A DNA stretch of 64,000 nucleotides from Dimorphilus gyrociliatus (GCA_904063045.1 CAJFCJ010000005.1:3094165-3158164); one strand, 5' to 3'. Positions 1 through 64,000 are shown, numbered from the stretch's first letter. The notes: generated from the letters alone by a model not told the origin. A program made the numbers and translations.

Positions 1-1476
1 TTTTATGGAAATGAACACAAGACTTCAAGTTGAACATCCTGTTAGCGAAATGATTACAGATACCGACTTGGTAGAGTGGCAAATTAAAGTGGCTAGTGGT
101 CAAGTGCTACCGAAAAAACAGTCTGATCTAAAGATAAATGGACATTCCTTTGAGGCTAGAATCTATGCAGAAGATCCGGATAACAATTTTATGCCTGGAG
201 CAGGTCCTCTTCACTTTTTGGAAACACCCAAACCCGATGAGTTTACACGTGTGGAAACAGGTGTTAGACAAAATGACGAAGTGTCTGTACATTACGATCC
301 AATGATTGCCAAACTTGTTGTATGGTCTCATGATAGAAAAAGTGCCTTGAGTAAATTAATATATTCCCTAAGACAATATAAGGTAATTGTTAAAAATTAT
401 ATCTGCAATCTAATTTATAAATATTTCTTTATCTATATACATTTAACACACTTTATTTCAGATTGTTGGATTAGCAAACAACATTTCCTTCCTGGATAAT
501 TTAGCTAGTCATCCAGAATTCCAAAATGCAAACGTCCATACAGGTGTTTAAAACGTTTATTATAATACACTGTAATAAATTAATATGTTGAATTTTTCCT
601 TCTCTTGTCAGGATTTATTCCTCAATATTACGACAATCTATTTGTGAAAAAATCAGTCGATCCTAGCGTTATTTGCCAATCAGCTTTAGCATTGTTATTG
701 AAAAGAATGAATGATGTTAAAAAAAGAGGTATTTTTTAAATGGTCAATAAAGATGCGTGATGAATAAACTATTTATTATTTTAGATGCTTTTACACCGTT
801 TTCGGATTCTACTTTGAGAAGGGTAAATCACGATTTACGCAGAAAAGTTCTATTGAAGAAAGATGGTGCAGGTAGATTACTATTATTATAACTTTTTTAA
901 AAGAGTAAAATATCTCTACTTTATTGTAGATTATGAAATATGTATTGTTCCAAGTGCTAAATCAAATGTGTATCAAGTGGAATACGAAAATTCGTCATTT
1001 GAAGTTGAAGTACTACCAGTTATTTCAAATGAAAATCGTTTGGATTTAAATTTTAACATTGATGGAGTGAAGTCAAAGGCAACAGCTGTCTTTTCACAAA
1101 ATACTATTAACTTATTTTCTCAAAATGGGTCCTTTGTATTTGATGTACCATTACCAAACTATACCAAGGGCTCATCTGCTGCTGGAGCTAGTTCCGATTC
1201 TGCTATAGCTCCAATGCCTGGAGTTGTTGACAAAGTACACGTTACCGAGGGTCAAGAAGTAAAAGAAGGTAAAGTATATTTCAACAATCTTTGTACCCGT
1301 TTTGCTATTGCAATTTAAACTTTGTTGTCAAAATAGGAGATAGGCTGTTGGTCATGATAGCTATGAAAATGGAATATGTTATTAAGAGCCCTAAAGATGG
1401 AGTGATTAAAAAAATATTCCATAAAAGCGGAGATACAACCAGTAAAGGAACCGTTCTTGTAACTTTTGAAAATTGA
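1..1476 (+). CDS. MCCC1: Methylcrotonoyl-CoA carboxylase alpha subunit, 3' part (5'-truncated by window; multi-exon)
   Basis: Biotin carboxylase motifs ([46 protein letters not shown]) and a C-terminal biotinyl domain (APMPGVV...AMKM). GT-AG introns at about 383-461, 544-611, 729-784, 872-929 and 1270-1337 join the pieces in frame. Stop at 1474-1476. Confidence 0.93.
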
Positions 1477-2227
1477 ACAACGCCATTGCAAACTTTCGTT
1501 ATACGTAATTTATCAATTAAATAAAAATTACCGATATGAGTTTGTCTCCGTTTGAAGATTTAATAAAAGAATGAGATCAGCACTGGAAAAAGTTTGGTAC
1601 TCTTGTCAACGAAATCTGAAATATAATAGCCAGCAAACATGTTATTAAACATTGTCTACATCAAATATTAGGTTATTTTCTTTGAAGTAGATATTAGTAC
1701 AATGCTTTGAAGTTATTCTGCTGCCTCTGAATTCCTTCACGTACATAAAAATTAACGTATGACTATAATTATCATAGTTAATTAAAGTTTGATATATATC
1801 AAACTCACTGTTCATGAAGATGTTAATCTGCAATATGAATCATTTTACTCTCTGAAGATGAATGAGTCAACAATCACCCATTTCGAAAACACACAAAGTA
1901 TACTTAATAAAAAATATCTTATTAAGCAAATATTGAAATTAAAAAATTGAATATGATTTTTGATTTCAAAATTAGAAGAAGTAAATTTCTAGACAAATAA
2001 ATAATAGTTTAAGTGTTACAGATTAACCATCGTATCTATTTGAGAGATTCAAGATATACAATTTGTATATGTAAATAAGAAAATAAGAACAGTCATAATT
2101 TTTTCATATGCTTTAATGAATCTTAAATATTTACCCCTTTATATGAATGATCAATAAAGCGGTTTTATATATATATTTTTTACACCTTAATTGTACTCAT
2201 AAAGTTTAAGATAATCATTCGTTACCA

Positions 2228-3149
2228 ATGGAAGTAGATCCTCAAAATAGTTTTATTCTATTAGTTCTAAGCTTTCAAAGTATAAATTCTTGTCCATTTA
2301 CTTGGGAAGAAGAAAATGGACATTGCTACAAATTTCAAACAGCAGTACAAACTTGGGTTGATGCGATTGATACATGTAGAACATTGACACCTAAAGCCAA
2401 TTTATTAATTATAGAAACTGAAGAGGAGAACAGCTTTATCAGTGGGAAATTTAAAAGTTCTTTCGAAGATATATGGATAGGACTCCAACGAACTGATTTT
2501 AGTTCGATTCTATTTTTAAATAATCTTACAATATGATATTTCATTCAATTAAAAACTATTTTTTCAGGCAATGAATTAAAATATGAAAATGGCACTTTAT
2601 TTTCAACGAACTATCACAACTTTGCTACTGGTGAGCCAAACTCTGCAGGTGATAGTTGCATTGCTTTGAGACTTTTCTCAGGATGTTAGTACTTTAATAA
2701 GTTCTTAATTATTTAAGAGAAAAGATATCTTTTTGTTATCTTGTAACATTTTCTTTAATATTAGTTTGGAGAGACACGGCATGTACCGACGTTCTAAATG
2801 TAATATGTGAACTTTCACTACCAACTCCTAAATCAGAAAAAGACCAAATGACACCTTTAATATCATTATGTATGAGTATTCCGTGAATAAAATTACTAAT
2901 TTTCATTCATTTTTCTACTTCTAAGTTACGAGATATCGTCTCTCTGCAAGAAATTCGAAACCTCCTGGAGGATATTTAAGGAAATACCATCTAAGAAGTA
3001 AAATTTCCTGCGCCACCTTATGTACTGAACATTCTTCATGTACATCTTTTACTATAAAAAATGATTCGTTTTGTTTTCATTTTAGTAGTAAATATAGTTT
3101 TAATGTATCTCTTGATCATAGTTATGGAGAAGATTATTATATTAAATAA
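2228..3149 (+). CDS. Secreted C-type lectin (EPN, WRD) with C-terminal PAN/Apple-like module; 4 exons
   Basis: CPFTWEEENGHCY...WVDAIDTC...WIGL. Hand-spliced exons give GEPNSAGDSC...WRDTAC...VICE. The terminal phase-1 exon 2926-3149 encodes RSKISCATLCTEHSSCTSFTIKNDSFC...DYYIK*. The start codon is uncertain. Confidence 0.85.
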
Positions 3150-3600
3150 TCATTAAACAATGATTTCAAATACGTAAATTCTCAACACTAATAAAAAGAA
3201 TATCTTCATTGAAAGTTTTATGTAATTACTTTTTTTAGTCAATTGTTCAGAATATTTGTTTATTTGCCTATCCATATTATAAGAGTATATCTTCTTCGAC
3301 AGGGACAACAAGTGTTACGAAATGTCGATATTATTGGAAGTTTCATTATATCTTATTTACTATGCCTCTATCTAGCGAACAATTGAATTTAGAGAAAAAA
3401 TAATAGATTAATTGACAATAGCCCTAAAAAATAGTCCTAATAATTGGAATGATATATATATATATATATTATTCACCAATATCTCACTGTTTAGGTCGTT
3501 ACTATAAATTTATACCATATTCTAATAGGTTGATAGGTTTCAAAAAGGACAGAGTATTGGAATTTTATTCCATTAGAGTAATATATCAGAGAATATATTC

Positions 3601-4645
3601 ATGATATTAAATATGATTAAACTTTTCTTCATTCATTTAATATTCATAATAGAGAGTTGTCCAGACAGTACTTGGAATACGCACAATCAGAATTGTTATA
3701 AACTTTTCGAGCAAAGGAAAAATTGGCATTCTTCTCTTCAACATTGTGAACTATTTTCAGCATATTTGGTCCGTGTTCAGAATTCAGCTGAACACGAGTT
3801 TGTCACGGAATTAGTGAAAGGTATTATTACAACATATAATCCAGCATGGATAAGCTCAAATGATATAGAAACAGGTAAGAGAAAAACAAAATAAATGTCA
3901 TAAATTTGCCTACTTCATTTCATATGAATGAAAAGAAAATGTATTCCGATACGATGATGGTAGCCCCATCAGTTTTAGTTCTTGGCATCATGCGGAGCCC
4001 AACGATGGAGAAGGTGGATCTGATTGTGCTGCTCTAATTGTAGAATCATTTGGATGTAAGTTTATTTTCCATGAAAGAACATGATGAATTCTAATATTCA
4101 TATTCATTTAGACTGGAGAGATAGACCTTGCTATGACAATTATTACTTTATATGCGAAAGTGGTCAAAATGTAATTGAAGCACAGCCCACTACTACAATA
4201 GAGCTCAGTACCACTACAACGGAGTCCACCACCACAGCAGAAGAACCCACTACAACAGTAGAACCCACTACAACAGTAAAACCCACTACAACAGTAGAAC
4301 CCACTACAACAATTGAATTCTCAACAACAATTCAACCTACAATTATACCAATCCTTCAGTGTAAGTTTACCCAATGATATATTAAATATACTACATATAA
4401 TGTACACTAACCTGTATCAATGCTTTTCAGTTGAAAATTACTTTCTCTTTGCTCTAAATTCGACACCATCTAAAACTCAAACTGAAAAATATGTAGTTCA
4501 AAGTAAAATTCACTGTGCTTCACTTTGTAAAATCAGTTCAGCTTGTATGTCATTTACAATCACAGCAAATTTAACGTGTAGGCTATTTCCTGGCTATCGA
4601 TTAATAACAGTGTCAAGTATCGATGAGAGCTATTATACGATCTAA
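3601..4645 (+). CDS. Secreted C-type lectin (EPN, WRD) + Thr-rich stalk + C-terminal PAN/Apple-like module; 4 exons
   Basis: CPDSTW...CYKLF...WHSSLQHC...WIS, HAEPNDG...DC, WRDRPC...FICE, then (E/K)PTTTV repeats. The terminal phase-1 exon 4431-4645 encodes QSKIHCASLCKISSACMSF...C...SYYTI*. The start codon is uncertain. Confidence 0.85.
4243..4314 (+). repeat. Coding 18-bp tandem repeat x4, (E/K)PTTTV
   Basis: gaacccactacaacagta units start at 4243, 4261, 4279 and 4297 (last two slightly diverged). Confidence 0.9.
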
Positions 4646-4967
4646 GAGGTGACCATTTGCACTAGGGATTAAATAGAATATATGTGCATATATTCTATAC
4701 ATATTATTGCAATGATATGTTATCAGCTAAAACTTTAAATGTTTCATTTATATATACAATATAAGAAAATTCAACAGTAAAAAATCGTGTTTTTCTGTAA
4801 CAATAATTTATTTATTTTCTGTATTAATGATAACTAACATAAATCTATATATGTAAATTGTTCATTCTCTATTGTTAAAATTTTTCATATATTAATGATA
4901 GTGCAGAAAAGTATATTTAGCTTGACAATAAAATTTTTTAAAATTTCTATTTTCCTACCAAAACCTT

Positions 4968-5039
4968 ACCGGAAGTAGTTTCAAGTGAAACTAGAAGTGT
5001 AACAACCGGTTTAATAGTCACAGAAATAGTGAACCGGTT
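4968..5039. promoter_or_regulatory. Putative proximal promoter of AKAP17A: ETS site and two AACCGGTT palindromes
   Basis: ACCGGAAGT at 4968-4976; AACCGGTT at 5004-5011 and 5032-5039; all within 110 bp of the ATG at 5078. Motif identity is by consensus only. Confidence 0.45.
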
Positions 5040-5077
5040 ACTCACCATTCATTAGACTTATTTATCCTATACAAAAG

Positions 5078-7496
5078 ATGGCTGACGTAACGGCGATAAG
5101 CGAAGTGGAGGATGTTACTGAAGCTGTTGACTTTAATGCCGCTAGAAATCTCTTTTTTATACCGATATGTAAAATCACTTTAACAGTTATATTGCCGCAA
5201 TGTACAGAACCAGGGAAATCGATATCAAATTGGGAAATTATGGAAAAAATACGATCGATAATAAAACCGGATATTTTTCTCTCTTTAAAAGTATTAAAAA
5301 GCACTTTGGAATACGTGCGATTGGAAGGTAATAATAAAAATCAGTATATTTACTAGTTATTTATTAGTTATCTTTTGAATATTCAATCTATTTCTCATTT
5401 AATTCAGAAAATAAAAATTCAAACTCAATTCTATAAAGTTTTCTCTTTAAATTTCTACAGGAGACGTAAAAAATAAGAGTCTAGTTAAAATATTAACCTG
5501 CAGATTAGACGGTGTTAATATTAAGATAAGTGGTTTTAAAGAATCACTGACTGTTCGTGCTGCTGAAACAAGATGCATTTTTCCAACGAAAAACGACTGG
5601 GATACTTTTTTTAGAGATGCAAAGAACATGAACGAAATGAAGCCAGGCGAAAGACCAGATACTATACATATAACAAACTTTCCGTCTGCTTGGTTTATCG
5701 ATCCAGATGACAAGGAAAACACTGGAAAACCATCAGAAAAAATTTTAAGAGAATGCTTCGAAAGGTTTGGAACCGTAAGACTTACAGATATACCTCTACT
5801 AGACAAATATAGGTAGGTAATGATTAATAATTTTTATTCTTAAATTATATTGAGCAACGCTTAGGAATCAAATGCAAACCTCATCAGCAAAGAGGACTAC
5901 TGTAACGTCTGATAATGATTTGTTATTTGAAGCATTTGTCCAGTTTAAGGAGTACATAGGATTTGTTAAAGCTATGAATACCATGAGGGGTATGAAACTT
6001 TTGTACAAGGATACCATAAATGCACGTAATTTAACGTCATTTATTGCTGCTGACTTTGATAAAACAAAGCATTTATCGGATAAAAATGTAAGAAAGAGAA
6101 GAGCCGAGAGAAAGCGTTTACAAGAGGAAGAAGAAGAGAGAACAAGAAAAAAGCAAAGGGAAATAGAGGAAGAAATTGAGAGAAGAAAAGAAATCAAGTA
6201 AAAATCTAAAATTAGGCTCCAAAAACACACGATAGGAAAAGTCTCTTTAACGAAATTATTTATTTTGATCAGTCGCCAGAGAGAATACGAGCAGGTTCAA
6301 CGAGAAAAACGAAAACGAGAACGTGCTGATAAAAGGCGTCAGAGAAAACTAGAAAGGGAAGCAATGAGGCAAGAAGAGCGAATGCAGGCAAAAATTGCCA
6401 GAGAAGAAAGAAAAATTTTGATTGCCCATCGTAAATTGCAGTCAGTTAGGTTGTTAACTGAACTGCTGGATCGCGTTAAAGTTAGGTTCTAGAACAAAGT
6501 TGAGGTTTGGTCATGTGACTTTTCTTCGGTATAGCTAATTAAAAATTAAATTAAATTATCAAACAAAGCTAGGAGAATAAACCAACTAAATTATTTTCTA
6601 AGTTAATTAAGAAAATTTCTATCAAAAAAAAGAAAAGGCGACAAAATTCTTTTAAAAGATTAATCAAATTACTTTAGAAAAGAGAGAGTTTAAAGTAAAC
6701 AATCTATGAATTTGTAATTTCATACTGTTTTTTTATTTATAAAAAAAAGTAATAGTCTAGAAAATAGGCTTCATTACCGAATAAGCTAAGGGGTTCGTTT
6801 ATATTTGCTTATAATTTAGTCATTTTAAGTATAAATGTACCTGTTAGCTGAAAAGTCATGTGCTCAAAGGAAATATTATTACTAAAAAAAACCACGTATG
6901 AAATAAGTGCATCTCATGAATTTAAACCATTAATGAGTGTGTATTAAAAAAAATTAACTATAAGTTTTATATAGATATTTACCAAAGTTGTAATATTAAG
7001 GATTTCTTAGAGTATTCCATTCTTTGAATCATTAATACTACAATTGAAGAGCATATTTTTAAATAAAATTTGACTCTTATCCGCTTATATAAAAGTTAAC
7101 TGATAAAAATCTCTTCACTCATTAATGAAACCTGTAGAAAAGAAAGCAGCAGGAAGAATTGCTCAGGCGGGAAAGAGAATTGGAAGAGGAGAGGCAACTA
7201 CAAATCAAATTGGCAAGGCAGAAGCGCTTAGACGATGAGAGAAGGAAACTCGAGGCAGAACAAAGGAAAAAGGAGGAGCTTGAGAGGAAAGAAGAGGAAT
7301 TACGCAAACGGATAATGAATAATGTTAAAATGCAAGAGGTAAAGATAGCAGAAATTATTTTCTAGTTTAAATATATTTTACATATTTGTTGCAGCTTAAA
7401 AAAATTGAAACAAAGAAGAAAGAGAAGCGAGAAGAGGTTGCTAAAAGTAATATACGGTTGATGAGTGCCGTTATTCCAAGCAAGCGAGCTAGATAA
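5078..7496 (+). CDS. AKAP17A: A-kinase anchor protein 17A (SFRS17A/XE7) homolog; multi-exon
   Basis: N-terminus ARNLFFIP...ITLTVILPQ...GKSISNWEIMEK, then MNEMKPGERPDTIH and an R/E/K-rich coiled-coil tail match my recollection of AKAP17A. GT-AG introns at about 5328-5461, 5812-5866, 6139-6270, 6481-7137 and 7339-7394. Stop TAA at 7494-7496. Confidence 0.9.
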
Positions 7497-7817
7497 TCTT
7501 GAAAACGGCCTTGCAAAAGGGAAAATACAGCAATGATAATTTTCACAATCAGGTCTACTTTTTAGCTAATGAGGTTTTATTATAGAATCAAGCCAAACAA
7601 ACAAAAAACGTGGAACTAACAATATTCGTGTTCATTTTCTATGTTCTGTTAAAAATTGTTAAATATTATTATAATTATTTAGGACAACTCGGAATTTAAA
7701 TAAATTATTTCTAAATTTTTATTTGCTAAAAGGAATATATTGAATCTGTACTAATTTACTATTCTATTCTCCAGGAACGAACAATTACTCTTTCTAAGAG
7801 TATAAGAAATAAATAAT

Positions 7818-9672
7818 CTATGCATTCTTAGGTTTAAAATTATGTATGATATCTAATGAACTTAGATACAAAAAAATTTTCTCCTTGAACCATCCTTTCT
7901 CTTTAAAAAGAAGAAGTTCCTCTTTCTACCATTATCATCCGACTTGGATTCGTTTTTCACAACACATTTTTGACAGTTTTTACAATTACAATGACACGAT
8001 TTTGACAAGCGGATCTCTTGATTCATGACTTGTTCGATACTTTCAAAGCCTTCAATCTTTAGGGAAAAAGTTTAAGAATATACAACACATCTATAACTTG
8101 GACCCGAATGACAGAAAACCTACACTTCGGGCAGGATTTCTTTGAGTGAGGACGAATTTAGCTAATTCGTCGAGAGCGTTGTCAATTCCTTTTCCAGTTC
8201 TTGCACTAACCTCGAAGTAGCCTTCGTACTGTTTACTAAACTACATAAATTACATTGATTAAGTTTAAGAGTGTAATAAAAATTTATATAGGCCAAAATA
8301 TACCTCTTCCGCAATAGCCCTATTAACAACTCTTTCTTCGTTAAGATCTATTTTATTTGCCAGTACGTAAACAGGTATAATATGGTCCTTACCGGAAGTT
8401 TCATTCTATGGTTAGTAGAGAGACAGGAATATGAATTAGAAACAAAAGAAATTTGATTTCAAGAACTAAACCTCTACAAAATTACTCCATCTGCTAGTTA
8501 AACTTTCAAAACTGCTCCATTTAGTAACATCAAAAACAAGGAAAATACCCTTTAAAAAAAAATGCATACAAACATATATAAATGAATAAGTTAACAATTC
8601 TATATAATTTATGAATGTATGGAATTTAAAGAATTTTAGAATTTCAATACGCAAACTGACATTACAATGAAATTTAAAATATTGTTAATTGGTTAAGGAA
8701 TTAGTTTATTTAAATATTATTTTTATTGTCAAGAAAAAGAATATATATATATATATATATTGCTATGTCTATTTATAATATAATATATGTTTTATGGATA
8801 TTTTAAAATAAAAAAGTTTTGGCGATTTCAACGTTTTTCTTTCAATTGACTGAACATATATTTCAGTCTAATAATACCATGCTAATTTCAGTATGTGCAT
8901 AAAGTAAATAATAGTATGGAAAAGAACTGAATATACTGTATATATATATTTATCTTTCTTTTTCTCATATCTTTATATCTTTATCTGTGGCTATACTATT
9001 TTTTATATATTAGACAACTAAACACGCCCATCCAGATAGAATAGAAACATTATTAGTTTTTTATTATAATTTAGTTTTATGGTTAATATATTAGTCTGTT
9101 TTTTACCAACATGTGCTCTTCTTAAATATGGTGTTGTCATTAACGAAAACATCTCTTGTCCAGCCATATCCCTTTAAATTGGTTTTATTTAACTTCTTTT
9201 TTTTATATAGATACAATATAGAATTAAAGAAAGAGTAATTATTAATTATTTATATATTTTCTGCATATATAAAGATGCTATTTATAATTTAAAAATTTTT
9301 TGTTAGGTATAGTAAATGAATTTCGTCTATTTACCATATTCTTAGCTTTACATTGACCCTGCTAATTTTAAGTGCAATTTCTGTATGATCAACACCTATA
9401 GAAATCAAGATTATAAGAAATAAGTCGTGGTTCGTGTGGATGAGCAAATATTTACCGCTAGTGGACGACGTATTACTCATAAATGGAGCTTTAGAGAAAC
9501 TCCTTAATATGCACGTCTTTCCCACAGTACTATCTCCAATTATTACAACCTATTAGTATATAAAATATATAAAAATCGTGAGGCTTTTGTTAAATTTACA
9601 AAAACGAGCGACTACCTCATAGAAGACATCTTCTTTATTAGTTGGACGGCGAACGCTTATAAAATTCATCAT
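7818..9672 (-). CDS. Divergent Rab-family small GTPase; about 8 exons, 3' end uncertain
   Basis: Spliced reading: MMNFISVRRPTNKEDVFYE|VVIIGDSTVGKT...STSG|VDH...KLRIW|DMAGQE...YLRRAH|GIFLVFDVT...|...VLANKIDL...|...EVSARTGKGID. All G1-G5 boxes are present across short GT-AG introns. Confidence 0.85.
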
Positions 9673-10466
9673 TTATTCCTCTACGAAAGAGAGAGAGAGA
9701 GGAGGAGGAGGGAGAAAACAAAAGATGAGCTCTGATTGAAAGGTATACTTTTTCTTTTAGATGCTTACTATGAATTTTTCATCAATTTATATTCATAGAG
9801 TTTGGCCTAGTCGTTTACTCCTTTAGCAATTGGTTAAAAAGTCTGACTAATCCTCTTACACGTGCACCAGAGATCGGATATCCCCTTGTTCTAGTGGAAG
9901 AATAATATACTGTTAACAGTATAATTGATTTGTAGGAAATGCCATTACAAATTTCATATTTAGTTTGTTGATCTATTGAATTGTTTATTAAGTACAAATG
10001 CTTAACTTTTGTATGTTTATTACCTCATTAGTTTAATTAACTGTAAATATAGTTACTCTGGTGTAAAGTAGGTTATTTTTTGATCTTTTTCAATATATTA
10101 GTATATATATATAAAAGATATTTTTTTTATATATATACAGTGTATAAATGCATATAAATGTAAAATATACGGTATATATACATTAATTAACCTTTATTCT
10201 CTCGTTAAATACAATCTTAATTAGACTGTAAATCTTATTTCCGTAAACTAATATTAAAAAGAAATTCAGATTAACGAAAAACAATTGGCCTAACTTGTTA
10301 CAGTATAAGCTTATCTCTACAAGAAATTAACACAGCTAACAATAATAGCTATAAATCAATTGTCGAATAATAAATTACTACAAACTTAAAGTTTGGATGA
10401 GGAAAAAAAATTAAGTGCATAGAATGTTTGGTTAATAGAAAAAAAAGTAGACAACAAATATCTACT

Positions 10467-10571
10467 AGCCCCCAGTGAGGTTTGAACTCACGACCCCTGG
10501 TTAACTCTCGCATACGCTACAGTTGTAATAGTCGTACAAGACCAGTGCTCTAACCACTGAGCTATGGAGGC
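10467..10571 (-). tRNA. tRNA-Thr(UGU) with 32-nt intron (10503-10534)
   Basis: Minus strand reads GCCTCCATAGCTCAGTGGTTAGAGCACTGGTCTTGTA[intron]AACCAGGGGTCGTGAGTTCAAACCTCACTGGGGGCT. All four stems pair, A and B boxes are intact, and the mature length is 73 nt. A T7 Pol III terminator lies about 20 nt downstream (10440-10446). Confidence 0.95.
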
Positions 10572-11270
10572 TTTGACGAAAGTAGCAATATTAGATAATA
10601 GTTTAAGCCAATTTTTTTTCTCACTGTAGTAAAGTATATTTTAATAGCATTCTGAAGCGTACGCTTGTCTCTGTCTGCCAATAAACATACTTATATGCAC
10701 GTATTGTATTGAACAAATTGTCTAACCTTCTAATTAAAAAGTAAGAACACTTCCTGTTTAAAGCCTATTATAGTTTGACAAAAAATTGTATAGTTACTAA
10801 TGTTTGTTTCTATATATCGATATCTTTTATTCAATTTCCGTTTAAAAAAATAATAAAAGCATTGTTCTAAAAGCACCACATAGAAATTAAAATAAAATAG
10901 AATAAACATGTTTATATTATTACTTTTATCTTATTTTAAACTAAACGTTTGTATTATTAATTTTTTATTACTAATATCTTTTTTGAATAATTAATTAATT
11001 AGTTAATTTATTATTAGTTAATTATCATCTATAGTATTAAAAACTAAGGAGAAATAACGAAAATATTATTTCTATAGTTGCTTTCTTTTGTTTTTTTTTG
11101 TGTTTTTTTGTTAATGGTTCACTATGGTTCGGATTATTAAATACGAAAATATGAATATATATATATATATATATACAGTATATATATATATTGTTTATAC
11201 ATATAATGTATAATAGATATATATATATTTTATAAACATTAATTGGCAAAGGAAAACTAAATAGAAATCG

Positions 11271-14200
11271 TCACCCGCACAACCTTTGTAAAATATTGTT
11301 GGAGACTTCGTTTACTGAACCATCGTTTAGGTCTTTTAATCTGAAGACGTTGTCTGAATCCGGATTGGTTGCCATATCAGATAATTCTTTTGTATCAACT
11401 CCATTGCCAACTCCAACAGTCATTAGACGGATTCTCTTTGATTTTGCATTTGACGCTTCGCGTATGGTCGATCCTCGGTTAATGTTTGATCTACCATCCG
11501 TAATAACGATGGCTATGTTATCTATTCCTCCTCTATCGCCTGCCGATGGATTATTAAACATTTGGCTATGCATGTACTGAAGTGCGGAAGCGGTATGAGT
11601 TCCTCGTCTTTGTTTCCTTTGGGTAAAGGCTATAGCATTTAAGACTTCTTTTAAGCTGGTATATTTGTTCATGGGAAATAGTTGCTCCCTAACTACTTGA
11701 TTGTCGAAAGTTAACGCTCCAACACGAGTCCTTCCGCTACTAAAGTTCAATCCCATTGTAATTTTACGAACTAGTTTCATTTGCCATTCAAAAGTTTCCT
11801 CCAGTGAACCGGAAGCATCGATTAGGAAGACCACATCAAATTGTCTGGAGCATCTTCTTTCGCATCTTTCACCGCTGTAGGCTCCATTACATAAACAAAA
11901 GAACTGTCCCAGTTCGTCAATACATCTTCCGCCATTTCTACAAGGGCTGCTAGAACATTCGTTCGTTTCGTCGCATGTAGAACCAACAATCGAACTAATC
12001 ATGGAAGGTAATTTCTCATATTTATCAACAGTAAATACGTTTGAGAAATCGGGTGAGCTTGCAATTCCTTTGATCTCCAGCTTATTGGTTCCGTCCCCGA
12101 TTGTAGCAACAGTTATATGAATACCTGAGACTCTATCAGTAATAGCTTCGGGTACAGTTTTTTCTGGGTTTACATTTGATTGGCCATCCGTAATAACTGA
12201 TTGTAGATAGATTTATTAACTAATGAATAAATGAATAATTAACTGTTACATACCAATACAGTGGTTTACAACATTAGGTCTATCTCCACCTCTGCCATTG
12301 AAAACTGAATCTCTGACCATTTTTAGAGCAGCAGCTGTATGAGTCCTGCCGAATAAGAAAGGTATCCTTTTAATAGCGTGAATAATGTCCCCTTTGTCAT
12401 AGTAAGCGTCGAGATTGAAGTGAAGGTGAGAATTGTCGGAAAAGTATAAAACGGCTACTCTGGCTTTTGTACGTGATATTTCAAACTGATCAACTATTTC
12501 TGCGGTAAATTGTTTAACTAATTCCAATCTATGTCTTCGAATGGAACCGGAAACATCTATTATAAAAGCAATATCGGCTTGAGCATCGCAGCGTCTTTCG
12601 CAGTTTTTTCCCGTTGTTCCAGAGTTACATTCGCAAGTATAAGTATTTATACCATCGATACAACGTGCGCCATTTGAACATGGATTACTTGCGCAATTGT
12701 TGATGTCTAATTTTTAAGATAAAAAAAGATGAATATTAATTAACTAGTTAAATAGTTATTCAATTACTAATTGGAAATAATAAAAAAAATTGCTTACTAT
12801 TACAAATGGCATCAATCATTTGCAAAGTATATCTTGGATTGTATAGGTCATCGAAAGTGTTAAGTTGTAATATATTCTTATCGTTTGGATCAGACGCAAT
12901 ACCCTCTAATTCACTAAGACCTTTACTATTGACTTTAAGACCGACCCCGAGCATTGTTATATCTCTGTTATGCAGCTCGACGGCATTCTTCCAAGTTTGA
13001 TCTGGGTTAGCAGACATTCCGTCAGTGATAACAATACCGACTGATCGAACATTTCGTCTAGCCGAATTAAACATGTCTCTCATTTGAACAAGTGCTTGAG
13101 AAGTTTTTGTTGCACCATTCATAAAAGGAAAACTTAGGGCGTTAGCTGCCTCATCAGAGTTCCTATACTTATTGAATGGGAATCTAACGATTGTTTGATC
13201 CGCAAATGTCAATACTCCTACTCGTACATTGTTCTCGAGTGGAAGTCCTCTGACAATGTTTTTAACATAATTTAATACGGCATAATATCTTTTTGGTCCT
13301 ATCGAATCGGATGAGTCAATTGCTATGGATACATCCGCTTGTTCACGGCATCTGTACTCGCATCTTGGTCCAACGAATCCATTGCGACATCTGCAGGTAA
13401 ACTTATTGATATCATCGATACACTCTCCATTGTTGCAGGAATTGTCTTGACACTCAACGACATCTATGTCAATTAATGTTTAACGATATAACATTAATCA
13501 TTTGAAATTCTACGAACCGTTACAAATAGCTCTAGTTAAAGCACCAGCTACGTCAGACAATTGTCTAAATCTTGTCGAATTGAAAACGTTTAATGTGTCT
13601 GGATCTGTTGCTATTTCGGCCATTTCTATTCTATCAACCCAATCTGAACCAGAAACAACAAGAATTGTGATTCCCTTTAGTCTAGCTTTACTGGCTTCGG
13701 ACGTACTTTCAATCATATTGTTTGAATTACCATCTATACGGGTAAGAACGATCTTGAAAAAATGTGATTAAGAACAAAGAAATTCTCCTATGTCTTACCT
13801 CCAATCAATACCATTATATTTCTTACATTTGAACGATCGCCACCAGTACCAAACATTCTCTCTGAAGCTGTTCTAATAGCGCTTGCGACGTTTGTCGTTC
13901 CACCCATATATCTAAGATTATTCAGAGCCGTTTTGATTCGATCGGTTGATGTATATTGATTTAAATTAAAACCAATTTGGGCGGAACCTCCATAAGTAAC
14001 TACGCCAACTCTAGTTTGGCCAGCCTCAATATTCAATTTACGTATAATATTGTTTACGAACGTCTTTTGGTGGTTAAAGTTTGTATGACCAACCGAACCT
14101 TTAATAGAAAATAGCCTGCCAATAAATTGAAAGAAAAAACTTAAACTACAAACCCGATGAATCCATAAGAAATACAACGTCTGAACCTTGCCGACAATCG

Positions 14201-14921
14201 CTAACGGCTGTACATGCTGTATCTACCACTAATTTACGAATAGAATCCAAAGTATCGAAGTCGGCGTTAAAGACAAACTTTTCCGAAGGCTTATTGGCAA
14301 TACCCTCTAATTCTGATTTACTAGTTTTCTCACCAATACCAATAGCTAGGATAATAATATTTTTATCTCTAGCCTTATTGGCTTCTGGTACAGTTTGATC
14401 TTTGTCGAAGGTAGATTCACCGTCCGTTATAACAACGGCTATGTTAGGAGCGTTAGGACGATCACCATTAGCAGTGGTAAACATCTGTTCATGCATAACA
14501 CGAATACCACCAGAAGTATTTGTATTCTGATCAAGATATTTAATGCCTAAAATAGCATTTCCTAGCAATTTCTTGTCAGAATATTCGTTAAGATGAAAGA
14601 CCGGCTTGGCTTTATTACCATAAACGACAACACCAACTCTAGTAAAAGTTGGTCCTATTCTAAAGTTATCAGTAACATTTTTAGTAAAACTTAATAGTCT
14701 TAACCAATTTGGTGGCTTGATTGATCCAGAGGAATCTAGTACGAATACTATGTCGACTAAATCGCAAGTTTCGTCTAAAAAATGAATGATAAGATATGAA
14801 TAAATGTCAAAATCATTTCAATTAATAATTAAATAAAAGTATCAGAATATATTTTACCTTCAAGAATTTGACTTGTTGAAAAAACAACGAACGAAAATAA
14901 AACTATTAAAAGGAGTTTCAT
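11271..14921 (-). CDS. Secreted multi-VWA/EGF protein: SP-VWA-VWA-EGF-VWA-EGF-VWA-EGF-VWA (matrilin/collagen VI-like VWA domains, no collagen helix)
   Basis: Signal peptide MKLLLIVLFSFVVFSTSQ. Five VWA domains, each with a DxSxS motif (DSSGS, DSSGS, DSSDS, DVSGS, DASGS). Three EGF repeats (e.g. NECSSSPCRNGGRCIDELGQFFCLC). Seven short GT-AG introns join the ORF-track pieces. Confidence 0.9.
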
Positions 14922-15892
14922 GATTGAAGTCTCCGTCTCGACTGATCGAAATCAACAGACATTCCACCCACACACTAATTCATAACACGAAATGCTGCTG
15001 AAATCCATATTTATTCAAGCATATTTTACTGTTAGAAGAATATACAAATATATACGGACTATTTGCATGGTAAGACTTAGAAGGGAACCGACAATCAACG
15101 GAATTTAGTCGATAACTTATTGAATTTGAACCATTTAGAGGATCTTTAAATGCAATATAAATTATAGTTTGTTAATACGTGCGATAAACATGTTTGAATA
15201 GTATGAAAACGAGGTTTAAATTAAAAAATTCTTAGGTGTTGGGAATATATACCGAAGGTGACTTAAACATAAATATTCAGGCTTTTTCCTTTTACTTTAA
15301 GCATTTTTCTATGTAATGAATCATTTCAAATCTATTTGATAAATAACTTAATTAAATAATTCAAAGAAAAAGTTCAAAAAGCGAATATATAAATATATAT
15401 ATATATATATAAATAATGAATAAATTGATGGCTTTTTTTAGACTAAGAAAAAATTTAGCATTTATTTTCAAAATAGTTACATAAACTTGTATATCTTTGG
15501 ATATACTGCTTAGTTGCTATATATATAAATTTCGTCTATTTTAGTACCTTTCTTACGTGTGCTTAATAGATTAGTTTACCTTTTTCTTTCTTTCTATTTT
15601 TGAATAATATTTTAAAATGAAACAATACGCCTATATACTTTTCAAACATATTTATCATTTATAGTTCCTTGTAAGTGTTTCTCCCTAAACTGATACTTCC
15701 TCTACATTCCTTTGAAGTATCTAGACAAATTTTTGAATAGTTACATTCCTTTAAGTTAATAATTTAAACAGTACAATATGCTTTTATTATTCATTGATGA
15801 GGTATTGCAGTATATTTAGTCAGATAAAAACTATGTACTGGCATCTGTAAATCTAATTGAAAAATAGTTGCTTTTTATCTTTTTTATTTGAT

Positions 15893-18229
15893 TCAATCTA
15901 AATTATCAATTGGAATGGGAGTTACATCAATTTTTTCGGCGCCTTTGCAGAAACGGAAAACTTGCCCTTCCTTAATCACTTCTAGACATTCATAATTACC
16001 GTTACAACGGTAAAACTATTTTGAAGAAAAAATTCCAATTATTATTCATTTTATATTGTATGTTTTCTTTCACTACTTACCTCGCATGGCTGTGTTGGAT
16101 TGCATTCGCAGGTGGGACATCCTCGTTCATCAAATTGTCTACCTGCAAGTCCACAGTCATTATGACATTCTGGACATTCATTGGAAAGACAATAAGGTTT
16201 TGGTAATGTACAACCAGCAACAACACATGAAGGTTCAACAACACACCTTTTACCGTTAGGACATACAATATCCTCACAAGTAGGCAGTTCATCATTACAT
16301 TGGCATGTTTCACATCCCGTTAAAGGATTCTTTTTGAAACCATTCTCACAAAATTTATTGCAACCTCGTTGAAAGCATACACATTTAGTTTTCCAAGGTT
16401 TACAATCAGTTGAATGTGATTTACAATCTACTTTCTCAACAATACACTCTTGTCCTATTGAACACGTTGTATTATCACATAAATTGTTGGGTGCGCAGTC
16501 ACAAGTTAAACAACCAGTTTTACTAACAATTCGTTTTTGATTTTGTGGGCATTCCTTCGAACAAGCAATAATTCCACATAATTGGCAAAAAATATCATTT
16601 CCTAGGACTGTACATTCGCTATCAAAGGGGCATTTAAGCTGATCGCACGAATATGGTATATTACATTCACAAGTTGGGCATCCATTACCATCTTTCTTCT
16701 GTCCCCATGAGCATAAAAATGGAAGTGTCGTACAGTTAAGGTCAGGGCAATACTTTTCACAGGTAGCTATCATTAAAGGACATGGAACTCCTGGATCGCA
16801 TTCAGGGGTTGTAACCTGGCAAAATTCGTCAAGTGCGCATTTAATCTGTCCACAATCGTCCGGGGGAGTACAAATATCTGTTTGACATCCATCCGGTGTA
16901 TTTAAGCAACCATATGGGCAATGCTCAGGACATTCAACAGCTATACAGTTTGGTATACAAGTAATGTATGGCTTTTCGCAATCTTCATCACAACCTTCAG
17001 AGTTAGGAACACAATCTGGAGACATGCCTTCGGAACATTCACATTTTGGACAGTCTGGTTTGACTAATTTACAGACTGAACCTGTCGGGCACGATACATT
17101 AGAGCAACTTTGCATTGGTACACATTTCCTGCAAACTGATCGAGAACAGTCGTCAGTAGAGTTGATACATTCAAAACCAATACCGCAATCCCTAATTTCG
17201 CAGGTTTCCAGAACGCATTTCGGAAGTTTTTTCATACATGGAAAAGTAGTGCATTCAGCGTCTCTCATTTCACATATAAATCCGTCAGGACAGTGAACAA
17301 CATCGCACGAAGCTGGAATACATTCTGCATGTTTGTGCCGTTCATTAAAGAGATGATTATTATGCTCATTATGCTCTGCGCATACATATTTATCTTTACA
17401 AGTTATTTCGTTACATGTAGGTAGATAACAGTTACAACTTTTACATTTATTAGACATTCTCCTATGACCATGTGTACAACTGAGGCCACAACTCAGTGGA
17501 TTAAAGCAAGAATTTGGTACACATATAAACTTTTGTTCACAAATTTCTTGAGGTGGACATTGAAGTCCAACAATTTCGCAATGTTCATCTTCTTTGCATT
17601 GAATATCCTTACAAGACTGTTTCAAATTTTTAGAACACCTAATACATTCGTCAGCAAATGAACATTTGTCAGGTGAACTAAAACATTGAGTGCAAATGAA
17701 CTCGCAAAAAAAGTTCATTAAGAATAAAGGCATACATCTTGCCTCCTGTCTGCACTCATCCATACGATTTGAGTTTACTGAAATGGTATTGTTTGCTTCG
17801 ATCTCAGGTGAGCTGTTACACATGTTAACTTCAAAGCATTTATCATAAGTTGGATGGCATTGAACATCACTACATTTTTCTTTTGCTGTCGTTATACAGC
17901 TGGAACAGTCAGGGCAACCTAAAAAAGAAATATTGCATAATGAAATCCTAATTAAAATGAAAAATAACTTTTATTCAGTTTTCTTTAGTAAAGAAAGTTC
18001 CTCTTTTAAAGAAACTTTTTATCATACCATCATCGCTATAAGTTAAGAAACCCTTTTCACAGATACAAGGTAGGCACGTTACGCATTCACATGTTGGACA
18101 TCCCTGCTCATCAAATATTTCCTTTACACCAAAATAACACTCAGCGACATCACACGGAGGACATACTAGACTGCAAGTTAACTTGAAAATTCCACACGTA
18201 AATATTAAAAATCCTATAAATGATCTCAT
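15893..18229 (-). CDS. Secreted Cys-rich protein A with antistasin-like and follistatin-N-like repeats; 3 exons
   Basis: Signal peptide MRSFIGFLIFTCGIFKLTCS; repeats of the type C-x3-C-xx-G...GCPTCEC. Introns at 17919-18027 and 16016-16080. The last exon ends FRFCKGAEKIDVTPIPIDNLD*. Confidence 0.88.
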
Positions 18230-18962
18230 TTTTCTATAAGGAAATTATCCTGAAATTATACATATAAACCTATCATAGTAACTTTACAAGTATTGTTTAT
18301 ATTTACTTCTTTTTATGTACTTTCCAGAAATGACAAAAATGAAATTGAAACAAGAGCTTTCAATGAAAAAAACTTTTCCTCTTTTCCTATCAAGAAAGTT
18401 AAAGACTGTATAAAATATTAATTATAGTGTTGATCAATTCTGATTAACGAGGCAACGACCCAATTTAAAACCTAAATAGCACACGTGAGTAATTGTCAAG
18501 CAAACAACTCATTTTTATTACTTCATTCGAATGTCTTAAATAGTAATAAGAAAACAAGGCAATGGTCTAGAAAGGAGATGAGTGATTTAAAAGGAAGCCG
18601 ATAGATTAATGCTATGGAAAAAAAACTGGGGATACATTGGAATGAAAATAACTATGGAAAAGTTGTAATATTTTTAGGCTGTAACCCGAAAAGTAGATAT
18701 TCATCACTTTTTAATTAGGGTATTTATCTTCATTAAAAGCTACTTCTATTCATTAACACCAGTCCTACCCTTTATGAACATATTATAGGTACAGATCTAT
18801 ATATGCCAATGTATATCAATAATACTTAAACAATTCGTTACAAACTCAGTTTTACATTTGTAAATTTTTTTATTTTTTCCTATAATTGAAAAATTATTTC
18901 TTTCACAAGTTTATAGAGTTAATCTTCAATCGTTTAGGAAATTTTTGTTGATGCTATCGACT

Positions 18963-21408
18963 TTAAATCGGAGTTGGAATCACATCAATTTTTTTGGCGC
19001 CTTTGCAGAAACGGAATAGTTTTCCTTTCTTCAGCATTTGCCGACATTCATACTCGTCGGGGCATTGGAAACCCTATTTCAAAGAAAATTTCTATTATTA
19101 ATCAATTTACTTTACGAAATTCATTCATTTCTTACCTCGCAAACCTCTGTTGGATTACATTTGCAAGTAGGACAGCCACTTGCATCTTGTTCGTGACCTT
19201 CAGGTCCACAATTGATGTCGCAAAATAGTTCGCCACAATCTGGTATACACTTGCAAGTTTTACAGCCATTATCATCAATATCTCTCCTAAATCCTAAATT
19301 ACACTGTGGACACAATTCCAATTTTGGACAGATCACACAGACTGGTTTTGGTAGTGGGCATCCGCTACCCGTACATGTGGGTGAAACAACACATGTTTTA
19401 CCTGTGGGACATTTAATATCTTCACAAGTAGGGAGATCATCGTTACATTCACATGTGTCACATCCTGTTAGAGGATTCTTTTTGAAGCCATTCTCACAAA
19501 ATTTATGGCAATCTTGCTGTATGCAGACACACTTGGTTTTCCAAGATTGGCAATTAGTATCATTTTGCTTACAGTCCAATTTCTGAACAATGCACTCTTT
19601 TCCTATCGAACAGGTCACATCTTCACATACGTCGCTTGGTGTACAATCACAGACTGTACAACCGAAATGATCAACCATACGCTCTTGACCTTGTGGGCAT
19701 TCTTTTGGACATTCCACTATTCCACATGATTGGCATGAAATTTCATCATTCTTAGCCCTACACATATTATCGGCATGGCATTTGATCTGATCGCATGAAT
19801 CTGGTTTATTACACTCACAAGTTGGACAGCCGTTGCTATCTAACTTCATTCCCCATGGGCAAATGTCATGAGATTTAGTACAGCTGAGATCAGGACAATA
19901 CTTTACGCATGTAGCAATCATTGAAGCACACGGACCTTCTGAATCGCAATCAGGGGTTGTAACTTGGCAAATTTCTCCAGTTTTGCATTCGAGCGAATCA
20001 CAATCACTGGGTGGAGCGCAAATTGTTGTTAAACATCCGCCAACGGTTTTTAAGCAACCAAATTTGCAATTAGCAGGACATTCTACTTCTTTGCAGTTAG
20101 GGGCACAAGTAGCATATGGTTTTTCGCAATCTTTGTCACAACCTTCAGAGTTGGGAACACAGTCTGGAGACATACCTTCGGAACAGGTACACTCGGGGCA
20201 TTCAGGCTTTATTATTTTACAAACTGTTCCAGGTTTGCAAGTCATCTTAGAGCAGTCTTTGTGTGGCACGCATTTTGGACAAACTGATAGAGAGCAACCT
20301 TCAGTGGAATGAATGCAGTCAAACTCATTACCGCAGTCAATATTATCACAAGTTTCAAGAACGCATTTTGGAAGTGCTTCTGTGCAAGGTGGTGAAACGC
20401 ATTTAATATCTTCTTGCTTACAAATGAAGCCTGAAGCACATTGAACATTCTCGCATGTAGCAGGAATGCATTTAGCTTCTTGATAACAATCTGCGTCGGT
20501 TTCACCCAAGCAAACCTCTTTTTCGACACATAGATAATCATCTTTGCAGGTAATATCTTTACAAGATGGAATTTTGCATTCGCACTGAGGACACTTGTTT
20601 TCCAATCTTTTTAAGCCGTGCTTACATTCTAGAGGACAATACATCGGATAAGAGCAATTATTTGGAACACAAACGGCTTTTGCTTTGCATAATTCATTAG
20701 CAGGACAAGTTAGCTTTTCTAATTCACAGTGCTCGTTTTCCTTGCAGTTAGCTTGAGAACATAATGATAAATGTGATTTTTTGCATGTTTTTTCGCATTC
20801 GGCGGCAAATGGTTGGTTGGGCTTGGTGAATAGAGGACAGATATGAGAACACCAAAATTCAGTCAATATTTTTGGTGTGCATCTGGCTTCGGTGACGCAT
20901 TCAGCATCCGTATTACACCTTTGTATCTCATTGCAGAAAAAGTGTTCTTTATAGCATTCAACTTCAGTGCATGATCCTGCAGGCTTTTTGAGGCAGCTTG
21001 AACAATCGGGACATCCTAATGTAAAAGTAAAAAATTGAGGAATTTAGCAGAGGAATAAGGGATTTTTAAAGAAATAAAATAGAATAGCAAACACTAGGAA
21101 TAGGGGAATGCATAGAGGGCGTAACTGTAAACAGTTCAAATCAAGGGGCCCGTTCTTTACTTAATTTGTTTTTCAAGTGACAAGTAGAAATATAAAGTAC
21201 CTTCTGTATCATAGTCTGTAAAACCGAACAAACATTCGCTTGAGCAGTCTTCACACGTTAAACATGCGCAAGTCGGGCAGCCGTCTTCACCAATTGTCTC
21301 ACTTAAGCCATAAGGACATGAATCAAGGTCACAGGCTGGGCATTCTAGACTGGCGGCTAAATGCGCCAGTCCACAGCAGAAGAGCAAAAATCCAATGACA
21401 GATTTCAT
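18963..21408 (-). CDS. Secreted Cys-rich protein B, tandem paralog of A; 3 coding exons
   Basis: Signal peptide MKSVIGFLLFCCGLAHLAAS. Colinear with A, with shared blocks such as CSEGMSPDCVPNSEGCD and KFCENGFKKNPLTGC. Introns at the same positions (21016-21200, 19074-19135). Ends FRFCKGAKKIDVIPTPI*. Confidence 0.88.
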
Positions 21409-23545
21409 TACCTATAATGAAAATATTAGATAACTATAAAACAAAAATTATCAAAGGGAAAACATACTTGATTTTGTTCACTACAACTTTCTCTTGCTGT
21501 GAAACCTATGAGAAATTGGACCAAGAATATTCAAGAAATTTCTTTTTTCCCTTTCAAACAGGTTCAAAGCAGAAGTAAGAAGTCAAGTTGAAGTTTGCCT
21601 GGAGGTATTAGACGAGAGAATGACACCTGAAATCGCTGTTTGACAGTTGTAGCTGAGTATCTACTCAATTAAAAGTCGATGCTAATTGGCTAATCACTGG
21701 AGAAAATACAGAAAAACATGCAAGACAGACATGTAGTTCGAGAAAATGGACAATTAACATAAAGTTAAGCGAACAGAGCGTTAAATTGATAGAATTACCT
21801 AAATATTAATAAATTAACGCTAAATATGTTAATAAACAAAATACTCTATTATTAATATGTAATACACTTCATTATTGCAGCTAGAAAGAGAAGTAATAGG
21901 AATCGTTCGAAAGAATAGAACAAAAATAAGATACTAAAGTATAATATATTAATAACAGAATTTGGTCATTAACTCCGTCCACTATTTCTACAATAAGAGA
22001 AAAAGACACAATATTGTAATAATTCGAAGAAAAAGGATGGTTAAATCTCTTCTATTTACAAATATTTTATAAGATAACACTAAGATGTTTTATTGATTTT
22101 ATACCATTTATTTAAATATTTATATCAAGGTGTTTATATATTTATTAATATTATATATAGAACCATTTTTTACGTAATATACTAGATATTTTATAAGAAA
22201 AGGTTAAGTACTACTATTTATAACCATAGAAAGTTCCCTAAGGTCACTAATCTCTTGTTCTCATTTCTTATCCAAACTTGAAATAACAATTTGCTCTTAA
22301 CAACGTCGTTGTACAAATTTTACCGAGATTCGTTATATTTTCCATATCATAATATAATTTGGCTAGTAGATAAACTATATCACGCCCTGTTAACTAATAG
22401 CTTTTTAGGTTAAGTGGGATGGAAATATTCTAATGTTTAGTTAAATAAATCAAATAGGTGAGACAAACTTCGAAACAAAGAAGATAGAATTTAGTCTAAC
22501 TATAAAAGAGTTATACCAAGCTTCTGACATTTTTGGAATATTTCAAATAGTTGCCTGACTATATATATCATTTATAAACTACAAAAAAACATTACATTAT
22601 TCACAATATGCTTAAATGTTCTAGCCCTGTAAATGCTCTGATTAACATTTCAAATCTGCAACACGCTTAATTTTTCCAGGACGCATAACTTATAACTGAT
22701 GACATCATTCTAACTAGTACAGTGTTATACAAACTATGGGTGAATTGCCGGAAATCTATGTTGTCTATTGAACAAAAAGAAAAAAAGTTTAATGGAACAG
22801 TTTGCGATTGTCTTCCTCTGTATTGCAATTCCATTTTTATTGATTTATTCATAATATATCTATAAATATATAGCTCTTTGTATAGATTTTATTTATATGT
22901 ACAAACAGTGTACATATTTAGGTAACCTACTATGGTAGATTTATTATCTTTTCTTGCTCAGAACAAATGATAAATCGTTACAATCAAACAGCTTGATAAA
23001 AAGAGATATTTATTATATATTATACAATAAATCATTCTAACAATAGAAATGATATATAAAAGAAATTATTTAGAGAGGTCTCAAAGTAAAAAATAGGTCA
23101 TAGTTGATTCACCTCTTAACTAATTTACAAATGAATAATTTATGTACTAGGATAACAAAGTTAATGTCGTCACAGGAACAAATATTTAAAATTCTGAGAC
23201 AATACAAAGAATATTTTTTCATAACAGATAGAAATATTACAAAATATTAGATCTAAAAATATACAAAGCAATATGATTCAAAAACCCGGAAAAAGTCTAT
23301 TAATATCAAAAGAAAAAAACATTGAATTTTACATGTGTACAGGTATAATTTAATATAAAATCTATTAAGTATGCTCTTACCGAATGAAAAAAGAAAAATA
23401 GTTCTCTAATTGATTATCTCTTATTTCATCGTTTAAGTATATAAGCCCGAAGAAATCCATAAAGCCATAATAACATCCCATGTTAATCATTTCATTCTCT
23501 AAGGATCACCGGCTAAACATAGGCAGCTCTACCTAGCTGAAAAAA

Positions 23546-26500
23546 ATGATACAATTAATAATATTTCTCATATATACTGTTAAAATGAAAACATATTTTA
23601 ATACATTTGGCTTAGCAAAAATTATTACTCTTACTATTATTTTTAACCAAGAACGATACTTTGTTTTCTCAGCACCATCCACTATTCCTACAACTTTTAC
23701 CTTCTCCACAGTTATGACACCGGCAGCTTCAAGTACCACTCCTACGACACAAACGGTGAATCCAACAGTATCTTCTGGTCCATCCACTGGCAATCCTTCA
23801 ACAGTGATAACACCAGGTGCATCAAGCACAGCTCCTGCGACACAAACGGTGAATCCAACAGTATCTTCTGGTCCATCCACTGGCAATCCTTCAACAGTGA
23901 TAACACCAGGTGCATCAAGCACAGCTCCAGCGACACAAACAGTCAATCCAACAGGTTCTACTGGTCAATCCACTGGCAATCCTTCAACAGTGATAACACC
24001 AGGTGCATCAAGCACAGCTCCTGCGACACAAACAGTCAATCCAACAGGTTCTACTGGTCCATCCACTGGCAATCCTTCAACAGTGATAACACCAGGTGCA
24101 TCAAGTACCGCTCCTGCGACACAAACAGTCCATCCAACAGTATCTTCTGGTCCATCCACTGGCAATCCTTCAACAGTGATAACACCAGGTGCATCAAGCA
24201 CAGCTCCAGCGACACAAACAGTCAATCCAACAGGTTCTACTGGTCAATCCACTGGCAATCCTTCAACAGTGATAACACCAGGAGCATCAAGTACCGCTCC
24301 TGCGACACAAACAGTCAATCCAACAGGTTCTACTGGTCAATCCACTGGCAATCCTTCAACAGTGATAACACCAGGTGCATCAAGCACAGCTCCAGCGACA
24401 CAAACGGTGAATCCAACATTATCTTCTGGTCCATCCACTGGCAATCCTTCAACAGTGATAACACCAGGTGCATCAAGCACAGCTCCAGCGACACAAACGG
24501 TGAATCCAACATTATCTTCTGGTCCATCCACTGGCAATCCTTCAACAGTGATAACACCAGGTGCATCAAGCACAGCTCCAGCGACACAAACAGTCAATCC
24601 AACAGGTTCTACTGGTCAATCCACTGGCAATCCTTCAACAGTGATAACACCAGGAGCATCAAGTACCGCTCCTGCGACACAAACAGTCAATCCAACAGGT
24701 TCTACTGGTCAATCCACTGGCAATCCTTCAACAGTGATAACACCAGGTGCATCAAGCACAGCTCCAGCGACACAAACGGTGAATCCAACATTATCTTCTG
24801 GTCCATCCACTGGCAATCCTTCAACAGTGATAACACCAGGTGCATCAAGCACAGCTCCTGCGACACAAACGGTGAATCCAACATTATCTTCTGGTCCATC
24901 CACTGGCAATCCTTCAACAGTGATAACACCAGGTGCATCAAGTACCGCTCCTGCGACACAAACAGTCCATCCAACAGTATCTTCTGGTCCATCCACTGGC
25001 AATCCTTCAACAGTGATAACACCAGGTGCATCAAGCACAGCTCCAGCGACACAAACAGTCAATCCAACAGGTTCTACTGGTCAATCCACTGGCAATCCTT
25101 CAACAGTGATAACACCAGGAGCATCAAGTACCGCTCCTGCGACACAAACAGTCAATCCAACAGGTTCTACTGGTCAATCCACTGGCAATCCTTCAATAGT
25201 GATAACACCAGGTGCATCAAGCACAGCTCCTGCGACACAAACAGTCAATCCAACAAGTTCTACTGGTCAATCCACTGGCAATCCTTCAATAGTGATAACA
25301 CCAGGTGCATCAAGCACAGCTCCTGCGACACAAACAGTCAATCCAACAAGTTCTACTGGTCAATCCACTGGCAATCCTTCAACAGTGATAACGCCAGGTG
25401 CATCAAGCACAGCTCCAGCGACACAAACGGTGAATCCAACATTATCTTCTGGTCCATCCACTGGCAATCCTTCAACAGTGATAACACCAGGTGCATCAAG
25501 TACCGCTCCTGCGACACAAACAGTCCATCCAACAGTATCTTCTGGTCCATCCACTGGCAATCCTTCAACAGTGATAACACCAGGTGCATCAAGCACAGCT
25601 CCAGCGACACAAACAGTCAATCCAACAGGTTCTACTGGTCAATCCACTGGCAATCCTTCAACAGTGATAACACCAGGAGCATCAAGTACCGCTCCTGCGA
25701 CACAAACAGTCAATCCAACAGGTTCTACTGGTCAATCCACTGGCAATCCTTCAACAGTGATAACACCAGGTGCATCAAGCACAGCTCCTGCCACACAAAC
25801 AGTCAATCCAACAGGTTCTACTGGTCCATCCACTGGCAATCCTTCAACAGTGATAACACCAGGTGCATCAAGCACAGCTCCTGCGACACAAACAGTCAAT
25901 CCAACAGGTTCTACTGGTCCATCCACTGGCAATCCTTCAACAGTGATAACACCAGGTGCATCAAGTACCGCTCCTGCGACACAAACAGTCCATCCAACAG
26001 TATCTTCTGGTCCATCCACTGGCAATCCTTCAACAGTGATAACACCAGGTGCATCAAGCACAGCTCCAGCGACACAAACAGTCAATCCAACAGGTTCTAC
26101 TGGTCAATCCACTGGCAATCCTTCAACAGTGATAACACCAGGAGCATCAAGTACCGCTCCTGCGACACAAACAGTCAATCCAACAGGTTCTACTGGTCAA
26201 TCCACTGGCAATCCTTCAATAGTGATAACACCAGGTGCATCAAGCACAGCTCCTGCGACACAAACAGTCAATCCAACAAGTTCTACTGGTCAATCCACTG
26301 GCAATCCTTCAACAGTGATAACACCAGGTGCATCAAGCACAGCTCCAGCGACACAAACGGTGAATCCAACAGTATCTTCTGGTCCATCCACTGGCAATCC
26401 TTCAACAGTGATAACGCCAGGTGCATCAAGCACAGCTCCAGCGACACAAACAGTCAATCCAACAGTATCTTCTGGTCCATCCACTGGCAATCCTTCAACA

Positions 26501-27955
26501 GTGATAACACCAGGTGCATCAAGCACAGCTCCTGCGACACAAACAGTCAATCCAACAGGTTCTACTGGTCAATCCACTGGCAATCCTTCAACAGTGATAA
26601 CACTAGGAGCATCAAGCACAGCTCCTGCGACACAAACAGTCAATCCAACAGGTTCTACTGGTCAATCCACTGGCAATCCTTCAACAGTGATAACGCCAGG
26701 TGCATCAAGCACAGCTCCTGCGACACAAACAGTCCATCCAACAGTATCTTCTGGTCCATCCACTGGCAATCCTTCAACAGTGATAACACCAGGTGCATCA
26801 AGCACAGCTCCAGCGACACAAACGGTGAATCCAACAGTATCTTCTGGTCCATCCACTGGCAATCCTTCAACAGTGATAACACCAGGTGCATCAAGCACAG
26901 CTCCTGCGACACAAACAGTCAATCCAACAGGTTCTACTGGTCAATCCACTGGCAATCCTTCAATAGTGATAACACCAGGTGCATCAAGCACAGCTCCTGC
27001 GACACAAACAGTCAATCCAACAAGTTCTACTGGTCAATCCACTGGCAATCCTTCAACAGTGATAACGCCAGGTGCATCAAGCACAGCTCCAGCGACACAA
27101 ACGGTGAATCCAACAGTATCTTCTGGTCCATCCACTGGTAATCCTTCAACAGTGATAACACCAGGAGCATCAAGTACTGCTCCTGCGACACAAACAGTCA
27201 ATCCAACAGGTTCTACTGGTCAATCCACTGGCAATCCTTCAACAGTGATAACGCCAGGTGCATCAAGCACAGCTCCTGCGACACAAACGTTGAATCCAAC
27301 AGTATCTTCTGGTCCATCCACTGGCAATCCTTCAACAGTGATAACACCAGGTGCATCAAGCACAGCTCCAGCGACACAAACAGTCAATCCAACAGTATCT
27401 TCTGGTCCATCCACTGGCAATCCTTCAACAGTGATAACACCAGGTGCATCAAGTACCGCTCCTGCGACACAAACAGTCAATCCAACAGGTTCTACTGGTC
27501 AATCCACTAGCAATCCTTCAACAGTGATAACACCAGGAGCATCAAGTACCGCTCCTGCGACACAAACGGTGAATCCAACAGGTTCTGCTGGTTCATCAAC
27601 TTTTTATCCAACAACAATAGTGACACCTAGTGCATCAAGCACTGCTTCTGTTACACAAACTGTAAATCCAAGTAACAGTCCAATATCTTTGCTTGTTACG
27701 CCTGGACCCACAGAAATTTTGAATGCCTTACCGACAATTTATATTTTACGGGAAAGATCTGTGAAATCTGTAACTAATGTGTTAATTACTATTTATAGCC
27801 AAAGTAAAATTCATTGTGCGGTTACCTGTAAAATGCTTGACCAATGTAAATCTTTTAATTTTAAAGTTGATGCTTATTGTGATTTGTATAGTTTAAACAA
27901 GTTAACGAATTATACTTCTGTTGGTGTTAAGAATTTATTTTATTCATCGTTGTAG
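23546..27955 (+). CDS. Mucin-like protein: hydrophobic N-terminus, 41 x 31-aa Thr/Ser/Pro repeats, C-terminal PAN/Apple-like module
   Basis: Uninterrupted 1469-aa ORF dominated by T/S/P/G/A. C-terminus QSKIHCAVTCKMLDQCKSFNFKVDAYCDLY. The true start is uncertain: ATG at 23546 or 23585, or an upstream exon spliced to the acceptor-like ttttctcag near 23672. Confidence 0.88.
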   Translation: MIQLIIFLIYTVKMKTYFNTFGLAKIITLTIIFNQERYFVFSAPSTIPTTFTFSTVMTPAASSTTPTTQTVNPTVSSGPSTGNPSTVITPGASSTAPATQTVNPTVSSGPSTGNPSTVITPGASSTAPATQTVNPTGSTGQSTGNPSTVITPGASSTAPATQTVNPTGSTGPSTGNPSTVITPGASSTAPATQTVHPTVSSGPSTGNPSTVITPGASSTAPATQTVNPTGSTGQSTGNPSTVITPGASSTAPATQTVNPTGSTGQSTGNPSTVITPGASSTAPATQTVNPTLSSGPSTGNPSTVITPGASSTAPATQTVNPTLSSGPSTGNPSTVITPGASSTAPATQTVNPTGSTGQSTGNPSTVITPGASSTAPATQTVNPTGSTGQSTGNPSTVITPGASSTAPATQTVNPTLSSGPSTGNPSTVITPGASSTAPATQTVNPTLSSGPSTGNPSTVITPGASSTAPATQTVHPTVSSGPSTGNPSTVITPGASSTAPATQTVNPTGSTGQSTGNPSTVITPGASSTAPATQTVNPTGSTGQSTGNPSIVITPGASSTAPATQTVNPTSSTGQSTGNPSIVITPGASSTAPATQTVNPTSSTGQSTGNPSTVITPGASSTAPATQTVNPTLSSGPSTGNPSTVITPGASSTAPATQTVHPTVSSGPSTGNPSTVITPGASSTAPATQTVNPTGSTGQSTGNPSTVITPGASSTAPATQTVNPTGSTGQSTGNPSTVITPGASSTAPATQTVNPTGSTGPSTGNPSTVITPGASSTAPATQTVNPTGSTGPSTGNPSTVITPGASSTAPATQTVHPTVSSGPSTGNPSTVITPGASSTAPATQTVNPTGSTGQSTGNPSTVITPGASSTAPATQTVNPTGSTGQSTGNPSIVITPGASSTAPATQTVNPTSSTGQSTGNPSTVITPGASSTAPATQTVNPTVSSGPSTGNPSTVITPGASSTAPATQTVNPTVSSGPSTGNPSTVITPGASSTAPATQTVNPTGSTGQSTGNPSTVITLGASSTAPATQTVNPTGSTGQSTGNPSTVITPGASSTAPATQTVHPTVSSGPSTGNPSTVITPGASSTAPATQTVNPTVSSGPSTGNPSTVITPGASSTAPATQTVNPTGSTGQSTGNPSIVITPGASSTAPATQTVNPTSSTGQSTGNPSTVITPGASSTAPATQTVNPTVSSGPSTGNPSTVITPGASSTAPATQTVNPTGSTGQSTGNPSTVITPGASSTAPATQTLNPTVSSGPSTGNPSTVITPGASSTAPATQTVNPTVSSGPSTGNPSTVITPGASSTAPATQTVNPTGSTGQSTSNPSTVITPGASSTAPATQTVNPTGSAGSSTFYPTTIVTPSASSTASVTQTVNPSNSPISLLVTPGPTEILNALPTIYILRERSVKSVTNVLITIYSQSKIHCAVTCKMLDQCKSFNFKVDAYCDLYSLNKLTNYTSVGVKNLFYSSL
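23750..27660 (+). repeat. 93-bp coding minisatellite, 41 full units plus degenerate flanks
   Basis: Unit TVNPT(GSTGQ|GSTGP|VSSGP|LSSGP|SSTGQ)STGNPSTVITPGASSTAPATQ. Equivalent positions 23762 and 27575 are exactly 41 x 93 nt apart. Confidence 0.95.
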
Positions 27956-30288
27956 ATTTTGAGAGTATTTTATAATTTTATGAACCATGTTTTTATTGAA
28001 GTGTTTGTCTAATAAATTTTGTTTTGAGGTATATCCTGAATTATCAAATATAGAAGATTTTCTGTTAAGAATAGTGACCTTGAATTGTTATCTTGCTGAA
28101 GATTTTTGCTGTTTTTTGCTAATTATATCAAGCAGACACTAATTTTATGAAAGGGCCTTTATAAATTGTTGATAATTGTAAGAATAATTGGCGATCATTA
28201 ATTGTAGAACTTATTAGATTACTATAATTACATTTCTAAAAAAGTAATATTTATGTTGAGTAATAAGTATAGCTTTTCTTCTGCATAATGTTAATAATAT
28301 GATCTTTTATTCTCTTAACAATGTATTACTTAATAAAGAATTGGTGAATTGTCATTATATTCAAATTTTCTAATTTGTTATAGATTTATTACAGAAATAT
28401 ATATTTAAATGAGTAATGGCAAAAGACTAAAAGTCGGCTAGTTGAGGTAAATAAGACAATCTATATAAATATTTGTGGAAAACTTCAAATTTTTTTGTCA
28501 ATTAGTTACTAATTAACTTTAGTAACGGTTGTAGTCTGTACGAAAATTTCTTATTGCTCAGTAAATTGTGTATTAGTGAGATATACTGACTGCATCATAT
28601 AAAAGTGACAAAGTGATATTTAGTATATATGCAGTATCTATACAGTTTATACTGTTTTTTTAGTGTATAGCTTCTTTCCTGTCCCGCTATTTCTTTGAAA
28701 AATCAATCTTTAGTAAAACTTGAAAGTGCAATAATTGATTTTATTATACAGTTAATACATTTTATATAAGAAAAAATTATAGCTTATTTAACTATCTTTT
28801 CACTTTTTATTCCTTTTGAAAAAATCTTCGATAAATATCAGTTTTTTCGACTATTTTTAAACTTTTAATATCAATAGGACAACGAAATATACTTTATGTA
28901 TAAAAGCTAAGCTTTTTGGAATATTTATAGAATATACGAAGTTGTTTTATACTGTTTATATAGCAATTGCATCTCCTTTAATGTTTGCATTATATATAAA
29001 GCTAAGATGTTAATATTGGAAATCTTTAGGCTAGAATATGAAAATATACACTATATATACAGTATATTGTATTTTTGTATATATGTATATATACTATAAC
29101 TAACAACTTTATGTATTTAATACATTACATACTTATGTTTAAAAAAAAACACTTGTTTATTTTCTATAAAAACGAAATAGAAATGTATTGAATGTCATTA
29201 AAATCAATATGACAAATTTACATAATACAAGTATTATTCATATTTTTTAAAGGCGTACTTCTATCTTTATTTCCGTAACAAATATCAAATTGAACAGTAC
29301 TTGTAATTTAAAAGAAAAACCATAAAGTTATGAATAATGTTTCTGTTGAATAAAATCAAAAATTCGAATAAACTTTTATAAAGTTTCCAATTCTATCTTC
29401 CAATCGTTAATATTGACTATTTAAATTCAGTAAAATCGTAATTGTTACTAAGCGACAAATGGATATCTATATTAAGATTAGTAGATTATCTTTTTTCCTT
29501 TAATTTGACTGAAGTAGTAATAATGTCGAATATTAAATTTTCAAAGAATTGAACTTTCTAATAATATTTGTAGATTAGAAATTACTGTTTTCACTAACTG
29601 CGTTAAGTGTAAATAGAATGTTTGCAAGATAACTGCTATATTCTACTAAAGATAAATAGTTTGTCCTCTTATTATGACATATCAATTTATAAAGTTAGAT
29701 CAAATGGAAAGTCTATGAAACTGAGAACCTTTCACATTATAAGCGTTATCCTATTAAACATGAATTATGCAGTAAATTGAGAAGTATTTCTATAGCTCTA
29801 ATTGACTTTTAATTGTGTGAAAAATAAAGTATATCCGGTTTGTATTTTTGACATCATTTTTCCATCTGCGTCTCTTCAGAGCAATTGACTGCAAAAGTGT
29901 GAAGAGTATGAAAAGTGTTGATAGTTGAAAAGTGTCAATAGCGTCCAATTAAATCAACTTTTACAAACAAAATGGCAAATAGTAATCAAAAAACAAAAGG
30001 GTACACATTATAGTTATGTTTATATTTGCCATTAAATAGAAGACAACACCTAAAAATCAATCACTAGCACAAAAATATCAATGTAGTAATCATATAGTAT
30101 CGAAGTTTATAAGAAAACATAGCTTAATTACAGAAAGACGATATAGAAGCCGCTAATATATAAAAAAATTATAATAAGCCAATGAAGAAGTGAAGTATGC
30201 ACACTCTATCGGAGGAGAAAAGAGTTTAATCATTGTCCTCTTCTGCTGCTTGGAACTATCACTTCATCTTACAAATTAACCTACTACA

Positions 30289-31411
30289 ATGAAATTATTA
30301 ACTTCTCTATTAGGATTCGTATCTTTCAGTCGTATTATGACAAACTGTCCAGACTCCAGCTGGAAAACTTATAATTCACATTGCTACTACATATCTTCAA
30401 CAAAAGAAAACTACAATGATGCTATAAACGAGTGTATTGGTATGTCGTCTCACATAGTACGAATAGACGATAGCTCTGAAAATAATTTTTTATGGGGTGT
30501 CGTCGATAATGGTGGTTTTGGAATAATACACACAAGTCCAAATGCAATTTGGTTAAGTGTAAATGATAGGACAAGTGGTATAGTATACAAGTTTTTTTTT
30601 TAATAACATAAACAAAGTGTGTTGACTTCTTCATGATTCAAACATCAAGAGGGTCACTTTAAACACGAAGATGATTCTAATGCTGCGTACCTGAACTTTG
30701 TGGGTGGGGATCCAAATGATTGGTAAGCGTTATTGTTCTATGGAAAGAATTTTGAATTCTCTTTTTATTTAATCTTATCTTTCTTTGTAGGGATGGAACT
30801 GATGGTGCAGACTGTACCGCTATGACGTTACTTGATACTGGAGGTTAAATAAAAATATATTATTGTTTTTAAAGTCTGAGATATTCTTGACTATCATAGG
30901 TTGGAGGGACAGAAAATGCTCAGCAAAATATCATTACGTTTGCGAAAGAAACTTTATTCCAACTACAACTCCCCAAACAACTCTTGAAACAACGGCCCAG
31001 ACAACTATTCAAACAACAATCCAGACAACTATTCAAACAACAACTGTTATACCTTCAACAGCAGCTACAACTGAAGGCCCAACAACCACTATTCAACCGG
31101 ATTTATCATCATCTATTAAAGGTTTTTTTCAACTTTTATCAGATTGTTCTGATTATCTAACTTGTTATTCTATTAATCTATCCTACCTAGTAACGCAGTA
31201 CTTTCTTCATGCTAAAGCTGCAAAACCGCAAACAAATTTTGTTACGCAACTAAAATCTCGTGGTAGAATTCATTGCGGTATACTATGTAGCTCTTTGGAA
31301 GCTTTATGCCAATCATTTACGTTGAAGGATGATTTGACATGTTTCCTGTACGGAGAAATGCGACTATCTTTATTAAATGTTAACTTGAACGAAGATTACT
31401 ACACAATTTAA
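30289..31411 (+). CDS. Secreted C-type lectin (DPN, WRD) + Thr-rich stalk + C-terminal PAN/Apple-like module; 5 exons
   Basis: Signal peptide MKLLTSLLGFVSFSRIMT; CPDSSW...CYY...C...WLS; GGDPNDW|DG...DC; GWRDRKC...YVCE; (QTTI)n stalk. The terminal phase-1 exon 31191-31411 encodes RGRIHCGILC...CQSF...C...DYYTI*. Confidence 0.87.
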
Positions 31412-32896
31412 ATCTGAACTCAAAGTATAAGGGCAGTTTATTTATCCTACAATTGTTGTAAATGACTCAAATATTTGTAAATAAAATGAAATGCCTATAT
31501 CCTATTCACTCTCTTTCAAAAAGAAAATCTCTAATATAGATCATATATATCTCTTTTTAGCAAGTTGTCTAATACAATATACCTCTAATTGAGGAGAATT
31601 GACTGTATTCTTATTATTATGTTAGCATGGCAAAACTAACAACAACAAAAAAGAAGTATATAGAACAATCTCTCATTTAGCAGCAATTATCTATTGTTTA
31701 AAAATCTAGGCAAGTTGTAAAATAATGAAGACAGATTAAAAGAAAATTATTGAAATTCCTATTACCATTATGTTATATAAAGTTAGATCAATAAGTATTT
31801 CAAGGTTTTATTATCTTTTTTCTGGCTTTTGATAAAAAAGAAAACATGACACTTTACTTTTTCATTATTCTTTGTTGAATTAAAAGTTATATGGTAAGAA
31901 TTGAGTTCAAATGTTATAAGAAATTCTCTTTTTATGTCCCATTTTACATAGGCATTTCAAGCACTATTTCCTAAATAATAATTTGCTCAATCAATAATTC
32001 ACTTTGTATTAAAGAGATTTTGACGTTTCTCTTTGTCTTAAGATAAATTTGAATTAAATTTTAATCTGATCATCAATTAAATAATAGAAAAAGAAAAACA
32101 GAATGCCTCTTTTATCATATTTTCTCATCATAACCAAAACATATCTATACTCTATCGCCATCTGGTAAGAGAAGTTTGTTACAGTTTACCATTTTTTAAA
32201 AAGTGAATAGTAATAAGTTAAATATGGTTCTAAGTCTTTTAAAGTATAATAAATAACTAATCTACTATACTTAATTCCTCTGAAATTTCTCTTACTTGAA
32301 AGATATTCACGAAATTATAGCATATAATATACCATTGACATTGAACTAAGAATGAAATAAAATAATTAGGGCACAGATTTATCAATTAATCTATAAACGA
32401 GTAAACGATGAAGACAAGTTTACCATTTGCTTAAAGAAAAAAATGGAACTAATCAATAGTTTTGTAGAATCCAGATTTAAAGGATGGAGAAGTTAAAAAG
32501 CATTAACACAATAAATCTTAGACTTCTTATACTGTCTTATACTACTTAAATATTCGGACGAAAGGGAAAGTAAAATTCTCTATTTTGGGAAAAGATTAAT
32601 GATTGTCACGTCATTTCATGACATTGAAGTTCAATGATCCTACTTTAGTCTGCTACTGAAATCTAGTATTTAAAATATTGTTCTATAGGATATAATAAAT
32701 ATTAACCTTTAGCTCGATAATTAATTGGAAAACATGTGAATGGATAATAAAAGATTTCGATTGAATACAAATAAAAACAGGAAATCTTTTGAAATCAGTC
32801 TGTCGCATAGAGAATTCATCAACGGAAGTTAGTATCTCTATATTAAAGGACTCTTTCTTTGACATTTCTCATTTATGAACCGCTCTTTCGGCGACT

Positions 32897-34457
32897 ATGA
32901 AGTTTATACTGTTCAAAATTTTCTTCTTTATAAATTTGAACAATTATTTTATTGGTAATAATTTACAAAATATATCTGTCTAATGTTAGCTAAACGTGTC
33001 ATTAAAACATCAGAAAGTTATAGAAGAGTCGTCTACTTTAATGATGGATTTACCATTCAAGCTAGACCAGCAGAATTTGGGAACAGTTTTGGAAAAGATG
33101 AGAAGGTTTATTTCTTTCTTTTTTTTGTAAATTCCTTCTTCTTGACGTTTAAGTTAGAGATTTTTTTTAAGGTGGAGGGTATTGTCAAACTAGCTGAACC
33201 ATTTGATGGATGCGATCAATATACAAATATGGCAGATATTCGTGGAAAAATAGCTCTTGTACTAAGAGGTAAATGTACGTTTGAACAGAAAGGTTTTTTC
33301 GCAAACTACAGTGGAGCAATTGGTCTTATTATTATGGGTAATGAGAAATTTTCTCCCTTTATTAACTATTTGGTAAATTGAAAATTTCCCTATTCGACAG
33401 ATAACAAAAACAGTTATGAGATGTATTCATTTACTTCTAACTCAGCTCCTTATCATACCTTAGGTTCTGAGTGTATTGATCATGATAAAATAACCATAGG
33501 TGTTGTTGCAATTGGTAAACAAGCATCTATCACCTTGGTACAGCGGGTTAACAACGGTGATAATTACATAACAATTACAACAAATGGTAACTTGTCTTCT
33601 CTGTTCATTACTTAATAGTTTATAATTTTATCTTTTCCAGTTTTGATGGCTGGTATTCATCAACCCTGTTCTTATAATGAAGATTGTAGACACTCTCCTA
33701 AAGCTGCTGAGTGTCTAATTGGTAAATGCCGTTGTACAAGCTATTTTCGGGATGTTTGGACAAATACTGAATATTTGTGTGAAGAACGTTAGATTCATAA
33801 ATTTAATTTGTTTTAGAATATATGAAAAATTAAAATATGCTTGAATTACAGACACGGCACTTCCAAAAGCACATTGTTCCGGTAAGTAAAAAGTCTTTTT
33901 CGTATTTTCATAAATAATTCATCTTTACAACCAGCAAAAAATCTTGGAGAAAGCTGTCTCGCTGGTGAAATTTGTAAAGATTTTCCCAATTTAATATGCT
34001 CTCCATCTGATATTTGCGTTTATGGTCAGAGTTACATGACAAGTCCAAGTACAACAAGTTAGAATAATATTTAATATAAGATAGTCATTATTTTAAAAAT
34101 ATTAAATATATATTTCCTAATTTAAAAAGTTATTGGATCATCTACTCAATCTCCAATCACCGAACAAACAACCAATTCACTAACATCGACATCTACATCA
34201 ATAGGAACAAAAAGAACATTATGCGGCGAGGATCCTTTGATAAAAAGTGCTCTCTAATCTATTCTCTTTATCTAATCTTTGAAATTTAACAATTTCTACT
34301 TTTAAATAAATAGTTAGATGCGTTAAATTTAGAAGAAGCTATGAAAACGTTACCCAAAATTGTTCAACACCCTTTCAACAACACCATGTATACCGAGGAT
34401 TTGGAAATTGTGGAGGAAAGTGTATCGAAACAACAAATTGCTTTGGTATTGTTATAA
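32897..34457 (+). CDS. Secreted PA (protease-associated) domain protein with two Cys-rich (EB-like) modules and a Ser/Thr-rich segment; about 9 exons
   Basis: MKFILFKIFFFINLNNYFI|...ARPAEFG...AEPFDGC...IRGKIALVLRGKCTFEQK...GAIGLII (PA domain), then CSYNEDC...AECLIGKCRC and GESCLAGEIC...LICSPSDIC. The later exon joins are hand-inferred. Stop at 34455-34457. Confidence 0.7.
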
Positions 34458-35264
34458 TGGATAGTAAATGTATTACACTAATTAATCCAGATCATTTAAA
34501 TATCTGCATTGCAAAAAGATGGAAATTATATTTTATTGATTAGCAACATAAATATTAAATTTATGTCTAAAAGCCGACTTTTAACCAAAAATAACTGGTT
34601 ATACTGCAAAATATTGGAAAAATAAATAAAGAATTGTTTATCATTAGCAACATGGTCTTAAACTAACATTTTCATATTTTCATAATGACTGATATTCCAC
34701 TACGTCTTTTCGATTCTTAAGACTTCCTGAACAAATTTATCATTTTACATGACAATACATTGTTTTATTCTATTTTGATTGAATGATATTAAAACAGTTC
34801 TATTTCATTATTAGATTTATTTTACAAAATCTATTCAATTAATATTACCCTGAGGGAAATAATGATTTTTTATTTCTTGTACTCAGTTTCTCGTCTAGCT
34901 CGTTAAATACTTTATCATATCAAATATACATATAACTAAATATTATAAATAATTTATTGTAAATAATTTATTCTTTTAATAAATTGATTTAGAATTATAA
35001 TTAACAAAATTTATTAAACAGAAATAGAAAAATCATTACGGAATACACTTAATCAACCTAAAAAGAGAAGTAAAATCAATTATAACCATAGTAAATATCT
35101 CATATTTAAGTCCTGTTCACTTCCTTATAACAAAGTATACCTTTATAATTCAATAATTGATTTGTCATTTATAGGACGTTCTTTTTAAAATCTCTACCAG
35201 TTTCTTTTCTTTAATTTGAATATTTCACCTGCAATTGGTTTGACAACAAAATTTCACCATAACA

Positions 35265-37535
35265 ATGTACAAGAGCTACGTTTCTCGGCAAGCTAAGGTT
35301 ATTTTTATGATTAAGCTTGTAAAATATACAGTATATTATATTAAAAATTAAAATATATTTGCATACGCATATATTACATAGACACGCTTTCCAATCGTCA
35401 CAATAAAATGGCTTTACGATAAGCTTTGCTCCGGAGCTAACGGAATGAGAATACTTGATGCTTCTTGGCATCTACCAAATAGTGGTAGACTTGGAAAGGA
35501 AGATTACGAAAAAGTTTGAAAAACTTTGTTGTAATTATTTCACTTTAAATTAATAGATTTACCTTTAGGAACATATAACGGGAGCTCAATTCTTTGACAT
35601 TGAAGAATGTTCTCAAAGTGACGACCAGACACAACATATGCTGCCAACTAAAACACAGTTTGAACAATATGTGGGAAAACTGGGAATAAACAATAAAACA
35701 CATGTGGTTGTGTATGATAATAATGAAAAGTTTGGCGTATTCTCTGCTCAAAGAGTTTGGTGGACTTTTAGAGTATTTGGACACGATGAAAGTTTGATAT
35801 CCGTTGTCCAAGGCGGTATGCCTAAATGGAAATTGGAATATCCAGAAAAAATTGAACAAAATGTAAATAATTCAGTAAAGATAATAATTCTTTTAGTAAA
35901 TTACGAATTTTTAGGTAGAAAAAGTTTCTACAGAGGTTTATAATGCCACCTATCGCCCTGAATTGGTTAAAACTTTAGAACAAGTGAAGGATATCCTTAA
36001 AAATACTGAAGTCGAACAAATATGCGATGCTAGACCGCCTGGTAGATTTCAAGGGACAGCTCCTGAGCCTAGAGAAGGTAATACTCTTATCAAATAAATG
36101 TTACTACTCCAATCAACACCTTTTCTATTAGGCGTAAAGTCCGGATCTATGCCTGGTGCCAAAAATGTAGCCTTTTTCTCTGTTCTGAATAATGATACTA
36201 GAGAATTAAAATCCAAAGAAGAGATTGAATCCATCTTCAAGGAGAACGGAGTTGATCTAAGCAAACCACTCTCGATGACATGTGGTTCAGGTAAACCAAT
36301 CCACCCTCAGCAATCTTATATCTTTTGTAGGCTGATAGTTTTTCATTTAGGCCTAGTGTTTCGTATATATTTTTCAAATCCATTCTACTCAGTTACAAGG
36401 TCGTAATAGACAATTCGAGTTGAAAAATCTCTCTAGATTGGCTATATTTCAAATAATTATATATCAGATTAAGAATCATTCGAATAATTTTACCATACGT
36501 AAAGGATGAACTTTTTCCGGAAAAATAAAAAGGTTGAAGAGAAAGCTGAAGCGAATTTACACGAGAAGGATCTAAAGAAGATCTATGAAAAACATTGTCG
36601 TATACTGGAACATTTAGAAAACTCTATTGCGAAGTTTAAAACTGTGACTGTTCTCATTCAATATCGTTATGAACGCACCAAACGTAAACCCAAGATTGTA
36701 AGGCACGGATGCCTTATAGATTTATTAAGAGAGTGTAGAGAAGAGTTCGAAAAAGTAAAGGCAGTTGTTGAAGAGGATAAAAGCAAATTGGAGGCCTATT
36801 ATCATTCAGAAGTGTTAGAAAAGTATGGAAAGAAAACAGAATTGAAATTGCAGACTGGCAGGGTTTGATATAAAAAAAATATATAAAAAATTAAAGCACA
36901 AATATTCAGTGATTCATTGCTTTTGAAACCTTTAGGCCTCTAGAAACTAAAGTAACAGTACCGAAATTCAATTACATAGTAGGAATAGCTTATAGACCTA
37001 CTTTAAATTTCCAACTATTTTTCCTGTTATCTTTTAAATAGTTTAAAATTTCATATCATTTTTAATTTTTGAGTTTCTTGTTGTCTATTTCAATGTTATC
37101 TTTGCCAGTCTGCAAATGATGCTAAGGCTTTGCTAGCGATTTACAAGAAATATCAATTAAAAGGAACCGAAAAAGAACAAGAAGAGAAAGTGAGAAATCT
37201 TCAAAGAGAGGTTTCATCAACACGACACGAATTAAATGAAAAGAGGAGAGATTTAGAGAAATTTTTCGAAAATGCTTTCTCAATTCAGAACAGATATAAT
37301 GAATTGAAACCTTTTATAAAAACTTATATTACTCAATAGATGCTAAGAAAAATATTTATGTTTTTAGTGTAATTTTTTTTCTATTATTTTTAATTACTCT
37401 GCAGGTATATCAGCATGTACTTTAGCCCTCGCAGCATATGTAGCAGGAAAAGAGGATGTTGCCGTCTATGACGGATCCTGGATAGAATGGTTTTATAGAG
37501 CTCCGGATGAACTAAAGCAGAATGTTCCCCAATAA
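35265..37535 (+). CDS. MPST: 3-mercaptopyruvate/thiosulfate sulfurtransferase (tandem rhodanese); 6 exons, last intron 36292-37404
   Basis: [58 protein letters not shown], active-site loop TCGSG|ISAC and [11 protein letters not shown]. The CGSG loop is MPST-type. The N-terminal exon is less certain. Confidence 0.88.
36506..37339 (+). CDS. Putative nested 195-aa coiled-coil protein in the MPST last intron (exons 36506-36862 and 37109-37339)
   Basis: Two long K/E-rich ORFs in a GC-elevated part of an outlier 1.1-kb intron. Donor AGG|gtttga and acceptor tctttgccag|TCT join them in phase 0. An in-frame stop lies 2 codons upstream of the ATG. Confidence 0.6.
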
Positions 37536-38478
37536 ATTTATCAGTATTAACCAAGCAAAATGATACGAATGACAATAATGAATGATTTACGTTTTATCAA
37601 AATGATTGCAACAAAGATGAGGAATTTTTGCTTTAATAAATAGATTAAAAAAAAGTGTGTTAAAAGAAAGTACAGTCAGTATATGAATGTTCTAATTAAA
37701 TATAAAGTAAGCTCCCAAATACTTTAACCTTTTCTTATAGTTGTATATTAATACTTCATAAAGAAATTGAAGATAAATTTGCGTAATTATATTAGTATAA
37801 AAATATTCTTCAGATAAAAGATCCCTTTTCTATATTAATCAACTAGTTTTTGTCTATATCCTATACAGCTGTCCCAAGGATTTAGCATTTATCTCTATGT
37901 TTCAATGTATGTAAAAAATGAGAAATAAAGCAGATATTAATTAAATCAACGTCCTGATTTCAAGATATTTGCCAACAATAAATGTAATCACTATCTAATT
38001 ACATAAATAGATCATTATTGTTTTATTATTGTGGCAAAGAAAAAAAACAATCTCAGCAAAATTCTACAATTTAGAATTATGTACAGTATACTTTCATATT
38101 TCCAATTAAATACAAGAGAGGGCAAATGTGTAGTAAGACCTATTAGTAACTATGGTAACAAGTTTGACACTATTAAGTAAAATGATTGACTTTTTAATAA
38201 CATCCCACTCTAGCTGTTGTTGTTGTTTTAAAAGATCTAACAATTCACTAAAAAAGGCAAAGGAGAAAAAGATTGATTGTTATATTTTTTTTATAGGGGA
38301 AATTTATCAAAACCAATTCATTTGTTTAATTTAGCTAGCCTCTGTTAAATTATATTTTAACAATAACGAACCGTGTCTAATTGATCCACTTTACATATTG
38401 ATAAATAAAGATGATTATTTCTTAAATTTCATTTTGACATAATTAATTCAATTTGAAAGTTAATCGCCAAGATTTTCA

Positions 38479-38766
38479 ATGTCAAGTAGAGATAAGAAGC
38501 TCAACGTTTATAGTAAACATTCGTGCAGTCGTCACTTTAATCCGAGACTAATAGGCAGGAAAAAAGATAAAGGTCCCCTAATAAACCAAAATGCTGAACG
38601 AAATCGTAAAAAAGAAGAAAAGCAAACCCTAGAGAAAACAGATAGTAAAACATCACTTCAAGCTCAGTTCGATTCGGATCTAGTTGATCCTTATAGAGAT
38701 TATTCAATCTTATTTAAACCGCCGTTTTACAGAAAGAAGAAAGGAGACAATTTAAGAATAGAGTAG
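38479..38766 (+). CDS. Putative small basic orphan protein (95 aa, single exon)
   Basis: ORF with protein-like composition (K/R/D/E-rich, ...DLVDPYRDYSILFKPPFYRKK...) in otherwise very AT-rich DNA. I recognise no homology. Confidence 0.4.
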   Translation: MSSRDKKLNVYSKHSCSRHFNPRLIGRKKDKGPLINQNAERNRKKEEKQTLEKTDSKTSLQAQFDSDLVDPYRDYSILFKPPFYRKKKGDNLRIE

Positions 38767-39024
38767 CAATTTATTTAAATAATATAAAAACACTATAAAA
38801 GAGAAAAACAAACTAATTTCCAAACGCTTTTGTGTTTTTGATTTTTTTTAAAAAAAAAAGGTGAAAAGTAAAACAAACTGCATAAAAATTCGAAATTAAT
38901 AAATAATTATCAGTAATAAATATCATTAAATAATATTTCTGTTGTTAAGCTAAGCTACGTGTTTGTAGGCTTGTGTTTTGTCTGTGTTTTTTGTCATCTA
39001 GGTGTTTTATTTTTTTCCATTTGA

Positions 39025-42000
39025 TTATGTTTCTGCTTCCTTTACTGTTTTTAATTTTGCAGCCATCTCTATGAAAAATATTAAGTGTTGAAGAGTAAGA
39101 GAATTGTTTGTTATTTTAAATTTTAATAGTTTTTGATTAAAATAGGATTTAATTACGGAATAGACCTACCTTCGTTATCTCGTATCAATTTTCCACCTAT
39201 AGAAGAAAGAGCCTTTATTTTTGATTCGATTCTTCTGCATAAAATTTCAGGATCTGCCTTGTCTTTTAGCATTTCCAAGGATGTACATTCGGATTTTGGA
39301 GGTGATGAAGCTGTTGAAGTTCGTACTTGAGTTCTTGTCTTCTTTTCATTTGATCTAATAGAATAAGAATACAGATAAAAAGACTAAAGGGATTTGTTGA
39401 GTTAAAATTTAATTATACTTTTGAAGCTCGTCTTGTTTCTTATGAACTCTTTCTAATTCTTCCTGATATCTCTTCTTCTGCTTTCCATCCTCTTCAGGTT
39501 TTCTTTCACTTTTGTCCTGCTTATATTCCTCCTTGTTAGACGTCTTATTGGAAGTGTTATTTAATTGTTCGACAAGGGATTTTAATTCTCCAACGAATCG
39601 GACAATATCACTTGTACTGATACTTTCCCCATTCTGCATTGATAGTATAATTAAATAGTTTATTGATTGCGGTCATAATTGATAAACAGGCTCATAAACC
39701 TAAATCAAATCTTGACTACTTTAGTACCATAAATTTTTACTTTCATTACATCCGTTTTGTATTGCGTTTATTACATTATAAACTGGAAGAAAATGAGTTT
39801 GTGATAGTAAAAAGTATATAAGTAGAAAATATGTTGCAGAAAAATTGTAGTAGGAGCGGATAAGATAATAATTAATAATGAAAACTGGTAATTAAAAATA
39901 AACCAACTTGTACAGCATCTATATCATGTTCAACGTTCGAATATTTTTTTGGTGGTAGATCTTTTTTTAATTTTCCTTCCAATTCTTTCTTTTCAATCTC
40001 GTGCTTTAATTTCAATTTAGCGACATCCTGAGCGTATTTAGCTTCTAAAACGTTCTCGTTCCTCCTTTCCATTTGTACCTGTACCATAAATATGTTGTTT
40101 CTGTATACATCGTATACAATATAATCTATACAACTGACAAGTGAATTCTTACAAAAATTAGAGCAAAAAAGTGTAACTTACAGAATCGATAACCTTTTCA
40201 AGACTATGGATAGTTTGCACAAGACGTTCGTTATCGTTCTGAGATTGCATAAGCTCTTGAGCGAGATTTTCATTTCTCGATAGAGATTTTTCAATTGCTT
40301 CGCAAAGTTTCTCATTCTCAGAGACAAGAATTCTCTTTTCCTTTTTTTTTTACATACAAATATACTAATGTATTATTCAAGTAAATTTCAAAAAGTTACT
40401 TTTCGTACCTTATCAAAATTTTCAAAACAATCTTCAAACCACCTAATTCTTGAATTTAAACTATCAATTTCTCTTCTCTTTTCTGTTACCTCTTTTTGGA
40501 CTTTACCAGCTACTTTAACGGCTATTATTGAATTTTTAATGAAGTATTAATTAATTAATAAAATTATATATTTTCCATACCTTTTCCATCTAATTTTTCT
40601 TGAAGTTTTAAAGCTTTCTTAGCCAGTCTTGTATCGTGCATTAAAGCTTTAACTTGCTCTTTTAACTTATCAATTTCTTCATTTTTAGATTGTTCCGTAG
40701 CTCTAAACTTTTCAATACATTGGTCTTTTTCCGATAAATTGACACCCAAATCGTATTGAGTACTTTTTAGTTCGTCAGCAATCTGAGACATTTCATCTTC
40801 CAATTCTTTCTTGGAATTTGTTAAGGTTTCCACTTGACTTGCCAATCCCTCTCTGTCTTTTTTTATATCTTTAATTTCGTCTTCGTATCTAGCAATAACC
40901 TTCGTTCTTTCCTCATTATCACGTTTCATTACAGCCAACTCTTTTTCAGCTTCTCTTAATTGCTTCATCGTTGAATCTCTTTCGTCTCTAATAGAATTAT
41001 TACTCTTCGCCTGAATATCAGCCATCTGCGACAATTTTACATTTTGTTCCTTAAGTGTTTCGAAAGAAGAGTTCCTTTCTTCAAGTTGAATAGTTAATTT
41101 ATCCTTAGACTTTCTTACATTAACTAATTCTTCGTTTCTTTCGTTGCATAGCTTAGAAAAATAGTCTTTTTCTTCTGAAAATCTTTTAAAATCATCGGCA
41201 AGCGTTACATTTTCATTAGTTAAACGTTCATTTTCGGCTTTGAATTGTATTATCAAAGATTCTAATTCGCTTAATTTCGAGCTATTATCCTTTCTGGTAC
41301 TTTCCGATGTGTTATATTGCATTTTTACTTGTTCGTAAGACACTTGCGTTTCGCTTAGTTTCTTTGTTAAAACTTCTACTTGAGCCTCTAATTTTCTAAT
41401 GGTCTCATTAGTATGCTCGTATTTCTCTCTATCTAAAGTACTCATCTGTTCAATGAACAGATTGATAAGTAAGGAGAAAAAAAGAAAGAGGATATTATCT
41501 ACAGTAATAAGTTTTATTGTTAATTGAAAAGAAGAAGAAAAATAATACAAACTGCATTTCTATAAGCGTCTTTTGCGTCTTTCTCACTCCTTTTTAGTTC
41601 GCCTCTCAAATCGTCTAGATCCTCTTGTTTCTTTTCATTTTGACGGAATAAATTATTAGCTTTTTCTTGTAGTGCTGTCTCCGAATCAGTCAATCTTTTA
41701 TTCTCCTTAGTTAAATGTTCTATTTCACATTCCATCCTAGTAAGAGCCGTCTATTATCAATCAATAATGAATAAATTATTTAATAGCTTTACGAATGTTA
41801 TACGATTTGGTATGAAATAATTAAAGTAAAGATAATGAAGGAGAAAAAATCGTACTTTCATTTCGTTATATGTTGATTCTAACACACTATATTTCTTAGC
41901 CGTGTCCATTTTATCGTTAGAAGATAGGGCGGCTTCCTTTTGGGCTTCGTCTAGGCCGACTTCTAGTGCATTTTGCTGTTATATTTTGTAAAGTTAAAGC

Positions 42001-44339
42001 TGAAACACTGTTTCTTATGATAAAAACTATAGAAACAACCTTTTCCTTCCATAAATGTCTATCTTGAGCATAATCTTTTTCCATTTCAAACAATCTGGAT
42101 TTAAGATTATTCATAGCTGATTCCTTCTGATTAATGTCATCACGGTATTGTTTCCTTTGTGTAAAAAGTAGTTTTGTAATATAAAAAAAGCATAATTAAC
42201 GATTGTACAAATGAATGGAGATATTAATAAAACAAACAATAGGATGTTAAAGAATCTTACTCTAAATTCGCAATTTGTTCTTTTAGAAGTCCTGATTGCT
42301 TTTTCATCATTTCTAATTTCTCATTAATGCTTTGTACATCGTGTTCACAATTGACTTTAATTCTTCTTTCGCTTAATTCATGATCGTAAGTCAACTCCCT
42401 TATTTTCCTCTCATTTGAAGCTTTCATTTCGGATATATCATTTTCTAGCTGCAATAATTCGTAAGAAAATTGACAAGAGTTGTTTTTATGAAATGATTAG
42501 AATAATAATTAAAAAAAATAATAATATAATAATAAATAACAATAAGAAACGAATGAATGAGCAAATGAATTGTACTTGTTGTATCGTAAAAGCCTTATTT
42601 TCTAACTCAAATTCCATTTCTTTAAGTTCTTTTTCGACGCACTCGACCATACAAGATATAGAAGAAGAAGGAATCGATTTTACATCTTTCTGTCGTCGTT
42701 CTAGCTGCTATAAAGGTAAATCCGAAAAAAAAGTAATATAAAATTCTTTTCATTTTTTTTTTAAAAAACAAATTTCTTCTATTAAAAAGAAATTTATTTT
42801 ATTTTTTTATTTTGCTTTACCGCTCTTAAAACGTTTTTCAAATGATAAATTGCTGTATCCGCTTCTGCACTATAATTCTGGAATTTCTCTACTTTATCTG
42901 TTAAATCTTTAATTGTTTCATCTTGCATTTTGTTAGTTCCTTCCAAATATTTTAATTGCTTTTGAAGTTTTCTCATAACGCTGTCGTGCCCTAATGATTC
43001 CTTTTTCCTTTTAAGCAAACATAATTAAAATGTTTAAGGACGATTTTCTCTATAAATCATATACAGTATACGCTTACTTATTCTCAAGTAGAGAATCCCT
43101 TGCTATAATCGCTTCTTGAAGATTACCTTTCAAATTCGCTATCGTAGATCTAAATGATTCTTTCTGATCATTATTCAACTTCAGGATCTTTGTACAAAGC
43201 ATAATTGTTGTTATTAAAATGTAAAATTAATAATTGAACTCCTACCTCTGAAAGGCGTTTCTTTAAGTCATTAGTTTCCGTCTGAGTATATTTGAGTTTT
43301 TCTTCTAGTTGTTCGCTACAGAATAAACACAACGACAATAATAATTTTCAATGAAATATGGTACAATTGCGTGATACAAACTATGGTAGGATTACTGAAG
43401 ATGAAGATCTTGACATAAAAGAATCAGGTGTAATATTGGTTAATGAACTAGAGAATATAGTTGAATCTGAAGTGTGCGATTGAGATTCCTGTTTAGGACT
43501 TGTTTCCAAACCAAATTCGAATTGTAAATCTTTAGTTGCTTTCGATTGAGCCGCCATTTCTCTTCTACAAGTAATATATTCAAGAAAAGAAGAAAGTATA
43601 AAAATTGTTAGAATTTTCTCACCTACCAATTAAAATTCTTACCTGAGTTGATTGAAAGTAGTCATGGCGTTTATTGGCTTTTGCCGGCCAGAGTTGCTAG
43701 TCCTGCTGCTATTCGATAATATTCCATCGCTAGTGTTCATAAGAGACTCTGCATGTTAGAAAAGGAATAAGGCACAGAAAGCACTAGTATAATACAGATA
43801 TTTATTAAATGATCTATCCATCTATCTATCGATCTATCTAGATATATATATAGATATATATAGATATATGTATATACTCTTTTTAGTTGTCTTAGCATGT
43901 GAATTTAGCATTTTAAGAAAAGAGAAAGAGATCTTTGATTAATCTTATATTAATCGGGTCAAATATTTAAAGTAGTAAGGGAAACTACTTTCGAACCTCT
44001 TACACAACAAATACCATGTTTTCTTATGTTAATATATCTTTCATCTTTCAGTTGGAGTGTTTTCAAAGTAAATTTTAGGCATTTAATACAGATATTAAAA
44101 TAGGATAATGGTTTACAAAGTTAATTACTATACAATTAATAAATTTGAAACGATCTTTAGAATTTTAATCTTAAAAATAAATTGTTGTTGAGAATTATAT
44201 TTTGGATATATATACCCCCTAGTCTATCCGTCACTGCCAGAAGCCGATTTCCTTCTTCTTCCAACCGACTTATTTCATCCGCAAAATCTTTAGATGTTTT
44301 GAAAGCATATTTACTTTCGGGGGAGCTTGAATAGCTCAT
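39025..44339 (-). CDS. CCDC158: Long coiled-coil protein, CCDC158-like; many exons
   Basis: Spliced segments LQEAIIARDSLLE-LKRKKES, KLDGK|AVKVAGKVQKEVTEKRREIDSLNSRIRWFE and YAQDVAKLKLKHEIEKKELEG resemble, from memory, human CCDC158 (ERDAMADIRRRES; DGHAMKVAMGMQKQITAKRGQIDALQSKIQFLE; ESVRLKLQHTLDIKELQG). Ends EMAAKLKTVKEAET*. Confidence 0.72.
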
Positions 44340-45591
44340 TGCTCTTCGCTATTAAAGATTATTTAAACGCATATATTTAGCTCTGTTAGACAGCAGAAAC
44401 AACTACAAACAAGTAACAACTTGTCTCCGCATAACAGAATTACACGAAAATTGGACTAATCTTAGTCTGATAATAATGCTGAATTTTTTCGCAATCGGGT
44501 TAGTAAAATATGGGAAATTATTAAAAAAGTTAATTAAATTTAGTTAATCGAAACGAAAAGAGTCATTAATCATAAATTTATAAGCAAAGATATACATTTC
44601 ATTTTTTAAATAGTACAAAGAAAATTTGCGTAAAACTGGTTCGTGGTTGAATTCTGGAAATTCTTTACAGTATAGAATAGGAATAGGTACCCAGTCAAAT
44701 TTATGGTAAATTTAATACAGATGGCCTTCTCGTCTTCGCGATTCACGGCGAGTAAAGCGTAAGTACGTATTTATTAAATTTACCTATAGAAATACCACTT
44801 TCAATCAGTTATACTGTTGTATCTAGGTACCTAACATAAACACTGAAGGTATGTCTTTCAGGCTTGACTCGATCGATGCGATAATCGATTGAAAACTATG
44901 TATTTGAAGCCCCACCCGTATTCGTATTGAATTTAGTATGTTTGTCATTCAATTAAGTGAAGATCTCGATATTGTATAAACTGTTTATATTAATTTATAT
45001 TTATATACGACAGTTAGATGAAAACTGCTTATAGAATGAATGATTTCTATTTAATATAAGAGGAGAAATAGAGATGTATTTCCTTTTTATATTTCAAAAT
45101 TTTTAGGCCTGAATAACGTTCTGTCAAGAAAAATAACGTTCTATGATAAAAGATACTACTAAACAATCTATATTAAATAGAAGTTAACTTTTTTCGTTTA
45201 AATTAGGCCCAAATAATTTTGTTCCCTACGACAAACAAAGCGAACGTTCCGCTGTAAACTTCGCTTGCAATGCAGCATTCAGAGCACTGCAGTCATATCG
45301 ATTTTGCAGCAGCCATCGAGCGCTGTAAATTCTTGCGGTACTGAACATAGTCGGATTACAAAGGGCGTGTTTTAACACGACATTGACATCGCTTATCAGT
45401 AACCGGCCTATTGGTGAGTTGTATGCAGTTGTTATCATCGTTTGAAACGTAGGAGTCGATAGGTAAATGTATTACTGTTGTTTATACACGCCTACCATTC
45501 TATTTCCATACATTCTATTTTATCTATTCTTGTTCTTTATCAATTAATTCTAAATCATTAATTTCTCTTATACATATTTAGTACATGAAAC

Positions 45592-45796
45592 ATGCCTGGC
45601 CGTGGCTATAAGAAACCGAAACCCGAGCTGCATTGTGATTATTGCGATTACGTAACAACTAGGCCTAGTTATCTGGAAGATCATATTCGAGTTCATACAG
45701 GAGAAAAGCCGTTTGTGTAAGTAGAAAAATATTAATAAAAGCTGCATAGTATACACATATACTTGTACATTATACATACAAATAGTATATAGAGAA

Positions 45797-45839
<43 letters not shown>

Positions 45840-48316
45840 ACAAATATGAATATTTAAAAAGTAAATAAACAAAACTAACAATAATTGGCAAAATTATAAG
45901 ATTTTTATAATTAATTTAATTAATTTGTATTAGTTATATGCAAAAATAAGCCTATATATATATATAATTATACAAGCATAAATACATACATTGCATACAT
46001 AACGTAGATTTTGATTGATTTGAATTCAATGTTATTTTTTTTTATTTTTTTTTTTTTGCATGTTCGATGTTTTCCTATGTGTTTTTTTTTGGATTTAATT
46101 ATTTTTAGCTGCATGATTCTTGCTATTAATAAACAAAAATTAGTGACAAAAAATGTCAAAACCTTAGAATATTAAAAAAAAAATATTATATAGAAAGGAA
46201 AGGTGAGTTAAGATTTTTCTCTTTTTTTTGTTTTTGTTTCTTTTTTTACTAATTAATAATAACAATATTAATAATAGTTGTTTTTTTAACTTAATTAGAT
46301 AATAATAGCTATAAAATATTCAAAATGCTTTATATTGTTTGTTTTCCCTTATTCTTCTTTATCTTTTTCTACTATCCGTTTGTGTTTTTTTTTTCTCTCT
46401 CCTCTCTCTCCTCTCTCTCTTTTTTAAATCTAGAAAACCTAATTACTAAAATAAACCAACCGTGTCGTCTCTACTTTAACATATACACATTGTTTTTTTT
46501 TCTTTTTATATAACAAACTTTGTTTTTTGTTTCATCTTTTTTCTTCCTTTTTAATATTTTCAATTATCTTCTTTTCACTTTTTCTCTCTCTTTCTCTCTC
46601 TTTCTCTCTATATCTCGCTTTTGTCCTCTTGTTTTAATGAAATTATCTTTTATTCTCAGATGTAAAGTTTGCGGAAAAGCATTTTCACAGAAATCAAATT
46701 TAGGACAACATATGAAAGTGAGTTAATATAATAAAATGTGTTTATTCTGTTGTTAAATGTATACTACATTTTTAGGTTCATGGAGCTGGAGATCAAACGA
46801 AATATCAATGTGAATTTTGTCAATTTTCTTCAAAATGGAAAACGTCTTTGCAAGTCCATCTGAGAACTCATACAGGGGAAAGACCTTTTAAGTATGTGTC
46901 CTACGAAAGTCGCTTTTTTTTCTAGTTAAAAATAGAACAAAAATTATTTATCGTTTGGCACAGGTGCAAGCTATGTGACAGAACGTTTTCTCAATCGACT
47001 CACTGCAATTCTCACATGAGAGAAGCACACGAGGGAATCCGATCTTACAAGTGCCCTCACTGTCAGAAGCAGTTTAAGAGGCTCGAGCATTTAATGAAGC
47101 ATAAGGAGTACCATTCAACTAAGTAATTTTTATACCATATATTTACCACTCTTGTTTTTACTAATGGCCTTTTACAGTTTCTCTGTTTATTTCTTTTTTG
47201 TTTTTTTCCAGATCTTATCCTTGCAAACACTGTAATATAACATTCCACTCGATCTGGTCTCTGAAGAAGCATAGAAAAAAGTGCACGCGATGCTTCTTAC
47301 TATGCTCGCTTTGCAATCAGCAATGCATCGATCGTCAAGCTTTGGCTTTTCATTACGCTCAGCATTGCTCCATACATCAGGCCCATTGTACTATTTGCGT
47401 AAAGTATCGCACGTCGCAATTAACCGATGCTGCCGAATCGGCGAAAAGATGCAACAAAATGTGTGGATTTTGTAGTAAGGCATTCGCTTCACCCTACCTC
47501 AGACTAGTCCATGAAAGTTTCGGGCACAGAGGAAATGAAAATATAAAAGTTTGCGATGGGTGCTTTTTCAAAACCAAGAGCGAAACTTCTCTTCAAAAAC
47601 ATTATCGATTATTTCACGGAACAAATAAGAACTTGAAACGCCTACATTGCGTGTTCTGCACACGATATTTTAGGTCCAAAACAATTCGTTTAGTTCATAC
47701 AACACGGGTGCATAAATTCGAATATGCTAAAACCTGTAAAGAGCGATGGGCTAGACATATGATATATAAATTAGCTGGAAAGGATTTAGCGTCTCAGATT
47801 CTTAACGGTCAATATCTACCGACGAGTCGTAAAACAGAAACGATAATGAAATTGACAACGTCCTCTGGAAGAAGAGGCGGCAGGCGAGACATTAAAGATC
47901 CCCAAAGTCCAGTCGATAATCGTCCTAAGGACACAATAGTCATTGAACCTGTACCTCAAAAACAGAGAAGGAAACAAGCCGCTCCACAAAAAATATCAAA
48001 GGTCGACGCTTCCGATAAAATGCAATTAATAAAGCTTAACGGCGGAAAGAATGAAACACCCTCGCCGTTCCGTTTTATAGTGGGTAGCAACGCCATAACT
48101 CAATCCGTCTTTATTCCCCAAACCCTATCAGCCTTAGGACTGCAGCCCATAGCCAATAATTCTGGCGTAATACCAGTACCAACCATTAATGTAAAATCCG
48201 AACCAGAAACCGATGAGTCATCTTTAAATGTCTCACTCGATTCACTCGAAGCCGAAATGGTAAAAACAGAAGATACCGGCGAATTAATTCAAGTCCTACC
48301 CGAACGTATACTTTGA
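45592..48316 (+). CDS. Multi-C2H2 zinc finger protein (about 10 fingers, then a disordered C-terminus); 5 coding exons
   Basis: MPGRGYKKPKPELHCDYCDY...HTGEKPF|VCKVCGKAFSQKSNLGQHMK|VH...HTGERPF|KCKLC...|RSYPCKHC... Introns at 45717-46659 and about 46718-46777, 46892-46963, 47122-47211. Confidence 0.88.
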
Positions 48317-48894
48317 ACGTGAAGAAGACAGAGACGATGAAATGAAAAAAAAATCTTATTATTTGTGAGTGTACACCATTTGCGTATGAAGTGTTTTTTG
48401 ATTTACATAGTTGTTTATCTTAAATATTTGTTAATAATTCTATTGTTTTGGCCTACGCATTTTCACGATTCTTCTACCCTTTTACCTAAATTAATTTCTT
48501 TGGGGGAGTTTTACCTTGTTTATCTCCTATAATTATTTTTTTTTGCGGTGTGTTCACAAATTAACTGGAAAAATTTCTGTTTTCGCTTTTTTTCCTCTTT
48601 GGTGCTTTATGCAGTTTTTTATTTGTTATTTCTTGTTTTTTTTTTAATGCAGTATTAAACGTTTTCTGTTGTCAAATTTTGATTATGTGAAAAATCAGAG
48701 TGGCTTAAAATAACTCAGTATACTAACTGATCAGGAATAAGGTGAAAAAAGAGAATGAGAGAGAAAAAGTAAGATTTAAAAAGCTCAGCAGAGATCTTTA
48801 GGTAGAGAATTGAGTAACAAATAAGAGAGAGAGAATGAGAAATAAATTAACAGTTTCGAGCAAATATTTGTTTGATATTATTATGTACATAAAT

Positions 48895-50739
48895 TTACAA
48901 TTGTTCATTCGATATATTGACGAATTCAGTTGTTTCCTTGAAGTTTTCCGACGTAGTATGATTGCTTGTAACTCTGTGTCTCTTCCGATTGAAACCTTCG
49001 AATGCCGGGCAAATTGGAATATACCTAAAATGAAAAAAATATGAAAGTTAAAATATTTATAAATAAGTAGTATAAAATCAGAACAAAAATCCGCTTTACC
49101 TGAAATAACGACTTAATTTCCCAATATTGAAAGGTAGGTCATATATAGATGACACATCGTTCTGTATTTCCTCTTCGCTCTGTGGGAGTAAGCCCCTTTC
49201 TTTCTTTGATCCTGGAACTGTATTATCTAGAAAAAACCCTATTACACCACCAACGAACATGGAAGTAGAAATGAGAACAGTTAATGCTGAATCAGCTGTT
49301 GGAGAACCAGTGTCTATTGCATGAGGATTAGCTTTTACCCATTGGGGAACAGCCATCCCGAAGAAAAAAGAGAATCCAAATATTCCCAGATTTCTTGGTG
49401 AATTCAAATCGACAGTTTTCAATGATGAGATCCCCACTGCAAAGATCATACCAAATAACATAAAGAATGCTCCTCCAACCACTGGTTCCGGAATTGTAAC
49501 GAAAATGGCTCCGAATTTACAAAATACTCCCAAAAAGGACATCAGAAAGGCGGAGACCAGAACGACTGATCTAGAGCCGACCCGCGTTAGGCCAACAACT
49601 CCAACGTTAATACTTGTACTGGTTGTGCCGTTACCAGTTCCAAGTATTCCATCAAAGAAGGAGCCAATTCCCTCAATGAGTATACCTCTATTCACTGCCG
49701 ATGGCGGTGGAGGTGGTGCCCCTGCTAATCGAGCGCATGCGTAATAATCGCCCACTGATTCTACTGTTGTTGCCAAAATACCTGCCATTAAACCTAAAAC
49801 AGCTGGTAGTTTAACTTTGGGAGCCCCCCATTGAAAGGGCCAGGGTAATCTAAACCAAGGGGAATCATAAATTACTTGTAATTTTGCATCCGTACGTGCT
49901 TCATTAGGCAACGTATCAGACATTGTTAGTATCCAACAAAGTAGCCAGGAAAGACACATAGCAATGAGTACTGGAAACATGTTGAATATTTTCGTTCGCT
50001 TTACACTACATCTACTTTTGCTTCGATTATAGGTTGGTAAAGGTACAGCAAAACGAGAAAGGTATAAAGAAAATATCAAAATCAAAACCATAGTAACAAT
50101 GCAAGTTGGCCAATGTTTAGCCCCAAAGTTTGACGCCGGCTGGAATAAAGATAATCCCAATAAAGCTATCGTTGGAGAAATTGAAAGAGGCCCAATATAT
50201 TTCAAAAGATATCCTACCGCGCCCGATAATCCGAAAACTATTTCAATACATGCGACAACCATGAGAGATCCTTGTATCTCTGATAATCTTCCCTGCCATA
50301 GGTTTTGATGTTCAATGCTACCCCTTATAATATCAGTTCCATTTAATGAAATTTCAGAAATATTACCGGAAGCAACAATTCGTCTAGGACATTTCATATG
50401 GGGAAGACTTAAGTACGCCATTGTTGGAGATAATAGAGCGAACGTACCGGCTTGTATAATTGGCAGACGCACACCAAAAACCACTTGAACAGTTGTTATG
50501 ATGCCGCAAGTAAAAAATAACGTTCCAACTAATTTAGCTTGACCTACAATATCATCATCCATACACAAATGGGGACTTAAAACCAAAGGTATAGAAAGCG
50601 TTGCAACAAACATAGCTAAATAATGCTGCAGACCCAAAAGTATACAAGTACAAAGAGGAGGAGTTTGATTTACCTTCCATAAAACCTCCGATGGTTTTTC
50701 ACTCAAGTTAACATCAATATTTTCATCAATATCTCCCAT
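48895..50739 (-). CDS. SLC23A: SLC23 nucleobase/ascorbate transporter; one 1.64-kb exon plus a short last exon (intron 49025-49099)
   Basis: LLGLQHYL, GVRLPIIQAGTFA, IGPLSISPTIAL, ESVGDYYACARLAGAPPPPPSAVNRGI, NAT motif INVGVVGLTR and GFFLDNTVPG. The last exon RYIPICPAFEGF matches the family C-terminus. Confidence 0.95.
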
Positions 50740-52355
50740 TTTAACTTACAAGCAGTCAAGCAGCCCTAAAAAAGAAAAAATGAACAACTATAACTATTGT
50801 TACATCAACGATTGGTTGCTACATATTACTCCCCTTCCTTAAATTGAATCTGACTGATCAGTAGTTAAATAATTGTTTATTTACTTATTCAAAACAAAAT
50901 TTACTTGCTAGTTTCTAATTTTATCTTTTTACAAATATTATTCGGCTAAGGGGTCTAAACATAAATTAAAAAAAATCCTACAATGGGCGTACTACACAGA
51001 GTCTGAATGTAAATAAAAGAACGATATTGTTCTTTTGTTCGAATTTCCCGAGGATATTAGGCCCGTAATGTACGATAGTAAAAAAATTGTTAATTGTGAA
51101 GGAAGCATATTTATATATAGGTAGATAACAAGTTTTCCATATGTTTTTTGAAAAAGATTCTATTTGTAAATATAGTAAATAGAATATTTTGTTAAACGTG
51201 GCTATAAGCCAAATGGAATATTCAATGGACAAAACGATTCTTAACTGGTTAACTAATGCTTTAAATTAGTATAATTTTTTTAAATTAGCTATTTAAAAAG
51301 TATACAAATTGTTAAGTTTTTAGCTTTAAGAAAAAAGATCAAAAAATTTTCGTTCAATTCATAAACGGAAATGATAATAAGAGCTATTTATTTTATTATT
51401 GAGACTTTTAAAATATTAATTTGGAAGGATATTTCAAAAAAATAAAGTTATGATTCCGAAGAATAAGGTGATTACTTCCAGTAGCACTATTAATCTCTAT
51501 TCATCTTACCTAAATCCTGCCGAGCGAGAAATAACACGAAAATACAGAGGTGGAACAAAATTAGCTCGGACAATATTTCCAATCAAGAGTTTTCAATTTT
51601 CTACGTTGTATTTTGATTGGTGGATCTAACGAAAATTAAGGTGTCTATTCTCTCTGCTGGTTGTTTTTCACTGATTACCTATATTTATTTGTAGAGAGCA
51701 CCACAGATGGCGTATGTGATAGTCAAGGTCATGTTGAAAAAATTTTATGACGGTAGGGACATCTATTGAGTTATTTTGAAATATCATTGACGCTATTCAA
51801 ACTTCATTGTCACCAAGTTGTTTAGCAATTATTTGCATATTCTTATTTTATTCTGATTAACTTATTCACGAGGACTTTTTCAGATTACTGCATAGGTACT
51901 CTTCCCTTTTCGTGTAATACCGCAGCCAACAACGCCATCTAGAGAGTAAACACTGAATTTCGAATAGATAAGAAAGAAACAGAGGATAGGCATAATAAGA
52001 TAAAAATGAATTGTCTATCCTATTTATTTCTATCTTATAAAGAAATCTTAAGTAAAAAGATTACTTGCTGAAAAGTTTCAAAGCAACCGTTTTCTTTAAT
52101 TTTAATACAGCATATATAAACAGCTGGTGTATATTTTCATAGATTATAATTATATACATTTTTAAATAAACGAGCAATATATATGTATATATTTTGATTG
52201 TAAAGCAATTTTTACCCTCAATAAAAGTCAATAACCAAACTCTTTGGCACTTTTCCTTTCTTTTACAATAAGAAAATAATAAAAAAAAAAAGATTCGACA
52301 GGAACGAAGAGGAGAAGGAGATTTATCTGTTTCCGTAAAGATTTGTTTGTATAGT

Positions 52356-53171
52356 TTATACAACTTCAATAAGTTCACCGTCGTCCTCTTCATCATTTGT
52401 ATGGGATTGAGGTGGTGGGGCGTAATGGGTATTTTGGTGCACGTGCTGCAGTTGATGCTTTTTCAGATCGCATTGCCTCTTAAATTGTTTAGTACAAACG
52501 GAACATTCGAAATTCTTTGGATCAACATGGGCTAGTAGATGTGTCTTAAGCGATTGTCTATCTGAGAAAACCCTTCCACACGTATCGCACTGAAGTGCAG
52601 ACTCCTGGTTCATATGCAATGTTCTATGAACAGCCAATGTCCTTGCTTGGCAAAAGCCTTTACCGCATTCGACGCAAGTAAAGGGCTTTTCTTTTGAATG
52701 AATGTAACGATGATCTCGTAGGTGGTCCTGCCTTCTGAAGGCCTTACCGCAAACGTCGCAAGAGTAAGGCCGTTCATCCGTGTGAGTTCTTTCGTGAATA
52801 AGTAAATTATAGGACTTCGTAAATTGCCTGTTACAGAATCGGCATATGAATTCTTTTTTTGCTCTCGAAGAAGCTCGACCTCGTCGAGTTTTTGTCGGTG
52901 CCGAGTCCCGTGAAAAAGGTGTCCAACTACTTGTAAATGTTGCGCGGAATCTTTCCTGAAATTGCAGAGCTTGTGCGAGGGCGTGGCTTACGACTTGCGC
53001 ATCACCTCCAAAATCACCAACAGGCGTTTCATCTTTACCGACGTCGATAGCGGACTCAGCTAGCCGAGAGAAGTCGAATTTCTTAACAGTCGGTTCCTGA
53101 TAAGGCGACAGTAGGGGTGCGGGACCATTAGCTAGTGGATAATATGGAGAGTAGAGGACGCTCTGCATCAT
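52356..53171 (-). CDS. Osr: Odd-skipped-related zinc finger transcription factor (5 C2H2 fingers), single coding exon
   Basis: [60 protein letters not shown]...[14 protein letters not shown] is diagnostic of the odd/Osr family. The N-terminal [11 protein letters not shown] motif is also Osr-like. Confidence 0.95.
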
Positions 53172-53266
53172 TCACTCTGAAAATAGTATAAAATAAACAT
53201 CAGGGAAAGTCTAGAAAAAATGGTAACGTTCGGCGAAGGACGCCTCAAGAGCACTCAGACGCATTG

Positions 53267-53287
53267 ATTTGCATACGTAATTTGCAT
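53267..53287 (-). promoter_or_regulatory. Tandem octamer (ATGCAAAT) pair near the Osr 5' end
   Basis: ATTTGCAT at 53267-53274 and 53280-53287, about 100 bp upstream of the ATG. Confidence 0.45.
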
Positions 53288-54264
53288 AAAAGAGACTGAA
53301 CAAAGACTCTTAAATTGACACAAGTTGGTGGGAGCGATACGAGTGAGTGCAAGTGTTCCGATTCTACGACTTTTCCACCTAGCTTGAATAAGAAAGTGGC
53401 CGTCCGTCTGTTTGTAAGACTCGTGTGATCTACGCAATTACCCCCCAAGTGCCGACTCGCATTCTTTTCTCAGATCTCGCTAACTTATTCCAAAACACGT
53501 GCAGGGCGCGTGGCCCCTCGGCTAATTACTCCGCTACGAATGTTTCTATTTAATTCAATATTATTTCTTTAATTCTCACGTTTATAAACACTCGAAAAAA
53601 GTTTGCCTCGGGTGTTTAAGACAACTTTTTCCTGGTCGGTTGTTTTAGAAAACTTAAAATTAAACACAATAAAAGGGAAAAAACAGCCGGGTACTTTTAG
53701 CGCAATATTTTATCTAAGGTTTGTAAAAGTCTTTTTATTGCGTAAGAGTAAACTTTGCTTTCCATGTTAAAGTATCAAGTTATTTCAAAGTTCTAAACTG
53801 TTATTATATAAAATAATAATATTAATCTATATTTATCATTAATAATAATAATATCAGAGACATAAACTCTAAGCTGAACCTTTGATATACTTAAACCGGA
53901 CATAATATATAGCTTTAAGACATATTAAAATAATAAGGGTTCCCTAATCCTTTAAAAAATTTAGCCTATATAATACAAATTGATATAATATAATCATAAA
54001 GTTTCTTTAAAATATTATTATATCGAAAAGGATTAAAGACAATAAATTAAAAAAATGTACCAACCGTTTATCAAAGATGATTTAGGAGTATGTAAAACAA
54101 TTTAGTAAAAGCTTTTGATAGTCTCTATAAGGTAGGCCGGAGAAAACAGAGTGAGGTTCGACAGTTAGGAAGGAATGCAGTTGCTGACAAGCCACTGGAA
54201 GTGCTGTATATCTTATAGCACATTTAAAATGCGTAGGCGAGTGATGTCCGCTTAAGTTATCTTG

Positions 54265-54724
54265 AGCCAATCAGCTTTAACTCCGCCTTAGACTCCGCCC
54301 ATATAGCAACGCTCTAAACGCGTGGCTTTGATGAGAAAGCGGCTGATAGCGTCTCTTTGGTCTTTGCAATCATTTAAAATTTTTTATTTTGAATTTCTAA
54401 ATAGTTGATTTTGAAAATTATCTGGTGTGTCTCATATTCAATGGCTTCCGGGACGGAAGTTTATTCGTATCTCAAAATTATTCAGAATTTGACCTACTTA
54501 TGATCTTCCAAAATGAAAAGCTTCGGAAAAGAAAACTACACAATTTTCAACTTCTTCTTCGAACAAATATAGAAGTAAATAGTTGTCGACTGAAGTAGCC
54601 GCTCACTAAAGGTGCCGATAAGTTCTATTCGACTATTTTAATTAAGAAAACTCTAATTAACTAAGAGCGTGCCAAATAGCGCCGGCGTACTTTCGGTGTC
54701 TACAAGACAGAAGTGACGTCACTT
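54265..54724. promoter_or_regulatory. Promoter-like motif cluster: CCAAT box, two GC boxes, inverted ETS pair, CRE palindrome
   Basis: AGCCAATCAG at 54265-54274; CTCCGCCT/CTCCGCCC at 54281-54300; CTTCCG-gga-CGGAAG at 54445-54459; AAGTGACGTCACTT at 54711-54724. Confidence 0.45.
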
Positions 54725-57700
54725 TTGACGCCTGGAAGTGTCAACTGTTAAGATGACGAATTAGGCCTACTTTTGTATTGTGTTACGTGTTTTTGTAGCG
54801 CTTTTCGGTTTTTCTAAACATCTCCCGGTAAGTGCCCGCCCTCGTCGAGACCGTGTCGTGATAAGATTCATTAGATATCAGTAGGGAAATGTCTGAAAAA
54901 GATATTCTTGTATTTCAGCGTCATGTCGTTAAAACCAAACTCGTTAGGATCGTTAGTGACGTCGTTATAATTAAGAAAAAGTAAACCATTACGCCCGGAT
55001 TTATGCAATTATATAGCGGACGGAGAGAAAGTACTCAAGGCAATTTGCCATAGAGTCACCAAACGTCACCGAAGAGCTTCGATCTTGACATGGGATAATG
55101 AGTGGAGATCTTCTCATAAGACCCTGGACGCCCGTGCGAAAGTTTTAGAAAGACAGACGGTTGAAGCCGTTGTTTGGAGAGAAACGTCCCAGAGCAGCAG
55201 TAAAATGCAAATGGCGCTGATTAGACGGCAAAGGAGTTGGCGGCATCTAAACGACCGTCTATCCCTTGTCTCTTGATAGCCGTAGGGATGAGCTAGAGTT
55301 TATAAATCCTGTATAAATGTATAATTATGTATTGCTGTAGTATAGCATCTAAATTAGAAGACATATCGCCTGAATAAATCTTGGTATGTAGTGAAAATCT
55401 ACAAATATAAACATGTATATAATAAATAAGAAAGTTAGAAGGCCGGAGAGCTAGAGAGAATTAAAGAAAGACTGAGAGCGGGGGGGAGGAGAGAGGAGCT
55501 AAGATACTTTCGATCAGATTTCATTCGACACACCGCCTTATCAGCGCGAAGCGTGTTTTTCGGATACAAACAATCTAAGAATAATTACCACTCGTAATCT
55601 TACGAAAACAAAGAAAAAATGATTAACTAGAATATTTTGTATTACTATGGCAACTATTGCACTATTACATACAGTTCAATCGAAGATCAGAGAAAACGCT
55701 TGAGTATTAACATGTCGTTTGCCCAGTCGACCGAATCGAGCAAACATGTGGCCCCTTTCTACACCTAAAGTTACACACTAAATTGAACAAATATATGCGT
55801 GCGTCTATACGTTATCTTTTTAATCTGCTTGCCAAAGGTGTACGCTGATAATGACATTTACTCTGAACGCATTGACGCATTCCGCAAACGGAATAGTCAA
55901 GAGTCAACCTTTTCGCATAGATGCTAAATATATAGATAGATGGACTTTTTATTTCCTTTGAATAGGGAGAGGATGAGGCGCTCTTGAGAAGCGGAAAAAG
56001 GGAATGAAAATTATATGAAATACAGAAAAGTGAAAAAGAAAAACAACCGTCATATATCACTCTATTCAATTCTATTACGTACACTTGAACAATCGGTTCT
56101 CTGTCGAAATTTTACAAGTTTGAGTAGATAATGACAGAGTGACATGTTTATAACATCCGTTTTACGTGGAGGTGTGCGAGTAATTAGTAGAATCCTAACG
56201 AAATCGATAATTGAGATAAGATTTTGACAATTACATGACTATGAACGCTTGCTGCTATCACCTAGAACAATGTTAGTAGTTAAGACGTCTGTCAGTACCG
56301 ACCTACTTGTCTTCAAGTTAATAAAGGACCGTTTGTTACTTAGGCCTACAAAGGCAATTTGGGCGGGAAATTATCAGATATATGGCGGAATCAAACTGTG
56401 TCCTCTCCGATTACGCCTAAAGTGTCGGACGTCCAGTAGAGAACACGTGCGCGTCAGATGCGACGTCCTTATAAAGAAGGATATATATCTCTATTGTCCA
56501 AATAAATAAGTTCTAGGAGCTAAAGTAAGAGTGAGAGGCAAAGAGGAGAAGAAAGAGAGCGCTTGTGAATGGAAGAGGAGGGAAGGAAGGAGGAGAGAAG
56601 AATGGGTGAAATGAACGAAAATATAACGATAGACTTTCCAAAGTCCCCTATAAATCATTCTTTTGATATATATACTATATACAGTATATACAGTATATTT
56701 ATAGTTATATACTATTATATATATTTATATATAACTCTAATTTATATATAGTATATCTGTATCTATCTCTCTATCTTCACCCGTCCCCACTGCCTCCCTT
56801 CTCTGTATCAACAAACATAAAAAAACAGCAAAGAGGAAGAGTTGGGCGGGGAAAAGTCTCATTTTTTTTTGCGGTTTGGGAAAAGCTCTTTTGGTGGCCG
56901 GTTTATGAGCATTAACGCTATAGACGCCCCCTTGGACGTCTTCTTATAGTTTTCGTTGCAAAATATTTCTTAGTGTTTCTTTTTCTCTAAATAATCTTTC
57001 AATACAATTTTTTTAATACTATAAACAGATTAAAATCAAATAAAACGCAGTCTGTATTTTTATTATTTATTGTTATTTATAGTTTTTATGAATTTTGATA
57101 AATTTTTCGCAGTACCAATGATAGAAGAAAGAAAAATTTAATCATTTATTAAAAGACAGTAGCTTTTGGCGGCGTTCTTTTTTTTTCAAGACGAAGAGAT
57201 AACGACAAGTCAATTTTCAAGTCGGCATTAGATGAAAGCGGACAAACAGCCTCTTCAATTCAGATTACATTTCGCATTTAATGACGTCATCTAACCTATG
57301 TAATTCCCCTCTAAGCATACACAATTAAGTTAGTATAGTCTACAAATCTACATTTTAATATTCATAAGGAAACAACAGCTCTAAGATAGATTTACAGCGA
57401 CAGCCCAAGTTCATAAAAGATATTGTAATACTCTTAAATCGCGTAGTCAACATCGTATAAATGTCAACGTTTAGCTGTTCGCTACTACGGTTTAACAGCA
57501 GTTGGCATGCGATGGCTTTAAATCTGTTCAACGACTTAGATAATCTAGAATTTACAACACAGTATTAGCTAAAGTAGCGCGAGAAAAAATTCTTTATATA
57601 CACTATTCAGTATATGGATATACTGAATTATGGGTGCTTATAGTTGTGTTTTAATTGCGTTTTCCCGGTAGACGTCGCCATCGGTTATTGCTTATACAAT

Positions 57701-58595
57701 GCATACATATTCCCTTCAAGCAGTTTTCGCGTTATCATGTACAATTTTATAATCTAATAAGGACTATGTGTGTGGTATAGAATTGACTCGGAAACGGTAC
57801 GGTTTTGTTTATAATTCAATTATGATGAAAAGAACCGCGTTTTTGATTTAGGCCGCTTGGTATACCGAAACTAGTGCCTTTACAACGTATCGTTTATGTA
57901 TACAATATTTTCAAATATCAAATATCCCGCCCGCGAATAGTATCAAAAGAGCCGACGAATATATAAGTAAAAAAAAAAAGAGTCAAAAATAGGCTATGTC
58001 TAAGTTTTAGGCCGTAATTTTATAGATAAGATAAAAAAACCTCTCTATTAATCTATTCTGTCCACAGTTTTTTGCTCAAGAGCCTATATAGTATGTCAAA
58101 ATGACGACTTGTTCAACCACGCTATTGTCAATCAGCTACCGATTTTTTTTCAACTCTTTTAATATATCTATTATTACTTTCCTAATATATTCAACAACGA
58201 TTGTTATTTGCTTTTATTCCCCTATTTCAATACATTTATTCTCTTTTTTCACTTTTTTCTTTCGCTTCTAAATAGAGCCATCTATCGAAGTGAATAGAAA
58301 CAATTCATTTCCTTTTAAGAGTTTAAATAGGGTATAAAAGTGTTTTAAAAAATTAGCATACAAGGACTTTTAATGAATAAAGCATAATGTGTACGTATAC
58401 TTTAAAAGAAAATACTGCATATACTGTACATTGTAAAACGCTGTATAAACGATTTTTTACGTATACTATATCATGTAGAGTTTATGTAGTTTTCATACCT
58501 ACATATTCATTTATATATATACAGTATATTGCATGTGTTTATTTGCATAATATAAATTTAACTAGTTATTATCTTTATTAATCTTTGCGATCGCA

Positions 58596-60509
58596 TCATT
58601 TATAAGCTATATCATTTTCCTCGTCTTTTTTGGTTCGCTTCTTTGAAATTCTTCTAAATGGTGATACGTACTTCCGCCCAAACTCTTCACCTTCTTTTAT
58701 CGTTTCCGGTAAACTGACGCCTAAAGTATCGGGTAGCAGGATAGCTAAAGCAGATGCGGCTAAACTTAAAATTCCAAATATGATTAAAGCAGCAGTTATA
58801 TCCAATCTTGTCATAAAAGGCGCTAATAAACCCCCGATTCTTGCTGAAAACGATCCAACACCTATTCCAACCTGTCAAAGATAAAGTAACTGTCTTACAA
58901 AGATGACTAATTGTAAATTTAAATATGGATTTAATGCAAAATTATGAGAAGTTAGTTAATTTTTTTTACATTTCGGACTACAGTTGGGAAGAGTTCGGCT
59001 GAAAAAACATAGATGATTGTAAATGCTCCACATATGCCGAATCTTCCAATTTGTGAGAGTGCCATTAATAGGACATGCATGTTTGATGGAACCATCAAAG
59101 CAACTAGGCAGATTGTGCCGCAAAGAATATGAAAGAAGGCAAGTGGAACTCTTCTGCCAACAATTACGACCAACGGAATCGCCAATAGACAAGATAAAAA
59201 TTCGCCAAAACCAGCAATAACAGCATTTAAGTACAAATTAACTTTTATCTCCGACGATGTCATAGCCAAACCGTAATAGGTCAAAGATATAACGCACCTA
59301 GGAATATTGATGAAAAATATCTATATATAAACTCTCAATATAGGCTTAATTAATTTTTGCAAACCATTGGAAGCAGATGTTTATTGTTTTCTTTCGTAAG
59401 TTTTTAGTTTTGAATAGATCAAGAACGGATGCTTTAGAAATCGATTCATCCTTTTCCTGATCTTGCTCAGAAAATATGCGTAAATTATCCCAATCGCATT
59501 TATTCCCATTCCACCTAGCTATCTTCTTGAAGATCCTTTCGGCTTCTTCGTATCTGGCCTTGATCAGAAGCCATCTTGGCGATTCATCGATGATCCAATA
59601 GTATGAAAGGAAGACTATTGCGAAGATAGAGCAAGTCAGTTGAAGATGTTTATAATTTTTAAATAGACATGCAAGACCGGAAACAATGACAAAACCAGAA
59701 CAAAAAGGAACTTGATATAATATGCCAGGTATAAGTCTGTGATTTTTTCCAATAGGTTCGAGACCTGTTTTTTTTTATAGATTGAAATACGATTATCGGT
59801 GTCAAATTATATTACATAATATCAACAAATTTACTTACAAAGTACGAACCCGACGGTATATGAACCAGCTGCTCCTATTCCAGATATGGCTCTAAGAAGC
59901 GTAAAAGTCCAATAATCCTGAGCAAATATGGCACAACTACCGAATATTATTACGATTAGGATCGCTATGAGTAAACTCTTCTTTCTTCCTATTTTATCAG
60001 AGATTTGCCCAAAGGAGAACGCTCCTATCATGAACCCTACCATATAAATACTCTGGGCAGTTGCTCTCATCCAGTCCCTATCGCATACCAAGTCCCACTG
60101 GAGAAGACAAAATGTAAGGAATTCGGTCAGTGCACTATTTAGTGTATCAGGCCTAAAAATGTAGTACCCTGGCGTGACATACTAAACGGCATAAGAATAA
60201 TGTTATATAAATTACCTTGGTAACAATGTTAACTCCATAAGTATCTTCATAAGACCAACTTTTACATTTTGTCAATTCTTGTGTTGAAGTTGAATTGTAA
60301 TAGCAAGCATCTACCGAAGTAATATTACTGTTTGTTAAATTTTCCGCTCTATCGCCATCTTTACAATAGAACTTCGGGACAGAAGCGTGAAAAATGTGCA
60401 TCATTGTATGACCTCCACCCAATAATCCAGCCAAGCATATTAAGATATAATTAATTAATTGATACCGACCCCAAGGTCCGACAGATACTAATATCTTTTC
60501 AGGATCCAT
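58596..60509 (-). CDS. SLC22-family organic cation transporter-like protein 1; multi-exon
   Basis: GPWGRYQL, WDLVCDRDW, SDKIGRK, ESPRWL-type DESPRWLL, YYGL, VGRR, AELFPTVVRN and LPDTLG. GT-AG introns link the ORF-track pieces. Confidence 0.92.
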
Positions 60510-60672
60510 TTTCCTATAGTTTTAAAAATGAATTCTTCCTATTATCCTCTTCGGTTGTCTCAATCCCTGCTAACAAAATTATATGTCCAATTTAAATACA
60601 ATATGAGTATTTATCTACTTATATCTAAGTATTGAATAATCATTCTCTTCTAACTCTATATAGGATTTTAAC

Positions 60673-60716
60673 TCTCTCTCTCTCTCTTTCTCTCGCTCTC
60701 TCTCTCTCTCTCTCAC
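60673..60716. repeat. Imperfect (CT)n microsatellite
   Basis: ctctctctctctct...ctctctca run upstream of the SLC22 gene. Confidence 0.8.
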
Positions 60717-62170
60717 TCTTTCCTTTGTATTAGAATCTATCAATTTATATTAATATCTATCAATTTATCTATTTAACTAGCTTTTTTCTTCTCTCCCGTT
60801 CTTTTTCTCTATATTTTCTTCTTCTCTCCGCTCTATGTCTCTGGCACGCACACACAAACACACACTTATATATATATATATATACGATTTCTTTCTCACC
60901 ATAATTTAAAGTAAAAGAGTCAATAGTAAACTATACGAATTTCTATGTTTATCAATGTATTTAAATATAAACTAAATATATATATATAATGGAAGAGAGA
61001 AAAAAGATTTTTATAAATACCTCTTGGCAAGATTCTGTGTAATGATATATTCCTTATTATTGTTAATTTCTCTTTTTAGTAACAACGTAGTTTTTCACGC
61101 TAGTAAGTTTTTATAGTAAGTGAATAGATTCAATCGTTTTTGGTGCTAAAAGGTATGAATAGATTCTTATTCTTTAAAACTAGATCTTGTCAAGTAAAAA
61201 ATTCCTTTTCTTTTCCGGTCTTTCTCTCTCCCGAATCTATATCTCTCCGCTTTTCTTTCTTTCTTTCTTTCTCCCTATCTCTTATTTTCTTCTGTTCTCT
61301 CTTTTAAATATATGTTTGTATCTTTTTACAATCTCTCCGTCCGTCTTTTCTTGCTTCTTCTGTTTCTGACAATTTTTTTGCAAATTTTTCACTTCCTTCT
61401 CTATTCTTAAATTCAAAATTTAGTCTTTGTTATCTTTCCTACTATTCATGAACTTATACAATGCATCGGAATCAAACGATCGGAAGAGTCAATGTCTTTG
61501 GCTTTTTGAACTACTCTGTTTAATCCGGTTATTAAATCGATTACTCATATGCGTGTGTGTGTATGTGTAGATATACGGTATGCTTTATATATTTTTTTTT
61601 CTTCGCCATTTTACAATGACGTATGCAGATGTTTTATATGAAAAAGAAATCTATATAAAATAATATCCCACTCTTTCTTTCTCTCTCTCTCTCCCTCTCT
61701 CTTTCTATCTTTCCATCTCTTGCACTATATACATATATAAAATAGTACTCGTAGCGCCATCTAAACTTTTCAATTGCAAGTACAATGTTTTAACGTATAC
61801 ATAAAATATTCTCAGAGCTGGCTATAGAGTTATAACGTTTACTTGTAGGATGTTTTTTCGTAATAAATGTTTAGCTGTCCTTATTGTCTTTCATCAAGAT
61901 TGCCAAATTAGTGTCAAAGGAAGAATGTTTTTCGTTGAGAATTTCCTTTTTGAAGATGAATATTTCGTCTAATTGGATTTGAAAGTTTAAAATTTGATTA
62001 AATAACTTTCATAAACAATTCATAAGTGAAAAATATAAAGTAAATGTATTGTATGTAGATTTTTTATCTTCTTTAACTTGTATGTTTCAAGATCAAATAC
62101 TTAATATATATCTTTAAGCATTTAATCACTATCAATGATAAGGGGCGGCAAAAGAAAGACAATTGAAAGT

Positions 62171-64000
62171 TTAAGAATTGTTTTTTTCCGGTTCAACAGA
62201 TCCAGTCTTCTTTCTACAAAATCGGCATCCTACTCTTCCAATAGCTTCAGCCTCTTCTAAAGTATCCGGCATTGGTTTCCCACTGGTTTCCGGTAACAAG
62301 ACAGTTAGCGCAAATGATGCAAAACCAAAGACTCCAAATATTAACGCTGGAAGGTATTTTTGTACTTTTTGCTGTGTTTTAAGAGAAAAGACATAAGCGT
62401 ATTAACCTAAATATTCCTGTTTATCAGATTAAAGACTCAGTATAGTATAGTATAGTATAGTATAGTACATATATATTAATATATATTAATATGTGTAAAC
62501 TAACTAGACTTCCTCCAACATAGGGTGACGCCATCCCGCTTATTCTGGACACGGAACTACATATTCCTAGGGAGAGTGCTCTAATGGGCGTTGGAAATAA
62601 TTCGGCTGATAAGACATAAGCAACGTCAAAAGAGACGGTTATGGACGCTTTACCCATCTAGAAAAATATGCAAATTGGTAAAAAAAATAATGGTAAAGAA
62701 ATTTAAATATATCGACCATGCTTAGAGTTGTTTGTAGTGCTTGTGGTGCATTGAACGCAATCGCAAAAACGTTGGCAATAGACGTAACACCGGCGAAAAG
62801 AAAAGCACCAGAAAAAGTGGGAACCCTTCCGTAGTATTTTAAACCAAATATGCATATTATATGAGCAGGAATTTCAACGATACCAGATAGAAAGGTATTA
62901 AGGAATATGGATCCAGATAAAGTACCCGTATTCAAAGATAAGCCATAATAAACTAAACTATTAGTAAACCTGTTAAAATAAAAAATATATATATATATAA
63001 ATAAAGTTTATACTATGTACTTATCTGATATGTAATAAATAAGTAAATAAATAAAGTATACCATGCTATGCTGCATATAAATAGTTCCAAAGCAACTTGT
63101 CTGCTCTTTAACATATCAGAAAGGGTAACGGATTTCTCGTTAGCTTTCTCTGGATTGTCTGCTCTTTCATTTTCGTATATTGCTTTTAAATCTAAATCTG
63201 GTAGTGTTTTATTATTTATTCTTGCTACCTTTTCCAGTAGCTTTTTTGATTCTTCAAAACGTCCCTTGGAGAACAACCATCGAGGTGATTCTGGTAGAAT
63301 TAATAATAGGAGAAAGCTGGGCAGTATTGATAACGATAGGGTTAATTGCAATCTTTCTACTTGGCGTATAAAATAGGCTATTCCTGGTAAAATCATAAAT
63401 CCTATGGAGAAGAAGAATTGATAAAGTATTCCAGCTGATTCTCTGTAAATTGGTCCTATTAATTCCATCACTGTCAAACACAGAGCAGTATATATTTCAA
63501 TTTGGCCTAGATCGTACTTTTTTTTTAAATAAACATTGTTTTTGACAAGGAAAACAGATAAAAAACCTTGTCTTTTTACCTAGTACAAATCCTGCAATAA
63601 AAGTAAAATTTGATCCAATAGATTGGAAGAATCGAAAAATTAAGAAAAGAGCTGTATTTGGTGCGTATGCTCCACCTATCCCAAATCCCATATGTAAAAG
63701 GGTTCCTATACCCAAAACAACCTTTCGGCCAAATCTATAAATAGCCAAACATACGTAAAAACTTTTTTTAGATGGATATAAAGTATCGAAAGAAAGAAAG
63801 AAAGAAAGTATGAAAGAAGGAATAAAAGAAATTAAAAAAAAGAGAAATTAGAGCAATCAATTACGCTACAATAATATATAGAAATCTATAAACCTATCAG
63901 ACAGGAAACCGCAACATGAGCTTCCAATAAAAATACCTCCGATATAGACCGTCGAGGAAAATTGATTTAGCCAAGATTTCGAGCATACTTGATTATACTG
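62171..64000 (-). CDS. SLC22-family organic cation transporter-like protein 2 (5' part beyond window)
   Basis: YNQVCSKSW...FLSDR|FGRK, ELIGP, LPESPRWL, YGRV, SAELFPTPIRA and LPETSGKPMPDTLEEAE. Stop TAA at 62171-62173. Confidence 0.92.
62441..62465. repeat. Intronic (TATAG)5 pentanucleotide microsatellite
   Basis: Five perfect tatag units in an SLC22 intron. Confidence 0.85.

Follow-up and report, generated by a model that had tools for sequence, protein, structure and literature searches.

Why should a giant mucin and three genes with C-type lectin-like domains (CTLDs) end in the same protein module, and what would such a common tail do? The question is raised by a stretch of 64,000 nucleotides of the Dimorphilus gyrociliatus genome (GCA_904063045.1 CAJFCJ010000005.1:3094165-3158164), referred to below as the window. 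A preliminary description of this DNA had placed one terminal module behind all four proteins and suggested that it polymerises or anchors them. The genes add an annelid example to a little-studied class of secreted proteins combining a C-type lectin-like head with a PAN/Apple module. If the PAN tail is a matrix-docking module, the four of them would also offer a compact genetic handle on the assembly of invertebrate mucus and surface coats.

Structure of the four genes

The three lectin gene models (g1, g2 and g4, Table 1) contain GT-AG introns of 56-80 bp, their coding lengths are divisible by three and their frames are closed; the published median intron of D. gyrociliatus is 66 bp (PMC7854359). 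As the preliminary description had it, the module of each lectin forms a terminal exon of its own, which follows an AG and begins in phase 1. Intron positions and phases are common to g1, g2 and g4, with one additional phase-2 intron in the CTLD of g4, and the three heads are mutually best matches in the genome, the next head following at 4.5e-9. The three CTLD genes are thus whole-gene duplicates. Between head and module the spacers differ widely in length, and the figure of about 45 residues given earlier for a stalk had to be replaced by 19, 67 and 58 residues for g1, g2 and g4, and about 1340 for the mucin. The Thr-rich stalks of the lectin genes are predicted to be of the O-glycosylation type.

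Table 1 Position and composition of the genes, modules and repeats in the window, counted from its first nucleotide.
Feature	Position	Strand	Length	Exons	Composition
g1	2228..3149	+	239 aa	2228-2501, 2568-2684, 2765-2869, 2926-3149	Signal-like N-terminus, CTLD (EPN ... WRD), linker of 19 aa, PAN as terminal exon
g1 PAN module	2928-3146	+			
g2	3601..4645	+	285 aa	3601-3874, 3936-4055, 4112-4360, 4431-4645	CTLD (EPN ... WRD), Thr-rich stalk of 67 aa, PAN as terminal exon
g2 stalk repeats	4229-4311				18-bp repeats
g2 PAN module	4433-4642	+			
Mucin ORF	23546..27955	+	1469 aa	Single exon	Hydrophobic N-terminus
Mucin repeat array	23739-27671				Ser/Thr/Pro repeats, 42.3 copies of 93 bp (31 aa), 93% matches
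Mucin PAN module	27737-27952	+			
g4	30289..31411	+	285 aa	30289-30577, 30650-30722, 30791-30843, 30900-31121, 31191-31411	CTLD (DPN ... WRD), Thr-rich stalk of 58 aa, PAN as terminal exon
g4 stalk repeats	30965-31044				24-bp repeats
g4 PAN module	31193-31408	+			

In the mucin the module lies in the repeat ORF itself, with no intron between them, so the earlier statement that it is fused to the repeat exon was borne out. Thr, Ser and Pro make up 57% of the protein, which has the long Pro/Thr/Ser tandem-repeat domain of secreted mucins. The VWD assemblies and C-terminal cystine knot of gel-forming mucins are missing from it, and a Pfam scan of its last 90 residues gave no domain other than PAN. 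The whole ORF contains four cysteines (residues 1424, 1428, 1434 and 1445), all within PAN. The possibility that a lectin exon precedes the mucin was considered and rejected, none being visible in 21000-23545. Five genes unrelated to the family lie between the g1/g2 pair and the mucin, so that the locus does not form a tightly knit functional cluster.

Looking up exact matches in protein collections yielded nothing for the mucin ORF, taken from either of two start codons, nor for three further ORFs, and a word search of such collections with a 182-aa open frame running through the last intron of g4 gave no match; a profile of the module found no match below 1e-15 among 1.84 billion representative proteins. 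As none of the four predicted proteins was found in these collections, neither public annotation nor proteins derived from transcripts could serve to corroborate the splicing.

The lectin-like heads

Single exons of g1, g2 and g4 were searched with the Pfam profile Lectin_C (PF00059, cut-off 22.6 bits), and exon 1 scored 29.3 bits in g1, 28.8 in g2 and 21.8 in g4. Each head has six cysteines distributed over its exons in the long-form framework, together with a WIGL-type motif (WIGL, WISS or WLSV). Score, framework and motif place the heads in the Lectin_C family, g4 with a score just below the cut-off. At Ca2+ site 2 we found EPN in g1 and g2, DPN in g4, and WRD in place of WND in all three; none of them combines EPN or QPD with WND as Ca2+-dependent sugar-binding C-type lectins do. 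Since Arg takes the place of the WND Asn and g4 carries DPN, canonical sugar binding is doubtful and lectin activity is not assured.

Identity of the terminal module

When the four modules were aligned, ten residues proved invariant (Y, L, I, C, C, C, S, F, C and Y), confirming that one module closes all four proteins. Conservation extends beyond the cysteines to a Y-x-L strand, a K-I-H-C motif, an S-F pair and a YY tail. The modules are pairwise 28-43% identical, with BLASTP E-values between 1e-8 and 8e-4, calculated for a nominal database of 1e7. All of them follow the pattern C-x3-C-x5/6-C-x10-C; a spacing of x4-5 had been given for the whole set, and g4 has x6.

The PAN/Apple identity that the preliminary description expected is supported by Pfam PAN_1 (PF00024, cut-off 21.4 bits), which scored at or near its cut-off in three of the four modules: 23.7 bits in g1, 21.2 in the mucin (E 2.6e-4) and 20.5 in g2 (E 4.3e-4). 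The g4 module had no Pfam match. PAN_3 was found on g2 alone (E 0.007), and PAN_1 fits better. Among the 67 best library matches of a four-module profile, 60 were PAN_1 proteins. Modelled with AF2, the g1 and g4 modules (pLDDT 85.7 and 89.7) both have the element order E-E-H-E-E-E and the antiparallel sheet on one helix that is typical of the PAN fold. The PDB matches listed by Foldseek for these two models were almost all of PAN/Apple type (TM 0.6-0.8, probability about 1.0, E about 0.02), and included the HGF N domain, SML-2, plasminogen PAp, FXI A4, TgMIC4 and LAPP; the g4 model reached TM 0.80 with plasminogen PAp and 0.77 with TgMIC4 apple-5. Foldseek E-values as weak as these are usual for domains of 70 residues. 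The aromatic tail, earlier treated as a separate appendage, belongs to the domain: the PAN_1 alignment runs through it to profile position 72 of 76, and in each of the two models it makes up the final strand.

From profile matches and predicted folds we conclude that the shared module of about 70 residues is a minimal PAN/Apple domain with four cysteines. These invariant cysteines would form two core disulfides, the helix pair being joined to the strand pair. The third, outer disulfide of the six-cysteine Apple subfamily (factor XI and prekallikrein) has no counterpart here, as no cysteine flanks the four of each module; three bivalve relatives (P0040, P0059 and P0061) do have extra terminal cysteines.

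Relationships within the genome

A genome-wide HMM of the module had been proposed earlier. Built from the four modules and run against the whole genome, it found only those four at E < 1e-30, and the next match at 1e-4. With the mucin module alone as the query, the best non-self matches were g4 (1.2e-5), g2 (3e-3), a locus on C11 (0.013) and g1 (0.036). In a tree of PAN modules the lectin modules group together at 83/85 and g2 with g4 at 95/91; nothing but this trio is resolved, the branch of the mucin module being long, and we accordingly claim no order of events. Common descent of the PAN module in the four genes is supported by its sequence, and the separate phase-1 exon in the three lectin genes is consistent with exon shuffling.

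PAN is abundant elsewhere in this 78-Mb genome, with more than 150 PAN exons (487 PAN_1 candidates at first look; of the 150-odd that were scored, 152 matched). The module occurs in long arrays as well as beside CTLD, F5/8C with fibrinogen_C, TSP1-like and Trefoil/VWD domains; alternating CTLD and PAN are fused to Trefoil and VWD, domains of mucus type, at C9:2059500-2064500 and C7:11500-16000. Short genes of a head-stalk-PAN type, with PAN tails related to the modules of the window, lie on C1, on C11 and, in two copies, on C7. To the eye the heads of these genes resemble CTLDs, but single exons gave no better than E 0.0065 and 0.078, and the heads were not counted as proven CTLDs; nor are they among the closest genome matches of the window heads. 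The family thus appears to be a product of ordinary domain shuffling among secreted proteins, and it offers a clear-cut example of lectin genes and a mucin having a phase-1 PAN exon in common.

Comparison with known systems

The preliminary description knew of no named system with this layout, yet the class IV CTLD proteins of Caenorhabditis elegans, encoded by 16 genes, consist of one or two CTLDs with one or two CW/PAN-3 domains, and the combination of CTLD with PAN/CW is described as previously found in nematodes (PMC5297725). They too are small secreted proteins that join a CTLD to a member of the PAN superfamily, an architectural match at the level of the superfamily. Class IV proteins carry PAN_3, whereas the window modules fit PAN_1 best. 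Given the low identity, orthology is unlikely.

The three-part layout itself recurs in a brittle star, an echinoderm. Two uncharacterised Amphiura filiformis paralogues, XP_072042037.1 (P0047, 290 aa) and P0071 (315 aa), consist of a Lectin_C head, a Thr/Pro-rich stalk and, at the extreme C-terminus, a four-cysteine PAN_1 module with an aromatic end, a layout identical to that of the window lectins. Over 45 aa their PAN shares 44% identity with the mucin module, but their heads can barely be aligned with those of the window (E 0.03), so that convergence and ancient homology are not distinguishable. Word searches from the brittle-star PAN region or a mixed alignment, a method too insensitive for the purpose, turned up nothing beyond that protein, a paralogue and two short fragments from metagenomes. 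A lectin-like head with PAN is not new: it had been found in nematodes already and occurs in other phyla too. What we present is a well-supported annotation and not a new kind of system.

Three further systems share part of the layout. The PAN domains of C. elegans LET-653 bind the luminal matrix dynamically and help to anchor and position the protein (PMC4970718). LET-653, a secreted apical-matrix protein built as PAN-PAN, mucin-like linker and ZP, has PAN and an O-glycosylated mucin-like stretch in common with the window proteins; however, its PAN domains are N-terminal and its functional core is ZP, whereas the window proteins have PAN at the C-terminus, no ZP and, in the lectins, CTLD heads. 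With gel-forming mucins of the MUC2/MUC5 type the window mucin shares the long Ser/Thr/Pro tandem-repeat domain, but it has neither VWD, CysD nor cystine knot, nor any cysteine outside PAN, and therefore lacks the machinery for covalent oligomerisation. The fold of the modules is also that of apple/PAN lectins and adhesins in which PAN domains have documented binding to sugar, heparin or collagen: FHL, a mannose-specific flathead lectin of skin mucus made of apple domains (PMC3219417), Sarcocystis SML-2, Toxoplasma MIC4, the leech anti-platelet protein and the HGF N domain. These have six-cysteine or tandem PAN and no CTLD, in contrast to the single four-cysteine PAN of the window proteins, and the binding residues are too poorly conserved for their specificity to be transferred.

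Possible role of the common tail

We consider it rather probable that the four genes are a locally duplicated family of secreted glycoproteins in which PAN is a non-covalent matrix-binding site. The module would have spread by duplication and phase-1 exon shuffling in a genome where PAN is among the most widely reused extracellular modules. As a second, non-covalent site it would bind a protein or glycan belonging to the matrix of surface coat, mucus, cuticle or cocoon, so that one matrix partner would hold both the lectin-like heads and the brush of the mucin. The role of the proteins would then be that of bivalent linkers or components of the coat, and not that of disulfide polymers. The analogy with LET-653 makes it plausible that they may dock non-covalently to one partner in the matrix.

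Polymerisation by the shared tag, as put forward earlier, would join lectin heads and mucin into multimers or networks through PAN-PAN self-association, and we regard it as very improbable. The apple-4 domain of factor XI, which mediates dimerisation of that protein, is among the fold matches; nevertheless, no free cysteine is available for covalent linkage, the mucin having four, all in PAN, and each lectin six in the CTLD and four in PAN, which leaves no odd cysteine over. With one PAN per protein self-association would yield dimers and not polymers, and VWD and cystine-knot domains are absent. A role in mucosal immunity would make the lectins soluble pattern-recognition agglutinins with glycans of microbes or food as ligands of both CTLD and PAN. 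The stalk would serve only as a spacer, and the mucin would be an unrelated carrier or decoy with the PAN lectin domain in common by chance. In keeping with this, EPN is retained in g1 and g2, PAN/Apple domains can be lectins (FHL and, among the fold matches, galactose-bound SML-2), and lophotrochozoans have expanded CTL families with expression in mucosal tissues (PMC10140915). We hold such a role to be unlikely, given the WRD of all three CTLDs and the DPN of g4, and because it leaves the tail of identical type on a 1300-aa mucin brush unexplained.

It is also conceivable, if quite doubtful, that the tail has no shared function at all, PAN being no more than a promiscuous module which local duplication and the shuffling of exons left at the four C-termini, and the proteins having neither a partner nor a matrix in common. 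The number of PAN exons beside many different heads, the unrelated genes that separate the members and the modest identity of the modules are in line with such an origin. Against it stand the conservation of residues other than cysteines and the C-terminal position of this PAN subtype in bivalve and brittle-star proteins too, which suggests a conserved role of the terminal PAN. The most far-reaching form of the matrix-binding reading would make PAN an address tag that docks the 1300-residue mucin brush and the three lectin-like heads, with their stalks of graded length, to one surface-coat partner, giving a layered, length-sorted glycocalyx whose logic would recur in the CTLD-stalk-PAN proteins of brittle stars and molluscs; we rate this extension as improbable.

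Shared C-terminal module

The C-termini of three C-type-lectin-like (CTLD) genes, g1, g2 and g4, and of the single-exon mucin align across about 72 residues, with an invariant Tyr, Leu and Ile, three Cys, a Ser-Phe pair, a fourth Cys and a tail Tyr, at a pairwise identity of 28-43% (BLASTP E 1e-8 to 8e-4). In the Pfam search, with a PAN_1 cut-off of 21.4 bits, the g1 module scored above it (23.7 bits), the mucin and g2 modules slightly below (21.2 and 20.5 bits), and the g4 module gave no PAN_1 match. A profile of the four modules retrieved 67 proteins at E <= 1e-3 from 1.84 billion representatives, 60 of which carry PAN_1. The modules of g1 and of g4, the one without a Pfam match, were modelled using AlphaFold2 with a 16-17-row alignment (pLDDT 85.7 and 89.7, respectively), and the order of the strands and the helix was identical in both models. 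When compared with the PDB by Foldseek, these models matched almost exclusively PAN/Apple-type domains: HGF N domain, plasminogen PAp, Sarcocystis SML-2, Eimeria MIC5, the factor XI and prekallikrein apples, TgMIC4, and leech anti-platelet protein. The TM-scores were 0.6-0.8 and the probabilities about 1.0; the E-values, about 0.02, are weak, as expected for a domain of 70 residues. The preliminary description was thus right in seeing one C-terminal module in all four genes and in assigning it to PAN. It is a minimal PAN with four Cys, i.e. two predicted core disulfides; the outer disulfide found in true Apple domains is missing. The "aromatic tail", previously listed as a separate feature, is instead the last strand of the PAN fold.

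Gene models, heads and stalks

The window, located at C5:3094165-3158164 in an assembly of 77.9 Mb, is AT-rich (about 30% G+C) and clearly animal DNA. Splice sites of g1, g2 and g4 were predicted from the sequence by reading and then script-checked, and protein searches for these spliced genes were performed exon by exon. Introns of the gene models (56-80 bp) agree with the published D. gyrociliatus median of 66 bp in a 73.8 Mb genome (PMC7854359). The first exon is 274 bp in both g1 and g2, the phases are also identical, and g4 follows the same plan with one additional phase-2 intron. As noticed before, the intron preceding the last exon is of phase 1 in all three lectin genes, and in the mucin the module shares an open frame with the repeats. 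The last intron of g4 (31122-31190) has a length of 69 bp, which keeps the frame, and contains no stop codon, with an ORF running uninterrupted across it (30863-31411), so its retention would insert 23 aa in frame rather than truncate the protein.

Positions of the genes and loci (window positions unless a contig, C, of the same assembly is named; L, locus elsewhere in the genome)
Feature	Position	Strand	Length	Description
g1	exons 2228-2501, 2568-2684, 2765-2869, 2926-3149		239 aa	GT-AG introns, coding length divisible by three
g2	exons 3601-3874, 3936-4055, 4112-4360, 4431-4645		285 aa	GT-AG introns, coding length divisible by three
g4	exons 30289-30577, 30650-30722, 30791-30843, 30900-31121, 31191-31411		285 aa	GT-AG introns, coding length divisible by three
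Mucin	23546-27955		1469 aa	one open frame
ECM gene	11271-14568	-		multi-exon; EGF domain and at least 4 VWA domains; matrilin/collagen-VI-like
Antistasin-repeat proteins, two paralogues	16051-17823, 19121-20866	-	590 and 581 aa	single ORFs, Cys-rich
L020	C7:2973500-2977500			paralogous mosaic: F5/8 type C, CTLD, PAN, F5/8 type C, fibrinogen_C
L021	C123:17800-21500			paralogous mosaic, domain order as L020
L022	C43:146500-150000			paralogous mosaic, domain order as L020
L023	C9:2059500-2064500	-		large gene: alternating CTLD/PAN, then EGF-like and VWD; Trefoil also present
L024	C7:11500-16000	-		large gene: alternating CTLD/PAN, then EGF-like and VWD
L030	C17:165626-168823	-		small secreted gene, reverse order: N-terminal PAN_1, then strong Lectin_C (E 3e-12)

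The first exons of g1, g2 and g4 scored 29.3, 28.8 and 21.8 bits with Lectin_C (Pfam cut-off 22.6 bits), and each head is a long-form CTLD with a hydrophobic N-terminus, a putative signal peptide as judged by eye. The Ca2+/sugar motifs are EPN in g1 and g2 and DPN in g4, followed in all three by WRD in place of WND, which makes canonical sugar binding doubtful; the term "lectin" is used here in the sense of "lectin-like". The stalks of 19 (g1), 67 (g2) and 58 aa (g4) contain about 53% T+S+P in the two longer ones. The mucin repeat region of about 1340 aa (57% T+S+P) is built from a 93-bp unit in 42.3 copies with 93% matches; no lectin exon was seen upstream of the mucin frame, within 21000-23545. 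The 1.84-billion-representative library and the exact-match collection contained none of the four proteins and no relative with more than about 50% identity, and the four may be absent or mis-modelled in public annotation. The Antistasin-repeat pair is placed between the g1/g2 pair and the mucin, with an upstream signal-peptide-like exon near 21230-21410.

Family relationships

Across the whole genome, the four-module profile gave E < 1e-30 for these four copies only, the next match being at 1e-4. The fairest family test is the mucin module alone, being the most divergent member; its best non-self matches were g4 (1.2e-5), g2 (3e-3), a locus on C11 (0.013) and g1 (0.036). The heads of g1, g2 and g4 are mutual best genome matches, followed by a generic CTLD at 4.5e-9, and in the module tree their tails group at 83/85 support, with g2 and g4 together at 95/91; hence, g1, g2 and g4 arose by duplication of whole genes. 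The mucin tail, on a long branch without a resolved position, is shared with them by a more distant relationship.

Docking or polymerisation

The PAN module had been proposed to polymerise or anchor the lectin heads. The mucin has exactly four Cys, every one within PAN, each lectin has six in the head and four in PAN, and no spare Cys, VWD or cystine-knot domain is found in the four proteins; covalent polymerisation of the gel-forming-mucin type is therefore excluded on sequence grounds. With a single PAN per chain, dimers at most could be formed. No hydrophobic C-terminal stretch is present in the four proteins, so the sequence suggests no membrane or GPI anchor. Non-covalent docking via PAN is plausible and better supported than polymerisation, by analogy with LET-653, whose PAN domains bind dynamically to a luminal matrix and help to keep the protein in place (PMC4970718), with a mannose-specific lectin of fish skin mucus made of Apple domains (PMC3219417), and with several of the fold matches, which bind galactose, heparin or collagen. 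The earlier system-level interpretation goes beyond the evidence.

Precedents and genomic distribution

The lectin-PAN layout, for which the preliminary description knew of no named system, has precedent and is not new in this family: among the CTLD proteins of C. elegans, class IV (16 genes) combines CTLD with PAN/CW (PMC5297725), and Amphiura filiformis XP_072042037.1 (290 aa; a 315-aa paralogue exists) contains Lectin_C followed by a Thr/Pro stalk and ends in a PAN_1 with four Cys, as in the window lectins. Its PAN domain shares 44% identity over 45 aa with the mucin module, but the CTLD heads barely align, so the common architecture may reflect either ancient homology or convergence. Bivalve proteins (Mactra, Mya) carry the same PAN subtype C-terminally on a different head of no assigned domain, and a spider protein has PAN first, then a Thr-rich repeat. 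Leads from the ESM Atlas cluster listing are mollusc clusters with PAN_1 and Lectin_C (73, 142 and 326 members, about 230-250 aa) and a cnidarian Lectin_C-EGF-PAN_1 cluster.

Within this genome both families are large, with at least 152 exons matching PAN_1 (152 of 487 first-look candidates) and at least 138 matching Lectin_C, and the two domains are combined repeatedly. L023 and L024 have a mucus-type domain set, which makes them candidates for the actual gel-forming partner that small CTLD-PAN proteins would have. Related PAN tails behind Thr-rich stretches, with weakly CTLD-like heads, occur on C11, C7 (two copies) and C1. The C7 copies of this head-Thr stalk-PAN gene (C7:4504151-4504363 and C7:4513005-4513217 (-)) have identical scores and lie 8.9 kb apart, which indicates that the gene was duplicated in tandem very recently. 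Few extracellular modules of the genome are as amplified as PAN; the PAN_1 scan also gave matches at C5:880-899 kb, on the contig of the window. Dense PAN_1 exon/domain arrays were observed at C20:801000-846000, C16:575000-590000 and C42:44000-52000, the last with a period of about 305 bp and near-identical scores.
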